Virus record (IMG/VR): IMGVR_UViG_3300045988_117314
Span: 1 to 64,000 of that record
Direction: 5' to 3' (one strand)
Length of the DNA: 64,000 nucleotides
Source of the DNA: a virus
The notes under the pieces: model-generated
Seen by the model: the letters and a program-made list of their open reading frames with translations, nothing else
Database searches by the model: none
What the model was told of the DNA's origin: nothing
Program-made: the position numbers and the translations under genes
In this document: positions 1 to 64,000 of the stretch, one piece after another
Position numbering within the stretch: position 1 is the stretch's first letter
Layout of the letters: the number at the start of each line of letters is the position of its first letter

Positions 1-150
1 AGGATTGCAGTGCTTTAAAACAGCATTCTGTAGGTTCTTCCAACAAGATTAAGGATTGCAGTGCTTTAAAACAGCATTCTGTAGGTTCTTCAAACAAGAT
101 TAAGACTTACAGCGTTTTTAAAACAGTATTCTGTAGGTAAGAGTTAAGGA
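1..150. repeat. tandem direct repeat, ~51-bp unit x ~2.8 (1-51 and 52-102 near-identical; 103-~150 degenerate)
   Basis: Read directly: AGGATTGCAGTGCTTTAAAACAGCATTCTGTAGGTTCTTC[C/A]AACAAGATTAAG repeated head-to-tail. The array abuts the window edge, so more copies may lie upstream. Confidence 0.8.
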
Positions 151-208
151 CTGCATTATGTGAGTATTTTTTTCAATCGGAATGTATAACAATTAAAACA
201 TAAACAAC

Positions 209-490
209 ATGAACGTATATGACTTTGCGCCTGACTTAGATTTGAGTAAGGAGGGAGAAGGTTCTATTTTTGGGGTGAAAGGAATAGAAGACGGTGATGG
301 TATAGTATATGCTAAGGTAGTTAGCTGTGCAGAAGTTAAGGATTACAGTTGTGAGGGGTGTATTTTTAATGATTGTTATAAGAATAAATGTTTATTATCG
401 CGTAGTGTTAGTTGTGTAGATGGAGACTGGCTTTGTAGGTACGAACAGGCTGCCATAGAGGGGGGGGGAGTAGGCGGCGCCTTGGGCTAA
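209..490 (+). CDS. small Cys-rich protein (CEGCIFND motif); member of a 3-gene paralog family (209, 1912, 28842)
   Basis: ATG at 209. SCEGCIFNDCYKNKC motif shared with 28842..29051 and, more weakly, 1912..2160. The C-terminus is Gly-rich and runs into a GC-rich patch. Confidence 0.5.
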   Translation: MNVYDFAPDLDLSKEGEGSIFGVKGIEDGDGIVYAKVVSCAEVKDYSCEGCIFNDCYKNKCLLSRSVSCVDGDWLCRYEQAAIEGGGVGGALG

Positions 491-505
491 GGCCTGCGGT
501 TGTAG

Positions 506-829
506 GTGGAACGTAGTTCGGAGCAGATCCGGGACAGTTTATTGTGGAACGTAAAAAGAAAAAAGATGGAAAGAACAATACATTATATTTGGATAAATTG
601 GATATCTTATACAGGTTCGAAAAGTAGTAGACTAATAAGCAACAGGTCTATGCCGGTATCAGATGCCAAAGAGATGATATTAAGAACGAGTGCTAAAGAA
701 TTGCTTAAACACAGACCGAGTTGGTTAAAGGACTGTGTTCGTATTAGTGTAAGCGCACAGGATATTACGACCGGAGAGATACTGTATAGAAGAACTATAA
801 ACATAAAGAAGAAGGAGGAAATAATATGA
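506..829 (+). CDS. hypothetical protein
   Basis: Six-frame ORF whose stop overlaps the next start as ATGA (826-829), suggesting translational coupling. Start uncertain; an internal ATG at 566 is possible. Confidence 0.3.
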   Translation: MERSSEQIRDSLLWNVKRKKMERTIHYIWINWISYTGSKSSRLISNRSMPVSDAKEMILRTSAKELLKHRPSWLKDCVRISVSAQDITTGEILYRRTINIKKKEEII

Positions 830-906
830 AAAAGGCATTTAAGATATTTTCTATTATGTTTGTCATAGAAATAGTGCTGATAGCTATTTTAGACGCTATG
901 GCGTGA
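826..906 (+). CDS. small hydrophobic peptide (26 aa, MKKAFKIFSIMFVIEIVLIAILDAMA)
   Basis: Strong SD (GAAGGAGGAAATAAT) directly upstream of ATG 826. ATGA overlap with the upstream ORF. Single predicted TM segment. Confidence 0.35.
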   Translation: MKKAFKIFSIMFVIEIVLIAILDAMA

Positions 907-944
907 GAAGAATTTTCTTCATTAATTTTCTTATGCTTTAGACA

Positions 945-976
945 AAGTGCTCCCGTCTGCGAAGATCGGAGCACTT
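945..976 (+). other. perfect 9-bp stem hairpin (AAGTGCTCC/GGAGCACTT) with 14-nt loop CGTCTGCGAAGATC
   Basis: Inverted repeat read directly. Loop core GTCTGCGAAGAT (955-966) is identical to the loop of the terminator hairpin at 5816-5848. Followed by GCTTTAT, a weak U-tract. Confidence 0.5.
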
Positions 977-1002
977 GCTTTATGGGATTCATGGTGCGGT
1001 AG

Positions 1003-1029
1003 GTCGGTTCGATTCCGGCGATCTCACAC
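1003..1029 (+). ncRNA. tRNA-like 3' element 1: T-arm-like GTCGG-TTCGATT-CCGGC plus acceptor-3'-like tail GATCTCACACA; no canonical cloverleaf found upstream
   Basis: GGTTCGATTCC T-loop signature on the + strand. A manual fold fails to find matching acceptor-5', D or anticodon arms within 70-95 nt. Paralogous to the element at 1867-1893. Confidence 0.3.
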
Positions 1030-1057
1030 AACATTAAAAACAAAGGAGGAAAGAAAA

Positions 1058-1405
1058 ATGAAAGACGGAATTGTATTACACCCAGAGTATGGAGTTAATC
1101 CATCCATAGAAATATGTATAGTATGCGGTGAAGAGATGGGGATTGCTTTATTAGGAAATGGGATTAAAGGGCAGGCGCCGCATCATATATGCACGGGAGA
1201 AATATGTGACAATTGCAAAAAGATAATAGACGAAGGAGGTTGTTTTATTATCGAAGTCGAGGATGGATCAGATCAAAAGAATCCGTATCGTACAGGGAGA
1301 TATTGCGCGATAAAGAAAGAAGCAGCAAAGAAAATACTTGGACAGGAACATAGTGTTGTGTACATGGAAAAGTCTGCGTACAGTCAAATAATACCACAAA
1401 AATAA
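1058..1405 (+). CDS. Cys-rich small protein (115 aa), possible zinc-binding
   Basis: ATG at 1058 preceded by SD AAAGGAGGA (1042-1050). Motifs CIVCGEE...HHICTGEICDNCKK. The ORF-track start at 947 would span the tRNA-like element, so the downstream ATG is preferred. Confidence 0.55.
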   Translation: MKDGIVLHPEYGVNPSIEICIVCGEEMGIALLGNGIKGQAPHHICTGEICDNCKKIIDEGGCFIIEVEDGSDQKNPYRTGRYCAIKKEAAKKILGQEHSVVYMEKSAYSQIIPQK

Positions 1406-1413
1406 AGAAAGAT

Positions 1414-1737
1414 ATGTTTACAAAAGAAGAGCGATTATTCATTTGGAAAAAGGTATATGAGAATATCGAAAGGTTAGAGGATGGGGATTATATATGCGTC
1501 ATGTTGAGAAATATAGTATTTAAGTTTTTCAGTACTCCTAAAAAAATAGAATCCTTTTATGGGCTATATTTAGATAAAATGGTGAAAACATATTTCCCGG
1601 AATTGGAGGAAAAGAAAAGTATGGCTACAGAACCAGAAGAAGAATGGAGGATATATGGATGGTTTGGCTGTATTAGTCCAGAAACGAAGGAGGTGAGGCT
1701 AAATATCATAAAAGACATTATAAAAGAATTAGAATAG
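1414..1737 (+). CDS. hypothetical protein (107 aa)
   Basis: ATG 1414; compact spacing after the preceding gene. Confidence 0.5.
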   Translation: MFTKEERLFIWKKVYENIERLEDGDYICVMLRNIVFKFFSTPKKIESFYGLYLDKMVKTYFPELEEKKSMATEPEEEWRIYGWFGCISPETKEVRLNIIKDIIKELE

Positions 1738-1866
1738 TATTTTTGTTAATCTATTTTATTCATCAAATTAAGTTTTGGGTTTTGGCATGTCGGTTCGTGA
1801 GAATAGGCATGTCTATTTCTGTATCATAGAGGGGGTGACGCGGCGTGCCGGTATGTATGTGCCGGT

Positions 1867-1893
1867 CCTGGTTCGATTCTGGGTATCTCACAA
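1867..1893 (+). ncRNA. tRNA-like 3' element 2: CCTGG-TTCGATT-CTGGG plus tail TATCTCACAAAC; preceded by a GC-rich segment with direct repeats GTGCCGG x2 and GGCATGTC x2
   Basis: Shares GGTTCGATTCYGG..ATCTCACA with element 1. About 97 nt back to a possible GTGAGA acceptor-5' partner (1797-1802), which is too long for a standard tRNA. Fold not canonical. Confidence 0.3.
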
Positions 1894-1911
1894 ACAATAA
1901 AGCATAATCAT

Positions 1912-2160
1912 ATGGAAGTAATAACATTTGGTCCAGACATGGATCTATCTTCTAAAGAAGTAGGAGATGTATTTAGATTAAAATTGTATGGCATAGAGTA
2001 TGATGTCAAAGTAGTTGGTGACGAAGAAGATCTTGATATGTCTTGCAAAGATTGCGTCTTCTTTAACAACACCGGACGGTGTTCACTCTCAGAATCGCAA
2101 GACTGGTGCCTAAAAAAGCAAGTTATTTACTGTAAAATAAGACATGATGGAAGAATTTAA
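1912..2160 (+). CDS. small Cys-rich protein, paralog of 209..490 and 28842..29051
   Basis: ATG 1912, 19 nt after tRNA-like element 2. Motif SCKDCVFFNNTGRCS aligns with CEGCIFND(C/H). Confidence 0.5.
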   Translation: MEVITFGPDMDLSSKEVGDVFRLKLYGIEYDVKVVGDEEDLDMSCKDCVFFNNTGRCSLSESQDWCLKKQVIYCKIRHDGRI

Positions 2161-2335
2161 TACGAAAGACGCCAATTTCTTGTGGTGTCAAATTGGTAGG
2201 ATTGACGGGGGGATAGAAACTCTGAACCGTATCGGAGGAGAGATGCCGGAAATCATAGCCGGAGTGCTAAAAAGAATAAGAGACGATATAGATAAGTTTG
2301 TAGACAATAAAACGAAAAATTATGAGAATATATAG
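2144..2335 (+). CDS. hypothetical protein (63 aa)
   Basis: ORF overlaps the upstream stop; same strand as its neighbours. Confidence 0.35.
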   Translation: MMEEFNTKDANFLWCQIGRIDGGIETLNRIGGEMPEIIAGVLKRIRDDIDKFVDNKTKNYENI

Positions 2336-2522
2336 GAATGATATTATAAAGGCGTCAGCGATAAGCACAGACGACGACAGAGGTTTGTTGTTGTGTTCAA
2401 TAACAGATTCAGGGTTTACGTCTATAGCGAGCGTGATATCGGCTGTTAAAAACAAGCTACCAAACAAAGATCATAAGAAGATGGTGTTTGAAATCTTGAA
2501 TGATACGAAAAAAGAGTACTGA
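2322..2522 (+). CDS. hypothetical protein (66 aa)
   Basis: ORF in frame-consistent tight packing. Confidence 0.3.
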   Translation: MRIYRNDIIKASAISTDDDRGLLLCSITDSGFTSIASVISAVKNKLPNKDHKKMVFEILNDTKKEY

Positions 2523-2639
2523 CGATATAACAATTGTGGGACAAAAGTATTGTAATAAAGAGCAGAAAACAATATGTTTATGTAATGTTAGTTTTTTCAT
2601 TTTTATTGAAAGGAGTGCCGGCCTGTGAAGGTATGCGCT

Positions 2640-2660
2640 CTTTGTATTTGTATAATGAAT
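2640..2660 (+). promoter_or_regulatory. candidate sigma70-type -10 element TATAAT (2651-2656) with TG immediately upstream
   Basis: TTGTATAAT lies 19 nt upstream of ATG 2675, in a ~150-bp AT-rich gap. There is no good -35 hexamer. Confidence 0.25.
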
Positions 2661-2674
2661 AGAACGATAATAAT

Positions 2675-2929
2675 ATGACAGATAATAACATAGATGTGAA
2701 TATCGTACCTATAAGGAATGGTGCGAAACGAGTTGTGGTATCATATTACCATTATTCACGCAAGGATAAAAATCATATGAGTTCTCAAACGGATTACGTG
2801 TGGGAAACAAAGAATGAAGAAATGTTTAAATACTTTGAGGCCAGGAGGACAAAAGTATTTTATAGTCAGATTCGTGCCATGTGTAGATTCTATGGCAAGA
2901 AAAATGTACGTAAATACAAAAAGTTATGA
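2675..2929 (+). CDS. hypothetical protein (84 aa)
   Basis: ATG 2675; ATGA overlap with the next gene at 2926-2929. Confidence 0.45.
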   Translation: MTDNNIDVNIVPIRNGAKRVVVSYYHYSRKDKNHMSSQTDYVWETKNEEMFKYFEARRTKVFYSQIRAMCRFYGKKNVRKYKKL

Positions 2930-3735
2930 TATTAAAAACGACAACCAACGAATTTTGTTTTATTAACGTAAGTTTTTATGAAACAGTAGCAGACCCGCGT
3001 CATTTCTTTTCACAGGAATATGATGAGATGCCGGAATATGAGGATGAATCAGATTTTGATTTTGATTCTTATTGTAATGCGTTCATGCCTTATGTGCAAG
3101 AATGGGCGGACAAGGTTAAAGAACGTCTTTTAGTATATGGTGTAAAGGATATAAAGGTAACATCAGTCGGACGGCCAAGAGAGTATAACTATGGTACTGA
3201 TTGGATGGAGGTAGAGGTGGAGTTCTGTGATGGGTGGCGACAGGCGATATTATCCAACATTGGTAAGATAATCAATGATGATAGGTGTAGAAAATATGCT
3301 GAGGTAAATTATAAATCAGTTCAGGGTTACATATTTTTCGGGCCTGAAGATCTAAAGGAGTTTGAGAAAGAAATAATAGAAAAGAATCCAAATTCAGGAT
3401 ATGATCCAGCAGTGCTATTAAATATGTATCTAACTTTGGCTTTTGTAAAAGAATTTGGGTTCGTAGCTGAAGATGCGTGGCATGATGTAGTAGCGGAAGC
3501 CTTTCATTATCTACAATATCATAATTTCGCAACAACGGAAACGTTTATACCGGAAGGTTCGGAGTATTTATTCAATGACGTGCATACGGCAGAAGCCGAC
3601 GAATTATATCATCATGTCCTGGATAAATTCGGATGGGCGTGGCGTGATCCGAAATATAAGTCAGAAACAGAATTATGCGCAATGTTAAAATGGGCAAAAG
3701 AAAAAGGCTTGACCATTGAAGAGTTAAGTATTTAA
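2926..3735 (+). CDS. hypothetical protein (269 aa), acidic N-terminal region
   Basis: Long ORF, ATG 2926, coupled to the upstream gene. Confidence 0.6.
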   Translation: MILKTTTNEFCFINVSFYETVADPRHFFSQEYDEMPEYEDESDFDFDSYCNAFMPYVQEWADKVKERLLVYGVKDIKVTSVGRPREYNYGTDWMEVEVEFCDGWRQAILSNIGKIINDDRCRKYAEVNYKSVQGYIFFGPEDLKEFEKEIIEKNPNSGYDPAVLLNMYLTLAFVKEFGFVAEDAWHDVVAEAFHYLQYHNFATTETFIPEGSEYLFNDVHTAEADELYHHVLDKFGWAWRDPKYKSETELCAMLKWAKEKGLTIEELSI

Positions 3736-3798
3736 TTGTTAAACATAAGGCAGTAGTGGTGCGTGAGTATAGGTGCTGCCGTTAAAATATTTTATAAG

Positions 3799-4047
3799 AT
3801 GAAAAAAGAAGAGATTCAAACTATTTTATACACAATCAAAGAAGGAGACAGTATTAAGATCAAAGTACAAGACAAAAGTGAAGAGATAAGATTGCGGGAT
3901 CATGTAAGAAGAGTACAGAAATACGGATACAGGTTTTGTTTGTCTCATTTACATGATGGAATTTTCTATCTGGAGAAGTTGGAAGAGGGAGATAAAGATA
4001 AATACTATAGAGTAATAAACAGAGGAAATGGAAAGACCGGAGTATAA
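3799..4047 (+). CDS. hypothetical protein (82 aa)
   Basis: The ORF-track start at 3763 is GTG. The first ATG (3799, MKKEEIQ...) is preferred. Confidence 0.45.
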   Translation: MKKEEIQTILYTIKEGDSIKIKVQDKSEEIRLRDHVRRVQKYGYRFCLSHLHDGIFYLEKLEEGDKDKYYRVINRGNGKTGV

Positions 4048-4321
4048 TAAGCTACGTAAAATGGCTAAGACTACTCCAGGTCTGATAGTGGACGAGGCGC
4101 AAAACATGATGCGTGTATCGCTATACGATAATGGGGAACTTAAGAAGGTGGTAGTGGTAATGAAATGCGATTCTTTTTTACAGTCAAAAAGTAACATAGA
4201 AAAGATAATGTTATTATCATCTTCTATAGAAGATAGAAAAAACAAAGAAAAAAATAAAACAAAATCAGAAAATGAACAGAATAACAAAAATAAGAGAAGA
4301 GATAGGAGGAAAACAGGTTGA
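4028..4321 (+). CDS. hypothetical protein with Lys/Asn-rich C-terminal tail
   Basis: ATG 4028 with SD AGAGGA. Same orientation as the whole module. Confidence 0.35.
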   Translation: MERPEYNKLRKMAKTTPGLIVDEAQNMMRVSLYDNGELKKVVVVMKCDSFLQSKSNIEKIMLLSSSIEDRKNKEKNKTKSENEQNNKNKRRDRRKTG

Positions 4322-4655
4322 TTTAACCTTTTACGGGCGCTTTTGCAGCCTTATCGAAGGTGATAGGAAGATAATACTAAGGGCGATAAAAAACGGTCGT
4401 AAAAAAGGCGTAATCGGAGCCATTCAGCCTGGGAGACATGATAGAATTTGGACCACATGGTCTATTGCTTTTGATGATCTGAAGGTAGGGGATACAGTAG
4501 AGTTCACTACATCTGGAAAATATAATCCCGGATTTCATACTACGGAGACGTATGTAGGATGTGTAGAATGGATAAAAGGATCGGAATGTGCGATAAAAAC
4601 CGGCAATGGAATGGCGGTAGTATTAATTAAACACGTGGAAAGGGTGGTAAAATGA
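4272..4655 (+). CDS. hypothetical protein (127 aa)
   Basis: ATG 4272; ATGA coupling to the next gene at 4652. Confidence 0.5.
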   Translation: MNRITKIREEIGGKQVDLTFYGRFCSLIEGDRKIILRAIKNGRKKGVIGAIQPGRHDRIWTTWSIAFDDLKVGDTVEFTTSGKYNPGFHTTETYVGCVEWIKGSECAIKTGNGMAVVLIKHVERVVK

Positions 4656-4936
4656 TGGATTTAAGAATGTTTATAGACCTATTTCAGGAGATTGAGGTAG
4701 AGAACTTGTTTAAAGCGTTAGATTTATGTATGGAATATGCAAGATTAGATTTACATGTGTTTAATATAGGAGCTCATGTAACATGTTCATACAGTAATGA
4801 TCTTGAATCGCTTTCACAGGCAGAAGGTTGTAATGTGAATATGATAATAGAGGTACCCTACTTGTTTGAAGCATTTATGGAATACGCTTCACCGGAAATG
4901 AAGTTGTATTATGAAAAACTAACAGAGACAGTATAA
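4652..4936 (+). CDS. hypothetical protein (94 aa)
   Basis: ATG 4652 overlapping the upstream stop. Confidence 0.5.
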   Translation: MMDLRMFIDLFQEIEVENLFKALDLCMEYARLDLHVFNIGAHVTCSYSNDLESLSQAEGCNVNMIIEVPYLFEAFMEYASPEMKLYYEKLTETV

Positions 4937-4937
4937 T

Positions 4938-5420
4938 ATGAAAGAGGAAGTAGAACGGATAAAGAGGTTGGTTGGCATAGATCATAATAGATGGGAGCAA
5001 CCTTGTACATGTGATAAATGCAAGAATATGTGTAAGGTCCCTTGTATTGGTACGCCAAAAGACATAGAGGCTATCATAGATGCCGGATACGCTGACAGGT
5101 TAAAAGAAACAATGTGGATGGTCGGGTATCTTGCAGTGAAAGAAAAACCAATAGCGATGATCCAGCCAACAGAAAAAGACGGGTGGTGCGCATTCCGCCA
5201 GCCGGACGGTCTCTGCGAGCTGCATGACCGCGGACTAAAGCCGACTGAAGGAGTTCTGGCTTCTTGCAAGGTGGTTGAAGAAGACGATATTCCAACATAC
5301 GAGACATCCGTACTTAGAGCGGTAGCCCACGAGTGGGTTAAGGTAGAGAACTTCGCAACTACAATGAGGGTCGTTTTTAAATACTTGCATTACAATGAAC
5401 GTAGAGAACAAGATAAATAA
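4938..5420 (+). CDS. hypothetical Cys-containing protein (160 aa)
   Basis: ATG 4938. CTCDKCKNMCKVPC motif. Contains a GC-rich patch (about 5190-5290). Confidence 0.55.
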   Translation: MKEEVERIKRLVGIDHNRWEQPCTCDKCKNMCKVPCIGTPKDIEAIIDAGYADRLKETMWMVGYLAVKEKPIAMIQPTEKDGWCAFRQPDGLCELHDRGLKPTEGVLASCKVVEEDDIPTYETSVLRAVAHEWVKVENFATTMRVVFKYLHYNERREQDK

Positions 5421-5799
5421 GATAGCTAAGATCTTAAAAGAAAAAGGATTTATTGTGTATAAGAAAGGCGGGAAGGAACCAGGTGTGTTTTACGCCAAAG
5501 AAGGTGACAGCCGGATAGGATTCGTTTATCCCAACAACGGATATATATACGACAGGATAAAGATGTGGTCTTTTTCAAGGATATATAAACCACATAAGAA
5601 AACCGGATCTTCGTGTTTAATGTGTGTCAGCGACGAATTTACGATAGAGAATGCGATTAAGAACATAGAGGATAGACTGTGGGTGAATTATATAAAAGAC
5701 GATAACAGAAAACGACCAGAAGAATATAAAAATATAAGAGAATTTGTTGGTAGCTTCACTAAATTCTACAACTCTGTAGAATTAGTTGAAGTTAAGTAG
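5395..5799 (+). CDS. hypothetical protein (134 aa)
   Basis: ATG 5395; followed by a terminator hairpin and T-run. Confidence 0.55.
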   Translation: MNVENKINKIAKILKEKGFIVYKKGGKEPGVFYAKEGDSRIGFVYPNNGYIYDRIKMWSFSRIYKPHKKTGSSCLMCVSDEFTIENAIKNIEDRLWVNYIKDDNRKRPEEYKNIREFVGSFTKFYNSVELVEVK

Positions 5800-5815
5800 T
5801 TTTCCATGCAAGTTA

Positions 5816-5857
5816 GTTGCCGGCACTGGTCTGCGAAGATAGGTGTCGTTTTTTTTT
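5816..5857 (+). terminator. intrinsic terminator: stem CGGCAC(T)/(G)GTGTCG, 14-nt loop GGTCTGCGAAGATA, then T9
   Basis: Hairpin plus TTTTTTTTT at 5849-5857, directly after the stop of 5395..5799. The loop shares GTCTGCGAAGAT with the hairpin at 945-976. Confidence 0.6.
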
Positions 5858-5878
5858 ATTCAAGGAAGGAGGACAAAG

Positions 5879-6406
5879 ATGGAGAAAATAAGAATAGAAG
5901 TAGACAAAGTGATATTATACTATATGGATCGGGTAGACCCTGACGGGAACCTATACCGGTTCTATGTATATAAAGATATGGCATCTGAAATAGAATACTT
6001 TTGTACGGAAGAGGCAGGTAATATGACTATACCAATCGGAGAAGGAAAGTATATTGAAATCGTGCCAAGGGAAATAGTGAAAATACCAGTAAGGGGATAC
6101 AGAAGGCTTGCTGGAAAATGGAATTGTGAGACATGTTATGGGAAAGGCTGGTATAGGCTTTTTAATTATTTCAAATACAAGCCAGACATATGTTATATTA
6201 AAAACATAGGGCGTGATAAAAATGGAAACACAAGATATGAAATATCATTATTTAATGCCACTATGAATGTGACAAGGTATTTTAATTTGTGGAGAATGAA
6301 GCCAGGAAAGCATGTTATGATAACAAACGAGTACGGAGTCTTGGATATTATAAAAGAAAAATTCGATAACATAAATATAGTGGAATATAGTGGAATATGG
6401 ATATAA
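5879..6406 (+). CDS. hypothetical protein (175 aa)
   Basis: The ORF-track start at 5843 is GTG. ATG 5879 is preceded by SD GGAAGGAGG. Confidence 0.55.
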   Translation: MEKIRIEVDKVILYYMDRVDPDGNLYRFYVYKDMASEIEYFCTEEAGNMTIPIGEGKYIEIVPREIVKIPVRGYRRLAGKWNCETCYGKGWYRLFNYFKYKPDICYIKNIGRDKNGNTRYEISLFNATMNVTRYFNLWRMKPGKHVMITNEYGVLDIIKEKFDNINIVEYSGIWI

Positions 6407-6594
6407 ATAAAAAGAGCAGAAAGGATTATGAAAAGTATCTTAACTCCATATCTCCAGATAGAGACGATGAGGCATGGATCATTGGAGGAAAGAACAGGTA
6501 TTGCGGTAGAGAGAATTATGGTACTATGATCAAAAGATATGATCCTATTGGTTTCAGTGTAGGATACAGGGAGTGGGCAGAACAGCCAGAGTGA
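6397..6594 (+). CDS. hypothetical protein (65 aa)
   Basis: ATG 6397 overlapping the upstream gene end; followed by a GC-rich palindromic patch. Confidence 0.4.
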   Translation: MDINKKSRKDYEKYLNSISPDRDDEAWIIGGKNRYCGRENYGTMIKRYDPIGFSVGYREWAEQPE

Positions 6595-6696
6595 GGCGGC
6601 GCCTGCCCTGCCATGAGGTCGGCCTGGCTGTTCGTGGCCAGGATCATACATTAATCAGATAGTGAACAACGAAAACAATACAAATGTTTGTTAATT

Positions 6697-7167
6697 ATGA
6701 GAGTAGAAGATTTAACGAAGTTTGAAGGAGAATGTCCTAACATAGTCGTATTTGGTACATATATGGATATTAGGGTTCCATTAACGAAGAAATGGAAGAA
6801 AATTATTAACGAGAGAGGAGATAAGCCAAACACGTATCATAACTGTTTGATTAGTTATATCTCAGAGCAGATCGCGTTGTCCGGATTCAACATGAAAAGC
6901 ATCGGGAACCTGTTAATAAAGGGAATCGTTTTTAATCAAAACGATTACTATAAGTATAACGACGTAGGAGGATTCCCGGCAACTATCAACGATTTGGGAT
7001 ATTGGGATAAAAACAGGGTAGAGCTAAATGAAGATTTTCACACTGTTAGGCTGTTTAATACAGTAAGTGTATATGGATTGATGTTTGGACCCATAAAACA
7101 AAATAATTTCATTACGCTGGAAAACGATATAATGCAGATTAATGTTGGCAGCATAACTTACATCTAA
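6697..7167 (+). CDS. hypothetical protein (156 aa)
   Basis: The ORF-track start at 6688 is TTG. ATG 6697 (MRVEDL...) is preferred. Confidence 0.5.
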   Translation: MRVEDLTKFEGECPNIVVFGTYMDIRVPLTKKWKKIINERGDKPNTYHNCLISYISEQIALSGFNMKSIGNLLIKGIVFNQNDYYKYNDVGGFPATINDLGYWDKNRVELNEDFHTVRLFNTVSVYGLMFGPIKQNNFITLENDIMQINVGSITYI

Positions 7168-7178
7168 AGAGATAAATC

Positions 7179-7658
7179 ATGAAGCTATTATACTTAGTAG
7201 AATCAGGAAAATCGAAGTTTCTTGTCTTCGACGAAATGCCTGATAAAATTAGCACAAAGTACGGAGATGATACCATTATTGGAAGGATAGGAGGTGTATT
7301 CTATGATTTCCTTGCAAAGAGAAATGAGAGAAGAGAAGCTTTCGGAGGTAGAAAGTTCGATATCGTACTTGACAACGGGGAGATAGAGAAGTGTGAAGGG
7401 CAATGGTGGGATGCGGTGACAGACAGAGCAAGAGAAGAATTGGAAAAAGAGGGAAATCCACTTTCTAAAATGGTACTGATTGGTGTTTCTTCAGTAGATA
7501 GATTATTGGATTGCTATGTGTATTATGGATTATGGGCATCCGAAAGTAAGATTGAAGAAATGATAGCTGACTACAAAGGTCGTATATATGAGTATTACGA
7601 ATTTAAGGAAGAGGTCATTAATAAGATAAATGAGACCCTTAGAAAATCATATATTTAA
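7179..7658 (+). CDS. hypothetical protein (159 aa)
   Basis: ATG 7179. Confidence 0.55.
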   Translation: MKLLYLVESGKSKFLVFDEMPDKISTKYGDDTIIGRIGGVFYDFLAKRNERREAFGGRKFDIVLDNGEIEKCEGQWWDAVTDRAREELEKEGNPLSKMVLIGVSSVDRLLDCYVYYGLWASESKIEEMIADYKGRIYEYYEFKEEVINKINETLRKSYI

Positions 7659-7688
7659 TCTTGGAAAGAACGGATAATACGATCTGGG

Positions 7689-7934
7689 ATGAGACAGAAA
7701 GGGAAAGACGTGTTTGAATCACCGGATGGATTGTATATTGAGATGGTATATGAGAACAAAGCGTTTGTGCCATATAGACCTATAAAAGAAATCCAGGATT
7801 TACCTATAGATGCAAAGTATATACCGCTTCTTACAAGGATATTTGGAAAGAACATACTTGCGGAGATAGGAGGATATAAGATATTTATAACTACTGGAAA
7901 ATATGCTGTGAATTTTTGGTGCTGGAAAAAGTAA
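7689..7934 (+). CDS. hypothetical protein (81 aa)
   Basis: ATG 7689. Confidence 0.4.
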   Translation: MRQKGKDVFESPDGLYIEMVYENKAFVPYRPIKEIQDLPIDAKYIPLLTRIFGKNILAEIGGYKIFITTGKYAVNFWCWKK

Positions 7935-7968
7935 GCATAATGTAAAAAGAAGATTAAAATAATAGCTT

Positions 7969-8283
7969 ATGACATTTCGAGAATTTATGCAGGAGAACGG
8001 CTATGACCGGATAACTACCTTTTGGGAAGATTTCAGCATAGCCGACAAGTATGGTGTAGCAGGTGTCAAAGATACCTACAAACGTGCATTCAGTGAATGG
8101 AAAGATGATTATAAGTTTTTCACGGAATTAACGCTCGTATTGAATCATAAAATCTGGCAGCATTATGACAGCAATCGTGAACTGGCTGCACTGTATGACC
8201 GGTTGTGGCGAGAAGCTGACGAGTATGCCATGAATAACTTTAAGGGAGAAGAACTTGATTATTATTACAGAATAACAGATTAA
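7969..8283 (+). CDS. hypothetical protein (104 aa)
   Basis: ATG 7969. Confidence 0.5.
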   Translation: MTFREFMQENGYDRITTFWEDFSIADKYGVAGVKDTYKRAFSEWKDDYKFFTELTLVLNHKIWQHYDSNRELAALYDRLWREADEYAMNNFKGEELDYYYRITD

Positions 8284-8331
8284 TATTATGACAGCAGCAG
8301 AAAAATTAAGAACTATTTAAAATATAAAGAC

Positions 8332-9141
8332 ATGGAAGACGATCTTATTACAACAAAAGAAGTAGGCGATTATCGCATTAAAGTGTATTATTGCCATGAT
8401 TCAGAATGCCCTATAACTAATTGGGGTTTGTTTGGGTCATTCTTTTTTGAATACTCTGATATGCATCGATTGCATGATGAATGCAATTGGAAAACTTTCT
8501 TCTACGATAACAAGCATGATCTTAGAGATGTTATTGATGCTATTGTAATGAAGCATATAAAACAGAAAGACATTGTAAAATATTTAAAGAAAGGGGAAGC
8601 GAATGGGATCTCATTCACATACAACAGAGGTAGCAATGTATGGGAGTTGAAGCATAAGACAAGTCCATATATAGGTCAAGAGTTTTTACCAGGTGATTTG
8701 AAGGACTTTGATTGCAGAGGAGAATTAATAGAGGATCTGGATGATGAAGACCTGTTAGATATCATATCCAAATATGGAAAAGATGTGGTAGCTATAGAGT
8801 GGTCAACAAGGGGTTATAGTCAAGGTGATTATATAAAAGGGATAGCATACGTTACAAAAGAAAAATATGATAATGAAGTCTGCAACAAAGAAGGAGATTG
8901 GAAAGAAGATTGTGCCAAAATTATAGATAATGAAGTGAAATCCATAGGTATGTGGATGTGGGGAGATGTAAAAGGGTACGTTCTTGAAAAGAAGGTAGCA
9001 TTTACCAAGAAATACAAAGACGAATCAAGAGAGGATGAAGATTGTGAAGAATGGGAAGAGGTTGATTCTTGCTGGGGATGTTATGAGGAGACAGATGAAT
9101 TGATAAAGGAAGTCATGATAGAGAATGGCTTAGAAGAATAG
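8332..9141 (+). CDS. hypothetical protein (269 aa), acidic C-terminus
   Basis: ATG 8332; long ORF. Confidence 0.55.
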   Translation: MEDDLITTKEVGDYRIKVYYCHDSECPITNWGLFGSFFFEYSDMHRLHDECNWKTFFYDNKHDLRDVIDAIVMKHIKQKDIVKYLKKGEANGISFTYNRGSNVWELKHKTSPYIGQEFLPGDLKDFDCRGELIEDLDDEDLLDIISKYGKDVVAIEWSTRGYSQGDYIKGIAYVTKEKYDNEVCNKEGDWKEDCAKIIDNEVKSIGMWMWGDVKGYVLEKKVAFTKKYKDESREDEDCEEWEEVDSCWGCYEETDELIKEVMIENGLEE

Positions 9142-9285
9142 GTTATAATGGCTGATAGTGACGGACGCCACAGGAGACAGGTGGGTAAAGTGCGAAGAGC
9201 TCCGGTTCAGGGGAGACGGGGCCTGCTTTGCGTGGAGTAAGGCTACAGTAGATGAAATTGTTGAACATTTTAAAAACAGATAATT

Positions 9286-9699
9286 ATGGGATATATATGT
9301 ACAAGATGTGGTGGAACAAATGTTGTCTGTGAAGCCATAGTAAATCCGAATACTGGAAAAATAATAGATTATCTTGATGAATCTTTCATGCATGCTATTT
9401 GCTCGAATTGTGAAAACGAGGTGATAATATCCAACATTGAAGGAGTCAAACATGAAATTGATTTAAGGTTTCATGAATTTGTAGAAAAAACAGGTAAGGA
9501 GCCTGAATACGTAGAATGTCAGATTGTATGGAAAAAGACAGGAGATGAACAAAGAAAGACAATAAAACTATCATTGGGCATTAACGATGATGACAATGAT
9601 GATGTTTTTTATTATTGCAATGGGATAGAATCGTTTAAGCAACTTACTGAATACGGAATGGGAGAATTTATCGTAACATTTTGTTGGAGTTTCTTTTAA
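9286..9699 (+). CDS. zinc-ribbon-like protein (CTRCGG...CSNCEN)
   Basis: ATG 9286; two CxxC pairs. Confidence 0.5.
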   Translation: MGYICTRCGGTNVVCEAIVNPNTGKIIDYLDESFMHAICSNCENEVIISNIEGVKHEIDLRFHEFVEKTGKEPEYVECQIVWKKTGDEQRKTIKLSLGINDDDNDDVFYYCNGIESFKQLTEYGMGEFIVTFCWSFF

Positions 9700-9736
9700 G
9701 AAACATATGTAGTTATCATTTTTAATAACATGTCTT

Positions 9737-10129
9737 ATGAAAACACAAGAAGAATATGCACGTGAGATAGACAAGATTGTTATCCGAGATTTAGATACTT
9801 GTCGGAATGATTGGTTTGAAGTTGATAAAAAGATATTTATGCGACCAGAAAATGAAAATAAGGCATTTATTTTGGGAACCCGGAAGACCGGATGTGATTT
9901 AATAATACTGGGTGGCACTAATTGTGATGAAGGTAGTATGGATTGGCTTTTTGGGAGTCTTGGCAATGAAAATTTCTATGTATGTAAGCCGCTATCTTTC
10001 TATAAATCACAACAAGAAATCCAGAAAGTAAATCCGCTTTATGCTTTCAAGGTGGCCACTGCTTATTTTAGAGAACAAGGGAAGGTTCCGGTATTTGAAG
10101 ATAGTAACTGTAGATTAATAAAACTATGA
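9737..10129 (+). CDS. hypothetical protein (130 aa)
   Basis: ATG 9737; ATGA coupling at 10126. Confidence 0.5.
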   Translation: MKTQEEYAREIDKIVIRDLDTCRNDWFEVDKKIFMRPENENKAFILGTRKTGCDLIILGGTNCDEGSMDWLFGSLGNENFYVCKPLSFYKSQQEIQKVNPLYAFKVATAYFREQGKVPVFEDSNCRLIKL

Positions 10130-10362
10130 GCATAAAAGTAATAAGATACAGGTTGCCCTCTTATTGGGCTTGCCCGTTAATCAATGATGATTACACTGGA
10201 TTAACGGATGAAGAATGTGAGGAAATCCAACGCTTCTTGGAAGCAGCAGAAGGTTATCCGGTAGATGTAGATTTGGAAACACAAGGGTTTTACCGTTGTA
10301 ATGACGCAGGAACACTTCCCGGAGAGTGTGCAGATTTTATTTTTCATAAGTGTAATGATTAA
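10126..10362 (+). CDS. hypothetical protein (78 aa)
   Basis: ATG 10126. Confidence 0.45.
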   Translation: MSIKVIRYRLPSYWACPLINDDYTGLTDEECEEIQRFLEAAEGYPVDVDLETQGFYRCNDAGTLPGECADFIFHKCND

Positions 10363-10373
10363 ACTAAAATAAT

Positions 10374-10685
10374 ATGGAAACTACAAACAAACTGTTTTAT
10401 TCAGGTACAAAATTCTTTACAGAAAATGAAGAAGATTATAGAATAACAGTTAGAATCTCTTTGGATGATGACTGCAAAAATAACATATGCGACTGGAGCA
10501 TAACAGCCGACGTTGACTGGAAAAACAAGCATGGAAAATATGAGGATTACTTAGGAGGCTGCTGCCACGATGAAGTCGCAAAACATTTTCCGGAATTAGC
10601 GAAATTCATATCGTTGCATCTTTGTAACCATTATGGTGCTCCTATGTATCCGGTAGATAATGGTATGTATCACATAAAAAAATAG
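10374..10685 (+). CDS. hypothetical protein (103 aa)
   Basis: ATG 10374. Confidence 0.5.
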   Translation: METTNKLFYSGTKFFTENEEDYRITVRISLDDDCKNNICDWSITADVDWKNKHGKYEDYLGGCCHDEVAKHFPELAKFISLHLCNHYGAPMYPVDNGMYHIKK

Positions 10686-10689
10686 TGGT

Positions 10690-11271
10690 ATGTCTGTGGC
10701 AATGGAGTATTTGCGTATATCAAAACAAGAATGCGTAGAATTATATAAAGCCTCTGAGGATAAGTTGTATTTCAAGTATCTGCTTTTCAATCTGGGGATT
10801 GTGGATAGATGGAAAAGAGAATCAGAAGAACTTATTGCGGAACTTGAAAAATTGTGTGGTAAGAAGTGGGTTAATCCATATAAGCCGGAAGAAGAAAGAT
10901 TTGTTTTAACACTAACGGACGAGGAACGTTTGCTTATTGAAGAGCGCATTAAAGCTGGGTATTATCCCGCAGAAAGTATCGAAAAACGTAGGGAAGAGAC
11001 TCATAAGGCAGAGATGTTGAAAAAGCGTGCTGAAATTTGTGAGCAATATGATAAGAAAATCAGACAAGCAGAAGCAGAAAAGAAGATAATGCTTTGTGTG
11101 TTTGATTATGGGTTGTCTACCGATAATGTTATATATTATCCTCACACGAACACTTTGTCTTTCAACTGGGACAGCTATGAAGAAAAAATCACACAAGAAG
11201 AGTTTGATGATTTTGTGAATAAGGTAGACCGCTCTCAATTGCCAGAAGATATTAGGTTTGAGCTTAAATAA
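10690..11271 (+). CDS. hypothetical protein (193 aa), charged/coiled-coil middle
   Basis: ATG 10690. Confidence 0.55.
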   Translation: MSVAMEYLRISKQECVELYKASEDKLYFKYLLFNLGIVDRWKRESEELIAELEKLCGKKWVNPYKPEEERFVLTLTDEERLLIEERIKAGYYPAESIEKRREETHKAEMLKKRAEICEQYDKKIRQAEAEKKIMLCVFDYGLSTDNVIYYPHTNTLSFNWDSYEEKITQEEFDDFVNKVDRSQLPEDIRFELK

Positions 11272-11281
11272 AATACAGGAT

Positions 11282-11572
11282 ATGGAAAGATTGAATTTTG
11301 AAACATTGTTTCGTATCGTAAGATGGGATTACAACCGCTGCTTTAAGGATGAATCACTGGATAAGGATTTGTTCATGGAAAAATACGGGAAAGTTATGGG
11401 GGAACATTATTACAACAAGTTTGTCCATGAGTTTAACGGGAATATCATGAAGATGATTGGTTACTTCAGAGGTTCCGAAAAAGAAGGGCAAATCTTCTGC
11501 GATATGATAACCGAACGTATTGAAAAATACGAAAAGAGAATGTCATATGATAAAGGTAAGTTAAACAATTAA
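11282..11572 (+). CDS. hypothetical protein (96 aa)
   Basis: The ORF-track start at 11258 is TTG. The first ATG is 11282 (MERLNF...). Confidence 0.45.
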   Translation: MERLNFETLFRIVRWDYNRCFKDESLDKDLFMEKYGKVMGEHYYNKFVHEFNGNIMKMIGYFRGSEKEGQIFCDMITERIEKYEKRMSYDKGKLNN

Positions 11573-11584
11573 AAAGATATTTAT

Positions 11585-12646
11585 ATGAACAATTCAATGG
11601 TCGCTCACTTGTGGGCTCATGAACAAGAAGAATCAGCATCAGGGAGCAATTTCTTCTTTGAAGGTACAAGTATTTATTCTTATGGGCATCACTTTGAAGT
11701 CGGGAGAATAGTAAAAAACAAACAAGGGAAGAAAGCATACCTGATAAATGAAGATTATTATTCTGCTACCACGGGCAAACATCAACGCTATGTTCGTGAT
11801 GCGATACCAATTTGGGCAATGGTTTTCAGTGTAGGGGATAATATATCGGATACTGGTAATATGAGGTTTGTTGCCAGCAAACTGGAATCAATTAAGAAGT
11901 CTATTGAAAAATACAAAAGAGCTAAGACAGAATTATCTTATACAGATATTTGGGGCGCTTTTGGGAATATGATGGATTACATTCAGTTCTTTAACATGGG
12001 AACTGCTAAGAGTATCCTTAAAAAGAGTGCTAATGATTGGCTTGGAACCAATCATGAATTATCCAAGAGCGGAGATAGTATCAAGCGTAAGCACGTACAT
12101 GAATTAAAACGCATCTTTCAAATTTTATTGGATCATCAAGGATTAAAAGTGTTAGGGACCGTAAATGTGATTGTTGATGAAGTTTGCGGGGAAGGTACAT
12201 GGATTAAGTATTCAGAAAGATCTGAAAGATGGAGAAAGGGTGAGGAAGAAAGAGAAAGAATAAAATTAGAGAGATTAAGAAAGGAAGAAGAAGCCCGTTA
12301 CAAGGATTTTGATGAAAAACTGGAAGAGTGGAAGTCAGGAGAAATCAATTTCTTGAATACACCTTTCTATATTCCTGGTGAAAAACCTAACGCCTGGATT
12401 CGTATAAAAGGAAATATTATTGAGACAAGTAAACAGATAAAGATTGGAATAGCAGAAGCCAGAAAACTGTGGCGGGCTGTGTCGGCAATGCACCGGGGCG
12501 CCGAGTTTCGGCACGGTCTGGTGGAGGACGTCACCGGTCACCAGTGGAGTCTAAATCGGTACGAAAACGATTTGCTAACCGCTGGATGTCATAGGATAGC
12601 ATATAACGAAATGGAGAGAATAGCAAAACAACTGGGATGGGTTTAA
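11585..12646 (+). CDS. hypothetical protein (353 aa), coiled-coil ER/K-rich segment
   Basis: ATG 11585. Contains a GC-rich patch at about 12476-12560. Confidence 0.6.
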   Translation: MNNSMVAHLWAHEQEESASGSNFFFEGTSIYSYGHHFEVGRIVKNKQGKKAYLINEDYYSATTGKHQRYVRDAIPIWAMVFSVGDNISDTGNMRFVASKLESIKKSIEKYKRAKTELSYTDIWGAFGNMMDYIQFFNMGTAKSILKKSANDWLGTNHELSKSGDSIKRKHVHELKRIFQILLDHQGLKVLGTVNVIVDEVCGEGTWIKYSERSERWRKGEEERERIKLERLRKEEEARYKDFDEKLEEWKSGEINFLNTPFYIPGEKPNAWIRIKGNIIETSKQIKIGIAEARKLWRAVSAMHRGAEFRHGLVEDVTGHQWSLNRYENDLLTAGCHRIAYNEMERIAKQLGWV

Positions 12647-12687
12647 GTAACCCATCTTATTTTATAACAACTAAAAACAAGAAAAAT

Positions 12688-13431
12688 ATGGAAAATCCAA
12701 TTATTGTTCCGTTTGATTTAAATACGGCGAGAAAAATTAAAAGTGGAGAAATAGAAGGTTCGGTATTAATTAATAATATTGAAATAGAATTTGTATATGA
12801 GTCGAAAGACTGCGCAGGTCCTTATAATTTACTTTTTGTAAGAAAGGATGGATATGGAATAAGTGCTATATATGCTAACACAGAAGGTTGTACTCTTGGT
12901 GACACCACTCTGGAATTGGAAGTAGAGGCTGGAGCGTATTTTAAGAAAGGAGATGTATTAATAAGCACGCTTGGGAACCCATTTATATATAATGGTATTA
13001 TTAATAGAAAAGGAGATATGGGATGCATATATGGTATATCGGCATATGGCGAGATTACATCTGAAGAAATTCCAATATGGACAAGTGTGTGTGGTGAGGA
13101 TAAATCCAAGTATGTTAGATTAGCCACAGAGGAAGAGAAAAAATCTTTTGCTGAAAGAATTGCTAATACAGAAAACCTTAAAAAAGCAGGAATAATAAAA
13201 CAATATCTAAGTGAGTACGAATACTTGCTGACTAAAGAAAAGAAATGCGATTTTAAGCCATTCGATCAAGTCTTGGTGAGAGCAAGCAATTTGGGAAATT
13301 GGAATCTACACTTATTTGCCAGAGTAAGAGAAGAAGAATACAAATATGAATGCTTGGGAGGTTTGAGATACAAAGAGTGTATTCCATACCAAGGAAATGA
13401 GCATCTTTTAGGAACTAATAAAAGCAAATAA
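12688..13431 (+). CDS. hypothetical protein, tandem paralog A (IPFDLxTAxKI...KPFDxVLVR...GNEHLLGT)
   Basis: The ORF-track start at 12637 overlaps the upstream gene. ATG 12688 (MENPIIVPFDL) matches the N-terminus of paralog B. Confidence 0.55.
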   Translation: MENPIIVPFDLNTARKIKSGEIEGSVLINNIEIEFVYESKDCAGPYNLLFVRKDGYGISAIYANTEGCTLGDTTLELEVEAGAYFKKGDVLISTLGNPFIYNGIINRKGDMGCIYGISAYGEITSEEIPIWTSVCGEDKSKYVRLATEEEKKSFAERIANTENLKKAGIIKQYLSEYEYLLTKEKKCDFKPFDQVLVRASNLGNWNLHLFARVREEEYKYECLGGLRYKECIPYQGNEHLLGTNKSK

Positions 13432-13435
13432 GATC

Positions 13436-14167
13436 ATGGAACAGAGAACAGCAACAATTCCGTTTGATTTAGAAACGGCGAAAAAAATAAACATAGGGGA
13501 AATAGCAGGTCGTATTGTGACAGAGAAAGGACAAAATAGAGCAGAAATCGTATATGAAGACAATTCGTCAAATTGTCCGTTATTGGTTGTAATTCATTCG
13601 ATTTCTGTATCGGCAGACTGGTTTTCTGCTACAGGAAAAGCACTTAGCAGCGAAAATCGCCTCCTTCTTGAAGTCCCGGAATATACTACATTTAAAGATG
13701 GAGATGTGTTAAGCAACGAAGAAGGAAATTTTATTTTTATTTTAAATACTAATGGGAAATATTTAACATCTTTGTATGCGAGTCTTGCAGCGGGAACAAG
13801 TCTTAATATATCGGATAATATTGCTGCACACGAAAACCACATAGAATGTTATAGACTTGCAACAGATTCGGAAAAACAGAGGATGATTAAAGCGTTAAAG
13901 AAAAGCGAAAATCCTAAAGCAAAAGAATATCTGAAACGCTTCTTCGGGATTAAAGAAGAGCCGAAATATGAGTTTAAGCCGTTTGATAAAGTGCTGGTAA
14001 GAAAAGAAGGAAATAAAAAATGGAATATCAGTTTGTTTGCAAGGGAAATTGTGGACGATTATAATAGATTGCCTTATAAGTACGAATGTTCTAATGGAAC
14101 ATTATGGGATTATTGTATTCATTTTGAGGGTAACGAGCATCTTTTAGGAACTGATGAGGCGCTTTAA
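13436..14167 (+). CDS. hypothetical protein, tandem paralog B
   Basis: ATG 13436. Shares conserved blocks with 12688..13431, including the same C-terminal GNEHLLGT. Confidence 0.55.
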   Translation: MEQRTATIPFDLETAKKINIGEIAGRIVTEKGQNRAEIVYEDNSSNCPLLVVIHSISVSADWFSATGKALSSENRLLLEVPEYTTFKDGDVLSNEEGNFIFILNTNGKYLTSLYASLAAGTSLNISDNIAAHENHIECYRLATDSEKQRMIKALKKSENPKAKEYLKRFFGIKEEPKYEFKPFDKVLVRKEGNKKWNISLFAREIVDDYNRLPYKYECSNGTLWDYCIHFEGNEHLLGTDEAL

Positions 14168-14227
14168 TGTACGCAAATTGGAGTTGCAAGAATATCTGTC
14201 CCCAGATATTTTGAAAATGGAACATAT

Positions 14228-14527
14228 ATGAAAATAGAATACATACAAAAATGTAAATGCGGTGCAGTCACTATCAGATTTGATAATAGTGCTTCGAATA
14301 GCATGTTTTGGGAAACATTTGAAAAATTGGATTTGGATACTGGTGATGCCACATGGCTTCACCAGTCCTACTGCTGCGACCACTGTGTCAACCATTGGGG
14401 AATAGGCTTATGCGGGTGTGGATCAGGACAGAAGGTAGGAAAATGTGAATGTGGATCCCAAAAGGCACATGATATATTAGGGGCTAAATATGATTCGTTT
14501 GGAGTAATATTAAAAAACTTTGGATAA
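14228..14527 (+). CDS. Cys-rich protein (99 aa; CKCG...CCDHC...CGCGSG...CECG)
   Basis: ATG 14228. Confidence 0.5.
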   Translation: MKIEYIQKCKCGAVTIRFDNSASNSMFWETFEKLDLDTGDATWLHQSYCCDHCVNHWGIGLCGCGSGQKVGKCECGSQKAHDILGAKYDSFGVILKNFG

Positions 14528-15003
14528 TGGATATAGTAAGTAAATACACCGCCTTGTTAGGACAACAGAAGCTAAAAGAATCATTTGTGAAAGATTTGGA
14601 GCTTGTATTATCAAGAAAAAATCCTAATATAGAAAAAGGGAAACTTAATTTCATTCGTTATTCAGAAATGAAAAATTGGAGTGTAAGAGAGTTGTTTGGT
14701 GAAGACTTGGAACAAGCTGATAGGGCTTTAATAAACAAGGTGTATCATATGCTATTTGATATAGGTTCGGATTTTAAATCGGTTATAAGAATGCTATATA
14801 GCTTTCGTAACGGACCTAAATCGGGGATAAAAGTGGCGGATCCAGAGGATAATTACGAATGGACTAACAAGGACGGAAATGAAAAATATTCTACTAAAAA
14901 TCTCCCAAAAGCGCATTTTAGATGGGATTGGAGAAGATATACCTTATCAAAAGAATCCGTTGATAAAATAACGGAGTTTGTAGACACCATATTAGAATCA
15001 TAG
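14527..15003 (+). CDS. hypothetical protein (158 aa)
   Basis: ATG 14527. Confidence 0.5.
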   Translation: MDIVSKYTALLGQQKLKESFVKDLELVLSRKNPNIEKGKLNFIRYSEMKNWSVRELFGEDLEQADRALINKVYHMLFDIGSDFKSVIRMLYSFRNGPKSGIKVADPEDNYEWTNKDGNEKYSTKNLPKAHFRWDWRRYTLSKESVDKITEFVDTILES

Positions 15004-15010
15004 AGAAATT

Positions 15011-15265
15011 ATGAACGAAGTAATTTTAAGCAACATGTTAGGATGTCAGACATATTGTATATCAGACAGTCCTTCGAATAGATACTGTCTTATTGGACCT
15101 ATTGAGTGCAATGAGAAGTTAATAGAAGTGTTTAAGAAGGGGATAACAGTAAAACTCAAATACGTGGAAAAACGGGTCCTGGATGCATTTACGGACAACG
15201 GAATCGACCTGAGTAATTACACTCATTGTATTATTGTGAAGCGGAATTTTTATCTCGCTTGGTAA
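15011..15265 (+). CDS. hypothetical protein (84 aa)
   Basis: ATG 15011. Confidence 0.4.
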   Translation: MNEVILSNMLGCQTYCISDSPSNRYCLIGPIECNEKLIEVFKKGITVKLKYVEKRVLDAFTDNGIDLSNYTHCIIVKRNFYLAW

Positions 15266-15283
15266 CGGCAAAACATAAACAAT

Positions 15284-15946
15284 ATGAATAATTTTGTAAT
15301 AGATACTCCAGATAATTTCTGGCAAATAAGATGGCTTGACAAGTATATGGAAGGCCACAAAGGATTCATAGCTGGTGGATGTTTTAAAAATATCCTTTCC
15401 GGAGAAAGAGTAAAAGACATTGATATTTTCTTTGAAAGTGAAAGCGATTTTCAGGAGGCTATTGATTCGTTCAATGATGAAAAACATCAGAAAGAAGGAT
15501 GGAAATTTAAGTACAGAAATGAGAAGGTATGTGCGTTCCAGAAAGAGGGAGAAAAGGTATGGATAGAGTTCATAGAGTCAGAGTTTGGAAAGCCGAAAGA
15601 GATTCTTAGGAGCTTCGATTTTACTGTGACAAAAATGGCTTACTATAAGGAGCCCAAATACGAAGAAAAAGAAGATGATTATTTTCCATTCTCATCTGCA
15701 AGTATAGTAGCATACGAGTACAAACTACTCTATCATGAGAAATTCTTCGAACATCTTCATATGAAGAGGCTGGTTATTGACGAAAATATCCCTTTTCCAG
15801 TAAGTACATGGGAGCGCTCATATCGGTATAAAGGATATGGTTACAATATGTGTAGGGAGACAAAGAAAAAACTTCTACAGGCTCTTAAAGGTGTAAACGT
15901 AGAGGAGGAAGATGTATCTTTGTACACTACTGGAGGATGGGATTAA
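15284..15946 (+). CDS. Pol-beta-superfamily nucleotidyltransferase resembling the head domain of class II CCA-adding enzyme / poly(A) polymerase
   Basis: Motifs GFIAGGCFKNILSGERVKDIDIFF (compare GGaVRDlLLG..vKDiDi) and LRSFDFTVTKMA (compare RRDFTINAMA). At 220 aa it is much shorter than full CCA enzymes, so the call is by recalled motif only. Confidence 0.45.
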   Translation: MNNFVIDTPDNFWQIRWLDKYMEGHKGFIAGGCFKNILSGERVKDIDIFFESESDFQEAIDSFNDEKHQKEGWKFKYRNEKVCAFQKEGEKVWIEFIESEFGKPKEILRSFDFTVTKMAYYKEPKYEEKEDDYFPFSSASIVAYEYKLLYHEKFFEHLHMKRLVIDENIPFPVSTWERSYRYKGYGYNMCRETKKKLLQALKGVNVEEEDVSLYTTGGWD

Positions 15947-15964
15947 CTTATAAAACATAGATAT

Positions 15965-16628
15965 ATGAATACATCATTTGAGAAATCTAAAAACAGTACA
16001 GATGAATGGTACACACCTAAAGAAATTATAGACGCTTTAGGGGAATTTGATTTAGATCCATGTGCGCCTATGCGTCCGTTATGGAGGACAGCCAGGGTTA
16101 TGTATAACAAAGAGCAAGATGGATTAAAACAAAAAATGGGAAGGAAGGGTATGGTTAAACCCACCTTATTCAAGACCGACTATAGAGCATTTTATTACTC
16201 GTATGGTAGAGCACAATAATGGAATAGCTCTTCTTTTTAATCGTCTTGACAATAAGATGTTTCAGAATGTTGTATTCCCGAAAGCAAAAGGTATATTGTT
16301 CATGAAAGGAAGGATAAAATTCCACAGAGAAGATGGAACAATAGGTGAAAGTCCAGGATGTGGGTCTATTCTGGTTGCATTCGGCGAAGAGAATGCGGAA
16401 ACATTAAGATCTTCTAATATTGAAGGAAGATATATACAGGTCAATCAAGAACCGTGTAACACCCATGTAGATTGGGAACAACGTAGATACGAGATGGCAA
16501 AAACCATGCTTCCGATCACAGCCGTATCAGGACATGGACCTCATGGTGAATTAATATTGGAAGCGTGTGATAAGGCGGCTGAATTAGCTGTAATATACGC
16601 AGATGCTTTAATTAAAGAACTGAAATGA
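15965..16628 (+). pseudogene. dam: phage-type Dam N6-adenine DNA methyltransferase split into two ORFs (15965..16219 and 16203..16628) by a +1 frame change at A6 run 16131-16136
   Basis: ORF1 carries DEWYTP...FDLDPCAP. The frame of ORF2, read upstream of its ATG, gives KWEGRVWLNPPYS (NPPY motif IV). Deleting one A from AAAAAA at 16131-16136 would fuse ...DGLKQK to WEGRVWLNPPYS. Confidence 0.6.
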
Positions 16629-16780
16629 AATCAACAGTACATGCTTATCTTGAGAATGATTATAGATTTTATAGACTTCCTCTATTTAAAGCTACGGCTG
16701 TAAAATACGGATGGAATAATTCTATAGAGGAAGATAGTGGGAGAGGAAAAATATAATTCAAAGTATTAAGTAGATATATT

Positions 16781-17617
16781 ATGAGCGCAAGTAAAGAATA
16801 CAAGGCAGTAAGAAACTGCATACTAAATGAACTTCACCTTACCAAAGAAGATATAATCAAAAACATAGAATCATTATTGGAAAAACTTGTAAAAAGGTGT
16901 ATGCATAATACGTACGGAGGAAACAATCAGATAGAACATTGGATCAGATGTATGGTAAACGATGAGCTTAAACAAAGGGATTATGGTTTTGTAGAAAGAA
17001 TAAGCAAGGAAGTCGTGAAAGATCATGTGCTGAATGAGTTGAACATAATCGTAAGACCCAAAAATGAAAGATGCGTATGCGAAAATAGAGTGCCATCAAG
17101 AAAAGATGGTTTGTATCTAATCTACGGGAACGGACACGTAGAGCCGTTTACCGGCGATAACTCCAAAGATTGTGTACGATACATCGGGTTGAAGCACAGA
17201 TACATGTCATTTGCAATCTCACTGACGGAGCATGATATCGTACAATTGCTTGACGATGATAGCCGTGAAGAATCCGGAAGTGGGACATATTATGAACGTG
17301 AATGTGATGCGCTGTTTGACATTGACGGACGCGGCAATACGGAACGCCTTGTAGCCAGAAATCCAAAATTGAGAAATCTGCTGGAAGATGGCGAGTATAT
17401 ACCATCTCTTGGTCAATTAAATTTAATGGCCCATTATATGGACGAACTAAACAAAGCATTCACTTATGTTTCGGCATCTCCCCTCTCCTCGACGTGGTAT
17501 TGGTCCAGTACTGAGAGCAGCCCGAGCGTCGCGTGGTACGTGGACTTCTCCATTGGTAGCGCGTACTACAGTGACAAGTACAACAGTAGCAGGGTTCGGG
17601 CGGTAATTGATTTTTAA
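16781..17617 (+). CDS. protein with C-terminal DUF1566 (Lcl / Fib_succ_major)-like domain
   Basis: C-terminus TWYWSSTESSPSVAWYVDFSIGSAYYSDKYNSSRVRAV matches the DUF1566 signature (WSST...AW.v.F..G......VRcV). This domain is encoded by a GC-rich patch. Confidence 0.5.
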   Translation: MSASKEYKAVRNCILNELHLTKEDIIKNIESLLEKLVKRCMHNTYGGNNQIEHWIRCMVNDELKQRDYGFVERISKEVVKDHVLNELNIIVRPKNERCVCENRVPSRKDGLYLIYGNGHVEPFTGDNSKDCVRYIGLKHRYMSFAISLTEHDIVQLLDDDSREESGSGTYYERECDALFDIDGRGNTERLVARNPKLRNLLEDGEYIPSLGQLNLMAHYMDELNKAFTYVSASPLSSTWYWSSTESSPSVAWYVDFSIGSAYYSDKYNSSRVRAVIDF

Positions 17618-17628
17618 AAAGGATTACA

Positions 17629-18426
17629 ATGATAACATCGGTAAAAATAAAAGACAACACAAAAACTCCTTTTGAATATGCTTCTGACATAGAAGCATTT
17701 GAAAATGGCAGAGAATTTATTTTCAAGCCAGGAGTGAACGTAATTATAGGTAAAAACGGTAGTGGAAAATCAACCTTGCTTAACATCATATCAATGTATG
17801 CGTTATGTGAGAAATCCATGTGCTCTGAAATACCGATCGAGGCACTGGATTTTCCACCTATATTTGATGATGATGACAAGGTTCTTGATGGGATTGACAT
17901 ATCGTCTGATTATGCAGGGAAAGTATTCCGTTTATTGCCATCGGCGGAGATGAATCGAGATAGCGTATTGAAAAACTTCAGCAATTTCGATTTGTATGTG
18001 AATAATATTCGAAGATCTTATGGAGAGAAAGTGGTGTTATCATTGGAATCGCTTTTCAATTTAATGTTTGGTCAAAAGGATTATACATTTCCAATACAAG
18101 ATCTTGTAGAATACAAGAAAAAATCAAATGCGTTTTGGATTAAAAGAATTGATAACCTGTTGAAGTATTATAAAAGAAACCGCATAACATTAACAAAAAG
18201 CAGTTTTGAATACACGGTTCTCATGGATGAGCCAGACAGGAATCTTGACATTGACAACATAATGCAAATTTATAATGTATTGTCATTCCATAAACCACAA
18301 ACACAAATTATAGCCATAGTACACAATCCGGCATTGATTTACAAATTAAGCAAATTAGATTGTGTGAACTTTATAGAGATGACAGAAGGGTATCTTAGTA
18401 AAACTTGTATATTTGTGTCTAATTAA
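17629..18426 (+). CDS. small ABC-type (SMC/RecF-like) ATPase, no fused effector domain
   Basis: Walker A VIIGKNGSGKSTL. Walker B / D-loop LMDEPDRNLD. H-loop-like IAIVHNP. 265 aa. Confidence 0.65.
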   Translation: MITSVKIKDNTKTPFEYASDIEAFENGREFIFKPGVNVIIGKNGSGKSTLLNIISMYALCEKSMCSEIPIEALDFPPIFDDDDKVLDGIDISSDYAGKVFRLLPSAEMNRDSVLKNFSNFDLYVNNIRRSYGEKVVLSLESLFNLMFGQKDYTFPIQDLVEYKKKSNAFWIKRIDNLLKYYKRNRITLTKSSFEYTVLMDEPDRNLDIDNIMQIYNVLSFHKPQTQIIAIVHNPALIYKLSKLDCVNFIEMTEGYLSKTCIFVSN

Positions 18427-18437
18427 TTAAAGGTGAG

Positions 18438-18752
18438 ATGAACTGGAAGAAATTCAAAGAGGAAAAACCTTCAGAGGGAGAAGAAGTGTTGGCTTATCAC
18501 CCAAGTTGGATAGATGAAGATTTCAACCCAAGAGGTATAAGAATAGGGTTTTGGAATGGAGGAGACGATTTTAAATCGGCTCATTGGTGGGATTATCAAG
18601 ATTGTTATATCACAATCTCTCATTGTGATTGTGATGATAATTCTCTTTTCAGTGATAGAATAAAAAACAGCATAGAGCCAGAGTTATGGATATCACTTGA
18701 TGTTATTACAAATTACTTACCTAACATAAAACAAAATCACTTATCACAATGA
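18438..18752 (+). CDS. hypothetical protein (104 aa)
   Basis: ATG 18438 with SD AAAGGTGAG. Confidence 0.45.
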   Translation: MNWKKFKEEKPSEGEEVLAYHPSWIDEDFNPRGIRIGFWNGGDDFKSAHWWDYQDCYITISHCDCDDNSLFSDRIKNSIEPELWISLDVITNYLPNIKQNHLSQ

Positions 18753-19132
18753 GCTATTTTATATTAATGGGAAGAAGAATCCCCAAACAAGCTATAACAG
18801 GCTTCAAATTTCAAAATGAAACAGATAACATTCGTCCTTTTCTGTCAATCAGGATAAGGGGAAAGGACGAAATTATACCTTTCAAAGATAAAAAGGAGAT
18901 ACAGTCTGTAAAAGCGCATCTGTGTTCTGTCTTCTCCGGATTTGTAAAAATAGGCGACTGGTATCTCAAGATGTCGGAAGTTAAGGAATATAAGCCGGTG
19001 ACTGCCGAAGATATGAACCCCTACATCTTGTTTAAGACATCTAAGTTTGGAAACATAAAAGTTCGTTTCCCGAAAGATGAAGATATGAATGCGGAATTGT
19101 TGGTGTTAGATCAACTTTTTGATGTAGAATAA
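18749..19132 (+). CDS. hypothetical protein (127 aa)
   Basis: ATG 18749, ATGA-coupled. Confidence 0.5.
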   Translation: MSYFILMGRRIPKQAITGFKFQNETDNIRPFLSIRIRGKDEIIPFKDKKEIQSVKAHLCSVFSGFVKIGDWYLKMSEVKEYKPVTAEDMNPYILFKTSKFGNIKVRFPKDEDMNAELLVLDQLFDVE

Positions 19133-19156
19133 ACTATTAATCATCTTTTGAAAATC

Positions 19157-19408
19157 ATGACTTGGAAAGAATTGAAAGACAAAATATCTCTTATGACAGA
19201 AGAAGAGCAACGACAAGAAGTTGCAGTATGGGGAGAAAATATGAATCTAATGAAAGATTGTTCCTTGGAGAAAACAGACGAGGATATGTACTACAACTCT
19301 GAATGGGATTATACTTGTGAAGAGAGTGAATTGGAACAGGAAGACAAGAATGACCCTGATGTACATAAGGTATATGAAGCAGGAATGTATTATATTTATT
19401 CGAATTGA
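19157..19408 (+). CDS. hypothetical acidic protein (83 aa)
   Basis: The ORF-track start at 19148 is TTG. ATG 19157 (MTWKEL...) is preferred. Confidence 0.4.
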   Translation: MTWKELKDKISLMTEEEQRQEVAVWGENMNLMKDCSLEKTDEDMYYNSEWDYTCEESELEQEDKNDPDVHKVYEAGMYYIYSN

Positions 19409-19426
19409 TTTTAAAAAGATCTGATT

Positions 19427-20173
19427 ATGGCAGCATTAACAACACTAAATATAACGGAAAAGAACGCTAATAACAGTTTGTCTGTAACTGTTAAAGTGAA
19501 TGTCACCAAAGAAGGAGTGTTTACCACTACCTTGTCAAAAGAAGATGTGGACAAGATTCATTCTTATGGGATCAAATTACCTACAAACAGATTAGGCAAC
19601 GAAGGATATTTCAATAGTATAGCACTTTCTGATTTGGAAAGTCAAATCAGGGAAGTTCTGAAGAGATGTTTGAGTTATAAAATAGTAGAAGAAGTGCCTG
19701 TTATTAAGTATCAACTGGAAACGAATTGCATGTTTTCCTATGACAAAAACGGAAATATTGTCCCTAACCCCTCTAAGGAATGGACAGGAGGCGATGAAAA
19801 TGGAGAATGGAGGGATGGAACTTCCCGTTTAGATGCCTTAAACGCCCAACCTTTCGGTTTTAGTGTTTATGCAAAACCATTTCTAAAAAGAGTAATTGAA
19901 TATGGAAATGGAGAGACAAAAGTAGAATACAGCAGGTTAAATACAGAAAAAGGAACCTATGCGCACTGGCTGAATTGTGTAACGAGCATATCATACAATA
20001 GATATAAACAGGTAATGGAAGTGGAGTGTAACGAATGTACCTCGAAATTATTCGTTGATATGATCAAGTCCATTTGTAATATAAGCGAACAAGTTAAGAG
20101 TTTTATCAATCCAGAACAAATAAAAGCAATTGCGGGGTCAAATGAACCGATTTTGCTTTTATCTAACAACTAA
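19427..20173 (+). CDS. hypothetical protein (248 aa)
   Basis: ATG 19427. Confidence 0.55.
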   Translation: MAALTTLNITEKNANNSLSVTVKVNVTKEGVFTTTLSKEDVDKIHSYGIKLPTNRLGNEGYFNSIALSDLESQIREVLKRCLSYKIVEEVPVIKYQLETNCMFSYDKNGNIVPNPSKEWTGGDENGEWRDGTSRLDALNAQPFGFSVYAKPFLKRVIEYGNGETKVEYSRLNTEKGTYAHWLNCVTSISYNRYKQVMEVECNECTSKLFVDMIKSICNISEQVKSFINPEQIKAIAGSNEPILLLSNN

Positions 20174-20179
20174 AAAATC

Positions 20180-20320
20180 ATGAGGTGTGTATGTGTTTTT
20201 ATCTGCTTTCTGTTATGGCTTATTTTTACGTTGTTATTATCATTCACTGTCATAGGATTGGTTATAAGCGTGAGTGATGAATGGCAGGAAATGGGTGACA
20301 AAATAATAGATAAACTTTAA
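20180..20320 (+). CDS. possible small membrane peptide (46 aa, MRCVCVFICFLLWLIFTLLLSFTVIGLVISV...)
   Basis: An ATG ORF below the 60-aa cutoff fills the 20174-20326 gap. Strongly hydrophobic, but no clear SD. Confidence 0.25.
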   Translation: MRCVCVFICFLLWLIFTLLLSFTVIGLVISVSDEWQEMGDKIIDKL

Positions 20321-20332
20321 AAATAATTGAGT

Positions 20333-20611
20333 ATGAGTAAATATACAGCAAAACAAATTGCCGAGTCCGATGATCTGTTTGATAAGCAAATACATAAAGT
20401 CAGAAAATTTTATTTGAGTCGTAATCCTGATAAAATGATGATGCTCGAAGAAAGAAAAGCTGTTATCAAAGAACGAAATAAAGGTCTTTCCCCAGAATAT
20501 GATAAGGAATATTATTGCGGAACCTGCGGAGCTAAAGACGGTGCGGAGCATCCTAAAACCGGATATTGCTTTCACTGTGATACGGATAACTGGATTTCAA
20601 AAAATAACTAA
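20333..20611 (+). CDS. hypothetical protein with C-terminal CxxC...CxxC
   Basis: The ORF-track start at 20327 is TTG; ATG is at 20333. Confidence 0.45.
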   Translation: MSKYTAKQIAESDDLFDKQIHKVRKFYLSRNPDKMMMLEERKAVIKERNKGLSPEYDKEYYCGTCGAKDGAEHPKTGYCFHCDTDNWISKNN

Positions 20612-20631
20612 CAGCTAAAAAGAAATGAGTC

Positions 20632-20883
20632 ATGAGCGGACAAAATAAGCAATGTCCTGAATTTCCATTTTTTGGTGCATCTTATCCAGATGCTCGTTGT
20701 ATCAATGGATATCTATGGGATTTGGATAAATGTGACGAAAACGGGAATTTATATGGAGAAGGAGATATTCCTTGCCCATTCTGCAATACCGAGAAATTTA
20801 TTGAGTATGATCCGTTTTCAAAAGAAGATGAATTTTATGAAGGTATTGAGAATGAAGAAAAAGCTAAAGAAGCCGAGTGTTGA
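20632..20883 (+). CDS. Cys-rich small protein (83 aa)
   Basis: ATG 20632; CPEF...CPFCN. Confidence 0.45.
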   Translation: MSGQNKQCPEFPFFGASYPDARCINGYLWDLDKCDENGNLYGEGDIPCPFCNTEKFIEYDPFSKEDEFYEGIENEEKAKEAEC

Positions 20884-20933
20884 AATACGTGGACAAGATA
20901 AAACAGGAGCGTGCGTACAACATCGACCTTTGC

Positions 20934-21086
20934 ATGACTTTCGAGAGATATATTGAGATAGCAGATAAAGATGCGGAGCGGGCTATGGCTTTCTTGAAAG
21001 AAGCCTACCCGTTTAATGAAGAAACAGAAGTCTTTATCAGGAAAAGATACAATATGTCTATCGATGTTAACCCAGAAGAAAATTAA
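20934..21086 (+). CDS. hypothetical small protein; start uncertain (GTG 20877 or ATG 20934)
   Basis: The ORF-track start is GTG. The gene is real only if this frame is used. Confidence 0.25.
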   Translation: MTFERYIEIADKDAERAMAFLKEAYPFNEETEVFIRKRYNMSIDVNPEEN

Positions 21087-21154
21087 TTTATATTAAATCA
21101 TTTTGTTTCTTATTAAGCAACAAAAAACATATCTTTGTCCGAAAAATAAGAAAC

Positions 21155-21415
21155 ATGAAAGAGGAAGAAGAAAAGATTAAAGAGGCTATGACTGAAGCCC
21201 TGATACATTTAGAAGGTTGCAAATATTTTGTGGCCACGATAGTAAACGAAGAAGAATGTAGGTTTGATATGAGTCAGCGTATGTCTCCTCGTCAACTGGC
21301 TTTGGTTATAAAAGGTGTATTATCAAATAATAATATGATGATGATGGATGTACTACAATGGTGCTCAGCCAGGCTTCAAACAGAAATAGAAAAAGGAAAG
21401 AAATCAACTAATTAA
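21155..21415 (+). CDS. hypothetical protein (86 aa)
   Basis: ATG 21155. Confidence 0.45.
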   Translation: MKEEEEKIKEAMTEALIHLEGCKYFVATIVNEEECRFDMSQRMSPRQLALVIKGVLSNNNMMMMDVLQWCSARLQTEIEKGKKSTN

Positions 21416-21426
21416 ATATTAATACA

Positions 21427-21897
21427 ATGAATCGCTGGTTTGAAATTACGGTAAAAGCCGAGATTGATAATATCGAGAACGGCAAAAAAAAGAAAGTAAC
21501 TGAAAAGTATTTAGTGGATGCCTTGTCTTACACAGAGGCAGAATCAAGATCGTTGGAGATCTTCGAGGATTTGTACAATTCTTTCGAGGTTGTAAAAATT
21601 AATCCTATTAAAGTGTCGGAAATCTTCTTCAACGGAGAAGCTGAGTACTGGTATAAGTGTAAGGTGAATTACATTACACTGGATGAAAAGAAAGGTAAAG
21701 AAAAGAAAACTCCATGCTATATGTATATCCAGGCCGGAAATCCTAAGGATGCCGAAGCTGTGTTGACTAAAGGTATGCAGGGTACGTTAGGAGACTGGAA
21801 TTGCGAGTCTATTGTGGAAACGAAAATCATTGAAGTGTTTAAATACGATCTTCAGAAGGGAGCTGAAAAATTAGGCGAGAAGAAGAGTGAAGAGTAA
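21427..21897 (+). CDS. hypothetical protein (156 aa)
   Basis: ATG 21427. Confidence 0.55.
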   Translation: MNRWFEITVKAEIDNIENGKKKKVTEKYLVDALSYTEAESRSLEIFEDLYNSFEVVKINPIKVSEIFFNGEAEYWYKCKVNYITLDEKKGKEKKTPCYMYIQAGNPKDAEAVLTKGMQGTLGDWNCESIVETKIIEVFKYDLQKGAEKLGEKKSEE

Positions 21898-22126
21898 GGC
21901 TGATGTAGTTTCCAACATAGCGCTTGTTGTGGCGATAATATCATTGCTTTCAGCAGGCGCTTTCCTTCTGATAGTGATTAAGACAGACGAGGTATCTAAA
22001 TTATTAATGAACGTACCTTATCTACTGGCTTCAGCGGGATTGTTCTTTTCAATAATATCATTATTATTCGAATGGAAAGCAAGGAAAAGAAGCTATACGT
22101 CTGCGAACGATGTGGACGAAAAGTGA
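21887..22126 (+). CDS. small membrane protein with two predicted TM helices
   Basis: GTG start at 21887 with AGAAGAG upstream. Two hydrophobic segments. Confidence 0.35.
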   Translation: MKSKADVVSNIALVVAIISLLSAGAFLLIVIKTDEVSKLLMNVPYLLASAGLFFSIISLLFEWKARKRSYTSANDVDEK

Positions 22127-22596
22127 TGATAAGAAGTCATGGCTTATGCCAGGCTTGCAGGAGCAAAGAGTTGACTCCGAAGAAAAAAAACAGAATTACA
22201 TCCATTAAAAACAGCAGCAAGAAGAAAAAGTTAGAGAACCCGGATTTATCCGGGTTTTTTCGTCTTATGTTGGAGGAGTTGAGTACTATTCGAATGTCTA
22301 TGACTGGTAAAGCTATTCATTTTCCTACAGTATGTAACGTCTGTCACATACTTCCGAAAAGGTTATATAAGTCGGTTGCCACTTGCAGGGATAATATAGT
22401 TTTCCTTCATGAATCAGAGCATACGGTATTCGACATGTATCTTGACCGGATGGAATTTGATAAACTTGAAACAGAATTTCCTTTTGTGTGGAAGTATGCG
22501 GTAAAGAAGGTGCTGGATATGGAAAGCAGGGGAATGATTAAAGAAAGAGGTAGATTAATTATTGAAATAATTGACAGATATGAGAAAACTTTATAA
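22072..22596 (+). CDS. zinc-ribbon protein with possible HNH-like C-terminal region
   Basis: ATG 22072. CERCG...CQAC, then CNVCHILPK...DNIVFLHESEH (H/N/H spacing). HNH assignment is tentative. Confidence 0.4.
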   Translation: MESKEKKLYVCERCGRKVMIRSHGLCQACRSKELTPKKKNRITSIKNSSKKKKLENPDLSGFFRLMLEELSTIRMSMTGKAIHFPTVCNVCHILPKRLYKSVATCRDNIVFLHESEHTVFDMYLDRMEFDKLETEFPFVWKYAVKKVLDMESRGMIKERGRLIIEIIDRYEKTL

Positions 22597-22756
22597 AATA
22601 AGAATAGAAGCTGACGATGAAACTATCTTTTATGCTCACATACAGAGAGAAAGTTATGGTAAGGATATAGCTATCGCAGTGAAAGATAGAGATAAAGATG
22701 AAGTGGAAACAGTGTTACATTGTATTAAAGAAGAATTGATTAGAGGAAGATCATGA
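22580..22756 (+). CDS. hypothetical small protein (58 aa)
   Basis: The ORF-track start is TTG; ATG 22580. Confidence 0.3.
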   Translation: MRKLYKIRIEADDETIFYAHIQRESYGKDIAIAVKDRDKDEVETVLHCIKEELIRGRS

Positions 22757-24069
22757 AAGAGAAAATAAAAATATTGACAGATTTAGGATTTGTCCCTATG
22801 GTGGAAGGAGAAGGAAATACGTTGTTTAGAATGAACGATGTTGTGATGTCGGTGTCAGATCCTAACCAAACACCAGAGCAGTTGAAGAAGGAGGTTATGT
22901 CTTTAATAAAGAACAGAGACATAGCAGAAAGAGGCGGACAGGTTCCAGTAGTTGAAGAGCCGGCGCCTGAGACAGAGCAGGCCCAGAAGGAGGAACCGGA
23001 AGCTCCGGCGGAGGAAGCCGCTCCTAACCCTGGAGAAGAGGATTCGAATCCGTTTACAGAAAATCAGGAAACGTTAGAACCGTTTTATATCTGTGATGAG
23101 TTAAAGAAGATTGAGACTCCCAAATTCGTAAGATTGACATTAGACGACAATCGTTTTTATGTAAGGAAGATGGATGATGGGACAGCCAAGATATATGCTT
23201 CGGTAACAACCTTAATCAAAGACGGATATGTAGATGATAAGACAGCACTTCAGGAATGGAAGCAAGAGATAAAGATGCTTGGTCGCAATCCAGAAGAGAT
23301 AGCGCAGTATGAAGCCGATAAGGGAACGATCATGCACTACCTATACGGATTGTACTTGACAGGTAGAGATATGGTCTTAAATCGAAATTTTATAGTTAAG
23401 ACAGTGCAAGAAGGTAAGCTGAAGATATCGAAGAAAAATCTTGACCGATTTTTTAACAGCATAGATGATCTTGACGATATGATTGTCAGGGTCATGAAGT
23501 TTGCCAAATTCTGTTCTGATTACAAGGTGAAACCGATGATGATAGAAAGAATCCTTTCTTTAGAGGATTACCTTGTAGCAACACCTATTGATGCGATGGT
23601 TAAAATGACATTCAAATACAAAGAAGAAGGTTATTTTGGAGCCGTATATCAAAGGGCTACAGGGCAGTTCAAAAAAGGCGATCCGAAGAAGGAAGTAAGA
23701 GAAGTGGAGAAGGAAGAAGTGGTCATTCTTGACTTTAAATCGGGAGGTATATGGGAATCATACGCATTCCAATTAGAAGCTGAAAGAAGAATGGTTAAAG
23801 CATGGTACGGAATTGACGCGCGTATTATGAACTTTTCTCCAAAAAGCACGAGCAGTAAAGGATATACGCTGAAAGAATGGACAGAAGATAGTGTAGCACT
23901 TGAAAAGGCGGACTGTGTGTTCCAACAAGGGATGTTGAATCACCTTAGAAAAGACAAGAGGTTCAAAGTGAGAAAAGGAGTGCTGAATATCAATAAGCCT
24001 TACAATGAAGAGGATCATATTGTTGTATATGATATTGCTGAGGAAATGTCTAAAAGATTCGTAATATGA
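22753..24069 (+). CDS. protein with C-terminal PD-(D/E)xK (RecB/Cas4-like) nuclease motifs; Pro/Glu-rich linker after N-terminal domain
   Basis: ATG 22753 with SD GAGGAAGA. VVILDFKSGG...YAFQLEAE resembles the hhDYKTG and QLxxY nuclease motifs. The N-terminal half is of unknown function. Confidence 0.5.
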   Translation: MKEKIKILTDLGFVPMVEGEGNTLFRMNDVVMSVSDPNQTPEQLKKEVMSLIKNRDIAERGGQVPVVEEPAPETEQAQKEEPEAPAEEAAPNPGEEDSNPFTENQETLEPFYICDELKKIETPKFVRLTLDDNRFYVRKMDDGTAKIYASVTTLIKDGYVDDKTALQEWKQEIKMLGRNPEEIAQYEADKGTIMHYLYGLYLTGRDMVLNRNFIVKTVQEGKLKISKKNLDRFFNSIDDLDDMIVRVMKFAKFCSDYKVKPMMIERILSLEDYLVATPIDAMVKMTFKYKEEGYFGAVYQRATGQFKKGDPKKEVREVEKEEVVILDFKSGGIWESYAFQLEAERRMVKAWYGIDARIMNFSPKSTSSKGYTLKEWTEDSVALEKADCVFQQGMLNHLRKDKRFKVRKGVLNINKPYNEEDHIVVYDIAEEMSKRFVI

Positions 24070-24299
24070 GTGATATTGTTATTCCTGAAGGAGATTATGT
24101 AGAAATCGTAAAACCGATATGTATAAATCCTTTTGGTGATTATTTTATTAACATCAAAGGGGGGTCAAGATTAAGATTATCGAAAGATTTGAAAATAGGG
24201 GATAAGTATGCAATATGCATACTTACATCTTACGAGAAATATGGCAAGACTGTTAATGTGATAATGCCTATACTGGTTAGAAACACAAGAAGAGTATGA
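24066..24299 (+). CDS. hypothetical protein (77 aa)
   Basis: ATG 24066, ATGA-coupled. Confidence 0.4.
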   Translation: MSDIVIPEGDYVEIVKPICINPFGDYFINIKGGSRLRLSKDLKIGDKYAICILTSYEKYGKTVNVIMPILVRNTRRV

Positions 24300-24646
24300 A
24301 AAGAAAAATTAGAAGAACCGGGGAGATAATAGACATAATCACCTTCAGCGGCTCAACTACAAGAAGCGACTGTGACAAAATACAATTCTATGACAGCAAA
24401 GGAAGTGTGATAAATGAGAGTTTAAATTATTATCTCGATACCCTTCCTGTGGATGATGAAAACAAAGACGTGGATTGGGAACAACGTAGATTCGATCTTG
24501 TTAAGGCTTATTCTATTGAGTTTATCAAAACACTGCATAGAAAAGGAGAGATAGATTGCGGAGTATATGTACCAGATGTGGTGTCATGGTCTATAACTAT
24601 AGCAGATAGAATCATAGAAGCAATGAGAGGAGTTCAAAATGCTTGA
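24296..24646 (+). CDS. hypothetical protein (116 aa)
   Basis: ATG 24296. Confidence 0.45.
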   Translation: MKRKIRRTGEIIDIITFSGSTTRSDCDKIQFYDSKGSVINESLNYYLDTLPVDDENKDVDWEQRRFDLVKAYSIEFIKTLHRKGEIDCGVYVPDVVSWSITIADRIIEAMRGVQNA

Positions 24647-25652
24647 TTTCAGAAGATACGAAAACGTACCTCGGTTTCAACTTGACCGCAGGCCCGGAAG
24701 GAGCCGACTGAAGCTAACCTGCCCGGCTTGCGGAAAAAGCCGGTGCCTCACTCCTTATATTGATGTGGCAACAGGTCAGGTTGTTGGCAACGAGTTCGGA
24801 AGATGCGATCATGAACGGACTTGCGGTTACGATAAACGACCTACTGGTAAGGATGTAGGTGACAAAGATCTTTGGATTTCAGGAAACAAGTGTATAAGAG
24901 CTTATCGCCCTCCTGTAAATCCTGACGTTGTAAATTACATACCTTTTAGCGAGTTTGAGAGGACTGTGGTTCCAGACGATAGAAACACTGTATTTAGATT
25001 TTTATCGTCTCTATGGGGAAAAGAAAGGGTGTCTGATGTATTCAGGAGGTATCATGTAGGAACAATGGACTTATGGGGATGGAAAGGATGTTGTATATTC
25101 TGGCAGATAGACAAAGATTTTGTATGTAGAACCGGCAAGATCATGGACTTTTATATAAAAACCGACGGCCAGGGGAATGAGATTGATGTAAAAAGAGTGA
25201 AGGAAAAAGACGGTGACAATGAGCGGCCTCATGTTATGTTTTATCACTCGTTGCATGCAAGAGACTTCTTGTTTAGACAATGCCTGTTCGGAGAGCATCT
25301 TCTAAGCCAGTATCCGGATAAGGTGGTTAATTTGGTGGAATCAGAAAAGACGGCTATTATATGCGCTGTGAATAAACCGGATGAGTTATTTGTAGCTACC
25401 GGTGGGTTGCAGAATCTAAGACCGGAAGTGATAGATGTTTTAAAAGATAGAAAGACCGTAGCTTTTCCGGACAAAGGACAAGCATTTGAGACATGGAGTA
25501 AAAAGATAGATGGGATGATGATGAAGTCAAGGATAAAAGTATCGGACTATCTTCAAAATGTTGAAAATGTAGGAGACGGAGATGATGTGGCAGATTTGAT
25601 AATCAATAACAAGGTAAAAGAAAAATATCATGAGCCTGGACGTTTATATTAA
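24639..25652 (+). CDS. putative DNA primase-like protein: N-terminal zinc finger plus TOPRIM-like C-terminal region
   Basis: CPACGKSRCL...CDHERTC zinc-binding cluster. C-terminal VESEKTAIICAV...ATGG...FPDKGQ resembles a TOPRIM E...D..D layout. Lies just upstream of the DnaB-family helicase. Confidence 0.45.
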   Translation: MLDFRRYENVPRFQLDRRPGRSRLKLTCPACGKSRCLTPYIDVATGQVVGNEFGRCDHERTCGYDKRPTGKDVGDKDLWISGNKCIRAYRPPVNPDVVNYIPFSEFERTVVPDDRNTVFRFLSSLWGKERVSDVFRRYHVGTMDLWGWKGCCIFWQIDKDFVCRTGKIMDFYIKTDGQGNEIDVKRVKEKDGDNERPHVMFYHSLHARDFLFRQCLFGEHLLSQYPDKVVNLVESEKTAIICAVNKPDELFVATGGLQNLRPEVIDVLKDRKTVAFPDKGQAFETWSKKIDGMMMKSRIKVSDYLQNVENVGDGDDVADLIINNKVKEKYHEPGRLY

Positions 25653-25983
25653 AAGTAAGAAGAAAGAAGAGGATCGTGAATGGGTTGCGAACATCACCCA
25701 CAACATGAACAAGATGGCACAAAGAATATTCGTATCAGAAAATAAAGAAACGCTGTACGATTATGTTTGGAGACCAGAAGAATTGTATAAAGAAATATAT
25801 ACCAATGAGATGAAGAATGTACTTACAAAAGGTATATGTATTATGATCTCTAAGAGAAAAAGTCTTTTGAGATACGAGCCGGAAAACGGATGGGGGTCTT
25901 ATGATTCATTTCTTAAGTTTCTTATCGAATATAAAGAGGCGTGTGAAGATAATCCAGGTTATATAATTGAAGCAAGCAGATAA
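25630..25983 (+). CDS. hypothetical protein (117 aa)
   Basis: ATG 25630. Confidence 0.45.
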   Translation: MSLDVYIKSKKKEEDREWVANITHNMNKMAQRIFVSENKETLYDYVWRPEELYKEIYTNEMKNVLTKGICIMISKRKSLLRYEPENGWGSYDSFLKFLIEYKEACEDNPGYIIEASR

Positions 25984-25984
25984 T

Positions 25985-26242
25985 ATGGAAAATTACAAAA
26001 ACACTTTAAACGAGGTAGTGGTGATCGAATCGTCACCAGAAACGTATTTTGTTTACGCTATTCGTAATGCTATTCGTATCTCTAAATGCGCGTATCCGAC
26101 AGCCAAGAAAGTAATTTTCAAAAGAGAGGACGTAGAGGTAGAGATCTCAGAAATGGAAACTGAAAGCAGTTTGTATGAAAAGTTTAAAGAAAAACAAAAG
26201 AATAGGGTATGGAACTTAATGAGCGCCAACAACGGGTTTTAA
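25985..26242 (+). CDS. hypothetical protein (85 aa)
   Basis: The ORF-track start at 25967 is TTG; ATG 25985. Confidence 0.35.
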   Translation: MENYKNTLNEVVVIESSPETYFVYAIRNAIRISKCAYPTAKKVIFKREDVEVEISEMETESSLYEKFKEKQKNRVWNLMSANNGF

Positions 26243-26775
26243 GAGGCGAAATTTGTTCTTATTGCGGAAGAGAAACTGAGCTGGTAAATGCCGATAAAAT
26301 ATATAGCAGAAAAGGCTTAGGGATGGTTATGATGTGCAAACCATGCAACGCTTATGTCGGTGTTCATGAATCAGGGCCGAATAAGGGAAAAGCTAAAGGC
26401 CGGCTTGCGGGGCCATCACTGAGATCTCTTAAGATAAGAGTCCATGCCGAACTTGACAGACTATGGTCTACGCCGGAGGAACGGAAAAGGATGTATAAAG
26501 ATTTATCTGAATTTCTCTCTATACCGGAAGAATACACACATATAGGTATGTTCGGCGAGAAGACGATGGGAAAAATCTTTCAGTTCTGTCATGTAAACAA
26601 AGAACGATCAGGTTCGAGAATAGAATGGCATAAACCTGGAGATAAGTGCCCTAATAAAAACAATCAAATAGTGTCAGGCAGTAGCGCATGTAGAGGATGT
26701 CCTGAGTATCTTCATGATGAGAAAGACGGATATGTCTGGTGTGATCCTGATATGAGCTACGGCAGGTTGAAATAG
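26209..26775 (+). CDS. multi-Cys zinc-binding protein (188 aa)
   Basis: ATG 26209. CSYCG...CKPCNAY...CRGCPEY. Confidence 0.5.
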   Translation: MELNERQQRVLRGEICSYCGRETELVNADKIYSRKGLGMVMMCKPCNAYVGVHESGPNKGKAKGRLAGPSLRSLKIRVHAELDRLWSTPEERKRMYKDLSEFLSIPEEYTHIGMFGEKTMGKIFQFCHVNKERSGSRIEWHKPGDKCPNKNNQIVSGSSACRGCPEYLHDEKDGYVWCDPDMSYGRLK

Positions 26776-26826
26776 GGCGCGAATTGCCTATCTTTGTGCT
26801 ATTATTAATCAAAAAAATATAAGCAC

Positions 26827-27105
26827 ATGGGCAGATCAACAGAGTACTACAGGACTCATCCCGAAGCCAGGAAGAAAAAGGCTAAAAAGGACAAGGAGAT
26901 AAATGCCAGACCGGAACAGAAAGCCAAACGCCGAGAGCTTGGTCGTAAAAACTACGAAACGGACAAGAAGAAGGGTAAGGGCTGGAGAAAAGGAAAGGAT
27001 TGTTCTCATACCAAGAACGGTCTTAGGTATAAATCAGTAAAAGCTAATAGGGGATCCAAATCGGATACGAAAGGTGACAAAAATGCAAGAGGATCTGAAA
27101 AATAA
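26827..27105 (+). CDS. highly basic Lys/Arg-rich small protein, possible nucleic-acid binding
   Basis: ATG 26827. 92 aa, roughly 40% K/R. Confidence 0.4.
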   Translation: MGRSTEYYRTHPEARKKKAKKDKEINARPEQKAKRRELGRKNYETDKKKGKGWRKGKDCSHTKNGLRYKSVKANRGSKSDTKGDKNARGSEK

Positions 27106-28207
27106 AATAGATATAAGAAGGATATTCAAAACCTCTAAACAGGTTATGGAAGAGGCGTATGAGAATATCTTGAAATACAGGCGGGGAGAGCTTATCCCCG
27201 CTAAAACCGGATACGATTATATTGATGAGGCTTTGCTTGGAGGTATTTTTCCTCAGCACGCTATTGCCATAGGAGCCCGGCCATCTGTAGGTAAATCGTA
27301 TGTGGCCCAAAAGATATTGGAAAATGTGATGAATCCGATGATCAACCCGCAAGCAGAAGATTATTTTCTTGTTAATTGCGAGTTCGAAATGAATCCTCAA
27401 GATCTTCTTCTTCGCAGAATGAGCCAGGATATGAAAAAGCGGGCTCCTGAAATATTAAGAAGGCAAGATTCTAATACAGTAGAAGAGATGAGGATGTTTG
27501 AAATCCTTCAAGGTGAAATCAGGAATAATATAATATACATCGATGCTCCGTGTACGGTAAAAGAGTTTGAGGCGGCTGTGTATCATATAGCTACCAAACA
27601 CAAAGACAAACGTCTTATAATATTTAAAGTCGATCATATTGCTTTGATAAAAAGAATGGGGTTAGATCCTAAGTCGGCTATAGATGATTTGGTGGCGGTT
27701 ATGAACGAAGCTAAATTAGTATATAAAAACATATTTTTCCTCATCATATCCCAATTCAACAGAGAGATAGAAGGAAGGATAAAAAGCCCACAAGAGCAGC
27801 CTCCGCGTCTTTCTGATTTTTACCAGTCTGATACGCTGGGTCAGTTATGTACGTTAATGATAGGTTTGCACAATCCTCGTAGGTACGGGCTGGATAAGTA
27901 TATGATATTTGGGAAAGACTGGTATCAGACTCTTGATAGGTTTAAAACTGAAAACAAAACATCATTCAGAACAGCCGGACTGGTGTTTCATCATATACTG
28001 AAGGTAAGGCAAGTTAGTATGGAAGAGCTTACTAATACAATCCACCCAGAGATACTGCCGGGACATGGATGGATGTACGGGGAGGGCGGGACGAAGTTCG
28101 TGAACCCCAACCAGCCGCCGACGCCGCCCAAGCTCTATACTGTGGAAGACGTTACGGACAATCAGGAACAAGAACAAGAGACAAAAGAAGAACAGTCATT
28201 GTATTAA
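27083..28207 (+). CDS. dnaB: replicative DNA helicase, DnaB family (RecA-like C-terminal domain)
   Basis: GYDYIDEALLGGIFPQHAIAIGARPSVGKS (Walker A). LIIFKVDHIALIKR. ATG 27083 with SD AAAGGTGA; the ORF-track GTG start at 27074 is the alternative. Confidence 0.75.
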   Translation: MQEDLKNKIDIRRIFKTSKQVMEEAYENILKYRRGELIPAKTGYDYIDEALLGGIFPQHAIAIGARPSVGKSYVAQKILENVMNPMINPQAEDYFLVNCEFEMNPQDLLLRRMSQDMKKRAPEILRRQDSNTVEEMRMFEILQGEIRNNIIYIDAPCTVKEFEAAVYHIATKHKDKRLIIFKVDHIALIKRMGLDPKSAIDDLVAVMNEAKLVYKNIFFLIISQFNREIEGRIKSPQEQPPRLSDFYQSDTLGQLCTLMIGLHNPRRYGLDKYMIFGKDWYQTLDRFKTENKTSFRTAGLVFHHILKVRQVSMEELTNTIHPEILPGHGWMYGEGGTKFVNPNQPPTPPKLYTVEDVTDNQEQEQETKEEQSLY

Positions 28208-28223
28208 AAAAAAAATAAGAACC

Positions 28224-28826
28224 ATGAGACTAACAGTAGAAGAAAACGAATACCTGATAAGTAAGTTCCTTTTGGTTCTTACTGAGTTTGCAGGGGATGA
28301 AAGAGAGATGTTTTTAATCAACTCCATACATGATAAGGCGGTGGCGGATATGAATTATCGTCTTCCGTCTTTAATAAGCAGAGAACGTAAAAGACGAGTT
28401 ATTGAACTCCTTAAAGAAGGAACCAGAATAATCAAGGACTTTTCCGGCTATGCAGGTGATATGGGTATGATTAACGAATACGATCGCCTAAAGAAAGAAA
28501 TAGGAACCGTCCAAGACCAGCTTGGTGACGTAGAAGGTCAACTTCGGGCAGCAGGAGAAGTTATTAAAAAAGAACTTGATATGATTGCTGACCGAATCAA
28601 AGAAGACCTCCTCGACCGGGAGCTGGCTAAAAGTAATGCTGAGGCTGAAAGAAAAGCCAAAGTAGATCCGAGATACGAAGTAGCTTTAGGTGATTACAAG
28701 GAGATGTTGGAAGTGATTTTTACAACCAGAAACAAGTATTCTACGGTAGATTCTGTACATGATGATCTTCGTCAGTCGGTATCTACCGGTAGAAATTCGA
28801 TTATCAAAGAAGGATACAATAGTTAA
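28224..28826 (+). CDS. coiled-coil protein (200 aa)
   Basis: ATG 28224; heptad-like charged repeats. Confidence 0.5.
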   Translation: MRLTVEENEYLISKFLLVLTEFAGDEREMFLINSIHDKAVADMNYRLPSLISRERKRRVIELLKEGTRIIKDFSGYAGDMGMINEYDRLKKEIGTVQDQLGDVEGQLRAAGEVIKKELDMIADRIKEDLLDRELAKSNAEAERKAKVDPRYEVALGDYKEMLEVIFTTRNKYSTVDSVHDDLRQSVSTGRNSIIKEGYNS

Positions 28827-28841
28827 AAAAAAGGAGGAAAT

Positions 28842-29051
28842 ATGGAAAAGAAGGAATTTAAAGTAGGAGAAGTGTTTGATGCCGGACTTGTAAGATTAAA
28901 ATGTGTGGATGCTCCAGAGCCAGACTTAGGATGTGAAGGATGTATATTTAATGACCACATTACATGCGGGTCGGTAGATGTAGTCGCAGGCCCGTGTAAT
29001 CACGTAGAGAGGGAGGATGGTAAGGATGTTATTTTTATTAAAGCTGATTAG
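28842..29051 (+). CDS. small Cys-rich protein, paralog of 209..490 (GCEGCIFNDH)
   Basis: ATG 28842 with SD AAGGAGGAAAT. CEGCIFND is identical to the 209 paralog. Confidence 0.5.
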   Translation: MEKKEFKVGEVFDAGLVRLKCVDAPEPDLGCEGCIFNDHITCGSVDVVAGPCNHVEREDGKDVIFIKAD

Positions 29052-29053
29052 GC

Positions 29054-29767
29054 ATGTACATCAATTTCAGACAACTTGCAGCATCAGACATGACTCCTAA
29101 TGATCTGGCTAATCTTCTTGCTATAAGACAGAAGGATACGGTTATGATCGAAGCCATGCTGGAAAAAGATGCTGGGAGGTATATAGAGCTTGGCCTGGTT
29201 GAGAAATTAAAATCAGGCGTGATGAGATTGACCAACAAAGGAACGTCTTTTGTGAATTATATAGAGACACCGGAAATGACGGACGAGGTCCTGGAAACGT
29301 TGAAGATTATGATAGGAATGTACGAATCATATTCAAAAGATATAGGTGTCAGCAGAAAAGAAGCGGAATCCAGATTGTGTTGGTTTATGGGTAACACCTC
29401 ATTCAAGAAAGAGGTCATACTTCAGGTAACAGAATCTTATATAGCAGAATCAGGAGATTACACAATGAGCTTATGTAACTTCATATGGAAACCGCCTTCT
29501 CAGGCTTTCTCAGTCCATATGAACCTCAAAAACTCAAAGCTCTTTGACTTAATAGCTGAAAAATTTAAGATCGCTACCGAACCTTATTTGGAGTCTAAGA
29601 AGAATAAGGAAATGGATTGGTTGTTTGCCGTATCTAAATTGCCTACGCCGCCAGCTAAAGGCAATCCGGATTATTTGTTTACCGGAAGTTCTGAAACAGA
29701 CAAAGAGCGATTGAAAAACATAAAAACGTATTTGTTTAACAAAATTAGAAAGCAATGGAAAAAGTAA
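29054..29767 (+). CDS. hypothetical protein (237 aa)
   Basis: ATG 29054. Confidence 0.5.
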   Translation: MYINFRQLAASDMTPNDLANLLAIRQKDTVMIEAMLEKDAGRYIELGLVEKLKSGVMRLTNKGTSFVNYIETPEMTDEVLETLKIMIGMYESYSKDIGVSRKEAESRLCWFMGNTSFKKEVILQVTESYIAESGDYTMSLCNFIWKPPSQAFSVHMNLKNSKLFDLIAEKFKIATEPYLESKKNKEMDWLFAVSKLPTPPAKGNPDYLFTGSSETDKERLKNIKTYLFNKIRKQWKK

Positions 29768-30006
29768 GAATCAGAAAGATAATAGAGGATATAATTATTA
29801 CTCAGTTTCTTAATTCAGAAATAGATATAGTTCATGAAGAAGATGTGTCGTTTAAAGAACTTGGATTAGATTCTGTTGATCAAATTGAACTGGAAGTGAT
29901 GGTGGAACAAAAATTCAATATTGTTATTATTGATTATGATATGGAGACCATCAAAGATATGACTGATCTTGTTTACAAAATAATAACAGAAGGATATGGG
30001 AAGTGA
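29755..30006 (+). CDS. acyl carrier protein-like (phosphopantetheine-binding) small acidic protein
   Basis: LGLDSVDQIELEVMVEQKF matches the ACP DSL attachment-site helix-II motif. 83 aa, acidic. Confidence 0.5.
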   Translation: MEKVRIRKIIEDIIITQFLNSEIDIVHEEDVSFKELGLDSVDQIELEVMVEQKFNIVIIDYDMETIKDMTDLVYKIITEGYGK

Positions 30007-30490
30007 CATAATTTTATGCATGGCTTTAATAGCGTCATTTGCTTTTGTTATACAGTTTTTGTTATCGATATTAGGATCTGATCTGGATACGGATATTGAC
30101 ATTGACAGTGCTTCTGATTTAAGCATGTCTTTGTCGGACATCATATCATTCAAGGGCATAACACATTTTATTCTTGGATATAGCTGGACTACCTACTTTT
30201 CGGGTTCTCATTTAGTAGGGGTTGTGATAGGGTCGTTTTTCTTTATCGTTTTGTTTTACGTATATAAATTACTTCTTAAGTTAAAACAAGAAATGGTGTA
30301 CGAATGTCCGGAAGATTTAAATGGCAGAGAGGTGGAGATAGTGTTTAGATCAGGGAAGAATCATTATATGGTAAATATTTCGAAAAATGGAAGACAAGAG
30401 CAAATGAGAGTAAGATGCTTGTCTGGAAAAACTTACAAAAACGGTGACAAGGTGAATATAAAATACGAAGAAGGAGAACTAAGTATCTAA
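29996..30490 (+). CDS. NfeD-like membrane protein (TM segments plus C-terminal OB-fold-like beta domain)
   Basis: N-terminal hydrophobic helices, then a C-terminal beta-rich ~70 aa (EVEIVFRSGKNHYMVNISKNGRQEQMRVRCLSGKTYKNGDKVNI). Lies immediately upstream of the SPFH gene, as in yqiJ/yqiK-type operons. Confidence 0.55.
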   Translation: MGSDIILCMALIASFAFVIQFLLSILGSDLDTDIDIDSASDLSMSLSDIISFKGITHFILGYSWTTYFSGSHLVGVVIGSFFFIVLFYVYKLLLKLKQEMVYECPEDLNGREVEIVFRSGKNHYMVNISKNGRQEQMRVRCLSGKTYKNGDKVNIKYEEGELSI

Positions 30491-30522
30491 TTTTTTTTAT
30501 CAACAATTAAATTTTAAAAGTT

Positions 30523-32223
30523 ATGACAACAATCATGTACGTGTCAGCTATCTTAGCTGTAGTGATTATTTTGACAATCATCGGAGTCTTATCAAGGTAT
30601 CGTAGATGTAAGCCTAATCAGGTCTTGGTCGTTTATGGTAAGACAGGTGGGGAAAAGAAATCGGCGAAATTATATCATGGTGGAGCGGCATTTGTCTTGC
30701 CTATTATTCAAAGCTATGATGTTTTGTCAATGGAGCCTATGCAAATAGATTGCAAGCTTACCGGTGCTTTGTCATCTCAGAATATTAGAGTAGATGTTCC
30801 TACGACTATTACAGTAGCTATCAGTACAAATCCAGAGATCATGCAAAATGCGGCAGAAAGACTTTTGGGAATGGATACCGAATCTACTGAAAATCTTATT
30901 ACGGACATCGTTTACGGTCAGATGCGTTTGATTATTGCTGAAATGACAATCGAAAAACTTAATTCTGACAGGGATGAGTTTTTGGATAAGGCAAGAAAGA
31001 ACATTGATAACGAGCTTAACAAGTTAGGTCTTTACCTCCTGAACATCAACATCAGTGACATTAGAGACGAAGCCGGTTATATTATGAACCTTGGTAAGGA
31101 GGCTGAAAGTAGGGCTCTGAACGAAGCACAGGCTAATATCGAAGAACAGGAGAAGCTGGGGGCTATTAAGATTGCTGTACAGCAGAAGGAGAAAGAAACG
31201 GCTGTGGCTAATACCAAAAAAGAACAAGAGATTCAAATTGCTTGTACTGAAAAAGAAAAGGAAACAATAGTAGCTGAAACGAAGAAAGAAAAAGAAATAG
31301 CTTTGGCTTTAACCGATAAAGAAAAACAGATTGGTGTAGCTCAAGCAGATAGAGATAGGGCTGCGGTTATCGCAAAAACTTTAACCGACAAGGAATCGGC
31401 GATCGTAAGATCTAAGGCAGAACTTGAAGTAAATAAAGCCGAGGCTGAAAGGATGGAAGAAGTCGGAAAGAATAAGGCTGAAGCTGACAAGGAAGCAGCT
31501 ATAGCAATACAAGACTCTGAAGCTCAGATTAAGAAGGCTGAGGCTGAGAAAAATGCGTCTATAGGATACAACAATGCCCAGAAGGAGGTTGCTGTGTCAG
31601 TATCAGAACTACAGATCATCAAAGCTCAATCAGAGAAGAAGGCCGGAGAAGAAAAAGTTAAATCGGAAGCGGCTGTAAAAACAGCAAAAGAGCTTGCCGA
31701 CAAAGAAGTGGAAGAAGCTAAGGCTAAGAAAGTTCAGGCTGCGCTTAAGGCTGAAAAGATTGTGCCGGCTGAAACCCAGAAGGAAGAGGCTATCTTGCAA
31801 GCTGATGCCGAGGCCGAGAAGATCAAACGCCGGGCTGAGGCTGAGGCATCAGCACATTTGGCAAAAGCTGAGGCAGAGGCAAAAGCTATTCAGATGAAGC
31901 TGGAGGCAGAAGCCGAAGGTAAGAAAAAGTCGTTAATGGCAGAAGCCGACGGATTTAAGGCTATGGTGGAAGCAGCAGAATCCAATCCTCAGATCGCCAT
32001 CCAGTACAAGATGGTTAATCAGTGGAAAGAAATTGCTGGAGAACAGGTTAAAGCATTTGAGCACATTAATCTCGGAAATATCACGGTATTTGACGGCGGT
32101 CAGAACAGTACCGGTAATTTCCTTAACAATGTTGTCAAGACCGTCGCTCCGGCATTGGGAGTCATTGATCAGCTTCCGATTGCAGATACTTTAAAGAAAT
32201 TAAAAGGAGATGACAAAAAATAA
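30523..32223 (+). CDS. SPFH/Band-7 (flotillin / YqiK-like) membrane protein with long Ala/Glu/Lys coiled-coil region
   Basis: N-terminal TM helix, SPFH core (NQVLVVYGKTGG...AERLLGMD...), then ~250 aa of EA/KE-rich coiled coil. 566 aa. Confidence 0.85.
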   Translation: MTTIMYVSAILAVVIILTIIGVLSRYRRCKPNQVLVVYGKTGGEKKSAKLYHGGAAFVLPIIQSYDVLSMEPMQIDCKLTGALSSQNIRVDVPTTITVAISTNPEIMQNAAERLLGMDTESTENLITDIVYGQMRLIIAEMTIEKLNSDRDEFLDKARKNIDNELNKLGLYLLNINISDIRDEAGYIMNLGKEAESRALNEAQANIEEQEKLGAIKIAVQQKEKETAVANTKKEQEIQIACTEKEKETIVAETKKEKEIALALTDKEKQIGVAQADRDRAAVIAKTLTDKESAIVRSKAELEVNKAEAERMEEVGKNKAEADKEAAIAIQDSEAQIKKAEAEKNASIGYNNAQKEVAVSVSELQIIKAQSEKKAGEEKVKSEAAVKTAKELADKEVEEAKAKKVQAALKAEKIVPAETQKEEAILQADAEAEKIKRRAEAEASAHLAKAEAEAKAIQMKLEAEAEGKKKSLMAEADGFKAMVEAAESNPQIAIQYKMVNQWKEIAGEQVKAFEHINLGNITVFDGGQNSTGNFLNNVVKTVAPALGVIDQLPIADTLKKLKGDDKK

Positions 32224-32446
32224 ATACAATGGCCCAAGGTTACACTTGGGCCTAATTGAAGAAATAAAAGCAGCATTCATAGATTTCCTGCCTGCGGGAA
32301 CAGTGATTTTAAGTGCTTTACTAATTACGATATTTTTAACATGGATTTTGGACAAGATTTAGAACCAGAAGAACTTACCGGGCATTATGATCAGTGTTAT
32401 GGAATTGATTTTGAAACAGAAGAAGAGGAGGATGAAGAATATGACG

Positions 32447-32746
32447 GATGAGGAATTTGCATTAGATAATAAGAAAAAAGTTGTTGTAAGAAAAAGAATA
32501 TCCTATTTAAGCAAAGGGGATAAAGTGTGGATCGTGTCTTCCGACGGCTACCTGCTACACACGGACGTCGTTCGGCGGGACCGGGGCCGATCTTATGTGG
32601 ATATAGACGGGATACTGTATTGGAAGCGAGGATTAGATGGCAAGCATCGTAATCGTAATAACTACATGCAGTTTGCCATGACACCAGAAGACGGTAAGAA
32701 GTATGTCGTATATTACCCGGAAGGATTTAAAGACAATGACTTATGA
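32447..32746 (+). CDS. hypothetical basic protein (99 aa)
   Basis: ATG 32447 preceded by strong SD GAGGAGGA. The ORF-track start at 32387 is less likely. Confidence 0.45.
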   Translation, partial: DEEFALDNKKKVVVRKRISYLSKGDKVWIVSSDGYLLHTDVVRRDRGRSYVDIDGILYWKRGLDGKHRNRNNYMQFAMTPEDGKKYVVYYPEGFKDNDL

Positions 32747-33762
32747 TGGTCCCGGAAACGCATTTGCTATATAAGGAGTTTAATGGTGTAAAACGTCTTG
32801 CCATATCTTATTCCCAGATAGATACGTTTCTTACCTGTCCAATGAAATGGTATAAGACTTACGTAGAGGGCAAAAGGTCTACGGAAAAACAAGAAGCTAC
32901 GTCTTATGGTACGGTTATCCATAAGACACTGGAATACTTCTTTAAGAACGGAAGACAGCCTTCTGGTAAAGACCTTGGAGAAGCGATAAGTTACTATGCT
33001 TACCAAGAAGACATACCTTGGCAATCACCGGAAAATATGATGATAGCCATGAAGCAATCCGGGGAGCTTCTTGCTTGGATTGTGGATCTATTTAAAAAAG
33101 ACGGCAATAGGTTTATGATAGCTGATAGTGATCTTAATCCCTGCGAGAAACTTATCAGGTACGGCGCCATAGTTGGAGTCGAAGAAGATTTTGTGCTGCC
33201 GTACCGTCTTCCTAAGCCTGTTGATATAAATGGGGTAATTCATACCCATGTGTACATAGTAGGATCAGTGGATCTTCATCTGGCTATAAAAAGCAAGAAC
33301 GTAGTTCACCATTATGTCATAGATTGGAAATCAGGAAATAAGGTTTTTGATTCTAAGAAATTGGAAACGAATTTACAGCATCCTATATATTCATTTTACA
33401 TCTATAGAAGATATGGTGGGGTTCTACCAGATATGAACATCTATTTCTTTACCAGGACCAGGCAGTACCAAAAGGTTAAGGTAGATGAAGAGCGTAAAAC
33501 AAAATCTATAGAAATGCTAAATGACACTTTATCTAAAATGTATGATTTTGAAGATAATAGTGTAAAATCATTTCAAGCGTACATCCAGGGAGCAGAAGGA
33601 GCCAGGTATAGCAAGCGGCGTGCCACCCTAAGCCAGCCTGTTCCGCAAAACAAGCTGCCCTGCCCGTCGGCACTGTGTTATTATTGTGACTTTGGATTAC
33701 ATAACAAAAACGAATGCCCTTTCTCTTCGGATTGGGATCCGTCTAAAAAGATAAAGCGATGA
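32743..33762 (+). CDS. PD-(D/E)xK exonuclease, Cas4/RecB-family-like with Cys cluster
   Basis: SYSQIDTFLTCPMKWY. GTVIHKTLE. VIDWKSG...LQHPIYSFY. C-terminal CPSALCYYC...ECPF. Confidence 0.65.
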   Translation: MMVPETHLLYKEFNGVKRLAISYSQIDTFLTCPMKWYKTYVEGKRSTEKQEATSYGTVIHKTLEYFFKNGRQPSGKDLGEAISYYAYQEDIPWQSPENMMIAMKQSGELLAWIVDLFKKDGNRFMIADSDLNPCEKLIRYGAIVGVEEDFVLPYRLPKPVDINGVIHTHVYIVGSVDLHLAIKSKNVVHHYVIDWKSGNKVFDSKKLETNLQHPIYSFYIYRRYGGVLPDMNIYFFTRTRQYQKVKVDEERKTKSIEMLNDTLSKMYDFEDNSVKSFQAYIQGAEGARYSKRRATLSQPVPQNKLPCPSALCYYCDFGLHNKNECPFSSDWDPSKKIKR

Positions 33763-33932
33763 AATACGAGGACGTTCAAAAGTTAAGAACAAAATACCGG
33801 CAAGATCCGGAAGTTATAAACGTAGAATACATGAGAGACGTTGCTGTAAGATGCGGGAATTTCAAGAAAGCGTTTGAGCTTCAGGAAAGACTGGAGGATA
33901 TATGGTTTAACTACTTAAAAGAGGTGCAATGA
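33759..33932 (+). CDS. unannotated small protein (57 aa), ATGA-coupled at both ends
   Basis: ATG 33759 overlaps the upstream stop (ATGA), and its own stop overlaps ATG 33929 (ATGA). Below the 60-aa cutoff of the ORF track. Confidence 0.4.
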   Translation: MKYEDVQKLRTKYRQDPEVINVEYMRDVAVRCGNFKKAFELQERLEDIWFNYLKEVQ

Positions 33933-34249
33933 AAGAAGTATTGATAGCAGGAGCAGCGGCCTTTTTATTATTATACTTGTTTGTAACGATTCTTATAAAA
34001 ATAAGCATGGCAATAGATCGGTATAAGATGAAGAAGAAGACCGACAAAATAAAAGTCGGTCAAAGATACGAATACGAAGGCTACTTCATGGATCCATTTG
34101 AAAGAGGCAAGCATGTGATTAAGATATTAGACATAAAGGAAGGGTTCGCTCTGTACGAGTACGGAAAAAGCCCAACTTTATTATTTTCTATGGAGCTTGA
34201 AGATATTGTTAAAAGATATGTTTTAATTACTGATGTTAAACACAAGTAA
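33929..34249 (+). CDS. membrane-anchored small protein (106 aa)
   Basis: ATG 33929 with SD AGAGGTG; N-terminal TM. Confidence 0.45.
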   Translation: MKEVLIAGAAAFLLLYLFVTILIKISMAIDRYKMKKKTDKIKVGQRYEYEGYFMDPFERGKHVIKILDIKEGFALYEYGKSPTLLFSMELEDIVKRYVLITDVKHK

Positions 34250-34252
34250 GTC

Positions 34253-34630
34253 ATGAAAAAAGAAGTTACAATCAAGGAAGATATGGTTGCGTTTTATAAA
34301 AATGCAGGAAAGGAACTATGGATTTATAACGGACTTTTCAGAAACAAGGTATTGTCTATAAAAAAAGATAAAGCCATTATCATGTGTGAAACTGATGCTG
34401 AATATGCTGTACTGATAGAAGATAATCAGTTTATTGCCGTAGCAAAAAACATGGATTATGATTACTGCTGCGCATTCACATTAGGTAATGCCGAGGCTTA
34501 TGGAGATCGTATGGGCATATCGTGCAGTGTATGCTTGCTCGAAGATAATGAGAATAAAGCAAGGGAAATGTTGAAAGAGGCGATAATAGAACTTTCAAAA
34601 AACAGTAAAATAGATTGCGATGGGCTTTGA
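34253..34630 (+). CDS. hypothetical protein (125 aa)
   Basis: ATG 34253. Confidence 0.5.
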   Translation: MKKEVTIKEDMVAFYKNAGKELWIYNGLFRNKVLSIKKDKAIIMCETDAEYAVLIEDNQFIAVAKNMDYDYCCAFTLGNAEAYGDRMGISCSVCLLEDNENKAREMLKEAIIELSKNSKIDCDGL

Positions 34631-36041
34631 ACTTAGACCTTACCAAAAAGAGGCAGTAGATGCCGGACTTAAGTTTCTTACAGGAAGATCTAAGAAGCCT
34701 GGCATAATCGTAGCTCCATGCGGATGTGGAAAGAGCCTTCTGATATCCAAGATAGCACATGAAATAAATAGACCGACATTAGTATTACAGCCCTCAAAAG
34801 AGATTCTGGAGCAGAATTATGCAAAGGCCGTATCATTCGGTTCTAAACCTACTATATATTCTGCTTCATGTGGTATAAAGGAACTGTCGGCTATGACTTA
34901 TGCTACACTTAAAAGCATAAAGAAAGACGTAGCAAGGTTGAAAGATATAGGGATAGACACCTTATTGGTGGACGAATGCCACTCGGGGTATTCCCCTGAG
35001 GAAGGTTCTGAATTTATGGAGTTTATGAACGGGTTTCCAGAGGCGAAGGTGCTGGGCTTCACCGCCACTCCCTGCCGACTCAGGGCCTACAGTTCCATGC
35101 TGGAAGGAAACTACAGCAAGCTCAATATGCTGACGAAAGACGAGCATAACTTCTTCAAGAAAATAGTTCATGTAACTCAAATACAAGAACTAACCTCTCA
35201 AGGGTTTTGGTGTCCACTTAAGTACGAACGATGGTCGTTTGATGAATCGGCTCTGATGTTAAACAGTACCGGGGCTGAATACACCAACGAATCTATTAAA
35301 GAAAGTATTGTAAGAAATGGCTTAAACAACTCTATCTACAAGCGCCTTCTTCAACTTATGAACGAACGTAAAGCCATTTTGGTTTGCATGGATTCTATCG
35401 AATCATGTAATAGAATATCAGAGTTCATGAATGCCAGGATGGGAGCCATAACCGGTGTCGTAACATCGCTAACAACCAAAAAGAAAAGAGAGCAAATCAT
35501 ATCAGATTTTAAAGAAGGTAAGTTGAAGGTGGTTTTTAATTATTCAACGCTTGCTACCGGATTTGATTTTCCTGAACTTGATTGCGTGATGTTTGGTCGC
35601 CCAACGTTCTCATATTCAACATATTACCAAATATTGGGCCGCGCCGTACGCATCCATCCTGACAAGAAAGAGGCACTGATAGTTGATTGCTGCGACAACA
35701 TGAGGCGTTTCGGTCGGATAGAAGACCTGACAATCGAACAATTCCCTTCTAAGGGCTGGTGTATGTTTGCCGGCGATCAACTTCTGTCCAATATAAGGAT
35801 GGGTGATATTATTACCAAAGACGAGATCCTTCGCCGGGCAGCCTCGCTTAAATCTGTGAATGGAGATGGTAGGAGAGAAGACGATCTTGACAGTATAATA
35901 ATGTGGTTTGGAAAATATGAAGGAATTAGATTCAAGGACATACCGGTGTCGTATTTTAGGTTCTTGGCTGAGAATATGGCAGTAAAACCAGGAGATAGGA
36001 AAGAAAAGATTATCGAATATTATAATAGGATAAAGGCATGA
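34620..36041 (+). CDS. SF2 DExH-box DNA/RNA helicase (type III restriction Res-like / phage helicase)
   Basis: LRPYQKEAV. Walker A APCGCGKS. LLVDECH (DExH). FTATP. QILGRAVR (motif VI). Confidence 0.8.
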   Translation: MGFELRPYQKEAVDAGLKFLTGRSKKPGIIVAPCGCGKSLLISKIAHEINRPTLVLQPSKEILEQNYAKAVSFGSKPTIYSASCGIKELSAMTYATLKSIKKDVARLKDIGIDTLLVDECHSGYSPEEGSEFMEFMNGFPEAKVLGFTATPCRLRAYSSMLEGNYSKLNMLTKDEHNFFKKIVHVTQIQELTSQGFWCPLKYERWSFDESALMLNSTGAEYTNESIKESIVRNGLNNSIYKRLLQLMNERKAILVCMDSIESCNRISEFMNARMGAITGVVTSLTTKKKREQIISDFKEGKLKVVFNYSTLATGFDFPELDCVMFGRPTFSYSTYYQILGRAVRIHPDKKEALIVDCCDNMRRFGRIEDLTIEQFPSKGWCMFAGDQLLSNIRMGDIITKDEILRRAASLKSVNGDGRREDDLDSIIMWFGKYEGIRFKDIPVSYFRFLAENMAVKPGDRKEKIIEYYNRIKA

Positions 36042-36394
36042 ACAACAAGAGAAGAAAAAAAATATCGGATGTTATTAACAATGTAAATAAGTATAAAACA
36101 GATTTTGAATACATCAAATCAAAGTTGTCGGAGTTGAAGCACAACATAAATTCAGCCAAAGATGATGTTGATATGATTTTAGACGAAGAGACTGAGGCGA
36201 GAGATAATATACCGGAATCGTTACAAGACTCAGAAAGATATTGGGAATCAGATCAGGCTGTAACTGATATGGAGGAGGTGGTTGATGACATGGAAAGTAT
36301 TATAAATGATATAGATGATGTGATTTCGACCATAGATGGGAGCATTAAAACCATAAATGGTTCTATAAAAGTAAATTTGGTAGGAATAATGTGA
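36038..36394 (+). CDS. acidic hypothetical protein (118 aa)
   Basis: ATG 36038. Confidence 0.45.
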   Translation: MNNKRRKKISDVINNVNKYKTDFEYIKSKLSELKHNINSAKDDVDMILDEETEARDNIPESLQDSERYWESDQAVTDMEEVVDDMESIINDIDDVISTIDGSIKTINGSIKVNLVGIM

Positions 36395-36439
36395 GTCCAT
36401 AAAAACACTATAAGTAAAATTTAACACTATAATTTTTTA

Positions 36440-36495
36440 TTGATGTATCATGATGTATATATTTGCATCATGATATTTTTTTAGTGTTATATTTC
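36440..36495 (+). promoter_or_regulatory. candidate promoter with two ATCATGAT palindromes (36448-36455, 36466-36473), TTGCAT -35-like and TGtTATATT extended -10-like
   Basis: Read directly in the ~100-bp AT-rich gap. The palindromes overlap the -35 region, an operator-like arrangement. AACACTATA direct repeats lie just upstream at 36403-36431. Confidence 0.3.
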
Positions 36496-37251
36496 ATGAA
36501 AACAAATGTTACAATGGTATCGAAAGATCGGGAACTGTTTGGTGTTATAATTAAACAAGACACCAAAACATCATTTATGTCCTTAACAGACCTACAAGAG
36601 GCTTATACGAGAAAAAGGATAGAAATGGGATGGAATGAAAAGAGAATAGAGAACATTCTGTCCAATAAAGAAAGTGCTGAACGAATATACTATATCCTTG
36701 AAAAACAGGGATATACGATAGAAGCAGGATTTCCTGGTTTTATCCAATCTGTTGAAAAAGAATCACTTATAAAAGTGATGAAAAAGATGGGAGCTTATAA
36801 AACTATGGGAAGAGGAGAGAATAGGAGGACGATGTGCAATCCTTATATATGGGTTCTTGTAGCTATGGAGCTTAACCCTATGCTGTATGCTGAAGTAGTA
36901 ACATGGTTGACGGACAAACTTATTTTAAATAGGATAGAAGCAGGAGATAAATATAATGTCCTATCAAGGGCCATATCAAGATTTCCTGATGCTGATTATA
37001 CGAGAATGGCTAAAGGCCTCAATTGGATCGTTTTTAACGAACATGAGAGCATGATAAGAAACAGAGCAACTCAAGAGCAGTTAAAAGAACTTGAAATGCT
37101 TCAATCCAATCTTGCATTTTGTATAGAAATGGGAACCATATCTTCTTTTTCCGATTTAATAAACATGATGGGGGCTATATATAAGAAAAAGTGGGGATCG
37201 GGAGCAGTATCTTCTAAAAATATAAAATCTTCAAATAATGGAAACAAATGA
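36496..37251 (+). CDS. hypothetical protein; start uncertain (ATG 36496 or 36514)
   Basis: The ORF-track start at 36463 is TTG and lies inside the putative promoter. Weak similarity to antirepressor/KilA-N-type N-termini is not claimed. Confidence 0.45.
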   Translation: MKTNVTMVSKDRELFGVIIKQDTKTSFMSLTDLQEAYTRKRIEMGWNEKRIENILSNKESAERIYYILEKQGYTIEAGFPGFIQSVEKESLIKVMKKMGAYKTMGRGENRRTMCNPYIWVLVAMELNPMLYAEVVTWLTDKLILNRIEAGDKYNVLSRAISRFPDADYTRMAKGLNWIVFNEHESMIRNRATQEQLKELEMLQSNLAFCIEMGTISSFSDLINMMGAIYKKKWGSGAVSSKNIKSSNNGNK

Positions 37252-37525
37252 ATTAAGGGAAATACTTAAATTGTATGGTCTTCAACATGATGTTGTTATC
37301 AACAAAAGTTCAAGAAGGTATTCTATTATCTTAGACAATAACATAATAGGAACCAATCACGACAAAGAGAAGGTGGTTGTGTTCCGTCCTATACCGGAAG
37401 GGAAAAACACATTCTGCATGGAGCGAGATAGGTTCTACACGGAGTTTGAAGAAGCTTTTGATGATGATAAAGCCATAGAATCCGTAAGACAATATTTTGA
37501 AAACAACAAAAACAGAAAGTCATGA
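37238..37525 (+). CDS. hypothetical protein (95 aa)
   Basis: ATG 37238. Confidence 0.45.
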   Translation: METNELREILKLYGLQHDVVINKSSRRYSIILDNNIIGTNHDKEKVVVFRPIPEGKNTFCMERDRFYTEFEEAFDDDKAIESVRQYFENNKNRKS

Positions 37526-37863
37526 ACGAAAATGAAGTATTTAGATTAAAGGGCAGAATAGCCATATCCAACCTATCACGTGAGGACAAGGATATGATAA
37601 ATAGCATCCTTGATGGTATCAATAAAAAGGATGAAGATGAAAAAGGGTATGTCTATACCGTAAGAATAAGACAAAACGACGGAAGGGTTGTGTATGCTAC
37701 TTTATTTTTTAAAGACAAGAAAGGCCCTACATTTGAAGATTTAAAGAAGGAGCTTGATGACATGGGAGTTAAAAATGATAGTTATAGCAATAACGGCATA
37801 ATTATCATTAATCGCATTATCATGAGCGGAGAAGAATTTGATCGCTTTGCAAAAGAAAAATGA
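37522..37863 (+). CDS. hypothetical protein (113 aa)
   Basis: ATG 37522, ATGA-coupled. Confidence 0.45.
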   Translation: MNENEVFRLKGRIAISNLSREDKDMINSILDGINKKDEDEKGYVYTVRIRQNDGRVVYATLFFKDKKGPTFEDLKKELDDMGVKNDSYSNNGIIIINRIIMSGEEFDRFAKEK

Positions 37864-37907
37864 TGGACTATATTATTATATCAATTAATTAAAACAACGA
37901 TAAAATA

Positions 37908-38474
37908 ATGGAAAAGATGGACAATAATACTAAAAACATCCTTTATCCAAAAGGATCTATTTTTCGCACATTGAAAGATGATAAAATAGATAAAAGTACT
38001 ATAATATACAAAGGATCTATAGTAGTTGCAGTAACAAACATAAAAGAAAATGACAAGTTTGCTGAAGTTTGTTACAATGGAAACACAATTATTATAGAAA
38101 CAGATATTATGGAACTTGTTCTTACAAGAGATCCAGAAAAAAGTACTTCAATAAAATCAGTAAAAAATGACATCATTGATGATAAACTACGATGGGATTT
38201 ACTTCCAATGGAAGAGATTGAGGACATTGTAAAAGTCTATCATGCCGGCGCCAAAAAGTACGGTCCTAATACCTGGCAGAATCTTGACAACGGATTTGAA
38301 CGGTATCGAGCTGCAATGTTTCGACACCTGATGGAATACATGAAAGGAGAAAGAGTGGATTCCGATACAGGATGTTTTCATCTTGCACAATGTGCATGGA
38401 ACTGCATAGCTATGCTGTGGTATGACAAGCATGGAAAAGGGTTGATACCATTAAATAAGGAGGAAAAGAAATGA
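37908..38474 (+). CDS. protein with dATP/dGTP diphosphohydrolase (DUF5664)-like domain
   Basis: KLRWDLLPMEEIEDIVKVYHAGAKKYGPNTWQNL...FRHLMEYMKGERVDSDTGCFHLAQCAWNCIAMLWY matches the recalled DUF5664 pattern (RYDLIP..FGAxKYG..NW..RH...GE.D.ESG.HLA.AAWN.). Confidence 0.6.
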   Translation: MEKMDNNTKNILYPKGSIFRTLKDDKIDKSTIIYKGSIVVAVTNIKENDKFAEVCYNGNTIIIETDIMELVLTRDPEKSTSIKSVKNDIIDDKLRWDLLPMEEIEDIVKVYHAGAKKYGPNTWQNLDNGFERYRAAMFRHLMEYMKGERVDSDTGCFHLAQCAWNCIAMLWYDKHGKGLIPLNKEEKK

Positions 38475-38779
38475 CAATAGAACAACTAAATTATTTATTA
38501 AGAAAAGAGCTTTATGCTATAAAAAACCATAAAGACAATATTGATAGAATCAAAAAAGAATATTTTGATTCCAATTATGGGTTAAAAGAAGGAGATAAGA
38601 TCCGTATTTTACACGAAGCAGGAGATGAAATGATAGGCTTCTTGAAAAAAGTTGAAGTATGTGAAGACGGAGATCTGTACTTGACAATCCAAAAACAAAA
38701 CGAAAAAGGTGACAGAGGCAGAGGAAAATGGAATATGTATCTATCATCAAAATTAATTAAAATTGAAAAATGTGTATAA
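38471..38779 (+). CDS. hypothetical protein (102 aa)
   Basis: ATG 38471 with SD AAGGAGGAAAAG. Confidence 0.45.
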   Translation: MTIEQLNYLLRKELYAIKNHKDNIDRIKKEYFDSNYGLKEGDKIRILHEAGDEMIGFLKKVEVCEDGDLYLTIQKQNEKGDRGRGKWNMYLSSKLIKIEKCV

Positions 38780-38783
38780 TACC

Positions 38784-39956
38784 ATGAGAGTGTTAAGTTT
38801 ATTTGACGGAATGTCATGTGGTCAAATAGCGCTAAAAGAAATAGGGATCACACCTGAAGTATATTATGCATCAGAAATAGATAAGTTTGCTATTAAACAA
38901 ACGCAATTAAATTTCCCTAATACGATACAAGTAGGAGATGTAAGGGATTTGAATATAGAAGATCTTGGACACATAGATCTTATTTTAGCCGGCAGCCCAT
39001 GTACGGATATGTCCTTTTCTGGAAAAAGAAAAGGGTTGTCTACCGTAGAAGGAATAGAAATCAAATCACTTAATGAGTATCTTGAACTAAAAAAACAAGG
39101 ATTTGAGTTTGCCGGTCAGTCTTACTTATTCTGGGAGTTTATTCGTATTTTGAATGATGTAAGAAAAACTAATCCTGATGTATTATTTCTTCTTGAGAAC
39201 GTTAAGATGGGAAAGAAATGGGAGCCGGTATTTGATGATGCTATAGGGTGTAAAGGCAATCATATTAATTCAGCACTTGTTTCCGCTCAAACCAGGAAAC
39301 GTATTTATTGGACTAATATTCAAGGCGGCATTATCCCTCAACCTAAAGACGAAGGTTTGACTATAAGTGATATAGCGGAATATGAAGTAGATGAAAAATA
39401 TTACTTATCTGAAAAAGTTTTAAACAATTTAGCTTTTCACTTAAAAAGAAATCACGACAAGGGAAATTATTATGGAGCTAATATTAAAACAAAAGATGAA
39501 AAATCCAATACTGTTACCGTAAAGGGTAAATACACGTACGATCTTATTTGTGTAGCAATGAGAGGTAGGAATCCAGAAAAACCTACATGTAGAGAATCTG
39601 GTCTTAAAACAGTTCAGATGATTGAATTTAAAAACGATGGAAAATCCAATTGTCTCACAACAGTTCAGAAAGATAATCTTATTTTCCAAATACCAAGAGG
39701 ATTTAACAAAGGTGGATTTCATGAAGATAAGGCTCCAACATTATCTTGTAATTCATATGATAGAAACAATTTTATCATACAGAGAGCATTACATGGCGAT
39801 TTCAGAATAAGAAGATTAACCCCTACAGAGTGCTCCAGGTTACAGACTGTACCAAATTGGTATAAATGGGAATGCAGCGAAACCCAACAGTACAAGATGT
39901 TAGGAAACGGGTGGACTATTAAAGTTATTGAACATATACTTAAAAGAATAAAATAA
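38784..39956 (+). CDS. dcm: DNA (cytosine-5)-methyltransferase, Dcm family; orphan, no adjacent restriction enzyme
   Basis: Motif I LSLFDGMSCG. Motif IV GSPCTDMSFSG (PC). Motif VI LLENVKMG (ENV). RLTPTECSRLQTVP. GNGWT. ATG 38784; the ORF-track start is TTG 38763. Confidence 0.85.
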   Translation: MRVLSLFDGMSCGQIALKEIGITPEVYYASEIDKFAIKQTQLNFPNTIQVGDVRDLNIEDLGHIDLILAGSPCTDMSFSGKRKGLSTVEGIEIKSLNEYLELKKQGFEFAGQSYLFWEFIRILNDVRKTNPDVLFLLENVKMGKKWEPVFDDAIGCKGNHINSALVSAQTRKRIYWTNIQGGIIPQPKDEGLTISDIAEYEVDEKYYLSEKVLNNLAFHLKRNHDKGNYYGANIKTKDEKSNTVTVKGKYTYDLICVAMRGRNPEKPTCRESGLKTVQMIEFKNDGKSNCLTTVQKDNLIFQIPRGFNKGGFHEDKAPTLSCNSYDRNNFIIQRALHGDFRIRRLTPTECSRLQTVPNWYKWECSETQQYKMLGNGWTIKVIEHILKRIK

Positions 39957-39958
39957 TA

Positions 39959-40489
39959 ATGATTAGAGCAAGATTTTACATTAAAAAATCCGACTGCGAT
40001 AACGACTACCGTCCAGTCAAATGGCCTATAAAATATCCATATTGGTGTAGTGCAGAATCCAGTAATTCATTTGTATTGGTGGCGTATGCTGAAGATGAAG
40101 ACAGCATAAAAGAACTGTGGCCGGAGGCGTATGATATTAATGTCTTAGAGAAAGATACCGAAATTAGATTCACATTAAGATTTCCTAAGCCGGAATGGTA
40201 TGAATTGTACGAAAGGGAATTAGAAGAATGTGATAGATTTATATGGGTTACGGATGCGTGCCTGAGAGACGGTATAATAAGAAAAGTAAAAGCTAAAATA
40301 GAAGAGTACGGCGGTCTTTTGTTAGCCGACATTCCTGATAGGTTTACTCCTTATGAAATAGGAAGGGATGCTTTTGAGAGCAAAGAAGAAGCTTTAAAAC
40401 ATGCAGAGGAACAGAGAACGAATTTAATTAAGTCTCTTAGGTTACAAATACATGAACTTGAAAATCTAAAATTCGAATGCGATGATTAA
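39959..40489 (+). CDS. hypothetical protein (176 aa)
   Basis: ATG 39959. Confidence 0.5.
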   Translation: MIRARFYIKKSDCDNDYRPVKWPIKYPYWCSAESSNSFVLVAYAEDEDSIKELWPEAYDINVLEKDTEIRFTLRFPKPEWYELYERELEECDRFIWVTDACLRDGIIRKVKAKIEEYGGLLLADIPDRFTPYEIGRDAFESKEEALKHAEEQRTNLIKSLRLQIHELENLKFECDD

Positions 40490-41195
40490 CTATGCAGCAA
40501 AAGCCAGAAAAGCTTATTTGATAAACAATTTCGATAAGATTCTTAACAGCCTCAACACGCTTCATTCAACGGTTGAAACCATGACGTTGTTCGTAAATGA
40601 CCAGGCTTATAATTACATTCTTAAGCTAAAGGAAGTAATTAAAACCAGTCCTATGTATAAGCACAATATCAAGCGTCTTTTAAATGATATGGACAAAGAG
40701 ATAAAGAAGTACAATGCTTCTATCTACTACATAAATAAAGAGCGTAGTGAGGTTATAGCTGATATAACACAAGCGATGGAAGATTACCTCATGCCATACA
40801 TAGACGACCTGGCCGGCGCTATAAGGGCAGCCGTGTGGTCGAGGGGTGTATCCGAGGAGCGGACGGAGGTGGCGGTACTGTCCCTAATCGTATCCTCCTT
40901 GGCCACGACATCAGGCAGACTTATTTCAGGTGGATATCAGATTATGAAAGAAATGGGTGGAGGCTGGGGTGGTAATCCATTTACGTTTATGAGCATTGAT
41001 AAGATAAGACACTTATCTACATCATTATCTGATGCTATTACCGGTGGAGAAATAGCTCTTGAAGAAAAAGAAGCCAATGACATAACTAAGGCAATGGATG
41101 TTTTTATTGAGAAAATGTCTGATTCAGATATCGTCGATAAAGTAATCAGCATACTCGAAGAGGCTGAGTCTAAAAATAAGGAGGAGCGATCATGA
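40482..41195 (+). CDS. hypothetical protein (237 aa)
   Basis: ATG 40482. Confidence 0.5.
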   Translation: MINYAAKARKAYLINNFDKILNSLNTLHSTVETMTLFVNDQAYNYILKLKEVIKTSPMYKHNIKRLLNDMDKEIKKYNASIYYINKERSEVIADITQAMEDYLMPYIDDLAGAIRAAVWSRGVSEERTEVAVLSLIVSSLATTSGRLISGGYQIMKEMGGGWGGNPFTFMSIDKIRHLSTSLSDAITGGEIALEEKEANDITKAMDVFIEKMSDSDIVDKVISILEEAESKNKEERS

Positions 41196-41383
41196 ATTAT
41201 TTGGATGGATATGTAGAAGAAGTTCTTTCCGAGCCGTACTATGATGATTACGGCTCTGGTATTTTTAGGTGGTGGGTGAAAGTGTCTTACGTTTGTGAAG
41301 GAATAGGAGCTGTCACTACCTTAATGTTTGATACGAGAGAAGAAGCGGAAGCTGTAAAACCAGGTTACAAATTTTTATGCTGA
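41192..41383 (+). CDS. hypothetical protein (63 aa)
   Basis: ATG 41192 with SD AAGGAGGAG. Confidence 0.4.
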   Translation: MNYLDGYVEEVLSEPYYDDYGSGIFRWWVKVSYVCEGIGAVTTLMFDTREEAEAVKPGYKFLC

Positions 41384-41390
41384 AAATAAT

Positions 41391-41636
41391 ATGAAGTATT
41401 TTATTTTATTGATGACATTAGTATTATCATCATGTTCAAATAATCATCAGGTTAATGACGGATGGGTTATATATGATCTACGTCCTTTACAGGATGGACG
41501 TGTGATATATTATGGTGAAGACGAAAGAGTTTCAATATTTAAAAATAATAGAATTATAAAATTCGTTGGATACCAAGGAGAATACAATATTGGTGATTCT
41601 ATTAAAATCGTAAAAGTAAAGCAATATGAAAGATAA
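41391..41636 (+). CDS. putative lipoprotein (signal peptide plus lipobox-like LSSC)
   Basis: MKYFILLMTLVLSSCSNN. Confidence 0.5.
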   Translation: MKYFILLMTLVLSSCSNNHQVNDGWVIYDLRPLQDGRVIYYGEDERVSIFKNNRIIKFVGYQGEYNIGDSIKIVKVKQYER

Positions 41637-42114
41637 TTTAAAACTCGTATGTCCAAAATGTGGCACCCCTCACCAGCCTCATTCTCCGCACACGTTGGAT
41701 GCAGATGGATTTGAAAGGAGTGAGATAAGAACTGTCATGGAAGACATGGGATGGTGCTACGAATGCTCTTTTTGGCAAAACTTGTACGACAAGCACAAAG
41801 ACGATCCTGGATGGGTTAGGATAGACGGTGTAAGCTGGGTGCTTAAGCCTATGGTGAAAAACGTACCAAACGGATGGAACAGCCTTGGATGCGGTGGAAG
41901 AAAAATGTATATCAATATCGAAGGGAAAGGCATTGTTGTATCAAATAACTGCTGGTGCCAAGGTGATGTTTCGGATGCATTTAAGGATCTGATGCCTGAT
42001 AATGCCACTTGGGCCACGAAGGAGGAATTTGACAAAGCTCCTGTAGTAGGATACGTTATAGAAGGTGTTGGTTTGGTTTTCACAGATAGGGGAGGTCATG
42101 AAGTTAATGCTTAG
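41626..42114 (+). CDS. Cys-rich protein (162 aa)
   Basis: ATG 41626. CPKCG...CYEC...CWC. Last + strand gene before the strand switch. Confidence 0.5.
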   Translation: MKDNLKLVCPKCGTPHQPHSPHTLDADGFERSEIRTVMEDMGWCYECSFWQNLYDKHKDDPGWVRIDGVSWVLKPMVKNVPNGWNSLGCGGRKMYINIEGKGIVVSNNCWCQGDVSDAFKDLMPDNATWATKEEFDKAPVVGYVIEGVGLVFTDRGGHEVNA

Positions 42115-42156
42115 AAACTTAGGTAATTATATACCTTTTTTTCATAACAAAAGAAA

Positions 42157-42188
42157 CCGGTTCTCTATCATCTCTGACTGAGGACCGG
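42157..42188. terminator. hairpin between convergent genes (CCGGTTCTC / GAGGACCGG, 14-nt loop); candidate bidirectional terminator
   Basis: Inverted repeat with one mismatch, flanked by TTTTTTT (42136-42143) and an A/T-rich tract. Located between the stop of 41626..42114 (+) and the stop of 42326..48739 (-). Confidence 0.45.
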
Positions 42189-42325
42189 TAAGAAAACAAT
42201 TTCAGAAAAAATTAAACCTACATAATCTTTCAAGTAAGAACAAAAAACGTACAATCTACTCTTTGACGATGCTAATATAGCATATTGGAATCATACAAAA
42301 ACAATGCAAGTCCGATATTCTTCGT

Positions 42326-45300
42326 CTATTTGTAACTAACATCATCGTCTCCTTCCGAATCAGGAGTGGCGCCAATGAAGAACATCATTGACTTGTTGTT
42401 CGTCTGCTGCCACCAATTATAGGCGCGCGCTACGTCTTCCGGCGTCTTGATATTATACCATTGTTTGATAAACGTCTGTTTGGCGAGTTGCCTAAATAAC
42501 TTAGACTCTCCTTTGTATGTACCGGACGTCACCTTATCAAGTGAGTAGTTCCTAAGATCGGTAAGATCCTTAAGTTTCCGTCCCATAACAAACGGGTCGT
42601 TAATGATATCTACCACATTAAGCTCCATAATAAACGGCATCTGTGAAGCTATTTCATTTATGGTTCTGAATCCGACGTAGGATCCGAATTGAGTAAGCCA
42701 ACTTTCCTCGTTTTCATCATCATCACGCCATCCGGCAAGAAGCATAGATACGGCCTGCATGATAAGGAACGTGCCGGCATAGACACTGAGGCGTTTGAGA
42801 TTGGTTTTTTCTACCTCATTCATATTGTCTTTATTTTCGTTCCAGGCATCTATGATGTTTTTCATACCAGACTCGGAAGCTAAGCTAAATGTTTTGGCTA
42901 TCATATTCTTTAACGTAATTGACAGTCCCTCCTCTTCTTGCATTGTCTGGAAATTGAAGCCACGACTCTTCCATAGACGCTGAGCAGCCAGCACCAACCA
43001 TCCTCGGTGGGCGGTCATGAACCTCGCTATCCAGTTGCGTGATGCGGCAGTCCGATTTTCTTCATTCAAAGATCCGTTACATATTTGCGACAAGCTACGG
43101 ACTTGATTTCGAGTTATAGCCATCTGGGTTTCAACTTCCTCAACAGTAACACCTGATCCGGGCTTTACAACCACCTTCCCATCCACGACATCTACCATAC
43201 TCCATAAAGTACGATCTTTTAATGCATTCCATTCTCTTTTTATGGTACTCTGTTCTTTATTGCGTTCTTTTTCCATCTTGAAATCTTGGAACGTGTAGAA
43301 CCGGCCTTTGTAATAACGAACATTGTCCATAGTAGCAATCATAACCTGCGGATCAAGAGGGTAGTTCAGGATTTCCATAAAAGCATACATAGGCGAACGC
43401 ATTAAGGTCCTGGCCACTCTATTATATCCGGCACCATACATACGATTTCGGATATTGAATATCCCCATTCTCTCACCTATGACATATAATTTGCTTTTCC
43501 TATCTATGTCTCCGGTTTCTGCTATACAAGATGGCGCAAGACGTGAAAACTCAGCCGATGCGTATTTAAGGGAATTTTTACTTATATACTGTCCTACGGC
43601 AGATTCCATGATGAGGTTAATATGACCTGTTAAGGCGCCGGTAGCTGCCACAAACGGGGACAGCGCCAGGTTCATGACCGACATAAATCTTTCAACGGCC
43701 ATCATTATCCTGGTAAGGTCTACTGTGTATCCACCGATGTTTACCGTCAGTTTTTTGGTGTTCATCCTAATGCCATAATAATGATCGTTGAAGAAGTCCC
43801 TGAACATCTGATATGCTTGGGTTGCTTCAGCCTTCTTACCGCCTTCAAATTGTTTATTCAGTAACATCTGCTCCAGTCCTTGGGCAAGCTCTATAGACTT
43901 CTGCTTTTCGTTGTATAACGATGACTGCATCATAAGCATCGAATAAGAATAGCCAAAATCGTGAGATACATCATCTTGGTTCTCCAATTCATATATGTAG
44001 TATTTAGGTATAGACCTAAGCCTGTCTTCCGGATCATACACTTCTCCTTGCCTGGTTTTGCCATATAGAGAATCGTCTACTCTGTCCAGGCACAGATCTG
44101 ATACAAAATTACGAACCGTATTTTTGAAGTTAATACCCAATCCTTCTACACGTTCTATATCTTGTTTGGATATCTGTGGAATAGCATACAGGTTCGGGCT
44201 CTGCTCTTTATATAGATCAAGGGATTGTCTTTTTATTTCCTTGAGTTTTTGAATCATATTCCACTGCTCTACGTTTTTAGTAGCGACCTCATTACCATCA
44301 GCATCATACTTAATGCCGAAGTCATTGAAATATGATTCATCACGATACAGGCTCTTCTTGGGCATACGATGACCATACCCGTGGTCTTTTACATAATCAG
44401 GGTTACGACCGCTATTTTCGGCCTCGGATTCAGCCACCCACGCTCTTGCAGGGTCAAAAGACAGGTATGATATATCCATACTATAATCTTGTGTGGATGT
44501 CCCATTCTGTACGTCCTTAACCATCTGCGCTACATCTATCTCACCTCGACCGATTTTGTCGATCATAGCCGCATATCCAGTAGGCGCCATGCGTTTATAG
44601 TACGAAAAGACCTGGCTCCTGGCAAATTCATTAACGATATCGTTCACTTCAGCTACTCCGTTATCGTGTCCAAATATGTCAGACATCTTAGCTCTAACCG
44701 CATTCCTAAAATCTCTACGATCTAGCTTTTTATCTATTCCCAATTTTTCTGACAAGTAGTTGGTTTCAGAGACGGTAAACATATATCTGTTATCTTGAGC
44801 CATGAATAACTTATCTCTAAGAGCCTGAATCCTTTTGGCTTTTTTGGCAGTAGTATGACGCTGTGCAAACTGCCATTCAATTTCCTTAGAGTCAGCAAGA
44901 GCATTTAAATAAGACTGATTTACTTCGTTTTCAGCCTTACTGCTTTTAGTAAGGTATTTATCAATATCTTCAAGACCCACCATCTTAGCATAATCTATCA
45001 AAATAGCGTAATCGGCTTCAATAGCTTCAGATGCGGCCCTAAAAGCATCTCTTTCAGATGAGGTAAATGTCGCTTCATTAATTTCTCCGATATCAGCCAC
45101 ATCTCGGTTGTTGCCGATTATTTCCTTGATAATGGCCTTATTTTTTTCTATATCTTTTACAATCGAATCCACGTCAGTTGCATCTCTATCACTTGTCGTA
45201 GAACTAATGATATCATGCGCCATTTTAAGATATGAAGCCTTGTTATTTGATTCGGTACGCGCCGACTGTTCTGATTCTACATCATTCCAAAACCGATCGT

Positions 45301-48300
45301 TGAATGACAGGTGACCCCCCAACATAAGCGTCTTCAGCGCAGCTTCTCCTCCTGACTCGCTCTGGATCGTTCTTAATTTTTGCAAAAACGATTCTGATAC
45401 GGCATTAGTGACATTATTTGATTCTTTTCTCCAAACTTCATTTATGGCTTGTATTTCTTTAGCCATCTTAAGTTGGTCGCCGGTTTTTTCAACACGTCTG
45501 GTCCCTACATATATGTATTCCGAAGCTGCTTCCTTACGTTGTTTACGAAGCAGTCCTTCTTCTTCGTAGTTACTACTCTTATAGTAAGCAACCTCATCAA
45601 AATTACCACCGCTATCAATAAAAGGCTGCCTCAATATCCGTTTTTGCCGGGAAAGAGCATTAAGATACTCTTTAGTTGTTTGAGAAACCGGATACCCTAA
45701 TTCTTCTTCAGCCTTTTTGTATATGGATTCCATTCTTGTGGCATAACTTTCGCTAAATTCCAGTTCCGAATTTTCAGCATCCCACTTTTCCATCTGCTCT
45801 GTATAGATCTTTTCCTGCTCGATGGTAAAAATATCGGTATTAACCCTATCAGACGATGGTTTGAATTTAGCGTTTTCAGTAACCGTATTTCCATCCTTGT
45901 CAACTACTTCTCTTTTAAATACGTAATTACGGTTATTGTCAACCACATCACCAATTTCTTCTTCTGATATCTCTATGTTCATGGCAGTCGCAAACGCTCG
46001 CATCTGCGCCAGCTTCTTATTACGATCGTATTTAGCCATATCAAGAGCACTACGAAGGTAATTAGAAGTTTTGCCGTCTACTTTCTGAAGCAGTTTTTCA
46101 AATTCAGATTTGTTAAAACCATGCTTTTTCGCATATGCCAGGAAATCGGATATGGCGGGCTGGGCATTCACCATCGCATTGTAATTGTCTTTGGCAATCA
46201 TAGCTCCAAGAGCGTTATTGAACGGACTGGAAGAATGCTCTAATATACCGAACCACCTACTTATCCAAGAAACATCGTGTTGAACCTTGTCGAAAAATTC
46301 TTTTACTCTCTTTACCTTATCTGCCGGCACATGAAGTTCGTTCATTAACTTATCAAGCAACGTACTTTCATCAAGGTCTTGTACTGATTTAATATCAGAC
46401 TGAATACCATTGATGTCGGCAATGACGGTATTGATCCTATTTGTATAATCCTGCTTTTCACGTTCATCAAATTCGGTACTTCTGTTACGGATATATCCTC
46501 GAAGATCGTTCATGATCGGAAGAACCTGATTGTTGATAATATCTACGTTCTTTCGATCATTGGTATTGAAGTGAAGCTTACCGTCTTTGGTATCACCATG
46601 AAGGATGGTGTTCACCACATTGCTTAAGTATCTGACCTGAGCTTCGGCTGTAGAGATCATGCTGTTCATGGCAGCCGCCATCTCATTCTTGTCTATTTCG
46701 GTCTCTACCTTATTTATCTTATCTTCTATGGTCTTAAGCTGAGCAAGGGTCATAGACGTAGTTACAGCCCTATCAGAGCTTATCTGACGTAAGTCTCTTA
46801 ATGTTTTCCTTAATGCCAGGATCTTAGACTCAAGAAACTTGTTCTTGTTCATAGAAGAAAGGGAGTATAATGTAAAGTCATTATCCTTTAACAGAGAGGT
46901 GTCAAATCCTTTATCTATGTCAGTAATGGCAAGATCACGAATGTTTTTAATAACGTTATTCAAATCTTGTCTTTGGGTTGATAAAGCTGATTTAAGCCAG
47001 CTTACGATTCCAGAGAAAAGCTGCCGGACGCGCCCCAGGAAGGAGGTGGGCTCTACCGGCGCCTGTGCTGTGCCGGTCTGCATCTCCCTGGCGAGGATCT
47101 TTCCAAGAATTTCTCTCCTAACAGCATTATCAAGTTCAGAGCCTTCATATACCTTACCGTATGTATTATAATACTGACCTGCATACTGATTCCATTCTTC
47201 AGTGCCTTCTACATCTTGCAAAACAGATTCAACAGCATTCTGATCTCTGTACGCCTCTACGAGAAAGTGTGCTGTTTCTTCTACTAAGTCAGACAAAGTA
47301 GCATCTTCACCGACTGCTATTACGTTATTGGCAATATCCGCCAATGCCTTAGCAGAAGGTTTGTGTCCGTATTTAGTTTGGTACTTCTCTATATAATCGG
47401 TCATGCCAACGACACTAACGCCCAGCGTTTTCAGTATCTCAACAATAGAATTTCGTTGATTACGTTCCTCTTGGCTATAATCCGATACTATCTTAGCTTT
47501 AGTATCAGCATAAAGATCATTGTCTTCTAATATAAATGAAACTACAAGCGCATCAAAGTGATCGTATTTAGCATCCAATTCATTGTATCTTCCAGACTTA
47601 AGATCGCTCTTTATCTGCTCCTTGCTAACTCTTTCTGTTCCTCCGGTGGCGAGTCTCATAGTTACCTTACTATTATCCAATGAATTTATGGTTATCATAC
47701 CCTGGTCGTTCATGGAAACATCGGAACCAAAATGATTACGGAGCTCAGTGTAGGATAAGGCTGAATTGAAAAGTCTAATTTGTCCTGTATGTCCTTCTCC
47801 TGTAATATAATAGCTTCTTGTTTCCGGATCGAATATCTTGGATCCGGACAAAAGACCTTTCTTTATAAGGTAGTTAATTATACCACCTTTTGTTGATAAA
47901 GAAGTAGAAGCAGAAGCGGTCATGACCGGTATAAAAGACTTGGGATTATTAAGAACATACTTTCCAGCCTTGTAAGTAATGTCTGCCACGCCATCCACGG
48001 CAGATTCTTGAACGGTGCCGGATAAGAATCCTATTCTAATATCATTCCCTCCAGAGCGAAGAGCTTCTCCGTAATCTTCAAATAATTGACTACGATCGTT
48101 CATGAAAAACAAACGAGGCTCTCCAGTATGATACGTTACACCCACAGGATTAGAATCTGTCTGTGGTAACTCTTCTGGGCTAAATATCTTAAGACCGTCT
48201 TTTATAACCATATAATTAACACCCTTATCCTGTACCATAGATACGGGAGTGAAGTCCGAAGATATAGCATCTTGTAAATACTGCCCGGCGTCTATTCCAG

Positions 48301-48739
48301 GTCCTTCCGGTACGGAAATACTTGACGGAACCATAGCATCCACCAACATAATATTATCACCCAGATCTTGGCTGTAGAATCCAAAGCCCGATTCTCGGAT
48401 TCCATAAGGTGCATCTGATTTTGACACAAGAATAGGGTTGCTCATCTTAGAAGCCTTATCCAGTACCCTTTCTCTATAAGCTTCCGGAATAAGATCAATG
48501 TTGGATTTAACCTTATTATAAGCCGGTTTGTTGATAGGCACTCTCTTTCTCCAGTCGCCAAAATCCTTTAAGAACTTATTAGAAAATACGGTTTTAAAAA
48601 CAGTAGTAGCCCGTTCCCTGTTCTCCATAAGAGGAATAGATGCTATCTTATCAAACAACATAGACCTGTCCCCTGATCTGGTAGAGACAGAAACAACTTT
48701 CTTTTTATTATCTCTTTTAATAATACACGTTGATACCAT
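42326..48739 (-). CDS. giant protein (2137 aa), probable virion-associated or structural protein; function unknown
   Basis: Uninterrupted 6.4-kb ORF, ATG at 48739. No DxDGD or other polymerase signature found on reading. Contains a GC-rich patch at about 47020-47100. Confidence 0.8.
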   Translation of the reverse strand: MVSTCIIKRDNKKKVVSVSTRSGDRSMLFDKIASIPLMENRERATTVFKTVFSNKFLKDFGDWRKRVPINKPAYNKVKSNIDLIPEAYRERVLDKASKMSNPILVSKSDAPYGIRESGFGFYSQDLGDNIMLVDAMVPSSISVPEGPGIDAGQYLQDAISSDFTPVSMVQDKGVNYMVIKDGLKIFSPEELPQTDSNPVGVTYHTGEPRLFFMNDRSQLFEDYGEALRSGGNDIRIGFLSGTVQESAVDGVADITYKAGKYVLNNPKSFIPVMTASASTSLSTKGGIINYLIKKGLLSGSKIFDPETRSYYITGEGHTGQIRLFNSALSYTELRNHFGSDVSMNDQGMITINSLDNSKVTMRLATGGTERVSKEQIKSDLKSGRYNELDAKYDHFDALVVSFILEDNDLYADTKAKIVSDYSQEERNQRNSIVEILKTLGVSVVGMTDYIEKYQTKYGHKPSAKALADIANNVIAVGEDATLSDLVEETAHFLVEAYRDQNAVESVLQDVEGTEEWNQYAGQYYNTYGKVYEGSELDNAVRREILGKILAREMQTGTAQAPVEPTSFLGRVRQLFSGIVSWLKSALSTQRQDLNNVIKNIRDLAITDIDKGFDTSLLKDNDFTLYSLSSMNKNKFLESKILALRKTLRDLRQISSDRAVTTSMTLAQLKTIEDKINKVETEIDKNEMAAAMNSMISTAEAQVRYLSNVVNTILHGDTKDGKLHFNTNDRKNVDIINNQVLPIMNDLRGYIRNRSTEFDEREKQDYTNRINTVIADINGIQSDIKSVQDLDESTLLDKLMNELHVPADKVKRVKEFFDKVQHDVSWISRWFGILEHSSSPFNNALGAMIAKDNYNAMVNAQPAISDFLAYAKKHGFNKSEFEKLLQKVDGKTSNYLRSALDMAKYDRNKKLAQMRAFATAMNIEISEEEIGDVVDNNRNYVFKREVVDKDGNTVTENAKFKPSSDRVNTDIFTIEQEKIYTEQMEKWDAENSELEFSESYATRMESIYKKAEEELGYPVSQTTKEYLNALSRQKRILRQPFIDSGGNFDEVAYYKSSNYEEEGLLRKQRKEAASEYIYVGTRRVEKTGDQLKMAKEIQAINEVWRKESNNVTNAVSESFLQKLRTIQSESGGEAALKTLMLGGHLSFNDRFWNDVESEQSARTESNNKASYLKMAHDIISSTTSDRDATDVDSIVKDIEKNKAIIKEIIGNNRDVADIGEINEATFTSSERDAFRAASEAIEADYAILIDYAKMVGLEDIDKYLTKSSKAENEVNQSYLNALADSKEIEWQFAQRHTTAKKAKRIQALRDKLFMAQDNRYMFTVSETNYLSEKLGIDKKLDRRDFRNAVRAKMSDIFGHDNGVAEVNDIVNEFARSQVFSYYKRMAPTGYAAMIDKIGRGEIDVAQMVKDVQNGTSTQDYSMDISYLSFDPARAWVAESEAENSGRNPDYVKDHGYGHRMPKKSLYRDESYFNDFGIKYDADGNEVATKNVEQWNMIQKLKEIKRQSLDLYKEQSPNLYAIPQISKQDIERVEGLGINFKNTVRNFVSDLCLDRVDDSLYGKTRQGEVYDPEDRLRSIPKYYIYELENQDDVSHDFGYSYSMLMMQSSLYNEKQKSIELAQGLEQMLLNKQFEGGKKAEATQAYQMFRDFFNDHYYGIRMNTKKLTVNIGGYTVDLTRIMMAVERFMSVMNLALSPFVAATGALTGHINLIMESAVGQYISKNSLKYASAEFSRLAPSCIAETGDIDRKSKLYVIGERMGIFNIRNRMYGAGYNRVARTLMRSPMYAFMEILNYPLDPQVMIATMDNVRYYKGRFYTFQDFKMEKERNKEQSTIKREWNALKDRTLWSMVDVVDGKVVVKPGSGVTVEEVETQMAITRNQVRSLSQICNGSLNEENRTAASRNWIARFMTAHRGWLVLAAQRLWKSRGFNFQTMQEEEGLSITLKNMIAKTFSLASESGMKNIIDAWNENKDNMNEVEKTNLKRLSVYAGTFLIMQAVSMLLAGWRDDDENEESWLTQFGSYVGFRTINEIASQMPFIMELNVVDIINDPFVMGRKLKDLTDLRNYSLDKVTSGTYKGESKLFRQLAKQTFIKQWYNIKTPEDVARAYNWWQQTNNKSMMFFIGATPDSEGDDDVSYK

Positions 48740-48858
48740 GATAAAACATTTTTGTTATGAGACAAAGGTAGTTAAAAATAAAGCATATCATAAAAAATAA
48801 AGCCACCTAACTTCTCAGTCTGATGGCTTAAAAATAATATGAAAAAAAAATTATAATC

Positions 48859-48874
48859 TGACGAAAAATCGTCA
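48859..48874 (-). terminator. short hairpin TGACGA-AAAA-TCGTCA followed (on - strand) by a T9 run
   Basis: Perfect 6-bp stem with 4-nt loop; T-run = A9 at 48842-48850 on +. The 9-nt spacer between hairpin and U-run is longer than ideal. Confidence 0.3.
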
Positions 48875-48882
48875 AGTTCAGC

Positions 48883-49206
48883 TTATATGTAATGCATGTA
48901 CCCATCTCGGTGTATAAACCTTCCCGATTCAAAGCGCTCAATATCTTCAGGGCAAATAGGGCCCGAATCCTCTCTCCTGGCTTCAAACCAAAGCCCCGGC
49001 TTACGAAGTCGGCAAGTTATGATATAATTGAAGCAATTGTGCGTAAAATGGAAAACAGATCCTACAGGGAAATACCTATCAGCTTGAAATACGATTCTTT
49101 TTCGTTTAGTATCAAACGTGATATCTCCTACTATCTTAGCCACGTAATAGCTTCTGCCATTTAACGTTTCATCTGTTTGTGGTATCCAATAATAACCTCT
49201 TGCCAT
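48883..49206 (-). CDS. hypothetical protein (107 aa)
   Basis: ATG at 49206 (MARGYYWIP). The ORF-track start at 49275 is TTG and would include the terminator hairpin at 49226-49250. Confidence 0.45.
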   Translation of the reverse strand: MARGYYWIPQTDETLNGRSYYVAKIVGDITFDTKRKRIVFQADRYFPVGSVFHFTHNCFNYIITCRLRKPGLWFEARREDSGPICPEDIERFESGRFIHRDGYMHYI

Positions 49207-49225
49207 GCCACAAATATATAAAAAA

Positions 49226-49250
49226 AGTCGGACAAGACACATGTCCGACT
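49226..49250 (-). terminator. intrinsic terminator: 9-bp stem AGTCGGACA/TGTCCGACT, 7-nt loop, U-run on - strand
   Basis: Perfect inverted repeat. On the - strand it is followed by TTTTTTTATATA (+ strand A-run 49214-49225). Downstream of - gene 49416..49733. Confidence 0.5.
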
Positions 49251-49415
49251 TTATATTACTTTGATTCGTTTTCAAACCGCTTTATAAGAGAAGCAATATC
49301 ATCACCACAAATAAACATCATTCGACGTTCTTCTTTTGGTTTATGAGACACTGGAATGGTTTTGTTTATCTTAATCTGATTCGCCAGACCTCTGCCTAAA
49401 CGAATATCAACTTTT

Positions 49416-49733
49416 TTACCTTTCATGAATTATTTGTTTAAACAGACCAATTCCATCTATTATAATATGACCGCTTTGCATACGACCATTATTAGGATTA
49501 TGTAGAAAATTGAAACCACTTTCTTTTTCCTGTCTTTCAAAAGAACTGATATCCTTTCCTCTACGGGCTCTTTCAAAAGCTTTCTTGAACAACTTGCCTC
49601 TAAAGGTCTTGACGAGGATCTTGGTAGCGTTATTGCCGGCTTTTACCATTGCTTTCCTTGCCTGGTCCTCCGAGACAAAACTGCTTCGGAAAATATACGA
49701 TGCTGCTGCTTGTATATCTTGTTTAGTAATCAT
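49416..49733 (-). CDS. hypothetical protein (105 aa)
   Basis: ATG 49733, ATGA-coupled to the upstream gene. Confidence 0.5.
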   Translation of the reverse strand: MITKQDIQAAASYIFRSSFVSEDQARKAMVKAGNNATKILVKTFRGKLFKKAFERARRGKDISSFERQEKESGFNFLHNPNNGRMQSGHIIIDGIGLFKQIIHER

Positions 49734-50080
49734 ATGACAAACATTTCTTTCAAGATACTATTTTGTATGCTATATATCAATTTCATCCCATCTCTATCAT
49801 ATACGTCAAAAAAGGATTCACTTAAGTTCTTTGGATTTACATTCAGTTGAATTATGCAATTACCGGTATAAACCTTAATTCCGTAATTATCAGAGTATAT
49901 ATCTTGCATAGTCTCAAATGTCTCAATTAAATTTTCAACAAGGACTCTGTTAAATGAAAAAGGTTCTTTACCATCACCTTTAAATGTGATATGATCTAAA
50001 TCCCTGTTGTCAAATTCATAATTTAATTGATTGCCGTCCATCATATTATAAATGATTGACTTTCTGATTATAAATCCCAT
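49730..50080 (-). CDS. hypothetical protein (116 aa)
   Basis: ATG 50080. Confidence 0.5.
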   Translation of the reverse strand: MGFIIRKSIIYNMMDGNQLNYEFDNRDLDHITFKGDGKEPFSFNRVLVENLIETFETMQDIYSDNYGIKVYTGNCIIQLNVNPKNLSESFFDVYDRDGMKLIYSIQNSILKEMFVI

Positions 50081-50097
50081 ATTGTTTTATTTTTTAG

Positions 50098-50403
50098 TTA
50101 ATACAAATCTTCTGAATACAACTGTTCTCTAATGGCATTCCTATCTACCACCATCTCCTGATTATTGTTTCTAACAAGTTCAGACGCTTCCTCTCTTGTT
50201 AAAAACCGATTCTTGCTTGTCAAAAATCCTTGAACACTGCGGTTTTTATGGGCTATACCGTATGCCGCAAGTTGAGATAGTATAGAGGGGTGTCTCAATC
50301 CACAGAACACGGTTCCGGATGGTATATTGGTGGGCTGATAGGGACGCTTCTTGCCGTCCTGCACCCAGATGGCAGCGCATATCACGATTTCTTTATTGCA
50401 CAT
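50098..50403 (-). CDS. hypothetical protein (101 aa)
   Basis: ATG 50403. Confidence 0.5.
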   Translation of the reverse strand: MCNKEIVICAAIWVQDGKKRPYQPTNIPSGTVFCGLRHPSILSQLAAYGIAHKNRSVQGFLTSKNRFLTREEASELVRNNNQEMVVDRNAIREQLYSEDLY

Positions 50404-50405
50404 GA

Positions 50406-50681
50406 CTATAAATTTAATATTCCGTTTTTACCAATATGTTTCTTTTCTTCTTCAGTAGGCCATTCTTTCTTGAACTTACCGTGCCACGTTCCAGGAACTA
50501 CCACCACTTCGCCTCCCTTACTATATTCAATAGCGGCACATTCAGAACAAAGAGGCTTGCCTTCATATCCCTTTAGCGACTTATCGTAAATACGATTCTT
50601 ACAAGGTCTTATAAGAGCCCAGTAATATGATGTGGCTGTATTATCTATACAGCCACATTTTGAACATACAAACAAACTCAT
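50406..50681 (-). CDS. zinc-ribbon protein (CSKCGC...CSEC)
   Basis: ATG 50681; two CxxC pairs. Confidence 0.5.
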   Translation of the reverse strand: MSLFVCSKCGCIDNTATSYYWALIRPCKNRIYDKSLKGYEGKPLCSECAAIEYSKGGEVVVVPGTWHGKFKKEWPTEEEKKHIGKNGILNL

Positions 50682-51541
50682 CCCGCAATCTCCCAGTCAT
50701 TAGACATAATATCATGTTCGGTTGGATTCCAATTTGATGCTACTTTTTGACCTGTATCTACCATCAATATATTTACGTCAAACATACAGATATACTTTTT
50801 ACCCCAATCGATTCTTTTTATCTTACGACCTAATTTAAGCCGTTCTAAAGCCTGTTCGAATGTCATGCCACGACGAGGCAGTTTGAGATACTTTTTAAGT
50901 CTGTCGGCAGCTTCATTTGGTGTATGGCCATCGTATTCGAAAGCGGTTTCTCTTTCAGGAACATCAAACAAATCCCAGTATTTGCTTTCATAGTGATTAG
51001 ATACCTGACCGGTAGGCAGGATCGCCATCACAATAAACCAATCATCAGAACCGAAGCATTTTTCTCCGTCGCTGTGTCTCCTTGATTTGCAAACTTCAAC
51101 CTGTCCGCTTCTGGCTAATAGATTAAAGAAGGCAGCGTTATACAACATGCTATACCGATACAATTCATTGAAAGTGTGGTATCCGTCAGAGACTTCTCCC
51201 ACGTCTACAGGCTTCTTGTTTTGAATACTACCCAAAATCTTCTCTACATAGAGCTGTATTTTATACAGACCCATTTCGGTGTGGCCGTATTTGTTCAAGA
51301 TATTATTGACATCGTATTGTATATTAAAATCTTTTTCAAATTCTACTTCAGGATGATTAGGATAGAAGTAATCTACTGATGCTTCTAACACTGACTTTAC
51401 GTGTTCTATTATCCTCGTAGCATCATCATGTTTAAAAAAATGCTTAAATCTTTCAACGAATTTAATATCTTCGTTGATTGCTGATTCGAACTCTTCTTTT
51501 GTCATTACTCTAACCACATCTTTAAAATCTTTTAATTCCAT
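50678..51541 (-). CDS. protein with C-terminal DUF2829-like domain (domain family of Thoeris anti-defence Tad2); N-terminal ~220 aa unknown
   Basis: C-terminus MTFEQALERLKLGRKIKRIDWGKKYICMFD...NWNPTEHDIMSNDWEIA matches the recalled DUF2829 pattern (MtFeeAl.alk.Gkkv.R..W....yi........w.ps..Dlla.DWei). Confidence 0.45.
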   Translation of the reverse strand: MELKDFKDVVRVMTKEEFESAINEDIKFVERFKHFFKHDDATRIIEHVKSVLEASVDYFYPNHPEVEFEKDFNIQYDVNNILNKYGHTEMGLYKIQLYVEKILGSIQNKKPVDVGEVSDGYHTFNELYRYSMLYNAAFFNLLARSGQVEVCKSRRHSDGEKCFGSDDWFIVMAILPTGQVSNHYESKYWDLFDVPERETAFEYDGHTPNEAADRLKKYLKLPRRGMTFEQALERLKLGRKIKRIDWGKKYICMFDVNILMVDTGQKVASNWNPTEHDIMSNDWEIAG

Positions 51542-51564
51542 GATTTGTTTTAAATTAATTGTTA

Positions 51565-52200
51565 CTATACTTTCTTTATCCTACAATACAAACCCCACAA
51601 AAACTCAGCGGAGAAACTATCCCATACATTATTCTTCTGCCAAAGTTCTACTTTGTTAACAAACCAAGACCATATGGGACCCTCATATGAAGAATCAGAT
51701 GATGATCCCAATCCGATTTTCTCCATTTCATTCGCCACATCAGAATAAGGATCTAAATCGACTCCCCTAATCATGTTAATAATATCATCCTTGTCTAACG
51801 TGAATTGAAACCGCTCCTTGTTAGTAGGCGGATCTTGATTCAATTTACCAGTCGCAAGCCATTCTCCATCATGATACAATTCGGCAAGTTTCTTTACCTT
51901 ATTTTTAAGAAAAGAATACTCTTGTGTGACTTCTATAAAATCAGCTTCGTTAGCTTTACCTTCTATGAAGATAACGGTTTTGCTTCCAAGTCTATGATCG
52001 TCTAAGCTTGCCGGGATTCCCAATATCGTCCATCCTTTAAACTCAGCTATCTTAAAACGCATAACGTCAAACACCTTATAGAAATCATCACAATCTACAG
52101 ATTCTATTACCTTAATATCCTCTTCTGTGAATTTACCTCGTATTGGAATAACGTGATGACCGGGGCAGCCATCGGTTCCGAAATATGCGATTCTAACCAC
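51565..52200 (-). CDS. hypothetical protein (211 aa); GTG start
   Basis: Maximal ORF begins with GTG at 52200 and there is no in-frame ATG near the N-terminus. Confidence 0.45.
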   Translation of the reverse strand: MVRIAYFGTDGCPGHHVIPIRGKFTEEDIKVIESVDCDDFYKVFDVMRFKIAEFKGWTILGIPASLDDHRLGSKTVIFIEGKANEADFIEVTQEYSFLKNKVKKLAELYHDGEWLATGKLNQDPPTNKERFQFTLDKDDIINMIRGVDLDPYSDVANEMEKIGLGSSSDSSYEGPIWSWFVNKVELWQKNNVWDSFSAEFLWGLYCRIKKV

Positions 52201-52220
52201 GATATTTACAATATTTTAAT

Positions 52221-52436
52221 TTATTTTGCTAAAACATTCATATAACATGGCACATCTACCACATCTCTTCTACGAAGTCCCTTATCAAAATAGGAAACCA
52301 TATAAGTATTTTTACCTTCGTGATCAGGTCTGGGATCAAAACATTCAAAAACGAATCTTGTTATACCTTCCAAATGACCAAGCATGAAAACAAATTCGCC
52401 ACTGTATCTTTTATTAGCCAATTCTTCTACAGTCAT
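52221..52436 (-). CDS. hypothetical protein (71 aa)
   Basis: ATG 52436, ATGA-coupled. Confidence 0.4.
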   Translation of the reverse strand: MTVEELANKRYSGEFVFMLGHLEGITRFVFECFDPRPDHEGKNTYMVSYFDKGLRRRDVVDVPCYMNVLAK

Positions 52437-52660
52437 AATCTGTCCCCTCCTAATCCTGAATTGATGCTAACATACTTAACACGGACATCATTTCCACGTC
52501 CAAGCTGACCCCAGCCGGGCGATGGCGTTCCCTTGGCCGGAGCAGGGACAGCCCTAAGCCGAGACCAGTCCTGCTTTTGCCTCATGGCTTCAGCCTCTTT
52601 GTAATACCGGTTACACAGTTCTTGATCCTCGTAACCAACGTAATCTTCCTTATTTTCCAT
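52433..52660 (-). CDS. hypothetical protein (75 aa)
   Basis: ATG 52660; includes a GC-rich patch at 52490-52580. Confidence 0.4.
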   Translation of the reverse strand: MENKEDYVGYEDQELCNRYYKEAEAMRQKQDWSRLRAVPAPAKGTPSPGWGQLGRGNDVRVKYVSINSGLGGDRL

Positions 52661-52740
52661 ATAGAATACTTTTTCAACAAAAGTACGACATTCATGAATT
52701 AATTAGATTTAAAATAAAACAATATGAATTAAAATAAAAA

Positions 52741-52765
52741 CCCGATACGTTAAAATCGCATCGGG
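52741..52765 (-). terminator. intrinsic terminator on the - strand: CCCGAUGCG-AUUUUAA-CGUAUCGGG, then a U-rich tract
   Basis: Inverted repeat CCCGATACG...CGCATCGGG. The single mismatch becomes a G-U pair in the - strand RNA. A/T-rich run downstream on the - strand (52700-52740). Confidence 0.5.
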
Positions 52766-53052
52766 CCTGGTATTGAAAAAAATAGGTTCAGATCTTGGGT
52801 AAAGATTCGAGCCAATTTTTAACATCTTTATATTTAGGGTCTTTGTCTATTCTATCTTTCAGTTCATGCAATGCTGAGTCCATAACCGTATTCGGTACGC
52901 CAATCAACTCTCCTATTAAATACAATGGGGTTTTATTCGATTTAGATTCGTGTGCTATATTCATATCCCAAAAAAAGTTATGTGAAACAAACCGGCCACG
53001 GGTATTCTATTGCCCGCCGACCGGTATAATATTTTTATTCCTTTTTTTCCAA

Positions 53053-53078
53053 ACGGGAAAAACGGGAATGCGGGAATC
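53053..53078. repeat. three direct copies of CGGGAA at 8-9 bp spacing (CGGGAAAAA CGGGAATG CGGGAATC)
   Basis: Read directly in the 470-bp non-coding region 52661-53128. Confidence 0.4.
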
Positions 53079-53128
53079 ATATTTTTTACTATGGCTCCCG
53101 CACCACCGGAAGGACCTGGATCTGGATC

Positions 53129-53422
53129 TCAGGTCAGATCCTTCCAGTTTATTTTTTCGCCGAGGTAATCTTGCACGGCAAGCCATCTTATAAAGGCTAC
53201 TCCTTCGGGAGCATCCGGATCATCCAAATACATTAACGTAGCTTTCACCAACTCGTTCTCACATTTGAAGACCTTCGGAAAACCATCCGAATAGTACATT
53301 GCAAAGACATATTGGACATCGCCCCATGTCGCTTTATCCGGCTTCTTCGCTCCGCACTTTTCAAAAATATCTTTTATTTCCGGCTGCTTCCAGATCCTCT
53401 TGGATCCATCGACGTTGACCAT
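53129..53422 (-). CDS. hypothetical protein (97 aa)
   Basis: ATG 53422. Confidence 0.5.
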   Translation of the reverse strand: MVNVDGSKRIWKQPEIKDIFEKCGAKKPDKATWGDVQYVFAMYYSDGFPKVFKCENELVKATLMYLDDPDAPEGVAFIRWLAVQDYLGEKINWKDLT

Positions 53423-53515
53423 CTTCTTTACCGCCTCATCAGCGAGAGCATTAGAAAAATGGTAGCCGTAAGTATCTACATATTTCTGATAAGCTGGATC
53501 CTCTGCGTCTGCTCC

Positions 53516-53884
53516 TCAATAAGAACGACCTCTGCCACGTCCGCGACCTCTACGCATCTGAGGTCCGTCACCGTAGTATCTGTCGTCTCCATAGTAATCG
53601 GTCGGGTAGGATTCGTAACCCATCCTCCGGTATTCCCGGTCCTCCATTTCATGACGACGTTCGCGCTCTTCAAGCCTTCTTTCCCTTTCTTCCAGCTCGT
53701 TTTCGCGTTCTTCCATTTCCTTCATCTTCTCATGCATACCGTAATGGTCGTAAATACCACCACCGTACCCCATGTACGTCCCATCAGAACGCCGGCTTCT
53801 GCCTCTGCCTCCACCTCGTCTGTCTTCTATCTCGTCATATCCAGGATATTCTCTGTGTCCTGAATTTAAATCATATACTATCAT
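53516..53884 (-). CDS. Arg/Gly/Glu-rich protein (RGG/RGR repeats, ERERRLEERERR)
   Basis: ATG 53884; low-complexity RG-rich termini typical of nucleic-acid-binding proteins. Confidence 0.5.
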   Translation of the reverse strand: MIVYDLNSGHREYPGYDEIEDRRGGGRGRSRRSDGTYMGYGGGIYDHYGMHEKMKEMEERENELEERERRLEERERRHEMEDREYRRMGYESYPTDYYGDDRYYGDGPQMRRGRGRGRGRSY

Positions 53885-53891
53885 ATTACAC

Positions 53892-54380
53892 TTATTTCAA
53901 ACGTTCTACAATTAACTTCTTTAAATCTTCGAATGAATCAGTAAGGTCATTCACCTTATTTTCTATACCAGCTATTTTACGATCCTGCTCTCTCGTTTGT
54001 TTGAATGCCGGATTGATGTCTTCTAATATAGATTCACAAGCCTCTATCTTGGCACGATGGGCATCTACGCTGTTTATTATGTCTTGACTGGTGTTTTTTA
54101 TAGCATTCAGTTCGTTCATAATCGGATCTATGCTGGTAGATAATGTTATGCCCATAGCCTTAGCCACATTCTGGGATTCCGGGACCGTATAGGTCTTGGT
54201 TTCGCCAGTGAGCTCTACCGTCAGATCCACCACGCGGGTCTGCATCGCCTGATACTGACCTGGCTGAGGAGGAAGATACCTGGGTTCGGATACGGCTACT
54301 ACCTTTCCCAATTCGTATTTAGGTACTGTATTAGTATCAAGGGTATGTACCTGAAACCCTTTCTTCAAATCTGAAAACAT
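53892..54380 (-). CDS. hypothetical protein (162 aa), C-terminal coiled coil
   Basis: ATG 54380; the ORF-track start at 54386 is TTG. Confidence 0.5.
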   Translation of the reverse strand: MFSDLKKGFQVHTLDTNTVPKYELGKVVAVSEPRYLPPQPGQYQAMQTRVVDLTVELTGETKTYTVPESQNVAKAMGITLSTSIDPIMNELNAIKNTSQDIINSVDAHRAKIEACESILEDINPAFKQTREQDRKIAGIENKVNDLTDSFEDLKKLIVERLK

Positions 54381-54436
54381 GATCAAAATATTAGTTAGGT
54401 GAAAATAGGGTGATGATCTTCATCACCCTACTGAAA

Positions 54437-54850
54437 TCATTTACCTGCTTTAACTTCAGACGCCTGGGCTGTTGTTGTCGGAACACAACAATCCATTAAT
54501 CTTAACACGCCACGAACTTTATTGAAGTACAGAAGGCGTTCTGTGCCATTTACCATAGCAGCACCCGTGACAGCTACGTTAATAGGGTTCACGACATTCA
54601 CTCCCGTAACCGGGCAACAGGTGTCGGCTCCTACTGTTGAAACTGTGCTGTTTGCCGGGACCGCAATCTGTACCGGTAGAGCACTTCCGGCTGTGGGGAC
54701 TACTTGCCTTATCTTAAGAAGGATAAGACCCTCACACGGAAGGGCGATCCAAGCCCGTGGGTTAATACCGAAGACTGTATTTGTCGTACTGACAATAACA
54801 TTCTTCGTAACCATCTCATACAACGATCCTATTTTAGAAACACAAGCCAT
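54437..54850 (-). CDS. small Val/Thr-rich protein with CC doublets (CCPVTG, DCCVPTT)
   Basis: ATG 54850; beta-rich composition. No confident family assignment. Confidence 0.5.
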   Translation of the reverse strand: MACVSKIGSLYEMVTKNVIVSTTNTVFGINPRAWIALPCEGLILLKIRQVVPTAGSALPVQIAVPANSTVSTVGADTCCPVTGVNVVNPINVAVTGAAMVNGTERLLYFNKVRGVLRLMDCCVPTTTAQASEVKAGK

Positions 54851-54873
54851 ATTAGCCTCCTTTCTTAATAAAA

Positions 54874-55881
54874 TCAGACAGCAGCGTTGTTATTGCAACA
54901 TCCGTTGTTACATCCGCATCCGTTATTACAGCAACCTCCTCCGAATACCTGTCCCCAAGTATAAGCCTGGTAAGGAGAACAAGAGGGGTAGGCCGGGACG
55001 GCCGTCGGGCGTAATTGACCAACGATATTCTGGGTTTGTTGCTGAGATAATGCCGAAGCTGTCAAAGCCGCTTTTTCTTCACGAAGTTGAGCAATAGTGT
55101 TCTGCATTTCCCTCATTTCCAACTGACAGAATTTGTCGTTGATCATAACGGTTTGGGCGTCAAGTTTCGCAGACAAGATATTGAATTGGCTTGTAGCTTG
55201 CTCACGATTGTTAGCCAGACCTTGGTTGAGACCGTTCTGCAAGACATTGGTTTGTTCCAACGTGCGAAGCTGGTTATCAAAACCTTGCTGAGTAATCATT
55301 CCCTGAGTCTGGCAAGTGCTTTGATTGATCAACGAACTCAGATTGCAGCAGCAAGAGCTGATTTGATTTCCTATTTCACAACCTTGTTGTTGAACTGCGT
55401 TGATAACAGCCTGAGAAGTCATACCTACCTGACCAGCTACTTTATCAATAGCACCCTGTACGTTGCAGATAGCGTTCTGAAGTTGAGTAGTAGAACAGTT
55501 CAAAGCAGAAGCAATCTGATCTATGGCGCTACGATTACCTTGAATTGCCTGCATCAAAAGTTCACGACCGTAATCGTTATTCAACTGAGCCGGCAAACCA
55601 TTGGCACAACAATCACCGCCATTTCCAAAACCGTTACCGAAGCCGCGTCCACCCCACAGCCAGAACAAAACAATTATCCAGAGCCACCAACCGTTAGCCC
55701 CACCGAAACCGTCCTGGTTGTTACGACCGTTCATCAAAGCCGCCACCAGATTCGGATCCATTTTATTACCACCTATCAAATTAGCAAACATGCCGGGAAT
55801 CATTGAAAGAAGACCGTTAGTGGCTGCACCACCACCGTTAGCCCCGGCTCCATCTAAAAGGACGATTTTATCACCACCCAT
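54874..55881 (-). CDS. Gly-rich N-terminus, Trp-rich TM helix, Gln/Asn-rich coiled region, Cys-rich C-terminus (GGGCCNNGCGCNNGCCNN) membrane protein
   Basis: ORF 54874..55938. Start is probably ATG 55881 (MGGDKIV...) or ATG 55938. TM segment WWLWIIVLFWLW. Confidence 0.55.
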   Translation of the reverse strand: MGGDKIVLLDGAGANGGGAATNGLLSMIPGMFANLIGGNKMDPNLVAALMNGRNNQDGFGGANGWWLWIIVLFWLWGGRGFGNGFGNGGDCCANGLPAQLNNDYGRELLMQAIQGNRSAIDQIASALNCSTTQLQNAICNVQGAIDKVAGQVGMTSQAVINAVQQQGCEIGNQISSCCCNLSSLINQSTCQTQGMITQQGFDNQLRTLEQTNVLQNGLNQGLANNREQATSQFNILSAKLDAQTVMINDKFCQLEMREMQNTIAQLREEKAALTASALSQQQTQNIVGQLRPTAVPAYPSCSPYQAYTWGQVFGGGCCNNGCGCNNGCCNNNAAV

Positions 55882-56003
55882 AATTTTATAGTATTTAATT
55901 GTTAAACATATGTGCATGAAGCACGTAACAAAGATCATGATTGCAGGGTGGAATATGGGTGTGTTTATTTCCTATAGAAGAGAAGTATTTTCAGAAAAAT
56001 AAG

Positions 56004-56039
56004 AAGAGATGAGTAAATATCACCATAGACTCATCTCTT
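56004..56039 (-). terminator. 11-bp perfect hairpin AAGAGATGAGT/ACTCATCTCTT (14-nt loop) followed on the - strand by a U-rich tract
   Basis: Directly downstream of - gene 56064..56717. On the - strand the hairpin is followed by CUUAUUUUUCUG. Confidence 0.5.
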
Positions 56040-56063
56040 AATCACTTTTTATTGTAATAAAAT

Positions 56064-56717
56064 TCAAGCCATGTCACACAACTTGAATTTATATTTATCA
56101 ATTATATCATTCAAATCGCAATCTGATAAGTTGAACCATTCTCTGTATATCCCTTTGATATCAAATCTTGCATGAAGCTCGCTCTCTATATCTTTATTCA
56201 CATAAGCTATTAATGTTAAGTTATCTTCTACAATAGACAACCCAGATAGCCTTCTTTTTACATCAGAGCTTTTACCTATTTTATAAAAACCATTATTATT
56301 ATTTCTTATTATATATGTAAAATATTTTATACATTTTTTATTATACCTATCGATAGATCTATGTATTATATCTAATACCCGATCGTCATTTTTAATATTA
56401 CAACAATCAAATATATCATAAATAAAATCTTTAAATAAAGATCTATCACACTTCATATAGATGATACACAGAATCGATTTGGGGAATAAATAATAGTCAT
56501 GCCTAAATACATGACTATTATTATCTATTATTTGTTCTCCATTATTATCATATCTATATGATATATAATCTATTCCATCCTTAAAATTAAAAGATGATAT
56601 TACATCCTTAATCCAATGTTTAAAATCATACTTACATTCTAACAATTTATGAACATGTTTTGCGTCAATCATTTTTCTGTCGTTTATTAACACAAAAGGA
56701 ATACAAGTATTATCCAT
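56064..56717 (-). CDS. KilA-N-like N-terminal domain fused to T5orf172 (GIY-YIG-like) C-terminal domain; homing-endonuclease-like selfish gene candidate
   Basis: C-terminus GFYKIGKSSDVKRRLSGL...ELHARF...REWFNL matches the T5orf172 signature (YKIG.T.d...Rl..L). Very AT-rich codon usage. Flanked by ~700 bp of non-coding DNA. Confidence 0.6.
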   Translation of the reverse strand: MDNTCIPFVLINDRKMIDAKHVHKLLECKYDFKHWIKDVISSFNFKDGIDYISYRYDNNGEQIIDNNSHVFRHDYYLFPKSILCIIYMKCDRSLFKDFIYDIFDCCNIKNDDRVLDIIHRSIDRYNKKCIKYFTYIIRNNNNGFYKIGKSSDVKRRLSGLSIVEDNLTLIAYVNKDIESELHARFDIKGIYREWFNLSDCDLNDIIDKYKFKLCDMA

Positions 56718-57004
56718 AATAAAAAAAATAGGCCCAAAAGAGAATGTCAGATCCCACTATGACAAACCCTAATGAGCCAAAAATATCTTTCAACATCAAA
56801 CAACCAGAGGTGGGATCTCGTTGTTCATTGTTTCTGGAACAAAGATAGGAACAGGATTTTAAATAACAAATATTTTAATACTTTTTAAAACAAACCAGGG
56901 CCCGCATCACTGCGAACCCTGATCTACACTAATCTAAACTAATACCATGAAAAACTTAAATCTAAAAACTAAAGAACACACAAATGTATGAAAATGTATG
57001 CTTT

Positions 57005-57202
57005 TCACAAAGAATCTGTATCCTGTTCTTTTGTGTGATTCAAGACATGGGATATAGTTCTGATACTTAATCCGGTTTGATTTTGTATCAGATTATAAAT
57101 ATAGGATTTTGAAACTACAGTTCTTAATTGACCTAAATCATTCATAATGTTTTTATACATAAGATGAATGCTGTTGTTACGTTTGATGGTACTGATTCTC
57201 AT
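57005..57202 (-). CDS. small HTH DNA-binding protein candidate (65 aa)
   Basis: TGLSIRTISHVLNH resembles the LacI-type HTH recognition helix (aGVS.aTVSRVLN). ATG 57202. Sits within the AT-rich island. Confidence 0.35.
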   Translation of the reverse strand: MRISTIKRNNSIHLMYKNIMNDLGQLRTVVSKSYIYNLIQNQTGLSIRTISHVLNHTKEQDTDSL

Positions 57203-57356
57203 TTCCTACTGTTATTAGTTACGTTCGGTTCTTACTTTTTCCTTATTTCCATAATCCCTTCCTGAAACTAATATTGCAAACTTAACAAAAATAATTCATA
57301 AACAATGAAAATCTAACTTTTCTTGTATGTTATTGATATACGTGCATATATAAGAA

Positions 57357-57383
57357 AAGTGAGACTTTCACAAGCCTCACTTC
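57357..57383 (-). terminator. hairpin AAGTGAG-(12-nt loop)-CTCACTT followed on the - strand by CUUUUCUUAUAUAUG
   Basis: 7-bp inverted repeat 40 nt downstream of the stop of - gene 57425..59680. Confidence 0.45.
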
Positions 57384-57424
57384 CCAAATTATAACTATGA
57401 AAAAACTATATATATATACAAAAA

Positions 57425-59680
57425 TTACCTGCATTCCAATTTGTTAAGATCATCCAATTCAGACTTGCTTACGGTCATGTCTTGCGTCAAGCCAGATCTG
57501 TTTTGGTATGGAGCGTAATCGGTTTCTACCGTCTTAGCCTTCTGAGTAGAATCGTATTTCACCTCCGATTCGGTTCCTGTCAGATTTTGGTAGATAGAGC
57601 CGGAACTACTTTCGCCGACTTTAGTAAACACTATATCCCCTATTCTGATAAAATTATCATACAAACCTTCTACGATAACATTATCATCCTGCTTAGTTAT
57701 GTTATGATCCCGAACCTCATTTAAGAGATTAGGATGTTTCGTAAAAAGATCGTGATAGAAATCAGAACCGGCATATAACATATCATAATAATCCAAATAG
57801 AACAGATCTGTAAAAGAAGGATCGGTACTGCTCATGCTATACTCAAATAACTGCTCACGATCATTACCTGACAAAGATAGTTCAATTTGTTTTAACGTAT
57901 CCGGATCTGAAACGGTAAGACCCAGTAAATGATCCGGTTTGAAATCAAGATACTTGTATGCCCCTTCATACACTTCTGTATTATGAAGCTTATTTTCAAG
58001 ATAAGATTGGTATAAATCGAATAAGAGTAAAGGATTCTCTTTGTCCTGCTTTCTGTTTATGTATCGGCTAAACTCCCGTTCTTCATTAACATACGGGCTT
58101 CCGGGAACAACAAGATGACCGAATGCCAGTCTGGTAGCATTCATCTCTTCCGTATTCTGAGAATCGGTATAAGACAGGACGTATTTTTTAATAGAATCAG
58201 CAAGGGCCTTACTATCTACGTTTTTCACGCGGAGCTTATCTAAAACACCATCTTTAAAACAATATTCAGGATAGATACCAGGTGGGAAATAAGTTAGACT
58301 CTGCTTGGCAAGCTCGGCAGCCATATCGTACAAATCACTTAAATTATCTCTTTCTACCTTATGATATAGGTTTCCACCAAGATAAAGCAGAGAATGATTT
58401 TCAAATGCCGATACCGGATCTATGTCAGATTCCATATAAACGATATTCATATTATCCATATACTCTGGCAGAAACATAACACGGCTATCCCTGCTATCTC
58501 CAAGAACATCATCAATAGCAGAAGCTAAGGTAGGAGCATAAGTGTCATCGTTGTGCCTTGCTACATAAATATCGAGATCCAACATCAAGCTATCAATTTT
58601 ATTCAGCGATTCTTCTGTTCCGTCGTATGCTTTAGACGCCCCTGCGATATCTATACCAAGACCCACACAAGCCTCTTCTACGTCCCATATCATACTTCTA
58701 AGGTCTTCTTCTGTATCAGCATTAACCCTATTTAGAAAGGCTGATATACGAGCCCGTAATGACTCAGCATTAATAGGGCTATAATAAGCATAATCTTGCA
58801 ACTTTGACAATGACCGTCTCTTCCCTTCTACGATATTATTATCTTCTAAAGCCACAACCGGAACGATGTTCATATTCGAAAATTCGTTGAACATCGACAA
58901 GACAAAACTCTTATCCGACTGATATCTTTCAACTAACTCCGGATATGAATCAGATAAAGATTCGAAAGCAGCATCAAACTCTGAAGCAACACTAATACCT
59001 CCTACTGTATTTTTTATAGCCTCGTAAACTTCAGCCGGATTGTATGATGCTCTCTTTCCTAATTTATTGAAGACGCCATTTTTATACACAACAGGACCGT
59101 ATGGTTTTTCTACGGTTGTGAAGTAAGACTCTTTCCCGAGATCGTGTTCGTTATTAGAATAGTCTAATAATAGCCTCATAAAAGAGCTGACCTCATTAAG
59201 TACAGAAGGATTATCTAATATCCTACTTATTTCCGTCTCATTATACAAACCGGATCTCCTTAGATTTTCTTCATTTAGGATAAGATTGCCATCCACATAA
59301 AAAGAGCTTCTAACTCTATTAATAAGAGATCGTATGCTATATATGGAATTGGATATCATAACATCTCTTACGTCCTTAACATCCTGAGCCGTTAAAGGAT
59401 CGGAAAAATAAGCCTGACGCTTCATATACGACAGCACGTCTTCTAAAAGAGGTTCGCCATTGGGATCGGTATTAAACATCTCCCCTGGAGCCGGGTTATT
59501 CCAATGACCATAATACGACAAAAAATCAGAAGTGTAAGCCTTAGCCCATACCTGAAGAGCCCGCTCGCTATTTCCTAATAATTTTAAGGCACTTTCGTAA
59601 AGAACGGAAGGCTCACCGTTAGGAGCCTCGACCCGTTCTATTTTATTTTCCTTCTTTTCTATCTGACATTTGACACCCAT
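57425..59680 (-). CDS. large protein (751 aa), probable virion/structural protein; function unknown
   Basis: ATG 59680 (MGVKCQ...). The ORF-track start at 59701 is TTG. Asp/Glu/Tyr-rich. Confidence 0.7.
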   Translation of the reverse strand: MGVKCQIEKKENKIERVEAPNGEPSVLYESALKLLGNSERALQVWAKAYTSDFLSYYGHWNNPAPGEMFNTDPNGEPLLEDVLSYMKRQAYFSDPLTAQDVKDVRDVMISNSIYSIRSLINRVRSSFYVDGNLILNEENLRRSGLYNETEISRILDNPSVLNEVSSFMRLLLDYSNNEHDLGKESYFTTVEKPYGPVVYKNGVFNKLGKRASYNPAEVYEAIKNTVGGISVASEFDAAFESLSDSYPELVERYQSDKSFVLSMFNEFSNMNIVPVVALEDNNIVEGKRRSLSKLQDYAYYSPINAESLRARISAFLNRVNADTEEDLRSMIWDVEEACVGLGIDIAGASKAYDGTEESLNKIDSLMLDLDIYVARHNDDTYAPTLASAIDDVLGDSRDSRVMFLPEYMDNMNIVYMESDIDPVSAFENHSLLYLGGNLYHKVERDNLSDLYDMAAELAKQSLTYFPPGIYPEYCFKDGVLDKLRVKNVDSKALADSIKKYVLSYTDSQNTEEMNATRLAFGHLVVPGSPYVNEEREFSRYINRKQDKENPLLLFDLYQSYLENKLHNTEVYEGAYKYLDFKPDHLLGLTVSDPDTLKQIELSLSGNDREQLFEYSMSSTDPSFTDLFYLDYYDMLYAGSDFYHDLFTKHPNLLNEVRDHNITKQDDNVIVEGLYDNFIRIGDIVFTKVGESSSGSIYQNLTGTESEVKYDSTQKAKTVETDYAPYQNRSGLTQDMTVSKSELDDLNKLECR

Positions 59681-59722
59681 AGTGATAAATATTTTGGACA
59701 AAGGTACTATAAAAAATATAAA

Positions 59723-60300
59723 TTATGAAACTTCTATTTCATAATGCGAAGCCTCTGTCTCAACTATCAATCTTCCCTCTCCTTCGAACTCAACGCTATC
59801 ATTTCCTGGACCAGTAACAAAAGGAAAATCAGATACGGATGTTACATAATCTCTATCACCACCAGAAAAAGACTGACTTTTGCTTTGTTTGTAATTGATA
59901 GTCAATTGTGTTTTACCTATCTGAAGAATCCCAGATAAATTTTTAATATAAGTGGTGGTAGTTGTAATATCCCCATTTTTATAGCAATACATTATAAAGG
60001 TAGTAACCGGACTCTTTTTTATATTACTATCCGGACCTGCATGATAAGATTCATTTCCTCCAAATATGCTATAAATGTGACAATAAGGACCGACTCTTTT
60101 ACTTGAAGTTTTAGCCTTATCCTCGACTCCTTTCAAAGATATAGTAACCTTACTCTTGTATTCAATATCCTTCCAATTACAGACTCCTTCACTTACGTTT
60201 CCAACAAACCTGTCATCAACATAAACCTCTATATCCCCCTGCTGATTGGTCTTCAACTGATACTGAACAAGATTTGAAACATCTTCGTATCTCCTTCTCA
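59723..60300 (-). CDS. beta-rich hypothetical protein (192 aa)
   Basis: ATG 60300 (MRRRYED...); the ORF-track start at 60310 is GTG. Confidence 0.5.
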
Positions 60301-60303
60301 TAC

Positions 60304-63300
60304 TCAACACTCCTTATTTAACTCATTTATCGAATCCGAATTATCAGAACCTTCTACGAGATTCTTATTCCTATCTATCTCTTCCTGGCTCATATTACTC
60401 ATCATATTTTGTATTTTTCTACCAGATTGAGATAAAGAGCGGATGAATGCACTGGAACTTATCTTAACTCCAAGATCCGGTTTTGCCCTAAACGCTTCAC
60501 CGGTACTGATATTATACAAATCATACACACCTGAGTTCATATAGAATTTATATATCCAGTTTCCACCAGCTTTTTTGTACCCTAATTTGGTTAACTCGAC
60601 TACACTCATACCAAATTTAATGCCATTACGACCCATTATCTTCTCTGGTATAGGTTCTACCTTAGCCGGAACAGATGTATATGCTTCATCACCGCCGTAC
60701 AGGAAATAAGGAGATGTTACCCTTGATATGTGAGTAAGCGGTTCTTCGGATATACGAGGTTCGTCTTTTTCTATTTCTCCTTTTGTAGATCCAGGTAATT
60801 CGACATTTCCTTCAACTTCGACATTTGTTCTGGATTGTCCTTTGCCTTCTCCATCTCCCTTTTTATCGCCATCTTCCTCAGTGCGTACTGCACCGCCTTC
60901 TGCACTTCCTTCTTTTCCATCATTTAAAATATTATCTGATTCTGACTCTATAGACTCCACGACAGCATCATACTCTGGTATGCCGCTAAGGAAATCTGCT
61001 ACGTTATTCAAAAACTCTATTTTTTCCTCGTTTGTCATATCAAGGCTTTCCACGGGCCTCCATATGGCAGGCAAGTTGTTTGATTTTATTGCAGTAGAAA
61101 CATCTTCTACAGTTTTATTATCCACCGTAGGCAAAACTTTAGAAACCAAACTATTGATATCAGATTCCATTTTTTCTACTTCCTCTTTTGTGCCATATTC
61201 TTTTAGGGTATCCATGCCATTGACTCTAAGAGAATAATTTAAAGCCTTACTTGGAACAAAATTAATATATTTCAAAAAGTTTTTCAACTCTGATATAATT
61301 TGTTCGTCAGATCTTGGACCAACATAATCAACCACCACCTGATCTGTTTGAGAACGAAGCCAAGAAACATATTCTTCTAAGGTCTTACCTCCCTTTTTAG
61401 AAGGAGTGGATATTTTATCACCTACTGTTCCTTTAGGTTCTAATCCCATTTCTTCCTTAAGGCTTTTAGGATTACCTCTCTCACGAAGAAACCTCAAATC
61501 ACCTCCTACAATCTTCCTTGCTATAAAATCAAAAATATTAGCATAAGACGGCAATCCTTCTTTTTCTATATGAGATTCTATTTCGTTTAACATAAGAGAG
61601 AAGTTTTTCCTGGAGGTACGCTTCTTGCCAGGTAAAGACTGCGTAGCTTGTGCCGCAGGAGCCGGCTGGGCTGGTGGCGCCGGCCGAGTCCCCCGGACAG
61701 GGTCTTCCTCTGGCATTTCATCTTCGTAAATATCCACATCTTCCTTGGAAGTAACGGTCTTACCCTCATCGGAGAAAGGGAGATCATCTTCTATAAGTGA
61801 TTTAGGTCTGGAAGATGATTTACCAAACTGAATCCTGATCTTAGGAGCGACAAACATCTCACCTTCGAAATCTATTCCAGATTCTACTTCAGACGTCACA
61901 ATGTCTTTCACATTCCTGCTTTCATCTTCTACCCACTTAACAACATCAGGAACCGTAGATAATTTTTCTATAGCCTCACGAGCTTTTCTAAGCCCTGAAA
62001 TAGGATTCAAATACGATACTTGATACGAAGCCGGATCAAGACCTAACTTGGTTAGATACGCATTAAGATCTTGTATGTCATCTTGACCCATCTGTAGCAA
62101 TTCAGAATCACCAGATTCAAGCAGCATATCTATAAAAGACATCCATTTCTGCCCTTCCTCTGATTCTACAGAACGTAGGCTAACTGGGAAAAGATAATTA
62201 AGACCGTTTTTACCTTTGATGACGACTACCGGAACTCTTACATTTTTGTAATTATTCCCCTTGTCATTTAATATAGAATAAGCAAATGGGAAGCCTGTGT
62301 ATTTAGATCCGTTCTTAAGCACGACTTTGCCATTTAATACATATCCAACATCAGATACTTTTTCAGCACCTTTTTCGGTAATAGGGAGATTTTCTATCTG
62401 GCCATATCCTTGACCGTTCACCTTCATGTTAAACACCGGTCTTCCGGGAAGGGTCTGGGCAACAACATGCGTGCCGACGCCGATGGTAGCCGACCGGCCG
62501 GCGTCCTTCTTCCACTTGTTAAAAGCCGTTCTTCTTATTTTACTTATACCATCTATGCCTCCTGTATCAGCTTTTACAACAGAAACGAATCTGTTCCCAC
62601 TCATGACCTTGATAACCATATTGGACACCAGTTTATTCTCAGCAGATTCTATTCTTTTTTTATCGCCGGACTGAACAGCATCATTGTATTCGGCAAAAAG
62701 AGACTGATTATAAGTATCATTTACATCTATTTCGAGATTAACCTTATCTCCTTTTTTCAAAGAAGATAATGCTTCCTGATCTATTTTATCTACCTCATTC
62801 TCTCCGAATCCGACACCCGTTCTGTACGGAACCAATTCATCTGAATCAAGACGCTTATAAACCAAAGAATAGGAATTACCCACGTCCTGAATAGACACGT
62901 CTGTGTAACGGTTAAGAACACGAGCCGATTCTTTGTCTATAGACCATCTCGCATGATAAGGCAGTTCAATTATAGTAGCCGTTTCTCCACCTATGTTAAG
63001 AGAATACCTTTTAGTACCATTAGCGTTCGTTTCAGAGCTTATTTGAATAGGAACCAATGATTTTATAGAAGATATAAATTTATCGGCTCTAAGACCCGCA
63101 ATTTCATACCTTTCGTTGCCATCGTTGGATATTCTTCTAACCATCAACGTCTCTGGATTTTGGGCACTATCTATGTTAGCTCCAGGCGTATTATCGGATT
63201 CATCTAACTCATTTACAAGAGAATCTATATTGGTATCATCCTCCCCAAAATTACTTAACGTAGATTCGGAAATACGACCTTTATCAATAATCCTGTTTTG

Positions 63301-64000
63301 TTCAATATAAGGAAGGAGATCTGTGATGTTTCCAACCTGGCCAAGATCTTCTATGGTAAATACAGAATCGGCAAGCTTATCTTCGTCAACCTTCTCCCCT
63401 TTATCCCGTCTGTTCATTATATCAACATACGAAGAAATAGCATCATCAAGTTCCTTCCTTTGATCTGGTTCCAAATTGGATTTAGCCATATCAATAATAG
63501 CTTTATTATCCTCATACACAGATCGATGTTCAGTAAGTCTCCTAACTTTATCTGATAAATCTTTTATCATCTTAGCCGGACTATCACCAAGATTTGATAT
63601 ATAATCATCAATATCCTGTTTATACTTTTCATATATCTCCTTCTCCCTTGGAGATAAAAGATCTTGATTACCTGTATATATCTTATCTACGATACGTTCT
63701 TTAACCTCTATAGGTGCAGACAAAAGATCTTCCATTGCCGACTCATAATCAAAATCAGACAATATATCTTCTTTCGGCTTCTGAGTTATACCATCGTTTA
63801 GATGACCAAATACTTTCATGGTAAATGCTTCATCTGAATTTATTTCTCCATTATTCAGAAGCTCATCTATTTTTTCATCCAAACTGATATTATTACCCTC
63901 TGTCTGGTAAAAACGATCACTTTCTATAGATTTAGTATTAGAAGATACCATATCATTTAAGAACTTAGAAAATAAAGAAAAATCATGTCTCATGAATTTC
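60304..64000 (-). CDS. large protein (at least 1229 aa; may extend beyond the window), probable virion/structural protein; Pro/Ala-rich linker around aa 730
   Basis: ATG at 63993 but the frame is still open to the window edge. Contains GC-rich patches at about 61630-61700 and 62440-62500. Confidence 0.75.
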   Translation of the reverse strand, partial: KFMRHDFSLFSKFLNDMVSSNTKSIESDRFYQTEGNNISLDEKIDELLNNGEINSDEAFTMKVFGHLNDGITQKPKEDILSDFDYESAMEDLLSAPIEVKERIVDKIYTGNQDLLSPREKEIYEKYKQDIDDYISNLGDSPAKMIKDLSDKVRRLTEHRSVYEDNKAIIDMAKSNLEPDQRKELDDAISSYVDIMNRRDKGEKVDEDKLADSVFTIEDLGQVGNITDLLPYIEQNRIIDKGRISESTLSNFGEDDTNIDSLVNELDESDNTPGANIDSAQNPETLMVRRISNDGNERYEIAGLRADKFISSIKSLVPIQISSETNANGTKRYSLNIGGETATIIELPYHARWSIDKESARVLNRYTDVSIQDVGNSYSLVYKRLDSDELVPYRTGVGFGENEVDKIDQEALSSLKKGDKVNLEIDVNDTYNQSLFAEYNDAVQSGDKKRIESAENKLVSNMVIKVMSGNRFVSVVKADTGGIDGISKIRRTAFNKWKKDAGRSATIGVGTHVVAQTLPGRPVFNMKVNGQGYGQIENLPITEKGAEKVSDVGYVLNGKVVLKNGSKYTGFPFAYSILNDKGNNYKNVRVPVVVIKGKNGLNYLFPVSLRSVESEEGQKWMSFIDMLLESGDSELLQMGQDDIQDLNAYLTKLGLDPASYQVSYLNPISGLRKAREAIEKLSTVPDVVKWVEDESRNVKDIVTSEVESGIDFEGEMFVAPKIRIQFGKSSSRPKSLIEDDLPFSDEGKTVTSKEDVDIYEDEMPEEDPVRGTRPAPPAQPAPAAQATQSLPGKKRTSRKNFSLMLNEIESHIEKEGLPSYANIFDFIARKIVGGDLRFLRERGNPKSLKEEMGLEPKGTVGDKISTPSKKGGKTLEEYVSWLRSQTDQVVVDYVGPRSDEQIISELKNFLKYINFVPSKALNYSLRVNGMDTLKEYGTKEEVEKMESDINSLVSKVLPTVDNKTVEDVSTAIKSNNLPAIWRPVESLDMTNEEKIEFLNNVADFLSGIPEYDAVVESIESESDNILNDGKEGSAEGGAVRTEEDGDKKGDGEGKGQSRTNVEVEGNVELPGSTKGEIEKDEPRISEEPLTHISRVTSPYFLYGGDEAYTSVPAKVEPIPEKIMGRNGIKFGMSVVELTKLGYKKAGGNWIYKFYMNSGVYDLYNISTGEAFRAKPDLGVKISSSAFIRSLSQSGRKIQNMMSNMSQEEIDRNKNLVEGSDNSDSINELNKEC

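Follow-up and report, generated by a model that had tools for sequence, protein, structure and literature searches.

Why does an AT-rich phage genome carry short, GC-rich patches scattered over its whole length? The 64,000-nucleotide window analyzed here belongs to an epsilon crAss-like phage of the human gut with approximately 93% identity to crAssE-Sib (OR575929), and its overall GC content is 37.7%.

GC-rich islands beyond chance in one phage lineage

In sliding windows of 80 bp we find 23 separate segments of at least 60% GC, 11 of at least 65%, and 2 of at least 70%. A null model that shuffles synonymous codons and thus leaves every protein unchanged gives 6.1, 1.6, and 0.2 such segments, respectively, while permutation of codons within genes gives 4.0, 0.15, and 0. 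The islands are therefore real and outside normal variance (23 segments versus 4 to 6), which an earlier note made from the letters alone had left to a windowed GC plot, and all 15 islands for which it gave positions coincide with ours. The same excess over the null models is seen for crAssE-Sib, whereas none was found when T4 and Cellulophaga phi17:2 were searched for it, so the islands are a lineage-specific feature.

About twenty islands of typically 50 to 80 bp and approximately 70% GC are present in the window (cores of 20 to 81 bp and 66% to 85% GC; Table 1). Most of them lie within ORFs and, as described previously, keep the reading frame there, with GC elevated at codon positions 1, 2, and 3, and some reach into intergenic DNA: two island centers (6569-6642 and 9162-9226) are outside called ORFs, and the island at 460-499 overlaps a stop codon. 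The hexamer GGCGCC, said to recur in at least five islands, has 12 copies in the window, and the 6 of these within island cores compare to 2.0 expected from shuffled cores (P = 0.016). Beyond the confirmed islands as such, two details of the earlier note were wrong. The 11-mer AGGCGGCGCCT is indeed shared by two islands but sits at 472-482 and 6594-6604 rather than 442-452 and 6593-6603, and, roughly estimated, chance would yield about one match of this kind in the set of islands. Moreover, the island placed at 17470-17605 does not encode a whole DUF1566-like domain: the match to Pfam Lcl_C (PF07603) is confined to residues 236-275, i.e., profile positions 75-116 of 117, and its 28.4 bits are under the cutoff of 34.9 bits.

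Table 1. GC-rich islands and segments of the window. Expected GC is that expected from the amino acids; values for crAssE-Sib and other genera (L302, L303, L304) are GC at the homologous codons.
Position	Strand	GC (%)	GC3	Location	Features and conservation
460-499	+	78		3' end and stop codon of ORF 209-490	Poly-G run 460-468; GGCGCC at 476; peptide GGGVGGALG; GC largely due to poly-G/Gly run (expected 0.67)
5180-5233	+	72	0.82	Within ORF 4938-5420	Cys-rich peptide GWCAFRQPDGLCELHDR; expected GC only 0.51; conserved in crAssE-Sib
6569-6642	+	70		Stop codon of ORF 6397-6594 plus 48 nt intergenic	GGCGCC at 6598; 10-bp inverted repeat GAACAGCCAG/CTGGCTGTTC (fold z = -0.8, not significant); in 3.4-kb segment without crAssE-Sib counterpart
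9162-9226	+	66		Between ORFs 8332-9141 and 9286-9699	Could lie within a ~30-codon ORF starting near 9149 (judged by eye); no counterpart in crAssE-Sib
12471-12547	+	70	0.80	At 87% of ORF 11585-12646	GGCGCC at 12497
17517-17536 (core of island 17467-17579)	+			Near C-terminus of ORF 16781-17617	Partial Lcl_C/DUF1566-like match; peptide rich in Ser/Pro/Trp; adjoining 3' region with few discrete allele classes in population
22959-23024	+	71	0.67	Pro/Ala/Glu-rich linker of ORF 22753-24069 (annotated DNA replication factor)	GGCGCC at 22962; not kept in other genera (0.46 and 0.55), hence lineage-specific
24686-24733	+	71	0.73	Zinc-ribbon region of primase ORF 24639-25652	
28078-28129	+	75	1.00	C-terminal tail of DnaB-like helicase ORF 27074-28207	Conserved in L304 (0.69), weaker in L302 (0.59), absent in L303 (0.46)
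31828-31847 (core of island 31762-31887)	+			Ala/Glu-rich coiled-coil region of flotillin/SPFH ORF 30523-32223	Homologous island in L304 (0.71)
32541-32589	+	73	0.87	Middle of ORF 32387-32746	Expected GC 0.46; pi 0.089 vs 0.044 in flanks
33615-33671	+	68	0.72	PD-(D/E)XK nuclease ORF 32743-33762, upstream of C-terminal Cys cluster	Conserved in L302 (0.68), weak in L303 (0.53) and L304 (0.47)
35037-35087	+	71	0.82	Helicase motif III (KVLGFTATPCRLR) of SF2 helicase ORF 34620-36041	Sole GC peak of this ORF
40805-40875	+	70	0.78	Middle of ORF 40482-41195	In 76 of 76 covering population genomes (GC 0.66-0.73)
42978-43014	-	70		At 90% of 2137-aa ORF 42326-48739	
47020-47096	-	73	0.88	At 26% of 2137-aa ORF 42326-48739	GGCGCC at 47058; crAssE-Sib 100% identical
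52494-52574	-	69	0.58	Small ORF 52433-52660	GC mostly due to amino acids (expected 0.59)
53526-53573	-		0.33	ORF 53516-53884	Arg-Gly repeat (GDGPQMRRGRGRGRG)
53790-53818	-		0.44	ORF 53516-53884	Encodes RGGGRGRSR; GC due to amino acids
54203-54249	-	66	0.80	ORF 53892-54386	Expected GC 0.47
54985-55011	-	85	1.00	At 88% of ORF 54874-55938	
61652-61714	-	78	0.60	Pro-rich linker (PEEDPVRGTRPAPPAQPAPA) of ORF 60304-63993	GGCGCC at 61676; GC largely due to amino acids (expected 0.66)
62436-62506	-	70	0.70	ORF 60304-63993	crAssE-Sib 100% identical

Conserved positions without a shared sequence

The size and in-frame location of the islands resemble those of Rickettsia palindromic elements (RPEs) and GC clusters, and they could hence be small embedded elements like in-frame mobile mini-elements, structured noncoding RNAs, DGR repeats, or empty intein or homing sites. 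In relatives, an intein of the helicase is polymorphic, and crAssE-Sib possesses a DGR (PMC11054128). However, we found neither a common motif nor repeat families among the islands, folding stability and hairpins show no excess beyond composition, searches for tRNAs and in Rfam matched no island, and no conserved structure or covariation was detected (including a search for conserved RNA structure at the primase island), which also speaks against the earlier suggestion of embedded protein or RNA recognition sites as a shared site. Insertions are ruled out by the colinearity of the islands with their homologues, and cassettes of relatives are inserted almost exclusively in intergenic DNA, with no insertion in any island core; those that come closest adjoin the 9162 island or follow the 28078 core at a distance of ~40 bp. 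DGR repeats and intein sites were rejected because the active intein site lacks high GC (0.48) and a template repeat was found neither beside the Lcl_C-like ORF of crAssE-Sib nor in any part of the window; per-genome hypervariation is absent as well. Embedded genetic elements are thus refuted for the features tested, and we consider such an origin of the islands barely credible.

Every covering population genome carries the islands (50 to 80 genomes per island, many of them from one metagenome study and hence not independent), and several islands occupy identical codons in other genera. A second AT-rich genus, L304, has 5 islands versus 0.62 expected, three of them homologous to islands of the window. 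Between the window and L304, four-fold sites of conserved residues are saturated (third-position identity 0.35 outside and 0.41 inside islands), yet GC3 at island-homologous sites is 0.54 versus 0.31 in L304 (P = 0.002) and 0.77 versus 0.52 in L302 (P = 0.0005). Island positions are therefore stable, and GC3 stays high despite turnover of individual synonymous sites. Island GC is approximately 0.7 regardless of genome GC: across four genera, the codons of the primase island have 0.69, 0.69, 0.73, and 0.67 GC (genome GC 36% to 47%), and those of the helicase motif III island 0.71, 0.71, 0.59, and 0.69 with synonymous turnover.

These observations bear directly on the previously proposed mosaic patches from a GC-rich donor, which we considered as short gene-conversion tracts copied from GC-richer relatives (out of their homologous genes) or from other donors of high GC. 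GC-richer genera exist in the family (L302 with 44% and L303 with 47% genome GC), the codon usage of islands is like that of a GC-rich organism, and a dense cluster of substitutions separates the 12471 island from the crAssE-Sib allele. At this island, same-codon GC is 0.64 to 0.70 in window-type alleles, 0.58 to 0.60 in a clade of 68%-identical alleles, and 0.47 in crAssE-Sib, with colinear alignment and a shift of amino acids toward Ala, Arg, and Gly. However, the islands are colinear substitutions that are found in every covering population genome and recur at homologous codons of a further AT-rich genus, their GC is above that of the GC-richer relatives' own genes (0.43 to 0.51), and their nucleotides are no closer to L302 or L303 than expected. 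Together with polymorphism that indicates maintenance of high GC rather than simple decay to the genome average (see below), this makes foreign patches very improbable.

A GC-favoring bias at all kinds of sites

The GC excess of the islands stems to 56% from amino acid composition (Pro enriched 4.1-fold, Ala 2.7-fold, Arg 2.6-fold, and Gly 2.1-fold) and to 44% from synonymous codon choice. They could hence be a by-product of encoding Pro/Ala/Arg/Gly-rich or strongly conserved peptides, with GC3 raised via neighbor-dependent mutation bias or selection for codon accuracy at critical residues. In line with this, several islands coincide with catalytic or metal-binding motifs, and five or six (53526, 53790, 61652, 22959, 52494, and 460) have ordinary or moderately raised GC3; with a GC3 of only 0.33, the GC of segment 53526-53573 comes purely from amino acids, and this segment is a different phenomenon from the codon-driven islands. 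However, synonymous shuffling lowers the island count from 23 to ~6, a loss of about three quarters, and GC3 is 0.72 in island cores versus 0.37 outside. Genome-wide, windows whose first two codon positions rank in the top 5% for GC reach a GC3 of only 0.45 (local correlation r = 0.14), and GC3 correlates weakly with amino acid conservation (0.06 to 0.15). CGG, which is not known as a typical preferred codon, is the most enriched one (0.31 in islands versus 0.06 outside; CTG 0.45 versus 0.11). Two island centers outside called ORFs and a skew of variant frequencies that pure mutation bias does not predict further argue against this explanation, and we regard it as unlikely. The earlier expectation that islands might simply track Gly/Ala/Pro/Arg-rich peptides with no shared motif is thus half borne out: the peptides are rich in these residues and a motif is lacking, but the synonymous share of the excess goes beyond them.

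Outside islands, the equilibrium GC3 implied by polymorphism equals the actual GC3 (0.37), and the mean minor-allele frequencies of the two mutation classes are nearly equal (0.161 and 0.157). Inside islands, the density of synonymous variants per site is 1.6-fold for AT-to-GC and 0.74-fold for GC-to-AT changes, and GC-to-AT variants are rarer (0.079 versus 0.118; MWU P = 0.008, island-level bootstrap P = 0.018). AT-to-GC variants thus reach higher population frequencies than GC-to-AT variants inside islands but not outside, with a difference of 0.057 for all island variants (95% CI 0.026-0.085) when the major allele rather than an outgroup is taken as ancestral state; this fixation bias acts on synonymous and nonsynonymous sites. 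In a second set of 8 islands, the asymmetry of synonymous variants alone was not replicated (only 17 AT-to-GC variants), and variants of both directions were rare (0.065 and 0.054 versus ~0.16 outside). The equilibrium GC3 implied by island polymorphism (0.56) is below the actual value of 0.72, which may mean that ascertainment contributes to the signal or that the islands are in slow decay. Linkage disequilibrium is marginally lowered across islands: for 16 islands, mean r2 of straddling SNP pairs is 0.113, compared to 0.201 +/- 0.054 when random segments are matched to them (one-sided P = 0.036), but P is 0.14 when medians are used and 0.15 when the test is limited to the first 8 islands. 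Islands have no excess of distinct mosaic breakpoints (23 versus 20 expected), and the link of islands to recombination is weak.

Our best reading is that the islands are short patches at fixed positions where a local force favors G/C over A/T at every kind of site. This force would drive synonymous sites to GC-ending codons (CGG, CTG, GGC, GCC, and ACC) and amino acids toward Pro, Ala, Arg, and Gly wherever the protein tolerates it, would act likewise on the small noncoding stretches touched by islands, and would maintain composition alone rather than a particular sequence or fold. We tentatively propose, at a probability of roughly 0.38, that this position-specific bias is GC-biased gene conversion at short recombination hot spots, caused by putative GC-biased repair of heteroduplex mismatches and set in recurrent recombination between co-infecting mosaic relatives. 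The excess over null models, lineage specificity, effects on all site classes, conserved positions, frequency skew, and lower linkage disequilibrium count for such a bias. Conversely, T4 recombines very heavily yet has no islands, and hot spots of 50 to 80 bp that are stable across genera would be unusual. If gene conversion is responsible, the islands are footprints of recombination and not functional elements. The earlier idea of a footprint left by a sequence-specific process survives in modified form, as a bias specific to positions with nothing indicating sequence specificity, while donor patches and shared recognition sites, the other two origins proposed, do not.

Selection for local GC-richness itself is nearly as likely as gene conversion, though still only a possibility. 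The islands would then be functional physical elements that need composition and not sequence, e.g., thermostable duplex "clamps," locally stable mRNA segments at which ribosomes slow down or RNases are stopped, or strand-annealing anchors in modular exchange, and purifying selection would keep GC high at fixed positions. Such selection predicts the G/C fixation bias equally well and is supported by positions conserved across genera despite saturated synonymous sites, by GC independent of genome GC, and by the rarity of both directions of synonymous variants in the second island set. Islands are also overrepresented in gene ends (8 of 21 in the last 17% of genes, P = 0.018) and at a distance of 20 to 160 nt before the following start codon (10 of 21, P = 0.03), but these statistics are marginal, with thresholds set after data inspection. 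Against selection, the islands lack a shared motif, covariation, and stability above composition, their pi is not consistently below that of the flanks, and some are specific to a lineage, namely the one in the replication-factor linker and the one at 12471, which is lost in crAssE-Sib.

Comparison with known systems

The GC clusters of yeast mitochondria and the RPEs are repeated, palindromic, mobile insertions with presence/absence polymorphism. Like them, the islands are short GC-rich segments across an AT-rich genome that sometimes lie in frame within genes, but they have no common sequence and no extra folding, and they are colinear with the codons of relatives. Vertebrate CpG islands are likewise discrete GC-rich patches in a GC-poor background, and the genome of the window encodes a C5-cytosine methyltransferase; however, we rejected islands of this type because the observed/expected CpG ratio is the same inside (0.86) and outside (0.87), with no sign of methylation-linked depletion outside. 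Position-conserved clusters of rare codons serve as translational pause sites, and the islands similarly group ~15 to 25 genome-rare codons at homologous positions of orthologues while the codons themselves change. Unlike such clusters, codon positions 1 and 2 and the amino acids of islands are shifted too, nonsynonymous variants share the GC-favoring skew, and two centers lie outside called ORFs. Conserved "linker" or boundary sequences have been proposed for modular exchange in lambdoid phages, and the islands, which are likewise short, conserved, and part of a phage population of high mosaicism, could be comparable crossover points; yet they are mostly intragenic instead of at gene boundaries, and breakpoints show no enrichment at them. 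Finally, footprints of GC-biased gene conversion at hot spots have been described in mammals, birds, and yeast and proposed for bacteria. The islands differ from these in being found in a phage with a recombination link that is only marginal, in measuring 50 to 80 bp versus ~1 to 2 kb in eukaryotes, and in staying put across genera without turnover. What they share with GC-biased gene conversion is enrichment of GC at synonymous, nonsynonymous, and noncoding sites, a drift of amino acids to those with GC-rich codons, more frequent AT-to-GC variants, and somewhat lower linkage disequilibrium.

GC-rich islands in an epsilon crAss-like phage

The window has a GC content of 37.7% over its 64 kb, and its genes (called as naive ORFs) lie on the + strand until about 42.1 kb and switch to the − strand at 42.3 kb. 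Over aligned DNA, it is about 93% identical to crAssE-Sib (OR575929, 151 kb, human gut), which has been described (PMC11054128) as an epsilon crAss-like phage in the proposed genus Epsilonunovirus; window positions 6053-9512 have no counterpart in this relative. The + strand part is an early/replication module that encodes a DUF6371/zinc-ribbon primase, a DnaB-like helicase, a flotillin/SPFH protein, a PD-(D/E)XK nuclease, an SF2 helicase, a dATP/dGTP diphosphohydrolase-like protein, and a C5-cytosine methyltransferase, and the − strand part encodes very large proteins that are probably structural in kind. The diphosphohydrolase-like gene is kept in all 3 related genera examined and is a hint of an altered nucleotide metabolism or of modified DNA; no PurZ-like neighbour was seen.

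When scanned with an 80-bp sliding window, the sequence shows 23 separate segments that reach 60% GC, 11 that reach 65%, and 2 that reach 70%. A genome-wide shuffle of synonymous codons that keeps the proteins leaves 6.1, 1.6, and 0.2 such segments at these thresholds, and a permutation of codons within genes leaves 4.0, 0.15, and 0. All 15 island coordinates listed in an earlier note on this DNA were recovered by the scan, and the maximal-scoring cores of the islands span 20-81 bp with 66-85% GC. The same test found the same excess in both parts of crAssE-Sib that were fetched and none in 50 kb of T4 (36% GC) or of Cellulophaga phage phi17:2 (33% GC). Given this excess over the shuffles and its absence in the two comparison phages, the islands are real and far above chance, and they are no general property of AT-rich phages.

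Coordinates of islands and other features in the window
Position	Strand	Feature	GC or GC3
1-138		Direct repeats in tandem with a unit of 51 bp (two copies with 98% identity, plus a third, incomplete one of the inner 22-mer) at the window's extreme start, near where the linear record of crAssE-Sib has its right end	
460		Island, poly-Gly, GC mostly from peptide	
460-468		Poly-G tract located 22 nt ahead of the ORF 209-490 stop codon, with 9 G in the window versus 5 in crAssE-Sib	
6569-6642		Island, centre outside called ORFs, starts in 3' end of ORF 6397-6594	
9162-9226		Island, centre outside called ORFs	
12471-12547		Island with divergent alleles	GC 0.64-0.70 in window-type alleles
22959		Island, Pro-rich linker, GC mostly from peptide	
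34620-36041	+	SF2 helicase, intein-free in the window	
37908-38474	+	ORF matching PF18909 (N-terminal domain of dATP/dGTP diphosphohydrolase), E=1e-25	
38763-39956	+	C5-cytosine methyltransferase gene	
52494		Island, GC mostly from peptide	
53000-56000	−	Block of genes, broadly GC-richer and compositionally different from the remaining late region	GC 0.42-0.45 vs 0.37
53516-53884		ORF within this block encoding the Arg-Gly repeat peptides GRGRGRG and RGGGRGRSR	
53526		Island, Arg-Gly repeat, peptide-driven GC	GC3 0.33
53790		Island, Arg-Gly repeat, peptide-driven GC	GC3 0.44
61652		Island, Pro-rich linker, GC mostly from peptide	

Inside the islands, GC is elevated at all three codon positions, and island codons reach 70.4% GC compared to 37.5% for the coding background. 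The same peptides written in the genome's normal codon usage would have 55.8% GC, so that 56% of the GC excess comes from amino-acid composition and 44% from synonymous choice. Pro, Ala, Arg, and Gly are enriched 2-4 times in island peptides and Ile, Tyr, Asn, and Lys depleted 5-14 times, and the shares of GC-rich codons rise steeply from outside to inside the islands (CGG from 0.06 to 0.31, CTG from 0.11 to 0.45, and GGC from 0.13 to 0.39). Judging from a per-island table, there are two kinds of islands, namely 5 or 6 that are driven by their peptides, about as many as survive the synonymous shuffle (~6), and a remainder whose GC3 (GC at third codon positions) is 0.7-1.0, compared to only about 0.5 GC predicted from their peptides. 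Low-complexity segments rich in Gly, Ala, Pro, and Arg thus account for about 5-6 islands but fail as a general explanation of the 23.

General neighbour effects do no better. Genome-wide, GC3 reaches only 0.45 in the top 5% of 20-codon windows ranked by GC at the first two codon positions; locally, GC at these positions correlates with GC3 at r=0.14 (negatively in T4 and phi17:2), and GC3 correlates only weakly with amino-acid conservation (0.06-0.15). Island GC3 is predicted neither by protein composition nor by a general neighbour effect; the synonymous shuffle and the weak relation between positions 1-2 and GC3 rule out protein composition or context-dependent mutation as the full cause. 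That the islands are purely a by-product of protein composition fits these tests poorly and seems improbable to us. Islands are somewhat concentrated toward the 3' ends of genes, with 8 of 21 in the last 17% (P=0.018), and ahead of start codons, with 10 of 21 lying 20-160 nt upstream of the next one (P=0.03); both thresholds were picked after inspection of the data.

Motifs, folds, and mobile elements

The earlier note had considered embedded recognition sites for protein or RNA, and the RNA version finds no backing in the window. ARAGORN detects no tRNA or tmRNA genes, no RNA family reaches Rfam gathering thresholds, and the folding of islands on both strands is centred near that of dinucleotide shuffles (z from -2.2 to +2.2). 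Consensus folds of the primase and helicase islands over four genera are weak (-8 and -10 kcal/mol), and both have covariation terms close to 0. A shared motif did not materialise either: a Gibbs search on the islands gives information content no higher than in shuffled islands, and no family of direct or inverted repeats joins them within the window. The 11-mer AGGCGGCGCCT, said to be shared at 442 and 6593, really lies at 472 and 6594 and, by a rough estimate, is about what chance gives. GGCGCC, whose recurrence the earlier note had pointed out, and GCCGGC are each some three times more frequent in island cores than expected (P about 0.015 for either, with several k-mers tested). We consider embedded elements of any such kind, which fit the tests poorly, to have next to no chance of being the explanation.

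Across the whole window, GGCGCC and GCCGGC occur in 12 and 17 copies, compared to 0-3 copies for each of the other six GC-only palindromic hexamers. CCGG is found 198 times (about 2.5 times expectation) and CGCG 25 times (about one third), as estimated by single-base frequencies. The observed/expected ratio of CpG is 0.86 inside islands and 0.87 outside, i.e., without any rise like that of CpG islands.

The islands are not insertions, as they are codon-for-codon colinear with crAssE-Sib, with divergent alleles, and with three other genera. Roughly 30 sites of cassette insertion in relatives are almost all intergenic and never fall inside island cores; those that come closest adjoin the 9162 island or lie some 40 bp beyond the 28078 core. 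These extra cassettes of 0.2-3.3 kb recur at positions such as 5888, 6388, 8282, 14150, 18395, 40487, and 42091, the last of which marks the convergence of the two transcription directions and is filled in 63 of 80 genomes. Mobile GC-rich mini-elements were rejected on the lack of a repeat family, of presence/absence insertion, and of any excess of palindromes or hairpins.

Targets of inteins or homing endonucleases were likewise considered. Many near-identical relatives (98-100% in the exteins) carry an 817-aa SF2 helicase with a 344-residue Hint/homing-endonuclease intein, which is inserted after helicase codon 36 (about 34727/34728) inside the Walker A motif or P-loop (APCGC|GKS). This polymorphic site is not GC-rich (GC 0.48, GC3 0.40), the helicase island lies at residues 139-155, and the distant homologue P0205 has its insertion off the island between residues 123 and 143, so that this explanation was rejected. 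In helicase homologues that are more distant, insertions occur elsewhere, near residues 113-143 and 337.

The region 17467-17605 lies in an Lcl_C-like ORF that had the appearance of a DGR target, and the earlier note took its island at 17470-17605 for an entire DUF1566-like domain; this island corresponds to no more than the C-terminal third of an Lcl_C/DUF1566 match that is itself below threshold. A DGR variable repeat was rejected, since no template repeat was found in the window or adjoining the crAssE-Sib orthologue and there is no per-genome hypervariation, with the window allele being identical in several genomes. Among 62 population genomes, positions 17540-17610 at the 3' end of ORF 16781-17617 fall into a few sharply different allele classes with nearly identical flanks, and the C-terminal tip of this protein looks like a case of allele swapping at a receptor-binding tip rather than of active DGR mutagenesis. 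CrAssE-Sib is reported to carry a DGR elsewhere (PMC11054128). At the poly-G tract 460-468, the 4-nt difference to crAssE-Sib shifts the frame in the last codons of ORF 209-490, so that this tract may be slippage-prone or phase-variable.

Maintenance in the population and across genera

Population variation was studied in 240 IMG/VR loci of the same species-level cluster (89-98% nucleotide identity, jointly covering 167-63687), many of which derive from a single large metagenome data set and are interrelated. Every tested island is present in all genomes that cover its site (50-80 per island). Island 12471-12547 is a partial exception, with GC falling to 0.58-0.60 in a clade that is 68% identical in protein and to 0.47 in crAssE-Sib; the alignment of its alleles is gap-free, and the residues encoded move toward Ala, Arg, and Gly. 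Mosaic patches from a GC-rich donor, as the earlier note had suggested, would be expected to show a patchy distribution among close relatives and a decay toward the composition of the recipient, but the islands occur throughout the population and in other genera, and the allele frequencies described below indicate maintenance. Foreign patches therefore fit poorly and are very improbable.

Variants were polarised by the major allele, with islands chosen on the window sequence. Outside the islands, the equilibrium GC3 implied by synonymous polymorphism is 0.37, the same as the actual value, and the frequency spectra of both directions are almost alike (mean minor-allele frequency of 0.161 for GC-to-AT and 0.157 for AT-to-GC). 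Inside the islands, the actual GC3 is 0.72 and the equilibrium implied by polymorphism 0.56; variant density per available site is 1.6 times that outside for AT-to-GC and 0.74 times for GC-to-AT. Synonymous GC-to-AT variants are also rarer there (0.079 versus 0.118 for AT-to-GC; Mann-Whitney U test P=0.008, island-level bootstrap P=0.018), as are non-synonymous ones (0.063 versus 0.142, P=0.007), and the frequency difference over all variants has a confidence interval of 0.026-0.085. The synonymous contrast is not significant in the second set of 8 islands alone, which has only 17 AT-to-GC variants. This skew is probably conservative, because picking the islands from the window itself would tend, if it has an effect at all, to bring in extra rare AT-to-GC variants. 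Since AT-to-GC variants are commoner than GC-to-AT variants inside islands only, the islands are held GC-rich and not simply decaying.

Three syntenic loci of related genera (L302, L303, and L304) were obtained through a cluster-representative search, a second protein search, and contig look-ups; an IMG/VR search with the representative proteins P0121 and P0123 gave no useful intermediate relatives. The primase and helicase islands are best conserved in these loci, L304 keeps those of DnaB and flotillin, and L302 keeps the nuclease island, but the replication-factor linker island is not conserved in L302 or L303.

Island GC at homologous codons in the window and three syntenic loci
Feature	Window	L302	L303	L304
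Locus GC (%)	37.7	44.3	46.5	35.5
Protein identity to window (%)		about 60	about 60	about 78
Primase zinc ribbon	0.69	0.69	0.73	0.67
Helicase motif III	0.71	0.71	0.59	0.69
DnaB tail	0.72	0.59	0.46	0.69
PD-(D/E)XK nuclease	0.65	0.68	0.53	0.47
Flotillin	0.76			0.71
Replication-factor linker	0.70	0.46	0.55	

At four-fold sites of conserved residues, third-position identity between the window and L304 is only 0.35 outside and 0.41 inside islands, so synonymous sites are saturated. GC3 at island-homologous sites is nonetheless raised in L304 (0.54 vs 0.31, P=0.002) and L302 (0.77 vs 0.52, P=0.0005), with no significant difference in L303 (0.63 vs 0.59). Because four-fold sites are saturated between the genera yet still GC-rich, these alignments indicate that high GC3 is an equilibrium property of particular positions and not inherited sequence; for GC3, a relic of a GC-richer ancestor was rejected on the same grounds. 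L304 has 5 islands of its own compared to 0.62 expected, and 3 of these 5 are homologous to window islands.

Among these genera of the same gene order, genome GC is 44-47% in L302/L303 and 35-38% in the window and L304, with GC3 of 0.5-0.6 and 0.3-0.4, respectively, which implies large compositional shifts within the family. It is only in the AT-rich members, i.e., the window and L304, that the islands stand out.

Possible causes and relation to known systems

Our analysis shows that a lineage- and position-specific force favours G and C at all classes of sites in patches of ~50-80 bp and that this force preserves no sequence or fold. The mechanism that we favour would be GC-biased gene conversion at short, recurrent hot spots of recombination. 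We rank it slightly above selection for local GC-richness, at a probability of about 0.38, because it predicts spill-over into amino acids, lineage-specific islands in unconstrained linkers, a skew in both synonymous and non-synonymous variants, and lower linkage disequilibrium (LD). Regarding the latter, SNP pairs that straddle islands have an island-level mean r2 of 0.113, compared to 0.201 +/- 0.054 for matched random segments (one-sided P=0.036, 16 islands), though the test is weaker on medians (P=0.14) or with the first eight islands alone (P=0.15). These are island-level permutation tests, used in place of a naive pairwise comparison whose tiny P values were dropped as pseudo-replicated. 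A two-state HMM on each relative's mismatch track yielded 456 distinct mosaic breakpoints, 23 of which lie within 40 bp of an island versus 20 expected; as distinct events they are thus not enriched, and the 1.7-fold higher raw counts at islands are non-independent. Lower LD across islands agrees with recombination hot spots without establishing them.

Direct selection for local GC-richness, be it for duplex or mRNA stability or for annealing anchors, is the other mechanism that fits, at a somewhat lower probability. It accounts more naturally than gene conversion for the very narrow width of the islands, their stability across genera, and their near-constant GC of 0.7 regardless of genome background. 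If selected, the islands could serve as anchors of high stability at which strand annealing nucleates, thereby directing modular recombination between relatives that co-infect a host, or alternatively as clamps of duplex or mRNA stability that pace replication, transcription, or translation; in either role, function would be written in base composition and not in sequence. The islands occur at about one per 3 kb and are mostly intragenic. That epsilon crAss-like phages carry a previously undescribed class of features, i.e., motif-less, position-conserved GC micro-islands of 50-80 bp selected for a physical property of DNA or RNA, is a tentative and on balance unlikely proposition.

Local base composition in phage genes is usually explained by protein sequence and genome-wide mutation bias, and the islands depart from this account as sharply bounded GC spikes in an abundant group of human gut phages. 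If GC-biased gene conversion is their cause, they would be a clear and finely resolved viral case of this process, mark sites of DNA exchange between mosaic phages, and reveal how it pushes the make-up of proteins toward Pro, Ala, Arg, and Gly. If it is selection, they would constitute a class of functional elements defined by composition alone and invisible to searches for motifs or structures. Either cause is relevant to codon usage-based host prediction, recombination analysis, and the synthetic recoding of crAss-like phages. GC content is not mentioned in the published description of the crAssE-Sib genome (PMC11054128), and our literature searches brought up no account of GC islands of this kind in phages.

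When set against known systems, the islands do not behave as mobile elements, structured RNAs, DGR repeats, homing sites, or CpG islands in the tests that define these. Their nearest analogues are the footprints of gene-conversion hot spots, position-conserved clusters of rare codons, and the GC clusters or palindromic elements of AT-rich organelle and Rickettsia genomes, the likeness to the last being outward only. With the position-conserved clusters of rare codons that cause translational pausing they share positional conservation and a strong enrichment of rare GC-rich codons, but unlike in such clusters the amino acids and non-synonymous variants shift as well, and two island centres lie outside called ORFs. 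We class the islands as local compositional heterogeneity driven by fixation bias. Their compositional and population-genetic signature is shared with the footprints of gene-conversion hot spots, in that GC rises at all codon positions and in non-coding DNA and that AT-to-GC variants are commoner than GC-to-AT variants only locally.

Follow-up and report, generated by a model that had tools for sequence, protein, structure and literature searches.

Known tRNA-like RNAs

The acceptor/T-arm half is the part of tRNA recognized by RNase P, RNase Z, CCA-adding enzymes and T-loop-modifying enzymes, and the isolated acceptor/T-arm minihelix is the classical minimal substrate of RNase P, RNase Z, CCA-adding enzyme and AlaRS. 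Structures of this kind act as processing signals within longer transcripts in several systems, including mitochondrial tRNA punctuation, the MALAT1/MEN-beta mascRNA, the tRNA-miRNA units of gammaherpesviruses and the C4 RNA of P1/P7, which is an RNase P substrate. tmRNA is also a substrate of RNase P. The 3′ tRNA-like structures of plant viruses (e.g., TYMV and BMV) are 3′-terminal and pseudoknotted, end in CC(A), and are aminoacylated. At the DNA level, the attP sites of phages often include the T-arm and acceptor 3′ end from a tRNA gene or ssrA of the host. Few viruses of the human gut match the crAss-like phages in abundance, and early gene expression in these phages is largely obscure. 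Each of the two elements described here, which are conserved among epsilon crAss-like phages, is a sense-strand module of two parts, a GNRA hairpin followed by a tRNA-like minihelix that has neither a D nor an anticodon arm. Neither tRNA genes nor tmRNA genes nor att sites, the elements probably serve as signals for RNA cutting or stability, or are released as tRNA decoys.

Identification and architecture of the two elements

The window, which is the whole stretch of DNA analyzed, comprises 64,000 nt (positions 1-64,000 of IMG/VR record IMGVR_UViG_3300045988_117314). A preliminary description had pointed to two near-identical tRNA-like 3′ motifs that do not fold as tRNAs, and both statements are confirmed. 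The 23-nt motif GGTTCGATTCYGGNNATCTCACA occurs on the + strand at 1006-1028 and 1870-1892, exactly two copies in 64 kb (0 expected); it is found nowhere else in the window even with up to three mismatches, none of 100 shuffled sequences contained a match, and an unfiltered covariance-model scan of the entire window detected no third copy. ARAGORN, run for tRNAs and for standard and permuted tmRNAs, found no gene in the 64 kb. No Rfam family was matched at gathering scores and only noise appeared at E<=10; tRNA (RF00005) was matched at neither level, tmRNA (RF00023) had no match at E<=10 in either 850-2000 or 1822-1900, YrlA (RF02553) did not match the elements, and no riboswitch or leader family was matched. 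The sole tRNA-type match in Rfam, to tRNA-Sec, was insignificant (10.8 bits, E 7.9), and its alignment spans exactly 1831-1891. Because both ARAGORN and Rfam are negative, the designation “tRNA-like but not tRNA” holds: the covariance-model check that had been proposed returned no confident tRNA, and an ordinary, unusual, suppressor or intron-containing tRNA gene is ruled out. A standard or permuted tmRNA is ruled out by the same searches and by the position of the acceptor 5′ strand, which is merely 13-29 nt from the T-arm.

The hairpin part, common to both elements, is capped by a GNRA tetraloop and interrupted by an internal loop, and a G.U pair in it is conserved. The minihelix part stacks an acceptor stem of 7 bp, set in exact tRNA register, on a canonical T-arm, which keeps G53, T54, T55, C56, R57, A58 and C61. 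The acceptor sequences, xGGGAUx/xAUCUCx, are those of phage tRNA-Ala and tmRNA, and G3.U70 is present in both window copies. The room between the acceptor 5′ strand and the T-arm amounts to 13 nt in element 1, and to 9 nt and one hairpin in element 2. Position 72 is A in both elements (U1-A72 in element 1, G1.A72 in element 2), both discriminators are C in the window copies (C1027 and C1891), and neither tail encodes CCA, as had been noted. The preliminary description regarded the segments upstream of the motifs as different and devoid of tRNA arms. This stands for the D and anticodon arms; however, both segments contain a GNRA hairpin (945-976 and 1784-1813) and an acceptor 5′ strand (983-989 and 1831-1837), whose pairing with the tail had been overlooked.

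The region of element 1 (826-1057, + strand) includes a highly conserved block that begins with the upstream cistron of the element, an ORF for a 26-aa hydrophobic peptide, MKKAFKIFSIMFVIEIVLIAILDAMA (826-906). Because this peptide is conserved and synonymous changes exceed non-synonymous ones in a divergent allele, the ORF is a genuine gene, not the tag frame of a tmRNA; it starts with ATG, is constrained at the protein level and lies outside the acceptor stem. An acceptor strand candidate farther upstream, at 775-781, was rejected because it falls in non-conserved sequence. The ORF is followed by a conserved AT-rich leader (907-944; TTCAT...TTAGACA), which is partly alignable with the leader of element 2 and is possibly a promoter or a nuclease site; the TTCAT motif is located 13-22 nt 5′ of the hairpin in every family member inspected. 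Hairpin H1 (945-976), supported by fold prediction and compensatory changes, consists of the lower stem AAGUGCUCC/GGAGCACUU, a 1x1 C/C internal loop, the upper stem GUCU/AGAU opened by a G.U pair, and the GNRA loop GCGA (959-962). Compensatory changes in close relatives comprise A-U/G-C in 15 sequences and U-A/C-G in 3, and in the distant orthologue of relative L216 the lower stem is wholly replaced (GGCGUCC/GGGCGCC) while GUCU-GNRA-AGAU is kept. The minihelix (983-1027), which scores 47.3 bits (E 1e-9) with covariance model R1, is composed of the acceptor strands UGGGAUU (983-989) and GAUCUCA (1020-1026), a 13-nt linker (990-1002), the T-arm GUCGG-UUCGAUU-CCGGC (1003-1019) and the discriminator C1027; the orthologue L216:7430 differs by the paired changes U6-A67 to C-G and G49-C65 to U-A. 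An A-rich trailer with the translation initiation region, ACAACAUUAAAAACAAAGGAGGAAAGAAAA (1028-1057), precedes the ATG at 1058. Conservation stops near 1040, and UAAAACAAnAGGAGG, which is common to several family members, is found about 8 nt 5′ of the ATG.

The region of element 2 (1729-1911, + strand) starts with a conserved AT-rich leader (1729-1783), and the conserved block begins 8 nt before the stop codon of ORF 1414-1737. Its hairpin H1 (1784-1813), supported by folding and by variation that preserves pairing, contains the stem GGCAUGUC/GGCAUGUC, including G.U pairs, a 1x1 G/A internal loop, and the upper stem GUUC/GAAU with the GNRA loop GUGA (1797-1800). Every one-sided change in this hairpin leaves the bases paired (of 43 sequences, 19 show G.U/G-C and 5 show U.G/U-A), and L216:9887, L218 and L219 have a hairpin of the same architecture, their loops being GCGA, GUGA and GAGA. 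The middle segment UAUUUCUGUAUCAUAGA (1814-1830), which may fold into a small hairpin, is specific to element 2, being absent from element 1 and from distant element-2-type orthologues. The minihelix (1831-1891) has the layout of the tRNA-like domain (TLD) of tmRNA and scores 88.4 bits (E 5e-20) with R1. Its acceptor 5′ strand is GGGGGUG (1831-1837), replaced by GGGGAUG in most relatives, and its 3′ strand is UAUCUCA (1884-1890) with discriminator C1891; a 9-nt loop (1838-1846), an H2-like hairpin (1847-1866), which is missing in two relatives, and the T-arm CCUGG-UUCGAUU-CUGGG (1867-1883) lie between the strands. Variants include G4-C69 to A-U, G3.U70 to A-U and G4-C69 to G.U. Not every pair is intact: 1:72 is a mismatch in element 2 (G.A or A.A), and about 10 variants have G.A at 7:66. 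The A-rich trailer AAACAAUAAAGCAUAAUCAU (1892-1911) precedes the ATG at 1912, and CAAACAAUAAAAC within it is conserved even among distant orthologues.

Other pairings were considered and rejected. The tail could pair with GUGAGA, but this partner occupies non-homologous places (903-908 in element 1 and the hairpin loop at 1797-1802 in element 2), one relative has lost it (GTAATA), and such pairing yields no G3.U70. The MFE pairings, GUGCGGU/AUCUCAC in element 1 and GUGA/UCAC in element 2, are both broken by frequent linker variants. An extended lower stem suggested by RNAalifold for element 1 (933-988) shows three one-sided transitions only, is absent in element 2, and competes with the acceptor stem, which both paralogues and distant orthologues keep. 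The two paralogues have no conserved alternative pairing in common; those of the tail with GUGAGA, of the tail with GGUG, and of the extended lower stem either fit one paralogue only or are disrupted by variants.

Conservation and covariation

A search for the motif in related phages, as the preliminary description had suggested, revealed that the T-loop and the 3′ strand are almost invariant in more than 120 epsilon crAss-like phage contigs, whereas the adjacent linker is hypervariable. In 123 copies of element 1, which were fetched via the hairpin and thus independently of the tail, positions of the T-loop and 3′ strand vary in 0-2 copies, and linker positions 5-12 nt away vary in 31-57. The blocks 826-1040 and 1729-1901 show less than 3% variation, compared with 10-40% in the flanking coding sequence.

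Among 18 distinct minihelices, a set with selection bias because it was partly built with a scanner that requires pairing, 94.9% of cells are paired, compared with 67.6% after shuffling, and none of 500 shuffles reached the observed value. Both-sided changes were detected in 11 of 12 pairs, slid registers give 33-60% pairing, and the T-loop GUUCGAnUC is invariant. The fold is also kept in orthologues that were identified independently of pairing, namely L216:7430 of the element-1 type and L216:9913, L218 and L219 of the element-2 type. Acceptor stems of distant element-2-type orthologues are wholly different in sequence and fully paired (UUUCGUU/AACGGAG and UUCCGCU/GGCGGAA), and the fold is maintained in relatives whose neighbouring protein is only about 50% identical. 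The fold is therefore kept by selection and compensatory change. G3.U70 is not family-wide, being replaced by U3.G70 or C3-G70 in distant element-2-type orthologues and by G3-C70 in one variant; the tail octamer is not kept in distant orthologues, and in those of the element-2 type the hairpin directly abuts the acceptor 5′ strand with zero spacer. The stems use G.U pairs and change via G.U intermediates, on the + strand only, indicating that the element works as a + strand RNA and not as DNA. A chimera of elements 1 and 2 (relative L144), a hairpin duplication (L064) and hairpin deletions (L038 and L070) show that the repeats recombine.

Further copies or homologues, sought with exact DNA patterns that exclude known variants, came from the same phage group only, in addition to a 58-nt candidate, L159. 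A relaxed minihelix scan could not be told from noise (36 matches, 23.8 expected), and no element was found in the DNA examined from relatives L211-L215 and L220-L221.

Genomic context

Both elements end shortly before a start codon, as described earlier, at a distance of 19-30 nt from the ATG (1058 and 1912). In 238 kb of related DNA, all 16 strict matches are on the gene strand, 4-38 nt 5′ of an ATG (chance expectation 0.2), and AGGAGG is often present about 8 nt before the ATG, within the conserved A-rich trailer. The reported placement before small Cys-rich genes is true of the window, but element 1 of relatives precedes either a Cys-rich gene of 113-115 aa or an unrelated gene of 134 aa, and element 2 precedes three different genes. 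As the downstream gene differs among relatives, the elements have no tie to Cys-rich genes, and such interchangeability is expected of a portable module for expression or processing. With a length of about 12 bp, the helix of acceptor and T-arm lies at the cistron border in sense orientation and, judging from gene orientation, would be transcribed as part of a rightward early polycistronic mRNA. A scan of 1-3000 for sigma-70-type promoters gave 12 sites, the chance level (12.1 expected); reading of the sequence revealed no Bacteroides-type -33/-7 motif common to both copies. The terminator scan of the same region gave two terminator-like sites, neither of them at the elements, and no U-run follows any element hairpin.

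The window also encodes, 14 kb downstream of the elements, a 220-aa nucleotidyltransferase (15284-15946, + strand), which had been called CCA-adding-enzyme-like. This assignment is supported at the level of the predicted fold and not at that of sequence, searches of which returned nothing in Pfam, NCBIfam or PDB. In the AlphaFold model (pLDDT 82.6), the best Foldseek matches are class-II A-adding and CCA-adding tRNA nucleotidyltransferases (E 3e-7, TMq 0.54); the match covers the head and neck only, and the body and tail domains, which measure the tRNA elbow, are lacking. The NTase motif is GGCFKNILSGExVKDIDIFF, and the reading frame contains an in-frame TAA where longer homologues have Gln. 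This protein is a possible partner enzyme of the elements.

Proposed function and alternatives

The suggestion of an RNA-processing or stability signal fits the anatomy best, that is, a covarying sense-strand minihelix directly 5′ of start codons. In its most specific form, which is preferred tentatively and with somewhat less than even confidence, RNase P and RNase Z would punctuate the early polycistronic mRNA at the elements in the manner of tRNA processing. RNase P would cut directly 5′ of the acceptor stem, before U983 and G1831, leaving the upstream cistron with a stable GNRA hairpin as its 3′ end. RNase Z or another 3′ endonuclease would cut after the discriminator (C1027 and C1891), providing the downstream cistron with a short, unstructured, A-rich leader favourable to translation initiation. 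The excised minihelix of 45-61 nt might receive CCA from a host enzyme or from the truncated class-II nucleotidyltransferase of the phage. Transcription through the elements, both cleavages and any role of the nucleotidyltransferase are inferred. Punctuation is supported by the acceptor/T layout, which is that of bona fide tmRNA TLDs, including the 64-nt TLD-only RNAs of other phages, and the crAss-like phage phi14:2 possesses a tmRNA gene without encoded CCA in an early intergenic region reported to be very highly transcribed. The predicted class-II tRNA nucleotidyltransferase fold, 14 kb downstream of the elements, is likewise in favour of it. Several features count against it. The zero spacer between hairpin and acceptor in distant element-2-type orthologues is an awkward geometry for RNase P, the 1:72 mismatch of element 2 and the 7:66 G.A of about 10 variants are unfavourable, and nuclease recognition alone leaves the conserved G.U pair of the hairpin, the GNRA loop and the trailer unexplained. 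Since an element is found at only two or three of dozens of early gene junctions, punctuation would not be general. The missing body and tail domains and the in-frame TAA would likewise count against a role of the nucleotidyltransferase.

The main rival, itself unlikely, holds that the released small RNA is the product, a stable tRNA/TLD mimic (hairpin and minihelix, or minihelix alone) acting in trans; it might be a decoy or sponge that captures tRNA-binding factors (SmpB, EF-Tu, AlaRS, T-loop enzymes or tRNA-targeting defence nucleases), or a minihelix that accepts alanine once CCA has been added. G3.U70 in exact register in both window copies and acceptors like those of phage tRNA-Ala and tmRNA would be accounted for by such a product, as would the way in which element 2 copies the TLD layout (7-bp acceptor, 9-nt GG-containing loop, 8-bp helix and T-arm). 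However, distant orthologues do without G3.U70, so that alanine identity cannot be what is conserved; in addition, C or G occupies the discriminator position, A is found at position 72, and CCA is not encoded. Stand-alone 64-nt TLD-only RNAs exist in other phages (53-67 bits with the Rfam tmRNA model), whereas the elements lack the tmRNA D-loop analogue UCGAC and do not match that model at E<=10. The early non-coding RNAs of phi14:2, including its tmRNA, are abundant, but no promoter or terminator belonging to the elements was detected. Other gene products, namely the tRNA-nucleotidyltransferase fold encoded by this phage and the Rsr/YrlA, polynucleotide kinase and NrnA-like enzyme of a close relative, are compatible with a released RNA. 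A more far-reaching proposal, distinctly unlikely, is that epsilon crAss-like phages, and possibly Crassvirales more widely, excise armless tRNA mimics from early mRNAs and make the 3′ end with their own truncated class-II nucleotidyltransferase; the resulting 45-110-nt RNAs (GNRA hairpin and minihelix) would act in trans on host translation or RNA surveillance, perhaps by competing, in the manner of a TLD, with tmRNA-SmpB or EF-Tu, or by diverting tRNA-targeting defence nucleases as decoys. If true, phage RNAs for counter-defence or takeover would include a new class, with tmRNA or tRNA-Ala as its ancestor.

It is rather unlikely that the tRNA-like fold is bound and left uncleaved, as a 5′-UTR or intercistronic cis-element serving as an insulator, mRNA stabilizer, translational enhancer, switch that responds to a ligand or protein, or site at which a protein of the phage or host binds. 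The invariable position 4-38 nt 5′ of a start codon, followed by the conserved A-rich trailer and often AGGAGG, suits this reading, and the conserved G.U pair, internal loop and GNRA loop of the hairpin are typical of recognition or tertiary-contact motifs; the conserved leader would fit a promoter directly upstream that places the hairpin at the 5′ end of the mRNA. Against it, no Rfam riboswitch or leader family matches and no alternative pairing is kept in both paralogues, and a generic insulator has no need of the canonical GUUCGAUUC T-loop in exact tRNA register.

A DNA-level element, which had been raised as a conserved phage promoter, is very unlikely. It would be an early promoter for a virion-packaged or host RNA polymerase or a protein-binding DNA site, with the loop and the downstream octamer as DNA signals. 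The copy pattern can be likened to that of the hairpin promoters of the N4 vRNAP, as there are only two or three copies per genome, all at the early end and in gene orientation, with conserved loop and downstream sequence and a variable stem. The virion RNA polymerase of crAss-like phages is active on denatured DNA, and their early promoters are not established. The stems, however, rely on G.U pairs, which are mismatches in DNA (C.A on the other strand) and make up 2 of 5 pairs in the T-stem of element 2 and 3 of 8 in its hairpin. A covarying 7-bp stem across 13-48 nt is a feature of RNA, the octamer is not conserved in distant orthologues, and the promoter searches described above gave a chance-level result for sigma-70-type sites and no shared Bacteroides-type motif.

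That the elements are decaying remnants of a duplicated tRNA-Ala or mini-tmRNA gene, functionless or providing only recombination homology, is highly improbable. The idea of degenerate or truncated tRNA genes may describe their origin, since the acceptor sequence resembles those of tRNA-Ala and tmRNA; compared with tRNA-Ala, position 72, the discriminator and CCA are “damaged”, and the repeats recombine in relatives. It does not describe their present state, given strong and highly position-specific purifying selection, compensatory evolution that preserved the fold across relatives with neighbour proteins only about 50% identical, and conservation of the accompanying GNRA hairpin as well.

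An attP-like origin from partial tRNA 3′ ends, for integration into a host tRNA or tmRNA gene, is scarcely credible beyond the general resemblance of attP cores to such ends, and is rejected. When one genome per species was scanned for exact matches, across 185,579 species of bacteria and archaea, GTTCGATTCYGGNNATCTCAC was found in no tRNA gene (of 14 matches, 13 were chance occurrences within coding sequence and 1 was a fragment of this phage in a MAG). The elements bring their own 5′ acceptor strand, and a genome has two or three copies that differ from each other. A close relative gave no integration signal in its published analysis with prophage and integron finders, and none of the 206 annotated features of its record is an integrase.

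Comparison with known systems

Rfam has no entry for the module, the GenBank record of the closest relative does not annotate it, and the genome paper of that phage makes no mention of it; literature searches on crAssE-Sib and on tmRNA in crAss-like phages likewise yielded no description of the elements. This compact RNA, which is under strong selection, retains precisely the tRNA half read by processing enzymes.

YrlA, the partner of Rsr/Ro60, is also a phage-borne tRNA mimic with a canonical T-arm, and the close relative crAssE-Sib (csAssE-Sib in its GenBank record) encodes Rsr. In YrlA, a closing Rsr-binding stem encloses, in this order, the T-arm, a closed acceptor-like hairpin and the D-arm, and the RNA adjoins rsr; in the elements, which lack a D-arm, the acceptor stem is open and the T-arm comes last. 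The elements were rejected as the Y RNA for phage Rsr, because the YrlA candidate of this relative (28.5 bits), about 75 kb away, lies beside rsr and has the other architecture. The structures of TYMV and BMV share with the elements the mimicry of the acceptor/T half of tRNA by a viral RNA for host enzymes; the elements are instead internal, consist of simple helices and lack CCA.

Compared with tRNA and its acceptor-T minihelix, the elements have the same canonical T-arm, 7-bp acceptor in exact register, discriminator and tRNA-Ala-like sequence with G3.U70, but a linker of 12-48 nt takes the place of the D and anticodon arms and they cannot decode. A like arrangement is found in the tmRNA TLD, in which a 7-bp acceptor is placed directly on a 5-bp T-arm with the loop UUCGAUU and there is no anticodon arm; the acceptor strands GGGGAUG/CAUCUCx and the G3.U70 of both window copies are shared, and element 2 has a 9-nt GG-containing loop and an 8-bp helix where the D-loop analogue and helix H2 are located. 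TLD-only mini-tmRNAs of about 64 nt from other phage contigs score 22-38 bits with the element model R1, and phi14:2 has a true tmRNA in the same early-region context, likewise without encoded CCA. In contrast to tmRNA, the elements have no mRNA-like region, resume codon, tag frame, pseudoknots or UCGAC D-analogue, and they have A72, a discriminator C and no encoded CCA. G3.U70 is lost in their distant orthologues, element 1 and two element 2 variants are without the H2-like helix, an extra GNRA hairpin is situated 5′ of the acceptor, and the elements are embedded between cistrons and are not stand-alone genes; the Rfam tmRNA model misses them but gives true TLD-only RNAs 53-67 bits. The elements, the TLD-only mini-tmRNAs and the phi14:2 tmRNA jointly point to an under-appreciated repertoire of tmRNA-derived phage RNAs, and an excised RNA acting in trans would be a new kind of tRNA/tmRNA mimic.

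With respect to the preferred reading as a punctuation signal, the tRNA-like processing signals are the relevant counterparts. They similarly present a tRNA shape inside a longer transcript at the border of functional units, encode no CCA, and leave a stable structure at the 3′ end of the upstream part, as is proposed for the elements. They have a fuller cloverleaf or proven cleavage, whereas the elements, for which cleavage is presumed, are armless and coupled to a conserved GNRA hairpin. If the elements do act in this way, they would be the bacterial-virus counterpart of mitochondrial tRNA punctuation and mascRNA, and would provide a testable handle on mRNA maturation in Bacteroidota-type hosts.

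Structure of the two elements

The motif GGTTCGATTCYGGNNATCTCACA occurs on the + strand at 1006-1028 and 1870-1892. The search of the window and of related phages suggested in the preliminary description of this DNA recovered these two copies and many in relatives; no further copy with up to three mismatches was found within the window, and no shuffled sequence gave a match. The elements to which the copies belong, element 1 (945-1027) and element 2 (1784-1891), have more in common than a T-arm and a tail. Both begin with a hairpin, H1, in which a small internal loop separates the lower stem from a 4-bp upper stem that opens with a G.U pair and is capped by a GNRA tetraloop (element 1, 945-976, + strand, AAGUGCUCC-C-GUCU-GCGA-AGAU-C-GGAGCACUU; element 2, 1784-1813, + strand, GGCAUGUC-G-GUUC-GUGA-GAAU-A-GGCAUGUC). 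The 7 nt that follow the T-stem pair with a nearby upstream 5′ strand in the exact register of a tRNA acceptor stem. In element 1 (U983GGGAUU989 / G1020AUCUCA1026, + strand), the pairs are U1-A72, G2-C71, G3.U70, G4-C69, A5-U68, U6-A67 and U7.G66. Element 2 (G1831GGGGUG1837 / U1884AUCUCA1890, + strand) has six pairs and a G1.A72 mismatch, and its 5′ strand reads GGGGAUG in most relatives. A 13-nt linker separates the acceptor 5′ strand from the T-arm in element 1, and a 9-nt loop and an 8-bp hairpin (1847-1866) do so in element 2. This hairpin was lost in two relatives (contigs L038 and L070) by deletion between GCCGGT repeats, with the result that their element 2 resembles element 1. D and anticodon arms are absent from both elements, as the preliminary description had stated; the upstream segments, described there as differing, have the H1 design and the acceptor 5′ strand in common. 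The minihelix is followed by a discriminator C and an A-rich trailer that extends up to the start codon, and neither tail encodes CCA, as already reported. Each element is thus predicted to be an acceptor/T-arm minihelix with a GNRA hairpin in front.

ARAGORN called no tRNA and no tmRNA in the window, and Rfam returned nothing at gathering thresholds. Searches of short stretches at E<=10 with laxer filters gave only noise: part of a lncRNA, and a tRNA-Sec alignment over exactly 1831-1891 that was not significant (10.8 bits, E 7.9). The elements are therefore tRNA-like yet not tRNA genes, in agreement with the first description. A strong AGGAGG Shine-Dalgarno-like sequence is present about 8 nt before the ATG at 1041-1057 and in the trailers of three related contigs (L216, L218 and L219), and is missing from most other early genes of this phage, which presumably infects Bacteroidota.

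Conservation and variation in close relatives

An exact-pattern scan of IMG/VR revealed at least 192 copies at a minimum of 119 loci; among the matches listed, a contig usually carries two copies, 0.5-2.2 kb apart. As such a scan fixes the motif, a second retrieval was made through the element-1 hairpin and 5′ strand, giving 123 copies. The T-loop, the 3′ strands of the T-stem and acceptor stem, and the first trailer bases vary in 0-4 of these copies, and linker positions in 31-57. UC/CU exchanges opposite GG account for variation at two T-stem positions, each in 24 copies. The same pattern was found in 97 copies of element 2 from contigs retrieved through element 1. Per-site variation is below 3% in the conserved blocks (about 826-1040 and 1729-1901), against 10-40% in the flanking coding sequence.

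Sequence changes among close relatives are compatible with the fold. Compensatory changes in the element-1 hairpin include A-U/G-C in 15 sequences and U-A/C-G in three; T-stem changes are G-C to A-U, U.G to U-A, and G.U/U.G to G-C/U-A. In the acceptor stem of element 2, G4-C69 became A4-U69 in contig L015, three contigs combine A3-U70 in place of G3.U70 with G4.U69 in place of G4-C69, and the window itself has G5.U68 for A5-U68. Pairing fails at 7:66 (G7.A66) in about ten variants and at 1:72 in element 2. Formal covariation is weak in this shallow set, in which 95% of cells pair and two pairs are changed on both sides.

Some variants are rearranged. A chimera in contig L144 (7684-7820) joins the 5′ part of element 1 to the 3′ part of element 2, with recombination at the T-loop common to both and deletion of the genes between them, and the element-2 hairpin is tandemly duplicated in contig L064 (569-730). 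As these and the L038 and L070 variants show, recombination hot spots are formed by the element repeats.

Distant relatives and covariation

A 269-aa protein encoded nearby (2926-3735) has homologues down to 47% identity, whose contigs were searched with R1, a covariance model built from the minihelices. In the distant contig L216, R1 matched an element-1-type orthologue (7430-7481) and an element-2-type orthologue (9913-9980). A simple scanner requiring a 5-bp T-stem, a TTCRANY loop and at least six of seven acceptor pairs in register gave 16 matches in 238 kb against 0.2 expected, all 16 on the gene strand and 4-38 nt before an ATG; two are probable false positives, a single TTCAACT-loop site seen in L216 and a second contig, L217. 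Acceptor stems among the other matches are UGGGACU/AGUCUCC, UUUCGUU/AACGGAG, UUCCGCU/GGCGGAA, UUUCGCU/AGCGGAA, GGACUUG/CAAGUCC and UGGUUGU/GCAACCU. The first four types are recognised as orthologues by features other than this pairing. The L216 element at 7430 retains the hairpin top GUCU-GNRA-AGAU, the CUUUA spacer and the CAUGGUG linker. Distant element-2 types retain the hairpin design, the trailer CAAACAAUAAAAC and the place before the 2926-3735 homologue, and their T-arm, UCUGG-UUCGAGU-CCAGG, closely resembles UCUGG-UUCGAUU-CCAGG in element-2 variants. The UGGUUGU/GCAACCU stem marks a third minihelix type, located 2.1 kb upstream of element 1 in contig L222 (6462-6525) and with UCCGG-UUCGAUU-CUGGA as its T-arm. 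L222 is more closely related, with 62% identity in the neighbouring protein and no difference in elements 1 and 2, and the window starts after the position corresponding to this third minihelix.

In 18 distinct minihelices with linkers removed, a set that includes some members chosen by a pairing-demanding filter, 94.9% of cells pair against 67.6% in shuffled alignments, and none of 500 shuffles reached 94.9%; 11 of 12 pairs are changed on both sides, and slid registers give 33-60%. The lower stems of H1 are wholly replaced in distant relatives while the hairpin design is retained. G.U makes up many pairs, and substitutions proceed via G.U on the + strand, indicating that the selected molecule is the sense-strand RNA and not a DNA hairpin. 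The elements constitute a real, strongly selected and previously undescribed family of armless tRNA/TLD-like RNAs (TLD, tRNA-like domain of tmRNA) in the early region of epsilon crAss-like phages.

Genomic context

The first 20 kb of the window match csAssE-Sib (OR575929) along 73% of this stretch at 90.5% identity. This 151-kb phage of the human gut, named crAssE-Sib in its paper, was classed in the epsilon group of crAss-like phages in its published description, which lists six tRNAs and no other RNA. The counterpart of the elements lies at its genome end, at the start of a long run of small rightward genes; genes in the window run rightward from 1 to about 42 kb, with leftward structural genes beyond. 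Directly 5′ of the first early gene is a 51-bp tandem repeat (2.7 copies, 90% matches, 1-138, reaching about 170), each unit of which contains an imperfect inverted repeat, CAGUGCU...AGCAUUCUG. The relative has its 51-bp repeat about 660 nt from the genome end (contig L120, 660-800). The repeat may represent an array of repeated early promoters or operators, or else a feature of the genome terminus or of packaging.

The placement of each element before a small Cys-rich gene, as first described, is correct for the window but is not a rule: the gene after element 1 is one of two unrelated genes and that after element 2 one of three, a variation that arose through deletions at the trailer. The small Cys-rich ORFs 209-490 and 1912-2160 are paralogous (40% identity over 67 aa, E 5e-9), and 209-490 has tandem repeats upstream and no tRNA-like element. 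Upstream of element 1, the gene at 826-906 has a strong Shine-Dalgarno sequence and encodes a 26-aa hydrophobic peptide, MKKAFKIFSIMFVIEIVLIAILDAMA. Its nucleotide conservation equals that of element 1, and synonymous changes dominate in a divergent allele; the product may be a small membrane peptide or type-I-toxin-like.

The 220-aa product of 15284-15946, described earlier as resembling a CCA-adding enzyme, has no Pfam, NCBIfam or PDB sequence match, while the predicted fold bears the resemblance out. Its AlphaFold model (32-sequence alignment, pLDDT 82.6) covers the head and neck only and best matches class-II tRNA nucleotidyltransferases, the A-adding 4wc2 and the CCA-adding 5hc9 (E 3e-7 to 1e-6, query TM 0.54); homologues carry PF26128. 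A link between this enzyme and the elements is plausible but unsupported. The frame extends 91 codons upstream (15011-15946) across a single in-frame TAA (15263-15265), where 311-aa database homologues have Gln (presumably CAA); proteins in the largest clusters have 220 aa. Either the gene is split by a nonsense polymorphism that is widespread, or the codon is read through or recoded.

Proposed function and alternatives

The structure of the elements is well supported; their function we infer. RNase P, RNase Z and CCA-adding enzymes recognise their substrates through the acceptor/T-arm helix. The elements lie at cistron borders, lack CCA, and are flanked by a stable hairpin before and an unstructured A-rich leader after. 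Our preferred reading, a tentative one, is that the early transcript would be punctuated in tRNA style at the elements by putative cleavage, the excised minihelix having a function or none. Nuclease recognition would probably not be the whole story, because the hairpin has zero spacer in some orthologues and has conserved features of its own.

Less probable than such punctuation is a trans-acting mimic of a tRNA or TLD. An uncleaved 5′-UTR element, which may have its own promoter within the conserved AT-rich leader, is about as probable as the mimic; it would suit the position before start codons. A promoter acting at the DNA level is very unlikely given the sense-strand G.U pattern, and promoter and terminator consensus scans stayed at chance level; a relic is also very unlikely in a family so strongly selected. 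An att site, proposed earlier as a tRNA 3′ end, is similarly improbable and the att remnant was rejected: in one genome each from 185,579 species, GTTCGATTCYGGNNATCTCAC has 14 exact matches and none in a tRNA gene, 13 lying inside unrelated coding sequence and the remaining one in a piece of this phage that had been binned with a MAG.

Two known RNA classes were also rejected. The elements have no tag frame, pseudoknots or model match of a tmRNA, and the small ORF upstream is a genuine peptide gene. They likewise lack a YrlA match, and the relative's own match adjoins rsr with the usual part order. OR575929 (contig L157) encodes Rsr/Ro60 beyond the window (23091-24725), preceded 5′ by tRNA-Tyr, tRNA-Lys and the YrlA-like RNA (22601-22705), which is sub-threshold (28.5 bits, gathering score 69; E 0.005 when 6 kb were searched). 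Together with a polynucleotide kinase/phosphatase and an NrnA-like phosphodiesterase also encoded there, these form an RNA-repair and surveillance gene set.

Comparison with tmRNA, tRNA-Ala and phi14:2

A pattern of acceptor strands and T-loop in which the base after ATCTC was altered (ATCTCB instead of ATCTCA) matched phage tRNA-Ala genes, tmRNA 3′ ends and, in unrelated phage contigs, a group of RNAs some 64 nt long. The last align to Rfam tmRNA end to end (positions 1-374) with 312 internal positions deleted (53-67 bits), and are TLD-only mini-tmRNAs (L169 3082-3146, L173 3502-3565 and L186 1282-1347; also L168, L177, L178, L182, L188, L194 and L195). One example reads GGGGAUG-CAUGGUAUCGA-[hairpin]-GAC-GGAGGUUCGAUUCCUCC-CAUCUCC-A-CCA; CCA is encoded, and at least one has a sigma-70-like promoter. 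Contigs L164 and L185 carry tRNA-Ala-like genes with a D arm and without an anticodon arm. ARAGORN called neither these genes nor the TLD-only RNAs.

Element 2 has the same part order as the TLD, nearly equal lengths, and equal acceptor strands except at position 72, and element 1 has GGGAU(U/G)CAUGGU in common with a TLD-only RNA. Unlike the TLD, the elements have A at position 72, a discriminator C and an extra 5′ hairpin, and lack CCA and the UCGAC motif. Both window copies have G3.U70, the pair that specifies alanine identity, but distant orthologues have not retained it; the constraint across the family therefore concerns shape rather than alanine identity.

The long early intergenic region of the crAss-like Cellulophaga phage phi14:2 was described in a 2020 preprint as the source of a very abundant non-coding RNA whose function was unknown. 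In that region (L210, NC_021806), a tmRNA gene is found at 4031-4502 (ARAGORN 4031-4500, tag GSSVQKLAMVA*, CCA not encoded; Rfam 46 bits, gathering score 47, E 7e-16). The same early region has a weak minihelix candidate at 1772 and a second T-arm-like hairpin at 1826-1842. The presence of tmRNA-related RNAs in crAss-like early regions thus has a precedent in phi14:2.

Follow-up and report, generated by a model that had tools for sequence, protein, structure and literature searches.

Two hairpins in a 64-kb window (the whole 64,000-nucleotide stretch of viral DNA that was analysed) belong to a widespread family of RNA stem-loops, specific to phages, in which the tip is fixed and the stems are free. 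The 12-mer GTCTGCGAAGAT has just two exact matches in the window, one at 955-966 and one at 5829-5840 (both + strand), and, as the original prediction held, this identical core caps unrelated stems: at site 1 AAGTGCTCC pairs with GGAGCACTT, and at site 2 CGGCACT pairs with GGTGTCG, including two G·U pairs, followed by a run of nine T. Both hairpins had been described as having a 14-nt loop. The spacing of 14 nt between the outer arms stands at both sites, but the loop is not open: in RNAfold, GUCU pairs with AGAU (G·U, U-A, C-G, U-A) to give a 4-bp mini-helix capped by a GCGA tetraloop of the GNRA class, and a 1x1 mismatch lies between this helix and the outer stem (C954·C967 at site 1, G5828·A5841 at site 2). 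Rfam gave no match in the window at gathering thresholds and did not match the hairpins even with E relaxed to 10 or 1, and the family is absent from Rfam and from the full-text literature searched; on these searches, the hairpin is previously undescribed.

A fixed tip on free stems

Taken alone, a 12-mer repeated exactly within 64 kb of sequence is nothing unusual and not significant: 584 same-strand exact repeat pairs were observed where a Markov model expects ~300, and the GTCTGCGAAGAT pattern with two mismatches is not enriched in the window. Both facts favour a chance match, and within the window only the identical register at the tips of two hairpins speaks against it. The original prediction proposed searching the full genome and relatives for the tip in hairpin context, and took just two copies without loop conservation in relatives as the mark of coincidence; that search found many copies, and the tip is kept in relatives. 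At site 1, orthologs carry compensatory stem changes (GTG/CAC, ATG/CAT, ACG/CGT) while loop position 2 varies between C and A; at site 2, the loop alternates between GCGA and GTGA, and a stem G·U becomes G-C. Because relatives retain both sites, because other phages place the same or a one-base-variant tip on ~100 independent stem families, and because control patterns show no such hairpin capping, the shared tip is not a coincidence; we regard that reading as refuted by the unrelated stem families and the family counts against controls, and leave it virtually no probability.

Across the family, the outer stem is 6-10 bp long and free in sequence. Between it and a 4-bp inner helix that begins with a G·U wobble and then a U-A pair there is usually a 1x1 mismatch, G·A more than any other and almost invariant in its 3' A; the tetraloop is G-Y-G-A. 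The total stem is 12-15 bp, and the consensus tip reads 5'-(G)GU-YY-GYGA-RR-AU(A)-3', with A nearly always directly 3' of it. With 28 distinct families compared, 95% of cells are paired and 12 of the 13 pairs vary at both positions, figures that describe the family and do not test it, since its members were picked for pairing and the pattern used to select them fixed the tip columns; the orthologs supply independent compensatory stem changes.

In viral contigs, the same tip or its GTGA twin, GTCTGTGAAGAT, caps ~100 hairpin families with differing stems. In the first 120 viral matches, GTCTGCGAAGAT itself sits on 12 stem families unrelated to one another (12 of 51 context families), and the twin stands in hairpin contexts in 41 of 72 viral context families. 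By contrast, hairpin contexts were found for a one-base control with a GCAA loop in 2 of 79 context families, for a control with a G-C closing pair in 7 of 85, and in bacterial genomes in 2 of 116. As these one-base controls fall far below the natural tips, the tip is under specific selection: the loop must be G-Y-G-A, and the closing G·U is preferred over the more stable G-C. An unbiased scan for tetraloop hairpins in viral loci returned GTGA and GCGA as the top loops, with G...T tips dominant. Scoring with model R1 gave at least 150 matches in 100 viral loci and 4 in 100 bacterial loci, all four at the 12-mer used for fetching. The motif is restricted to phages, occurs in phages that differ greatly in size and type, and is found widely in gut phages. 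Together, these data strongly support the proposal that a conserved tip on unconserved stems reflects sequence-specific selection on the tip, and extend it far beyond two copies; the tip is presumably read specifically by something.

Copies, tRNA-like elements and genomic setting

Model R1 has nine matches in the window (eight good, one atypical), all intergenic; beyond sites 1 and 2, the six further good copies and a seventh, atypical one were not in the original prediction. Five family copies lie within the first 6 kb, among small unannotated ORFs, and two flank a giant virion gene. The best-scoring copy in the window, at 1784, is conserved in relatives. Structural scan and fold also back the hairpins at 2610, 48800 and 57352. 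The site 2 hairpin starts 22 nt past the stop of ORF 5395-5799 and its element ends 21 nt short of an ATG at 5879, while the copy at 42156 lies downstream of a 2137-aa virion-protein ORF, where two gene blocks converge. At site 1, the downstream T content is GCTTTAT alone. A TATAAT lies 7 nt downstream of the hairpin at 2610. The hairpin layout of csAssE-Sib is the same as that of the window. Other terminators in the window do not carry the family tip, and thus the tip is not required for termination.

Table. Family hairpins and tRNA-like elements in the window.
Feature	Position	Strand	Anatomy	R1 (bits)	Basis
Hairpin, site 1	945..976	+	outer stem 945-953/968-976; inner helix 955-958/963-966; GCGA 959-962	34.1	sequence, fold
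tRNA-like minihelix 1	983..1027	+	acceptor TGGGATT 983-989/GATCTCA 1020-1026; discriminator C1027; 13-nt linker; T-arm GTCGG-TTCGATT-CCGGC 1003-1019		sequence, acceptor/T-arm detector (length 44)
Hairpin	1784..1813	+	tip GTTCGTGAGAAT 1793-1804; G/A mismatch; 8-bp outer stem GGCATGTC/GGCATGTC	39	structural scan
tRNA-like element 2 (paralogue of element 1)	1832..1890	+	acceptor GGGGTG 1832-1837/TATCTC 1884-1889, then A1890; internal 7-8 bp hairpin; T-arm CCTGG-TTCGATT-CTGGG 1867-1883		sequence, ortholog covariation
Hairpin	2610..2643	+	tip GCCTGTGAAGGT 2621-2632; 2x2 internal loop (CG/AT)	24.1
Hairpin	3749..3780	+	tip GTGCGTGAGTAT 3759-3770; G/A mismatch	25.6	fold; ortholog L063
Hairpin, site 2, with T9	5821..5857	+	outer stem 5821-5827/5842-5848; tip 5829-5840; T-run 5849-5857	37.3
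Hairpin	42156..42189	-	tip GTCAGAGATGAT; A/A mismatch	21.8	fold
Hairpin	48800..48829	-	tip GACTGAGAAGTT 48809-48820; A/A mismatch; then T-rich TATTTTTTAT	36.8 (sequence in R1 training alignment)
Weaker family relative	57352..57387	-	perfect stem, no mismatch; cap GCTTGTGAAAGT (GUGA loop, G·U closure)	24.4

Two of the window's hairpins form modules with a tRNA-like element. Minihelix 1, absent from the original prediction, begins 6 nt past the site 1 hairpin and has neither a D arm nor an anticodon arm; its T-stem covaries in orthologs (GTCGG and GCTGG each pair with CCGGC), and its Rfam match is weak and limited to the T-arm. The T-stem of element 2 likewise covaries (CCTGG/CTGGG vs TCTGG/CCAGG), and the element gives a weak end-to-end match to Rfam tRNA-Sec at 10.8 bits against a threshold of 47. 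We rejected the reading of these elements as true tRNAs, as they consist of acceptor stem and T-arm only, ARAGORN finds 0 tRNAs in the window, and the Rfam scores are far below threshold.

The same association recurs among 98 families, which fall into two main downstream contexts. An ARAGORN tRNA lies downstream in 29 and an acceptor/T-arm tRNA-like element in 15 (~45% together), an association that comes in part from a scan requiring a T-arm and with which NGG-anchored scans free of that requirement agree; the spacer is 2-6 nt in 35 of these 44 families. A T-run alone follows in 39 (~40%). The hairpins are intergenic in 93 of the 98 families. In 61 families the ORFs on either side both run in the hairpin's direction, and in 1 both run against it. 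Copies with a T-run stand 21-74 nt past a same-strand stop codon in 18 of 34 cases, and tRNA-like modules 11-51 nt past a stop in 7 of 11. A good -7 promoter box, TAACTTTG, precedes the hairpin by 4-6 nt in LoVEphage-like Bacteroides phages; at locus L321, a long operon is opened by three hairpin-tRNA-like modules; and at locus L295, a mini tRNA-like scores weakly as mascRNA (31.3 bits).

Upstream of the hairpins, the sequence is AT-rich and unconserved, and no word is enriched across families. A boxA-like word, TGCTTTAGACAA, lies just upstream of site 1 and resembles rrn boxA; the boxA-like TGCTTTAGNCAA is confined to the site 1 family and one unrelated jumbo-phage family, and the window shows no enrichment of the boxA-like word. 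We found no protein family common to the motif-carrying loci. Pfam and PHROG, libraries in which short arginine-rich-motif proteins would go unnoticed, assign no function to the small ORFs nearby.

Likeness to known elements

Several known systems share individual features with the family. In mitochondrial tRNA punctuation and at MALAT1/mascRNA, a tRNA or tRNA-like element immediately 3' of a protective RNA structure lets RNase P make the upstream 3' end, as it would here; those systems, however, are eukaryotic or organellar, their protective element is a triple helix or is absent, and cleavage in the phages is our proposal. Theta (HDV-like) ribozymes are small structured RNAs tied to tRNA genes, found almost exclusively in gut phages and seldom in bacteria (PMC10879173), in all of which they resemble the family; the same paper makes no mention of the family hairpin. 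A theta ribozyme is nonetheless rejected: its nested P1/P2/P3/P4 double pseudoknot cleaves at the tRNA 3' end, whereas ours is a simple hairpin 5' of tRNAs with AT-rich, unconserved sequence upstream, and its outer arms pair together, which is incompatible with P4/J4-2/P2. RNase III sites also are hairpins with internal irregularity between small early genes, and they leave the upstream mRNA ending in a stabilising hairpin, but such substrates span ~20 bp, and a helix of only 12-15 bp with a sequence-specific tip falls short of about two turns of dsRNA; on helix length, this candidate does not fit.

What the hairpin may do

The reading we tentatively favour, with a little under an even chance of being right, is a transcript-boundary RNA hairpin that serves as a terminator or, after RNase P cleavage, as a 3' cap, and whose tip a putative factor would read. 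The hairpin would form in the transcript and mark its boundary, standing at the RNA 3' end or a few nt from it. Where a U-tract follows, as at site 2, the end would arise by intrinsic termination; elsewhere, host RNase P would cut at the 5' end of a tRNA or tRNA-like minihelix 2-6 nt downstream, a route proposed in the window for site 1 and the copy at 1784-1813. The residual tail would be too short for a 3' exonuclease to grip, so that the hairpin would serve the upstream RNA as a stabilising cap, and the fixed tip would most likely be the contact surface for a putative conserved protein or RNA partner. Two observations sit less easily with a cap: the LoVEphage-like -7 box suits the 5' end of a pre-tRNA leader, and tRNA arrays offer no obvious upstream RNA in need of one.

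That box is among the points in favour of a promoter-proximal 5' leader element, which would be the first transcript structure before tRNAs, tRNA-likes and operons and would aid pre-tRNA processing (for example by RNase P with CCA-less or degenerate substrates) or nut/boxB-like loading of antitermination on RNA polymerase. We consider this rather unlikely. The box occurs at this position in several families, and the L321 operon, the tight spacing to tRNA 5' ends and the five copies in the early-looking first 6 kb all fit; the copies at the 3' end of the giant virion gene and the ~40% of families with only a T-run, often at the distance past a stop typical of terminators, do not. Lambda boxB has a 5-bp stem and a GNRA-like pentaloop, is preceded by boxA and bound by N, and is limited to two copies in a genome, which follow early promoters. 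Like it, the family is a small GNRA-type hairpin closed by U-A, with several copies in early regions, a boxA-like word before site 1 that recurs in an unrelated jumbo-phage family, and a tip that is probably also read sequence-specifically. Unlike it, the family has many copies, some of them terminators themselves, with no upstream motif enriched across families, no general boxA and no recognisable N-like protein among neighbouring ORFs by Pfam and PHROG, which could overlook a short arginine-rich one. The nut/boxB structure proper we rejected, because the tip is a 4-bp helix plus tetraloop on a longer stem.

Alternatively, these could be ordinary intrinsic terminators or stability hairpins whose shared tip is a fast-folding or stable cap without a reading partner. 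Intrinsic terminators require no specific loop sequence, and GNRA tetraloops are common among them; the terminator layout (a hairpin, a U-tract within 0-2 nt, soon after a stop on the coding strand) describes site 2 and the 39 T-run families. However, about half of the family adjoins tRNAs and has no U-tract, and therefore the U-tract does not define the whole; host genomes and the phage's other terminators do not use the tip, and the loop is not free to vary, as the GCAA and G-C controls show. A precedent, C(UUCG)G hairpins in intercistronic regions of phage T4, was reportedly described by Tuerk and colleagues in 1988: one short cap recurs between phage genes on many unrelated stems, which its exceptional thermodynamic stability explains. 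In the present family, the favoured features (G·U over G-C, U-A loop closure, a mismatch under the inner helix, and GYGA over the equally good GNRA loop GCAA) are not the most stable, and half of the copies adjoin tRNAs, making this reading unlikely.

A DNA-level role seems very improbable, whether as a cruciform or single-stranded hairpin bound by protein, an N4-type hairpin promoter, or a site of recombination or nicking. In its favour, extrusion of inverted repeats in DNA is conceivable, the phage carries a giant virion protein, and N4 hairpin promoters with conserved loops are a precedent; N4 hairpins, however, have a 5-7 bp stem and a 3-nt loop, an anatomy that the family's longer stem and tetraloop do not share. 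The motif also spans phages of widely differing sizes and types. A double-stranded protein site, which the original prediction had allowed for, is disfavoured: only the sense strand conserves the G·U/G·T wobbles, which become C·A on the other (11 bits antisense against 34 sense), and orientation follows transcription (61 vs 1). The element probably acts as RNA.

Returning to the transcript-boundary hairpin, RNase P would cut at the hairpin-tRNA junctions, leaving the hairpin to protect the RNA 3' end, and a factor would bind its tip. It is possible, though doubtful, that gut phages thereby use a two-part punctuation, a factor-bound cap (GU-YY-GYGA-RR-AU) plus a tRNA or minihelix, by which RNase P would split early polycistrons and tRNA arrays, each upstream unit ending in a hairpin whose tip recruits a conserved putative partner. 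If so, the released hairpin RNAs may serve as abundant decoys.

Tip structure at the two sites of the window

The original prediction described two hairpins with different stems that share an identical 12-nt sequence within a 14-nt loop. GTCTGCGAAGAT does occur as an exact match at + strand positions 955-966 and 5829-5840, the only two copies in the window, and the inverted repeats that surround them are unrelated in sequence. The loop size, by contrast, was overstated: within those 14 nt, GUCU and AGAU form an inner helix capped by a GCGA tetraloop, and at both sites a 1x1 mismatch (C·C or G·A) sits between that helix and the outer stem. A 12-mer repeat is not significant alone in 64 kb of sequence, where 584 same-strand 12-mer repeat pairs were observed as compared to about 300 expected.

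Both sites are retained in many related contigs, in which the tip (inner helix plus tetraloop) varies little. The site-1 stem carries the compensatory pairs GTG/CAC, ATG/CAT and ACG/CGT, and the site-2 stem a G·U to G-C change; the tip itself changes at loop position 2 alone (C, U or A), apart from an occasional A for its first G, which turns the G·U into an A-U pair. Rfam 15 scans at gathering and permissive thresholds gave no match for the hairpin, full-text literature searches for the DNA and RNA forms of the 12-mer returned unrelated papers only, and topical searches of the searchable literature found no description of the motif.

Hairpins and tRNA-like elements, in window coordinates unless a fetched locus (L321) is named
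Feature	Position	Strand	Basis
Site 1, outer stem	AAGTGCTCC 945-953 with GGAGCACTT 968-976	+	inverted repeat
Site 2, outer stem	CGGCACT 5821-5827 with GGTGTCG 5842-5848	+	inverted repeat
Site 2, T-run	T9, 5849-5857	+	sequence
Matches to model R1	943, 1781, 2609, 3747, 5817	+	covariance model
Matches to model R1	42155, 48797, 57352	-	covariance model
Weak match to model R1	56059	-	covariance model
tRNA-like element after site 1	983-1027	+	acceptor stem + T-arm
tRNA-like element after hairpin 1784-1813	1832-1890	+	acceptor stem + T-arm
51-nt mini tRNA-like, L321	starts about 1073; hairpin 1041-1068; T-arm 1100-1116		

Spread and sequence specificity of the tip

Scanning viral contigs with the 12-mer plus NGG returned, among the matches listed, orthologs of sites 1 and 2 plus the same tip on about a dozen unrelated hairpin stems, on contigs of 20 to 377 kb; the GTGA twin of the tip was commoner still than the GCGA form on viral-contig hairpins, again among the matches listed. 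When every tetraloop hairpin of the fetched viral loci was scanned without bias, GTGA and GCGA likewise came out as the leading loops, and GTCTGTGAAGAT, GTTCGTGAGRAT, GCCTGTGAAGGT and GTGTGTGAACAT were among the recurrent tips. The mismatch of this family is mostly G/A, its 3' nucleotide being A almost without exception, and some phages, among them L320, L321, L295 and L050, have three or four copies that differ in their stems. The hairpin scan also caught tandem GAGTGTGAATTTTGTTGGTAGGG units at L113 (about 13690-13790, - strand), which are unrelated to the family.

For tip variants searched in one scan format, we expressed specificity as the fraction of all context families, among up to 120 matches listed per pattern, in which the tip is flanked by a stem of 7 bp or more. 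In viral contigs this fraction was 41/72 for GTCTGTGAAGAT, 12/51 for GTCTGCGAAGAT, 7/85 for GTCTGTGAAGAC (G-C closure) and 2/79 for GTCTGCAAAGAT (GCAA loop), and GTCTGCGAAGAT scored 2/116 in bacterial genomes. R1, a covariance model of the family hairpin built from 28 families, matched at least 150 times in 100 viral loci versus 4 times in 100 bacterial loci that the same pattern had retrieved. The pairing statistics of the 28-family alignment are circular and descriptive only, because its members were picked for pairing and its tip columns were fixed by the selection pattern. The one-base control scans and R1 counts thus indicate that the tip requires a G-Y-G-A loop, with a wobble favoured over a stronger closing pair; tip selection is not explained by stability.

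The source of the window is a human gut phage of roughly 150 kb with about 90% identity to csAssE-Sib (OR575929), whose family-copy layout matches that of the window; the literature searched did not yield the name csAssE-Sib. R1 finds nine matches here: all five + strand copies lie in the first 6 kb, within a stretch of small unannotated + strand ORFs that covers the first 10 kb or so and is followed by replication genes, while two - strand copies flank the giant gene for a 2137-aa virion protein among the structural genes of the - strand (42-64 kb). Other terminator-like hairpins of the window (for example at 22225, 32217 and 49211) are without the family tip. Searches of the window found no tRNA genes, no Rfam matches at gathering thresholds, and no Pfam or PHROG function for the ORFs adjoining the hairpins.

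Genomic context and neighbouring tRNA-like elements

In 93 of 98 distinct families the hairpin is intergenic; the ORFs on its two sides both run in its direction in 61 families and both run against it in 1. The next downstream feature is an ARAGORN tRNA in 29/98 and an acceptor/T-arm tRNA-like element in 15/98, and 35 of these 44 have a spacer of 2-6 nt; a T-run is the sole downstream feature in 39/98; and among the 15 families left over, several hairpins stand before intron-containing tRNAs or tRNA-likes missed by the detectors. T-run copies usually lie 21-74 nt 3' of a stop codon, and tRNA-like modules 11-51 nt 3' of the stop in 7/11. The loop lies 10 to 18 nt from the 5' end of the tRNA, and a fixed ruler between the two was rejected for this variation.

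The two tRNA-like elements of the window, upstream of early ORFs and missed by tRNA finders, are paralogous minihelices that lack D and anticodon arms and have the acceptor strands GGGAU...AUCUC and the T-loop GGTTCGATTC in common; their T-stems covary among orthologs, and Rfam gave only sub-threshold tRNA or tmRNA-like matches. Many of the elements 3' of family hairpins, in other phages too, are not decoding tRNAs, some being 44-65 nt minihelices without D and anticodon arms and others having aberrant anticodon loops. In L245, L251, L271 and similar loci and in the L246 family, the hairpin precedes odd tRNAs: an 83-nt type with an 8-nt anticodon loop (ARAGORN anticodon 'tgcg'), and a tRNA-like with the anticodon loop CUUAAGA and hence a UUA anticodon, a possible ochre suppressor. 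At the hairpin-bearing locus L295, a mini tRNA-like (3910-3962, - strand) scored 31.3 bits with the Rfam mascRNA-menRNA model, whose threshold is 42.5. Locus L002 (545-944), from a phage closely related to that of the window, carries four tRNAs as hairpin-tRNA-tRNA-hairpin-tRNA-tRNA, about 8.7 kb upstream of site 1; T4 makes dimeric tRNA precursors, which this layout resembles.

The csAssE-Sib protein WOZ57379.1, annotated in GenBank as a poly(A) polymerase/CCA-adding enzyme, is the putative counterpart of window 15284-15946 by syntenic position and identical gene length, and Pfam gave no match at E ≤ 0.001 for the protein encoded in the window. The annotation, if valid for the window gene, would bear on the CCA-less tRNAs and tRNA-likes.

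A proposed boundary hairpin and alternative readings

The family hairpin most likely acts as RNA, because it is strand-specific, G·U-tolerant, transcription-oriented and intergenic. Both of its downstream contexts, a U-tract or the 5' end of a tRNA or tRNA-like, begin within a few nt of the hairpin, and RNase P substrates include acceptor/T-arm minihelices. Since a signal that makes 3' ends would come within a few nt in both contexts, we favour a hairpin that caps the 3' end at a transcript boundary: the end would be produced just after it, by termination at the U-tract or by RNase P at the tRNA or tRNA-like 5' end. Features more stable than those selected exist, which suggests that a putative partner reads the tip; neither Pfam and PHROG searches on neighbouring ORFs nor all-against-all BLAST of locus ORFs found a binding factor, and the BLAST of ORFs from 74 loci gave lineage-specific clusters only, with no protein common to hairpin loci.

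The main rival is a promoter-proximal role in the 5' leader. LoVEphage-like Bacteroides phages speak for it, carrying a TAACTTTG -7 box 4-6 nt 5' of the hairpin; a Bacteroides -7 box lies upstream in some families only, and a shared upstream promoter or boxA was ruled out by the lack of positional or k-mer enrichment across families. The 3' cap and 5' leader readings could both be true, in different contexts.

Several local observations concern these flanks. LoVEphage-like phages have long split or intron-containing tRNA genes (in LoVEphage MW660583, L330, an annotated 203-nt joined tRNA at 29237-29439), and the relatives L331, L448 and L348 carry the hairpin and TAACTTTG box immediately upstream of such tRNAs; in LoVEphage the locus has 35 nt in common with one family but lacks the family hairpin. 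A perfect TATAAT (2650-2655) lies 7 nt 3' of hairpin 2610-2643 and about 20 nt 5' of ATG 2675, and these positions suggest that the gap holds a terminator followed by a promoter. Directly 5' of hairpin 1, TGCTTTAGACAA (934-945) resembles the rrn boxA word TGCTCTTTAACAA; a boxA-like word (TGCTTTAGTCAA) stands at equal offset before the same tip in an unrelated jumbo-phage family (L020, about 2065-2078, and L446; 283-377 kb contigs). TGCTTTAGNCAA is not enriched in the window.

Known RNAs were also considered. The CPEB3 ribozyme contains UCUGCGAA, which prompted an HDV-like reading; this and a hammerhead ribozyme were rejected because the outer arms pair mutually and the element lies 5' of tRNAs. 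SRP RNA domain IV has a conserved GGAAGCA side, and mimicry of it was dropped as that side is absent; tetraloop self-docking was discarded since the CU:AG receptor within the same hairpin is not kept in variant tips. The nearest precedents are T4 C(UUCG)G hairpins, intrinsic terminators, lambda boxB, T7/SP82 RNase III sites, RNase P-made 3' ends (MALAT1/mascRNA, mitochondrial punctuation) and theta ribozymes; every one has one aspect in common with the family, which as a whole shows none of their defining features among those tested. We rate the family hairpin as a candidate cis-acting boundary hairpin, unusual in its sequence-specific tip and its coupling to tRNA-like elements.

If true, gut phages, among them crAss-size, LoVEphage-like and jumbo phages, whose gene expression is poorly understood, would have a very common and easily recognised RNA signal. 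Its tRNA-like processing signals would connect mRNA and tRNA maturation, and its putative RNA-binding partner would tell a GYGA loop apart from GCAA, and G·U closure from G-C, a one-base specificity that supplies mutant controls. The motif and R1 may be used on uncultured phage genomes to locate transcript boundaries and the tRNAs and tRNA-likes that tRNA finders miss.
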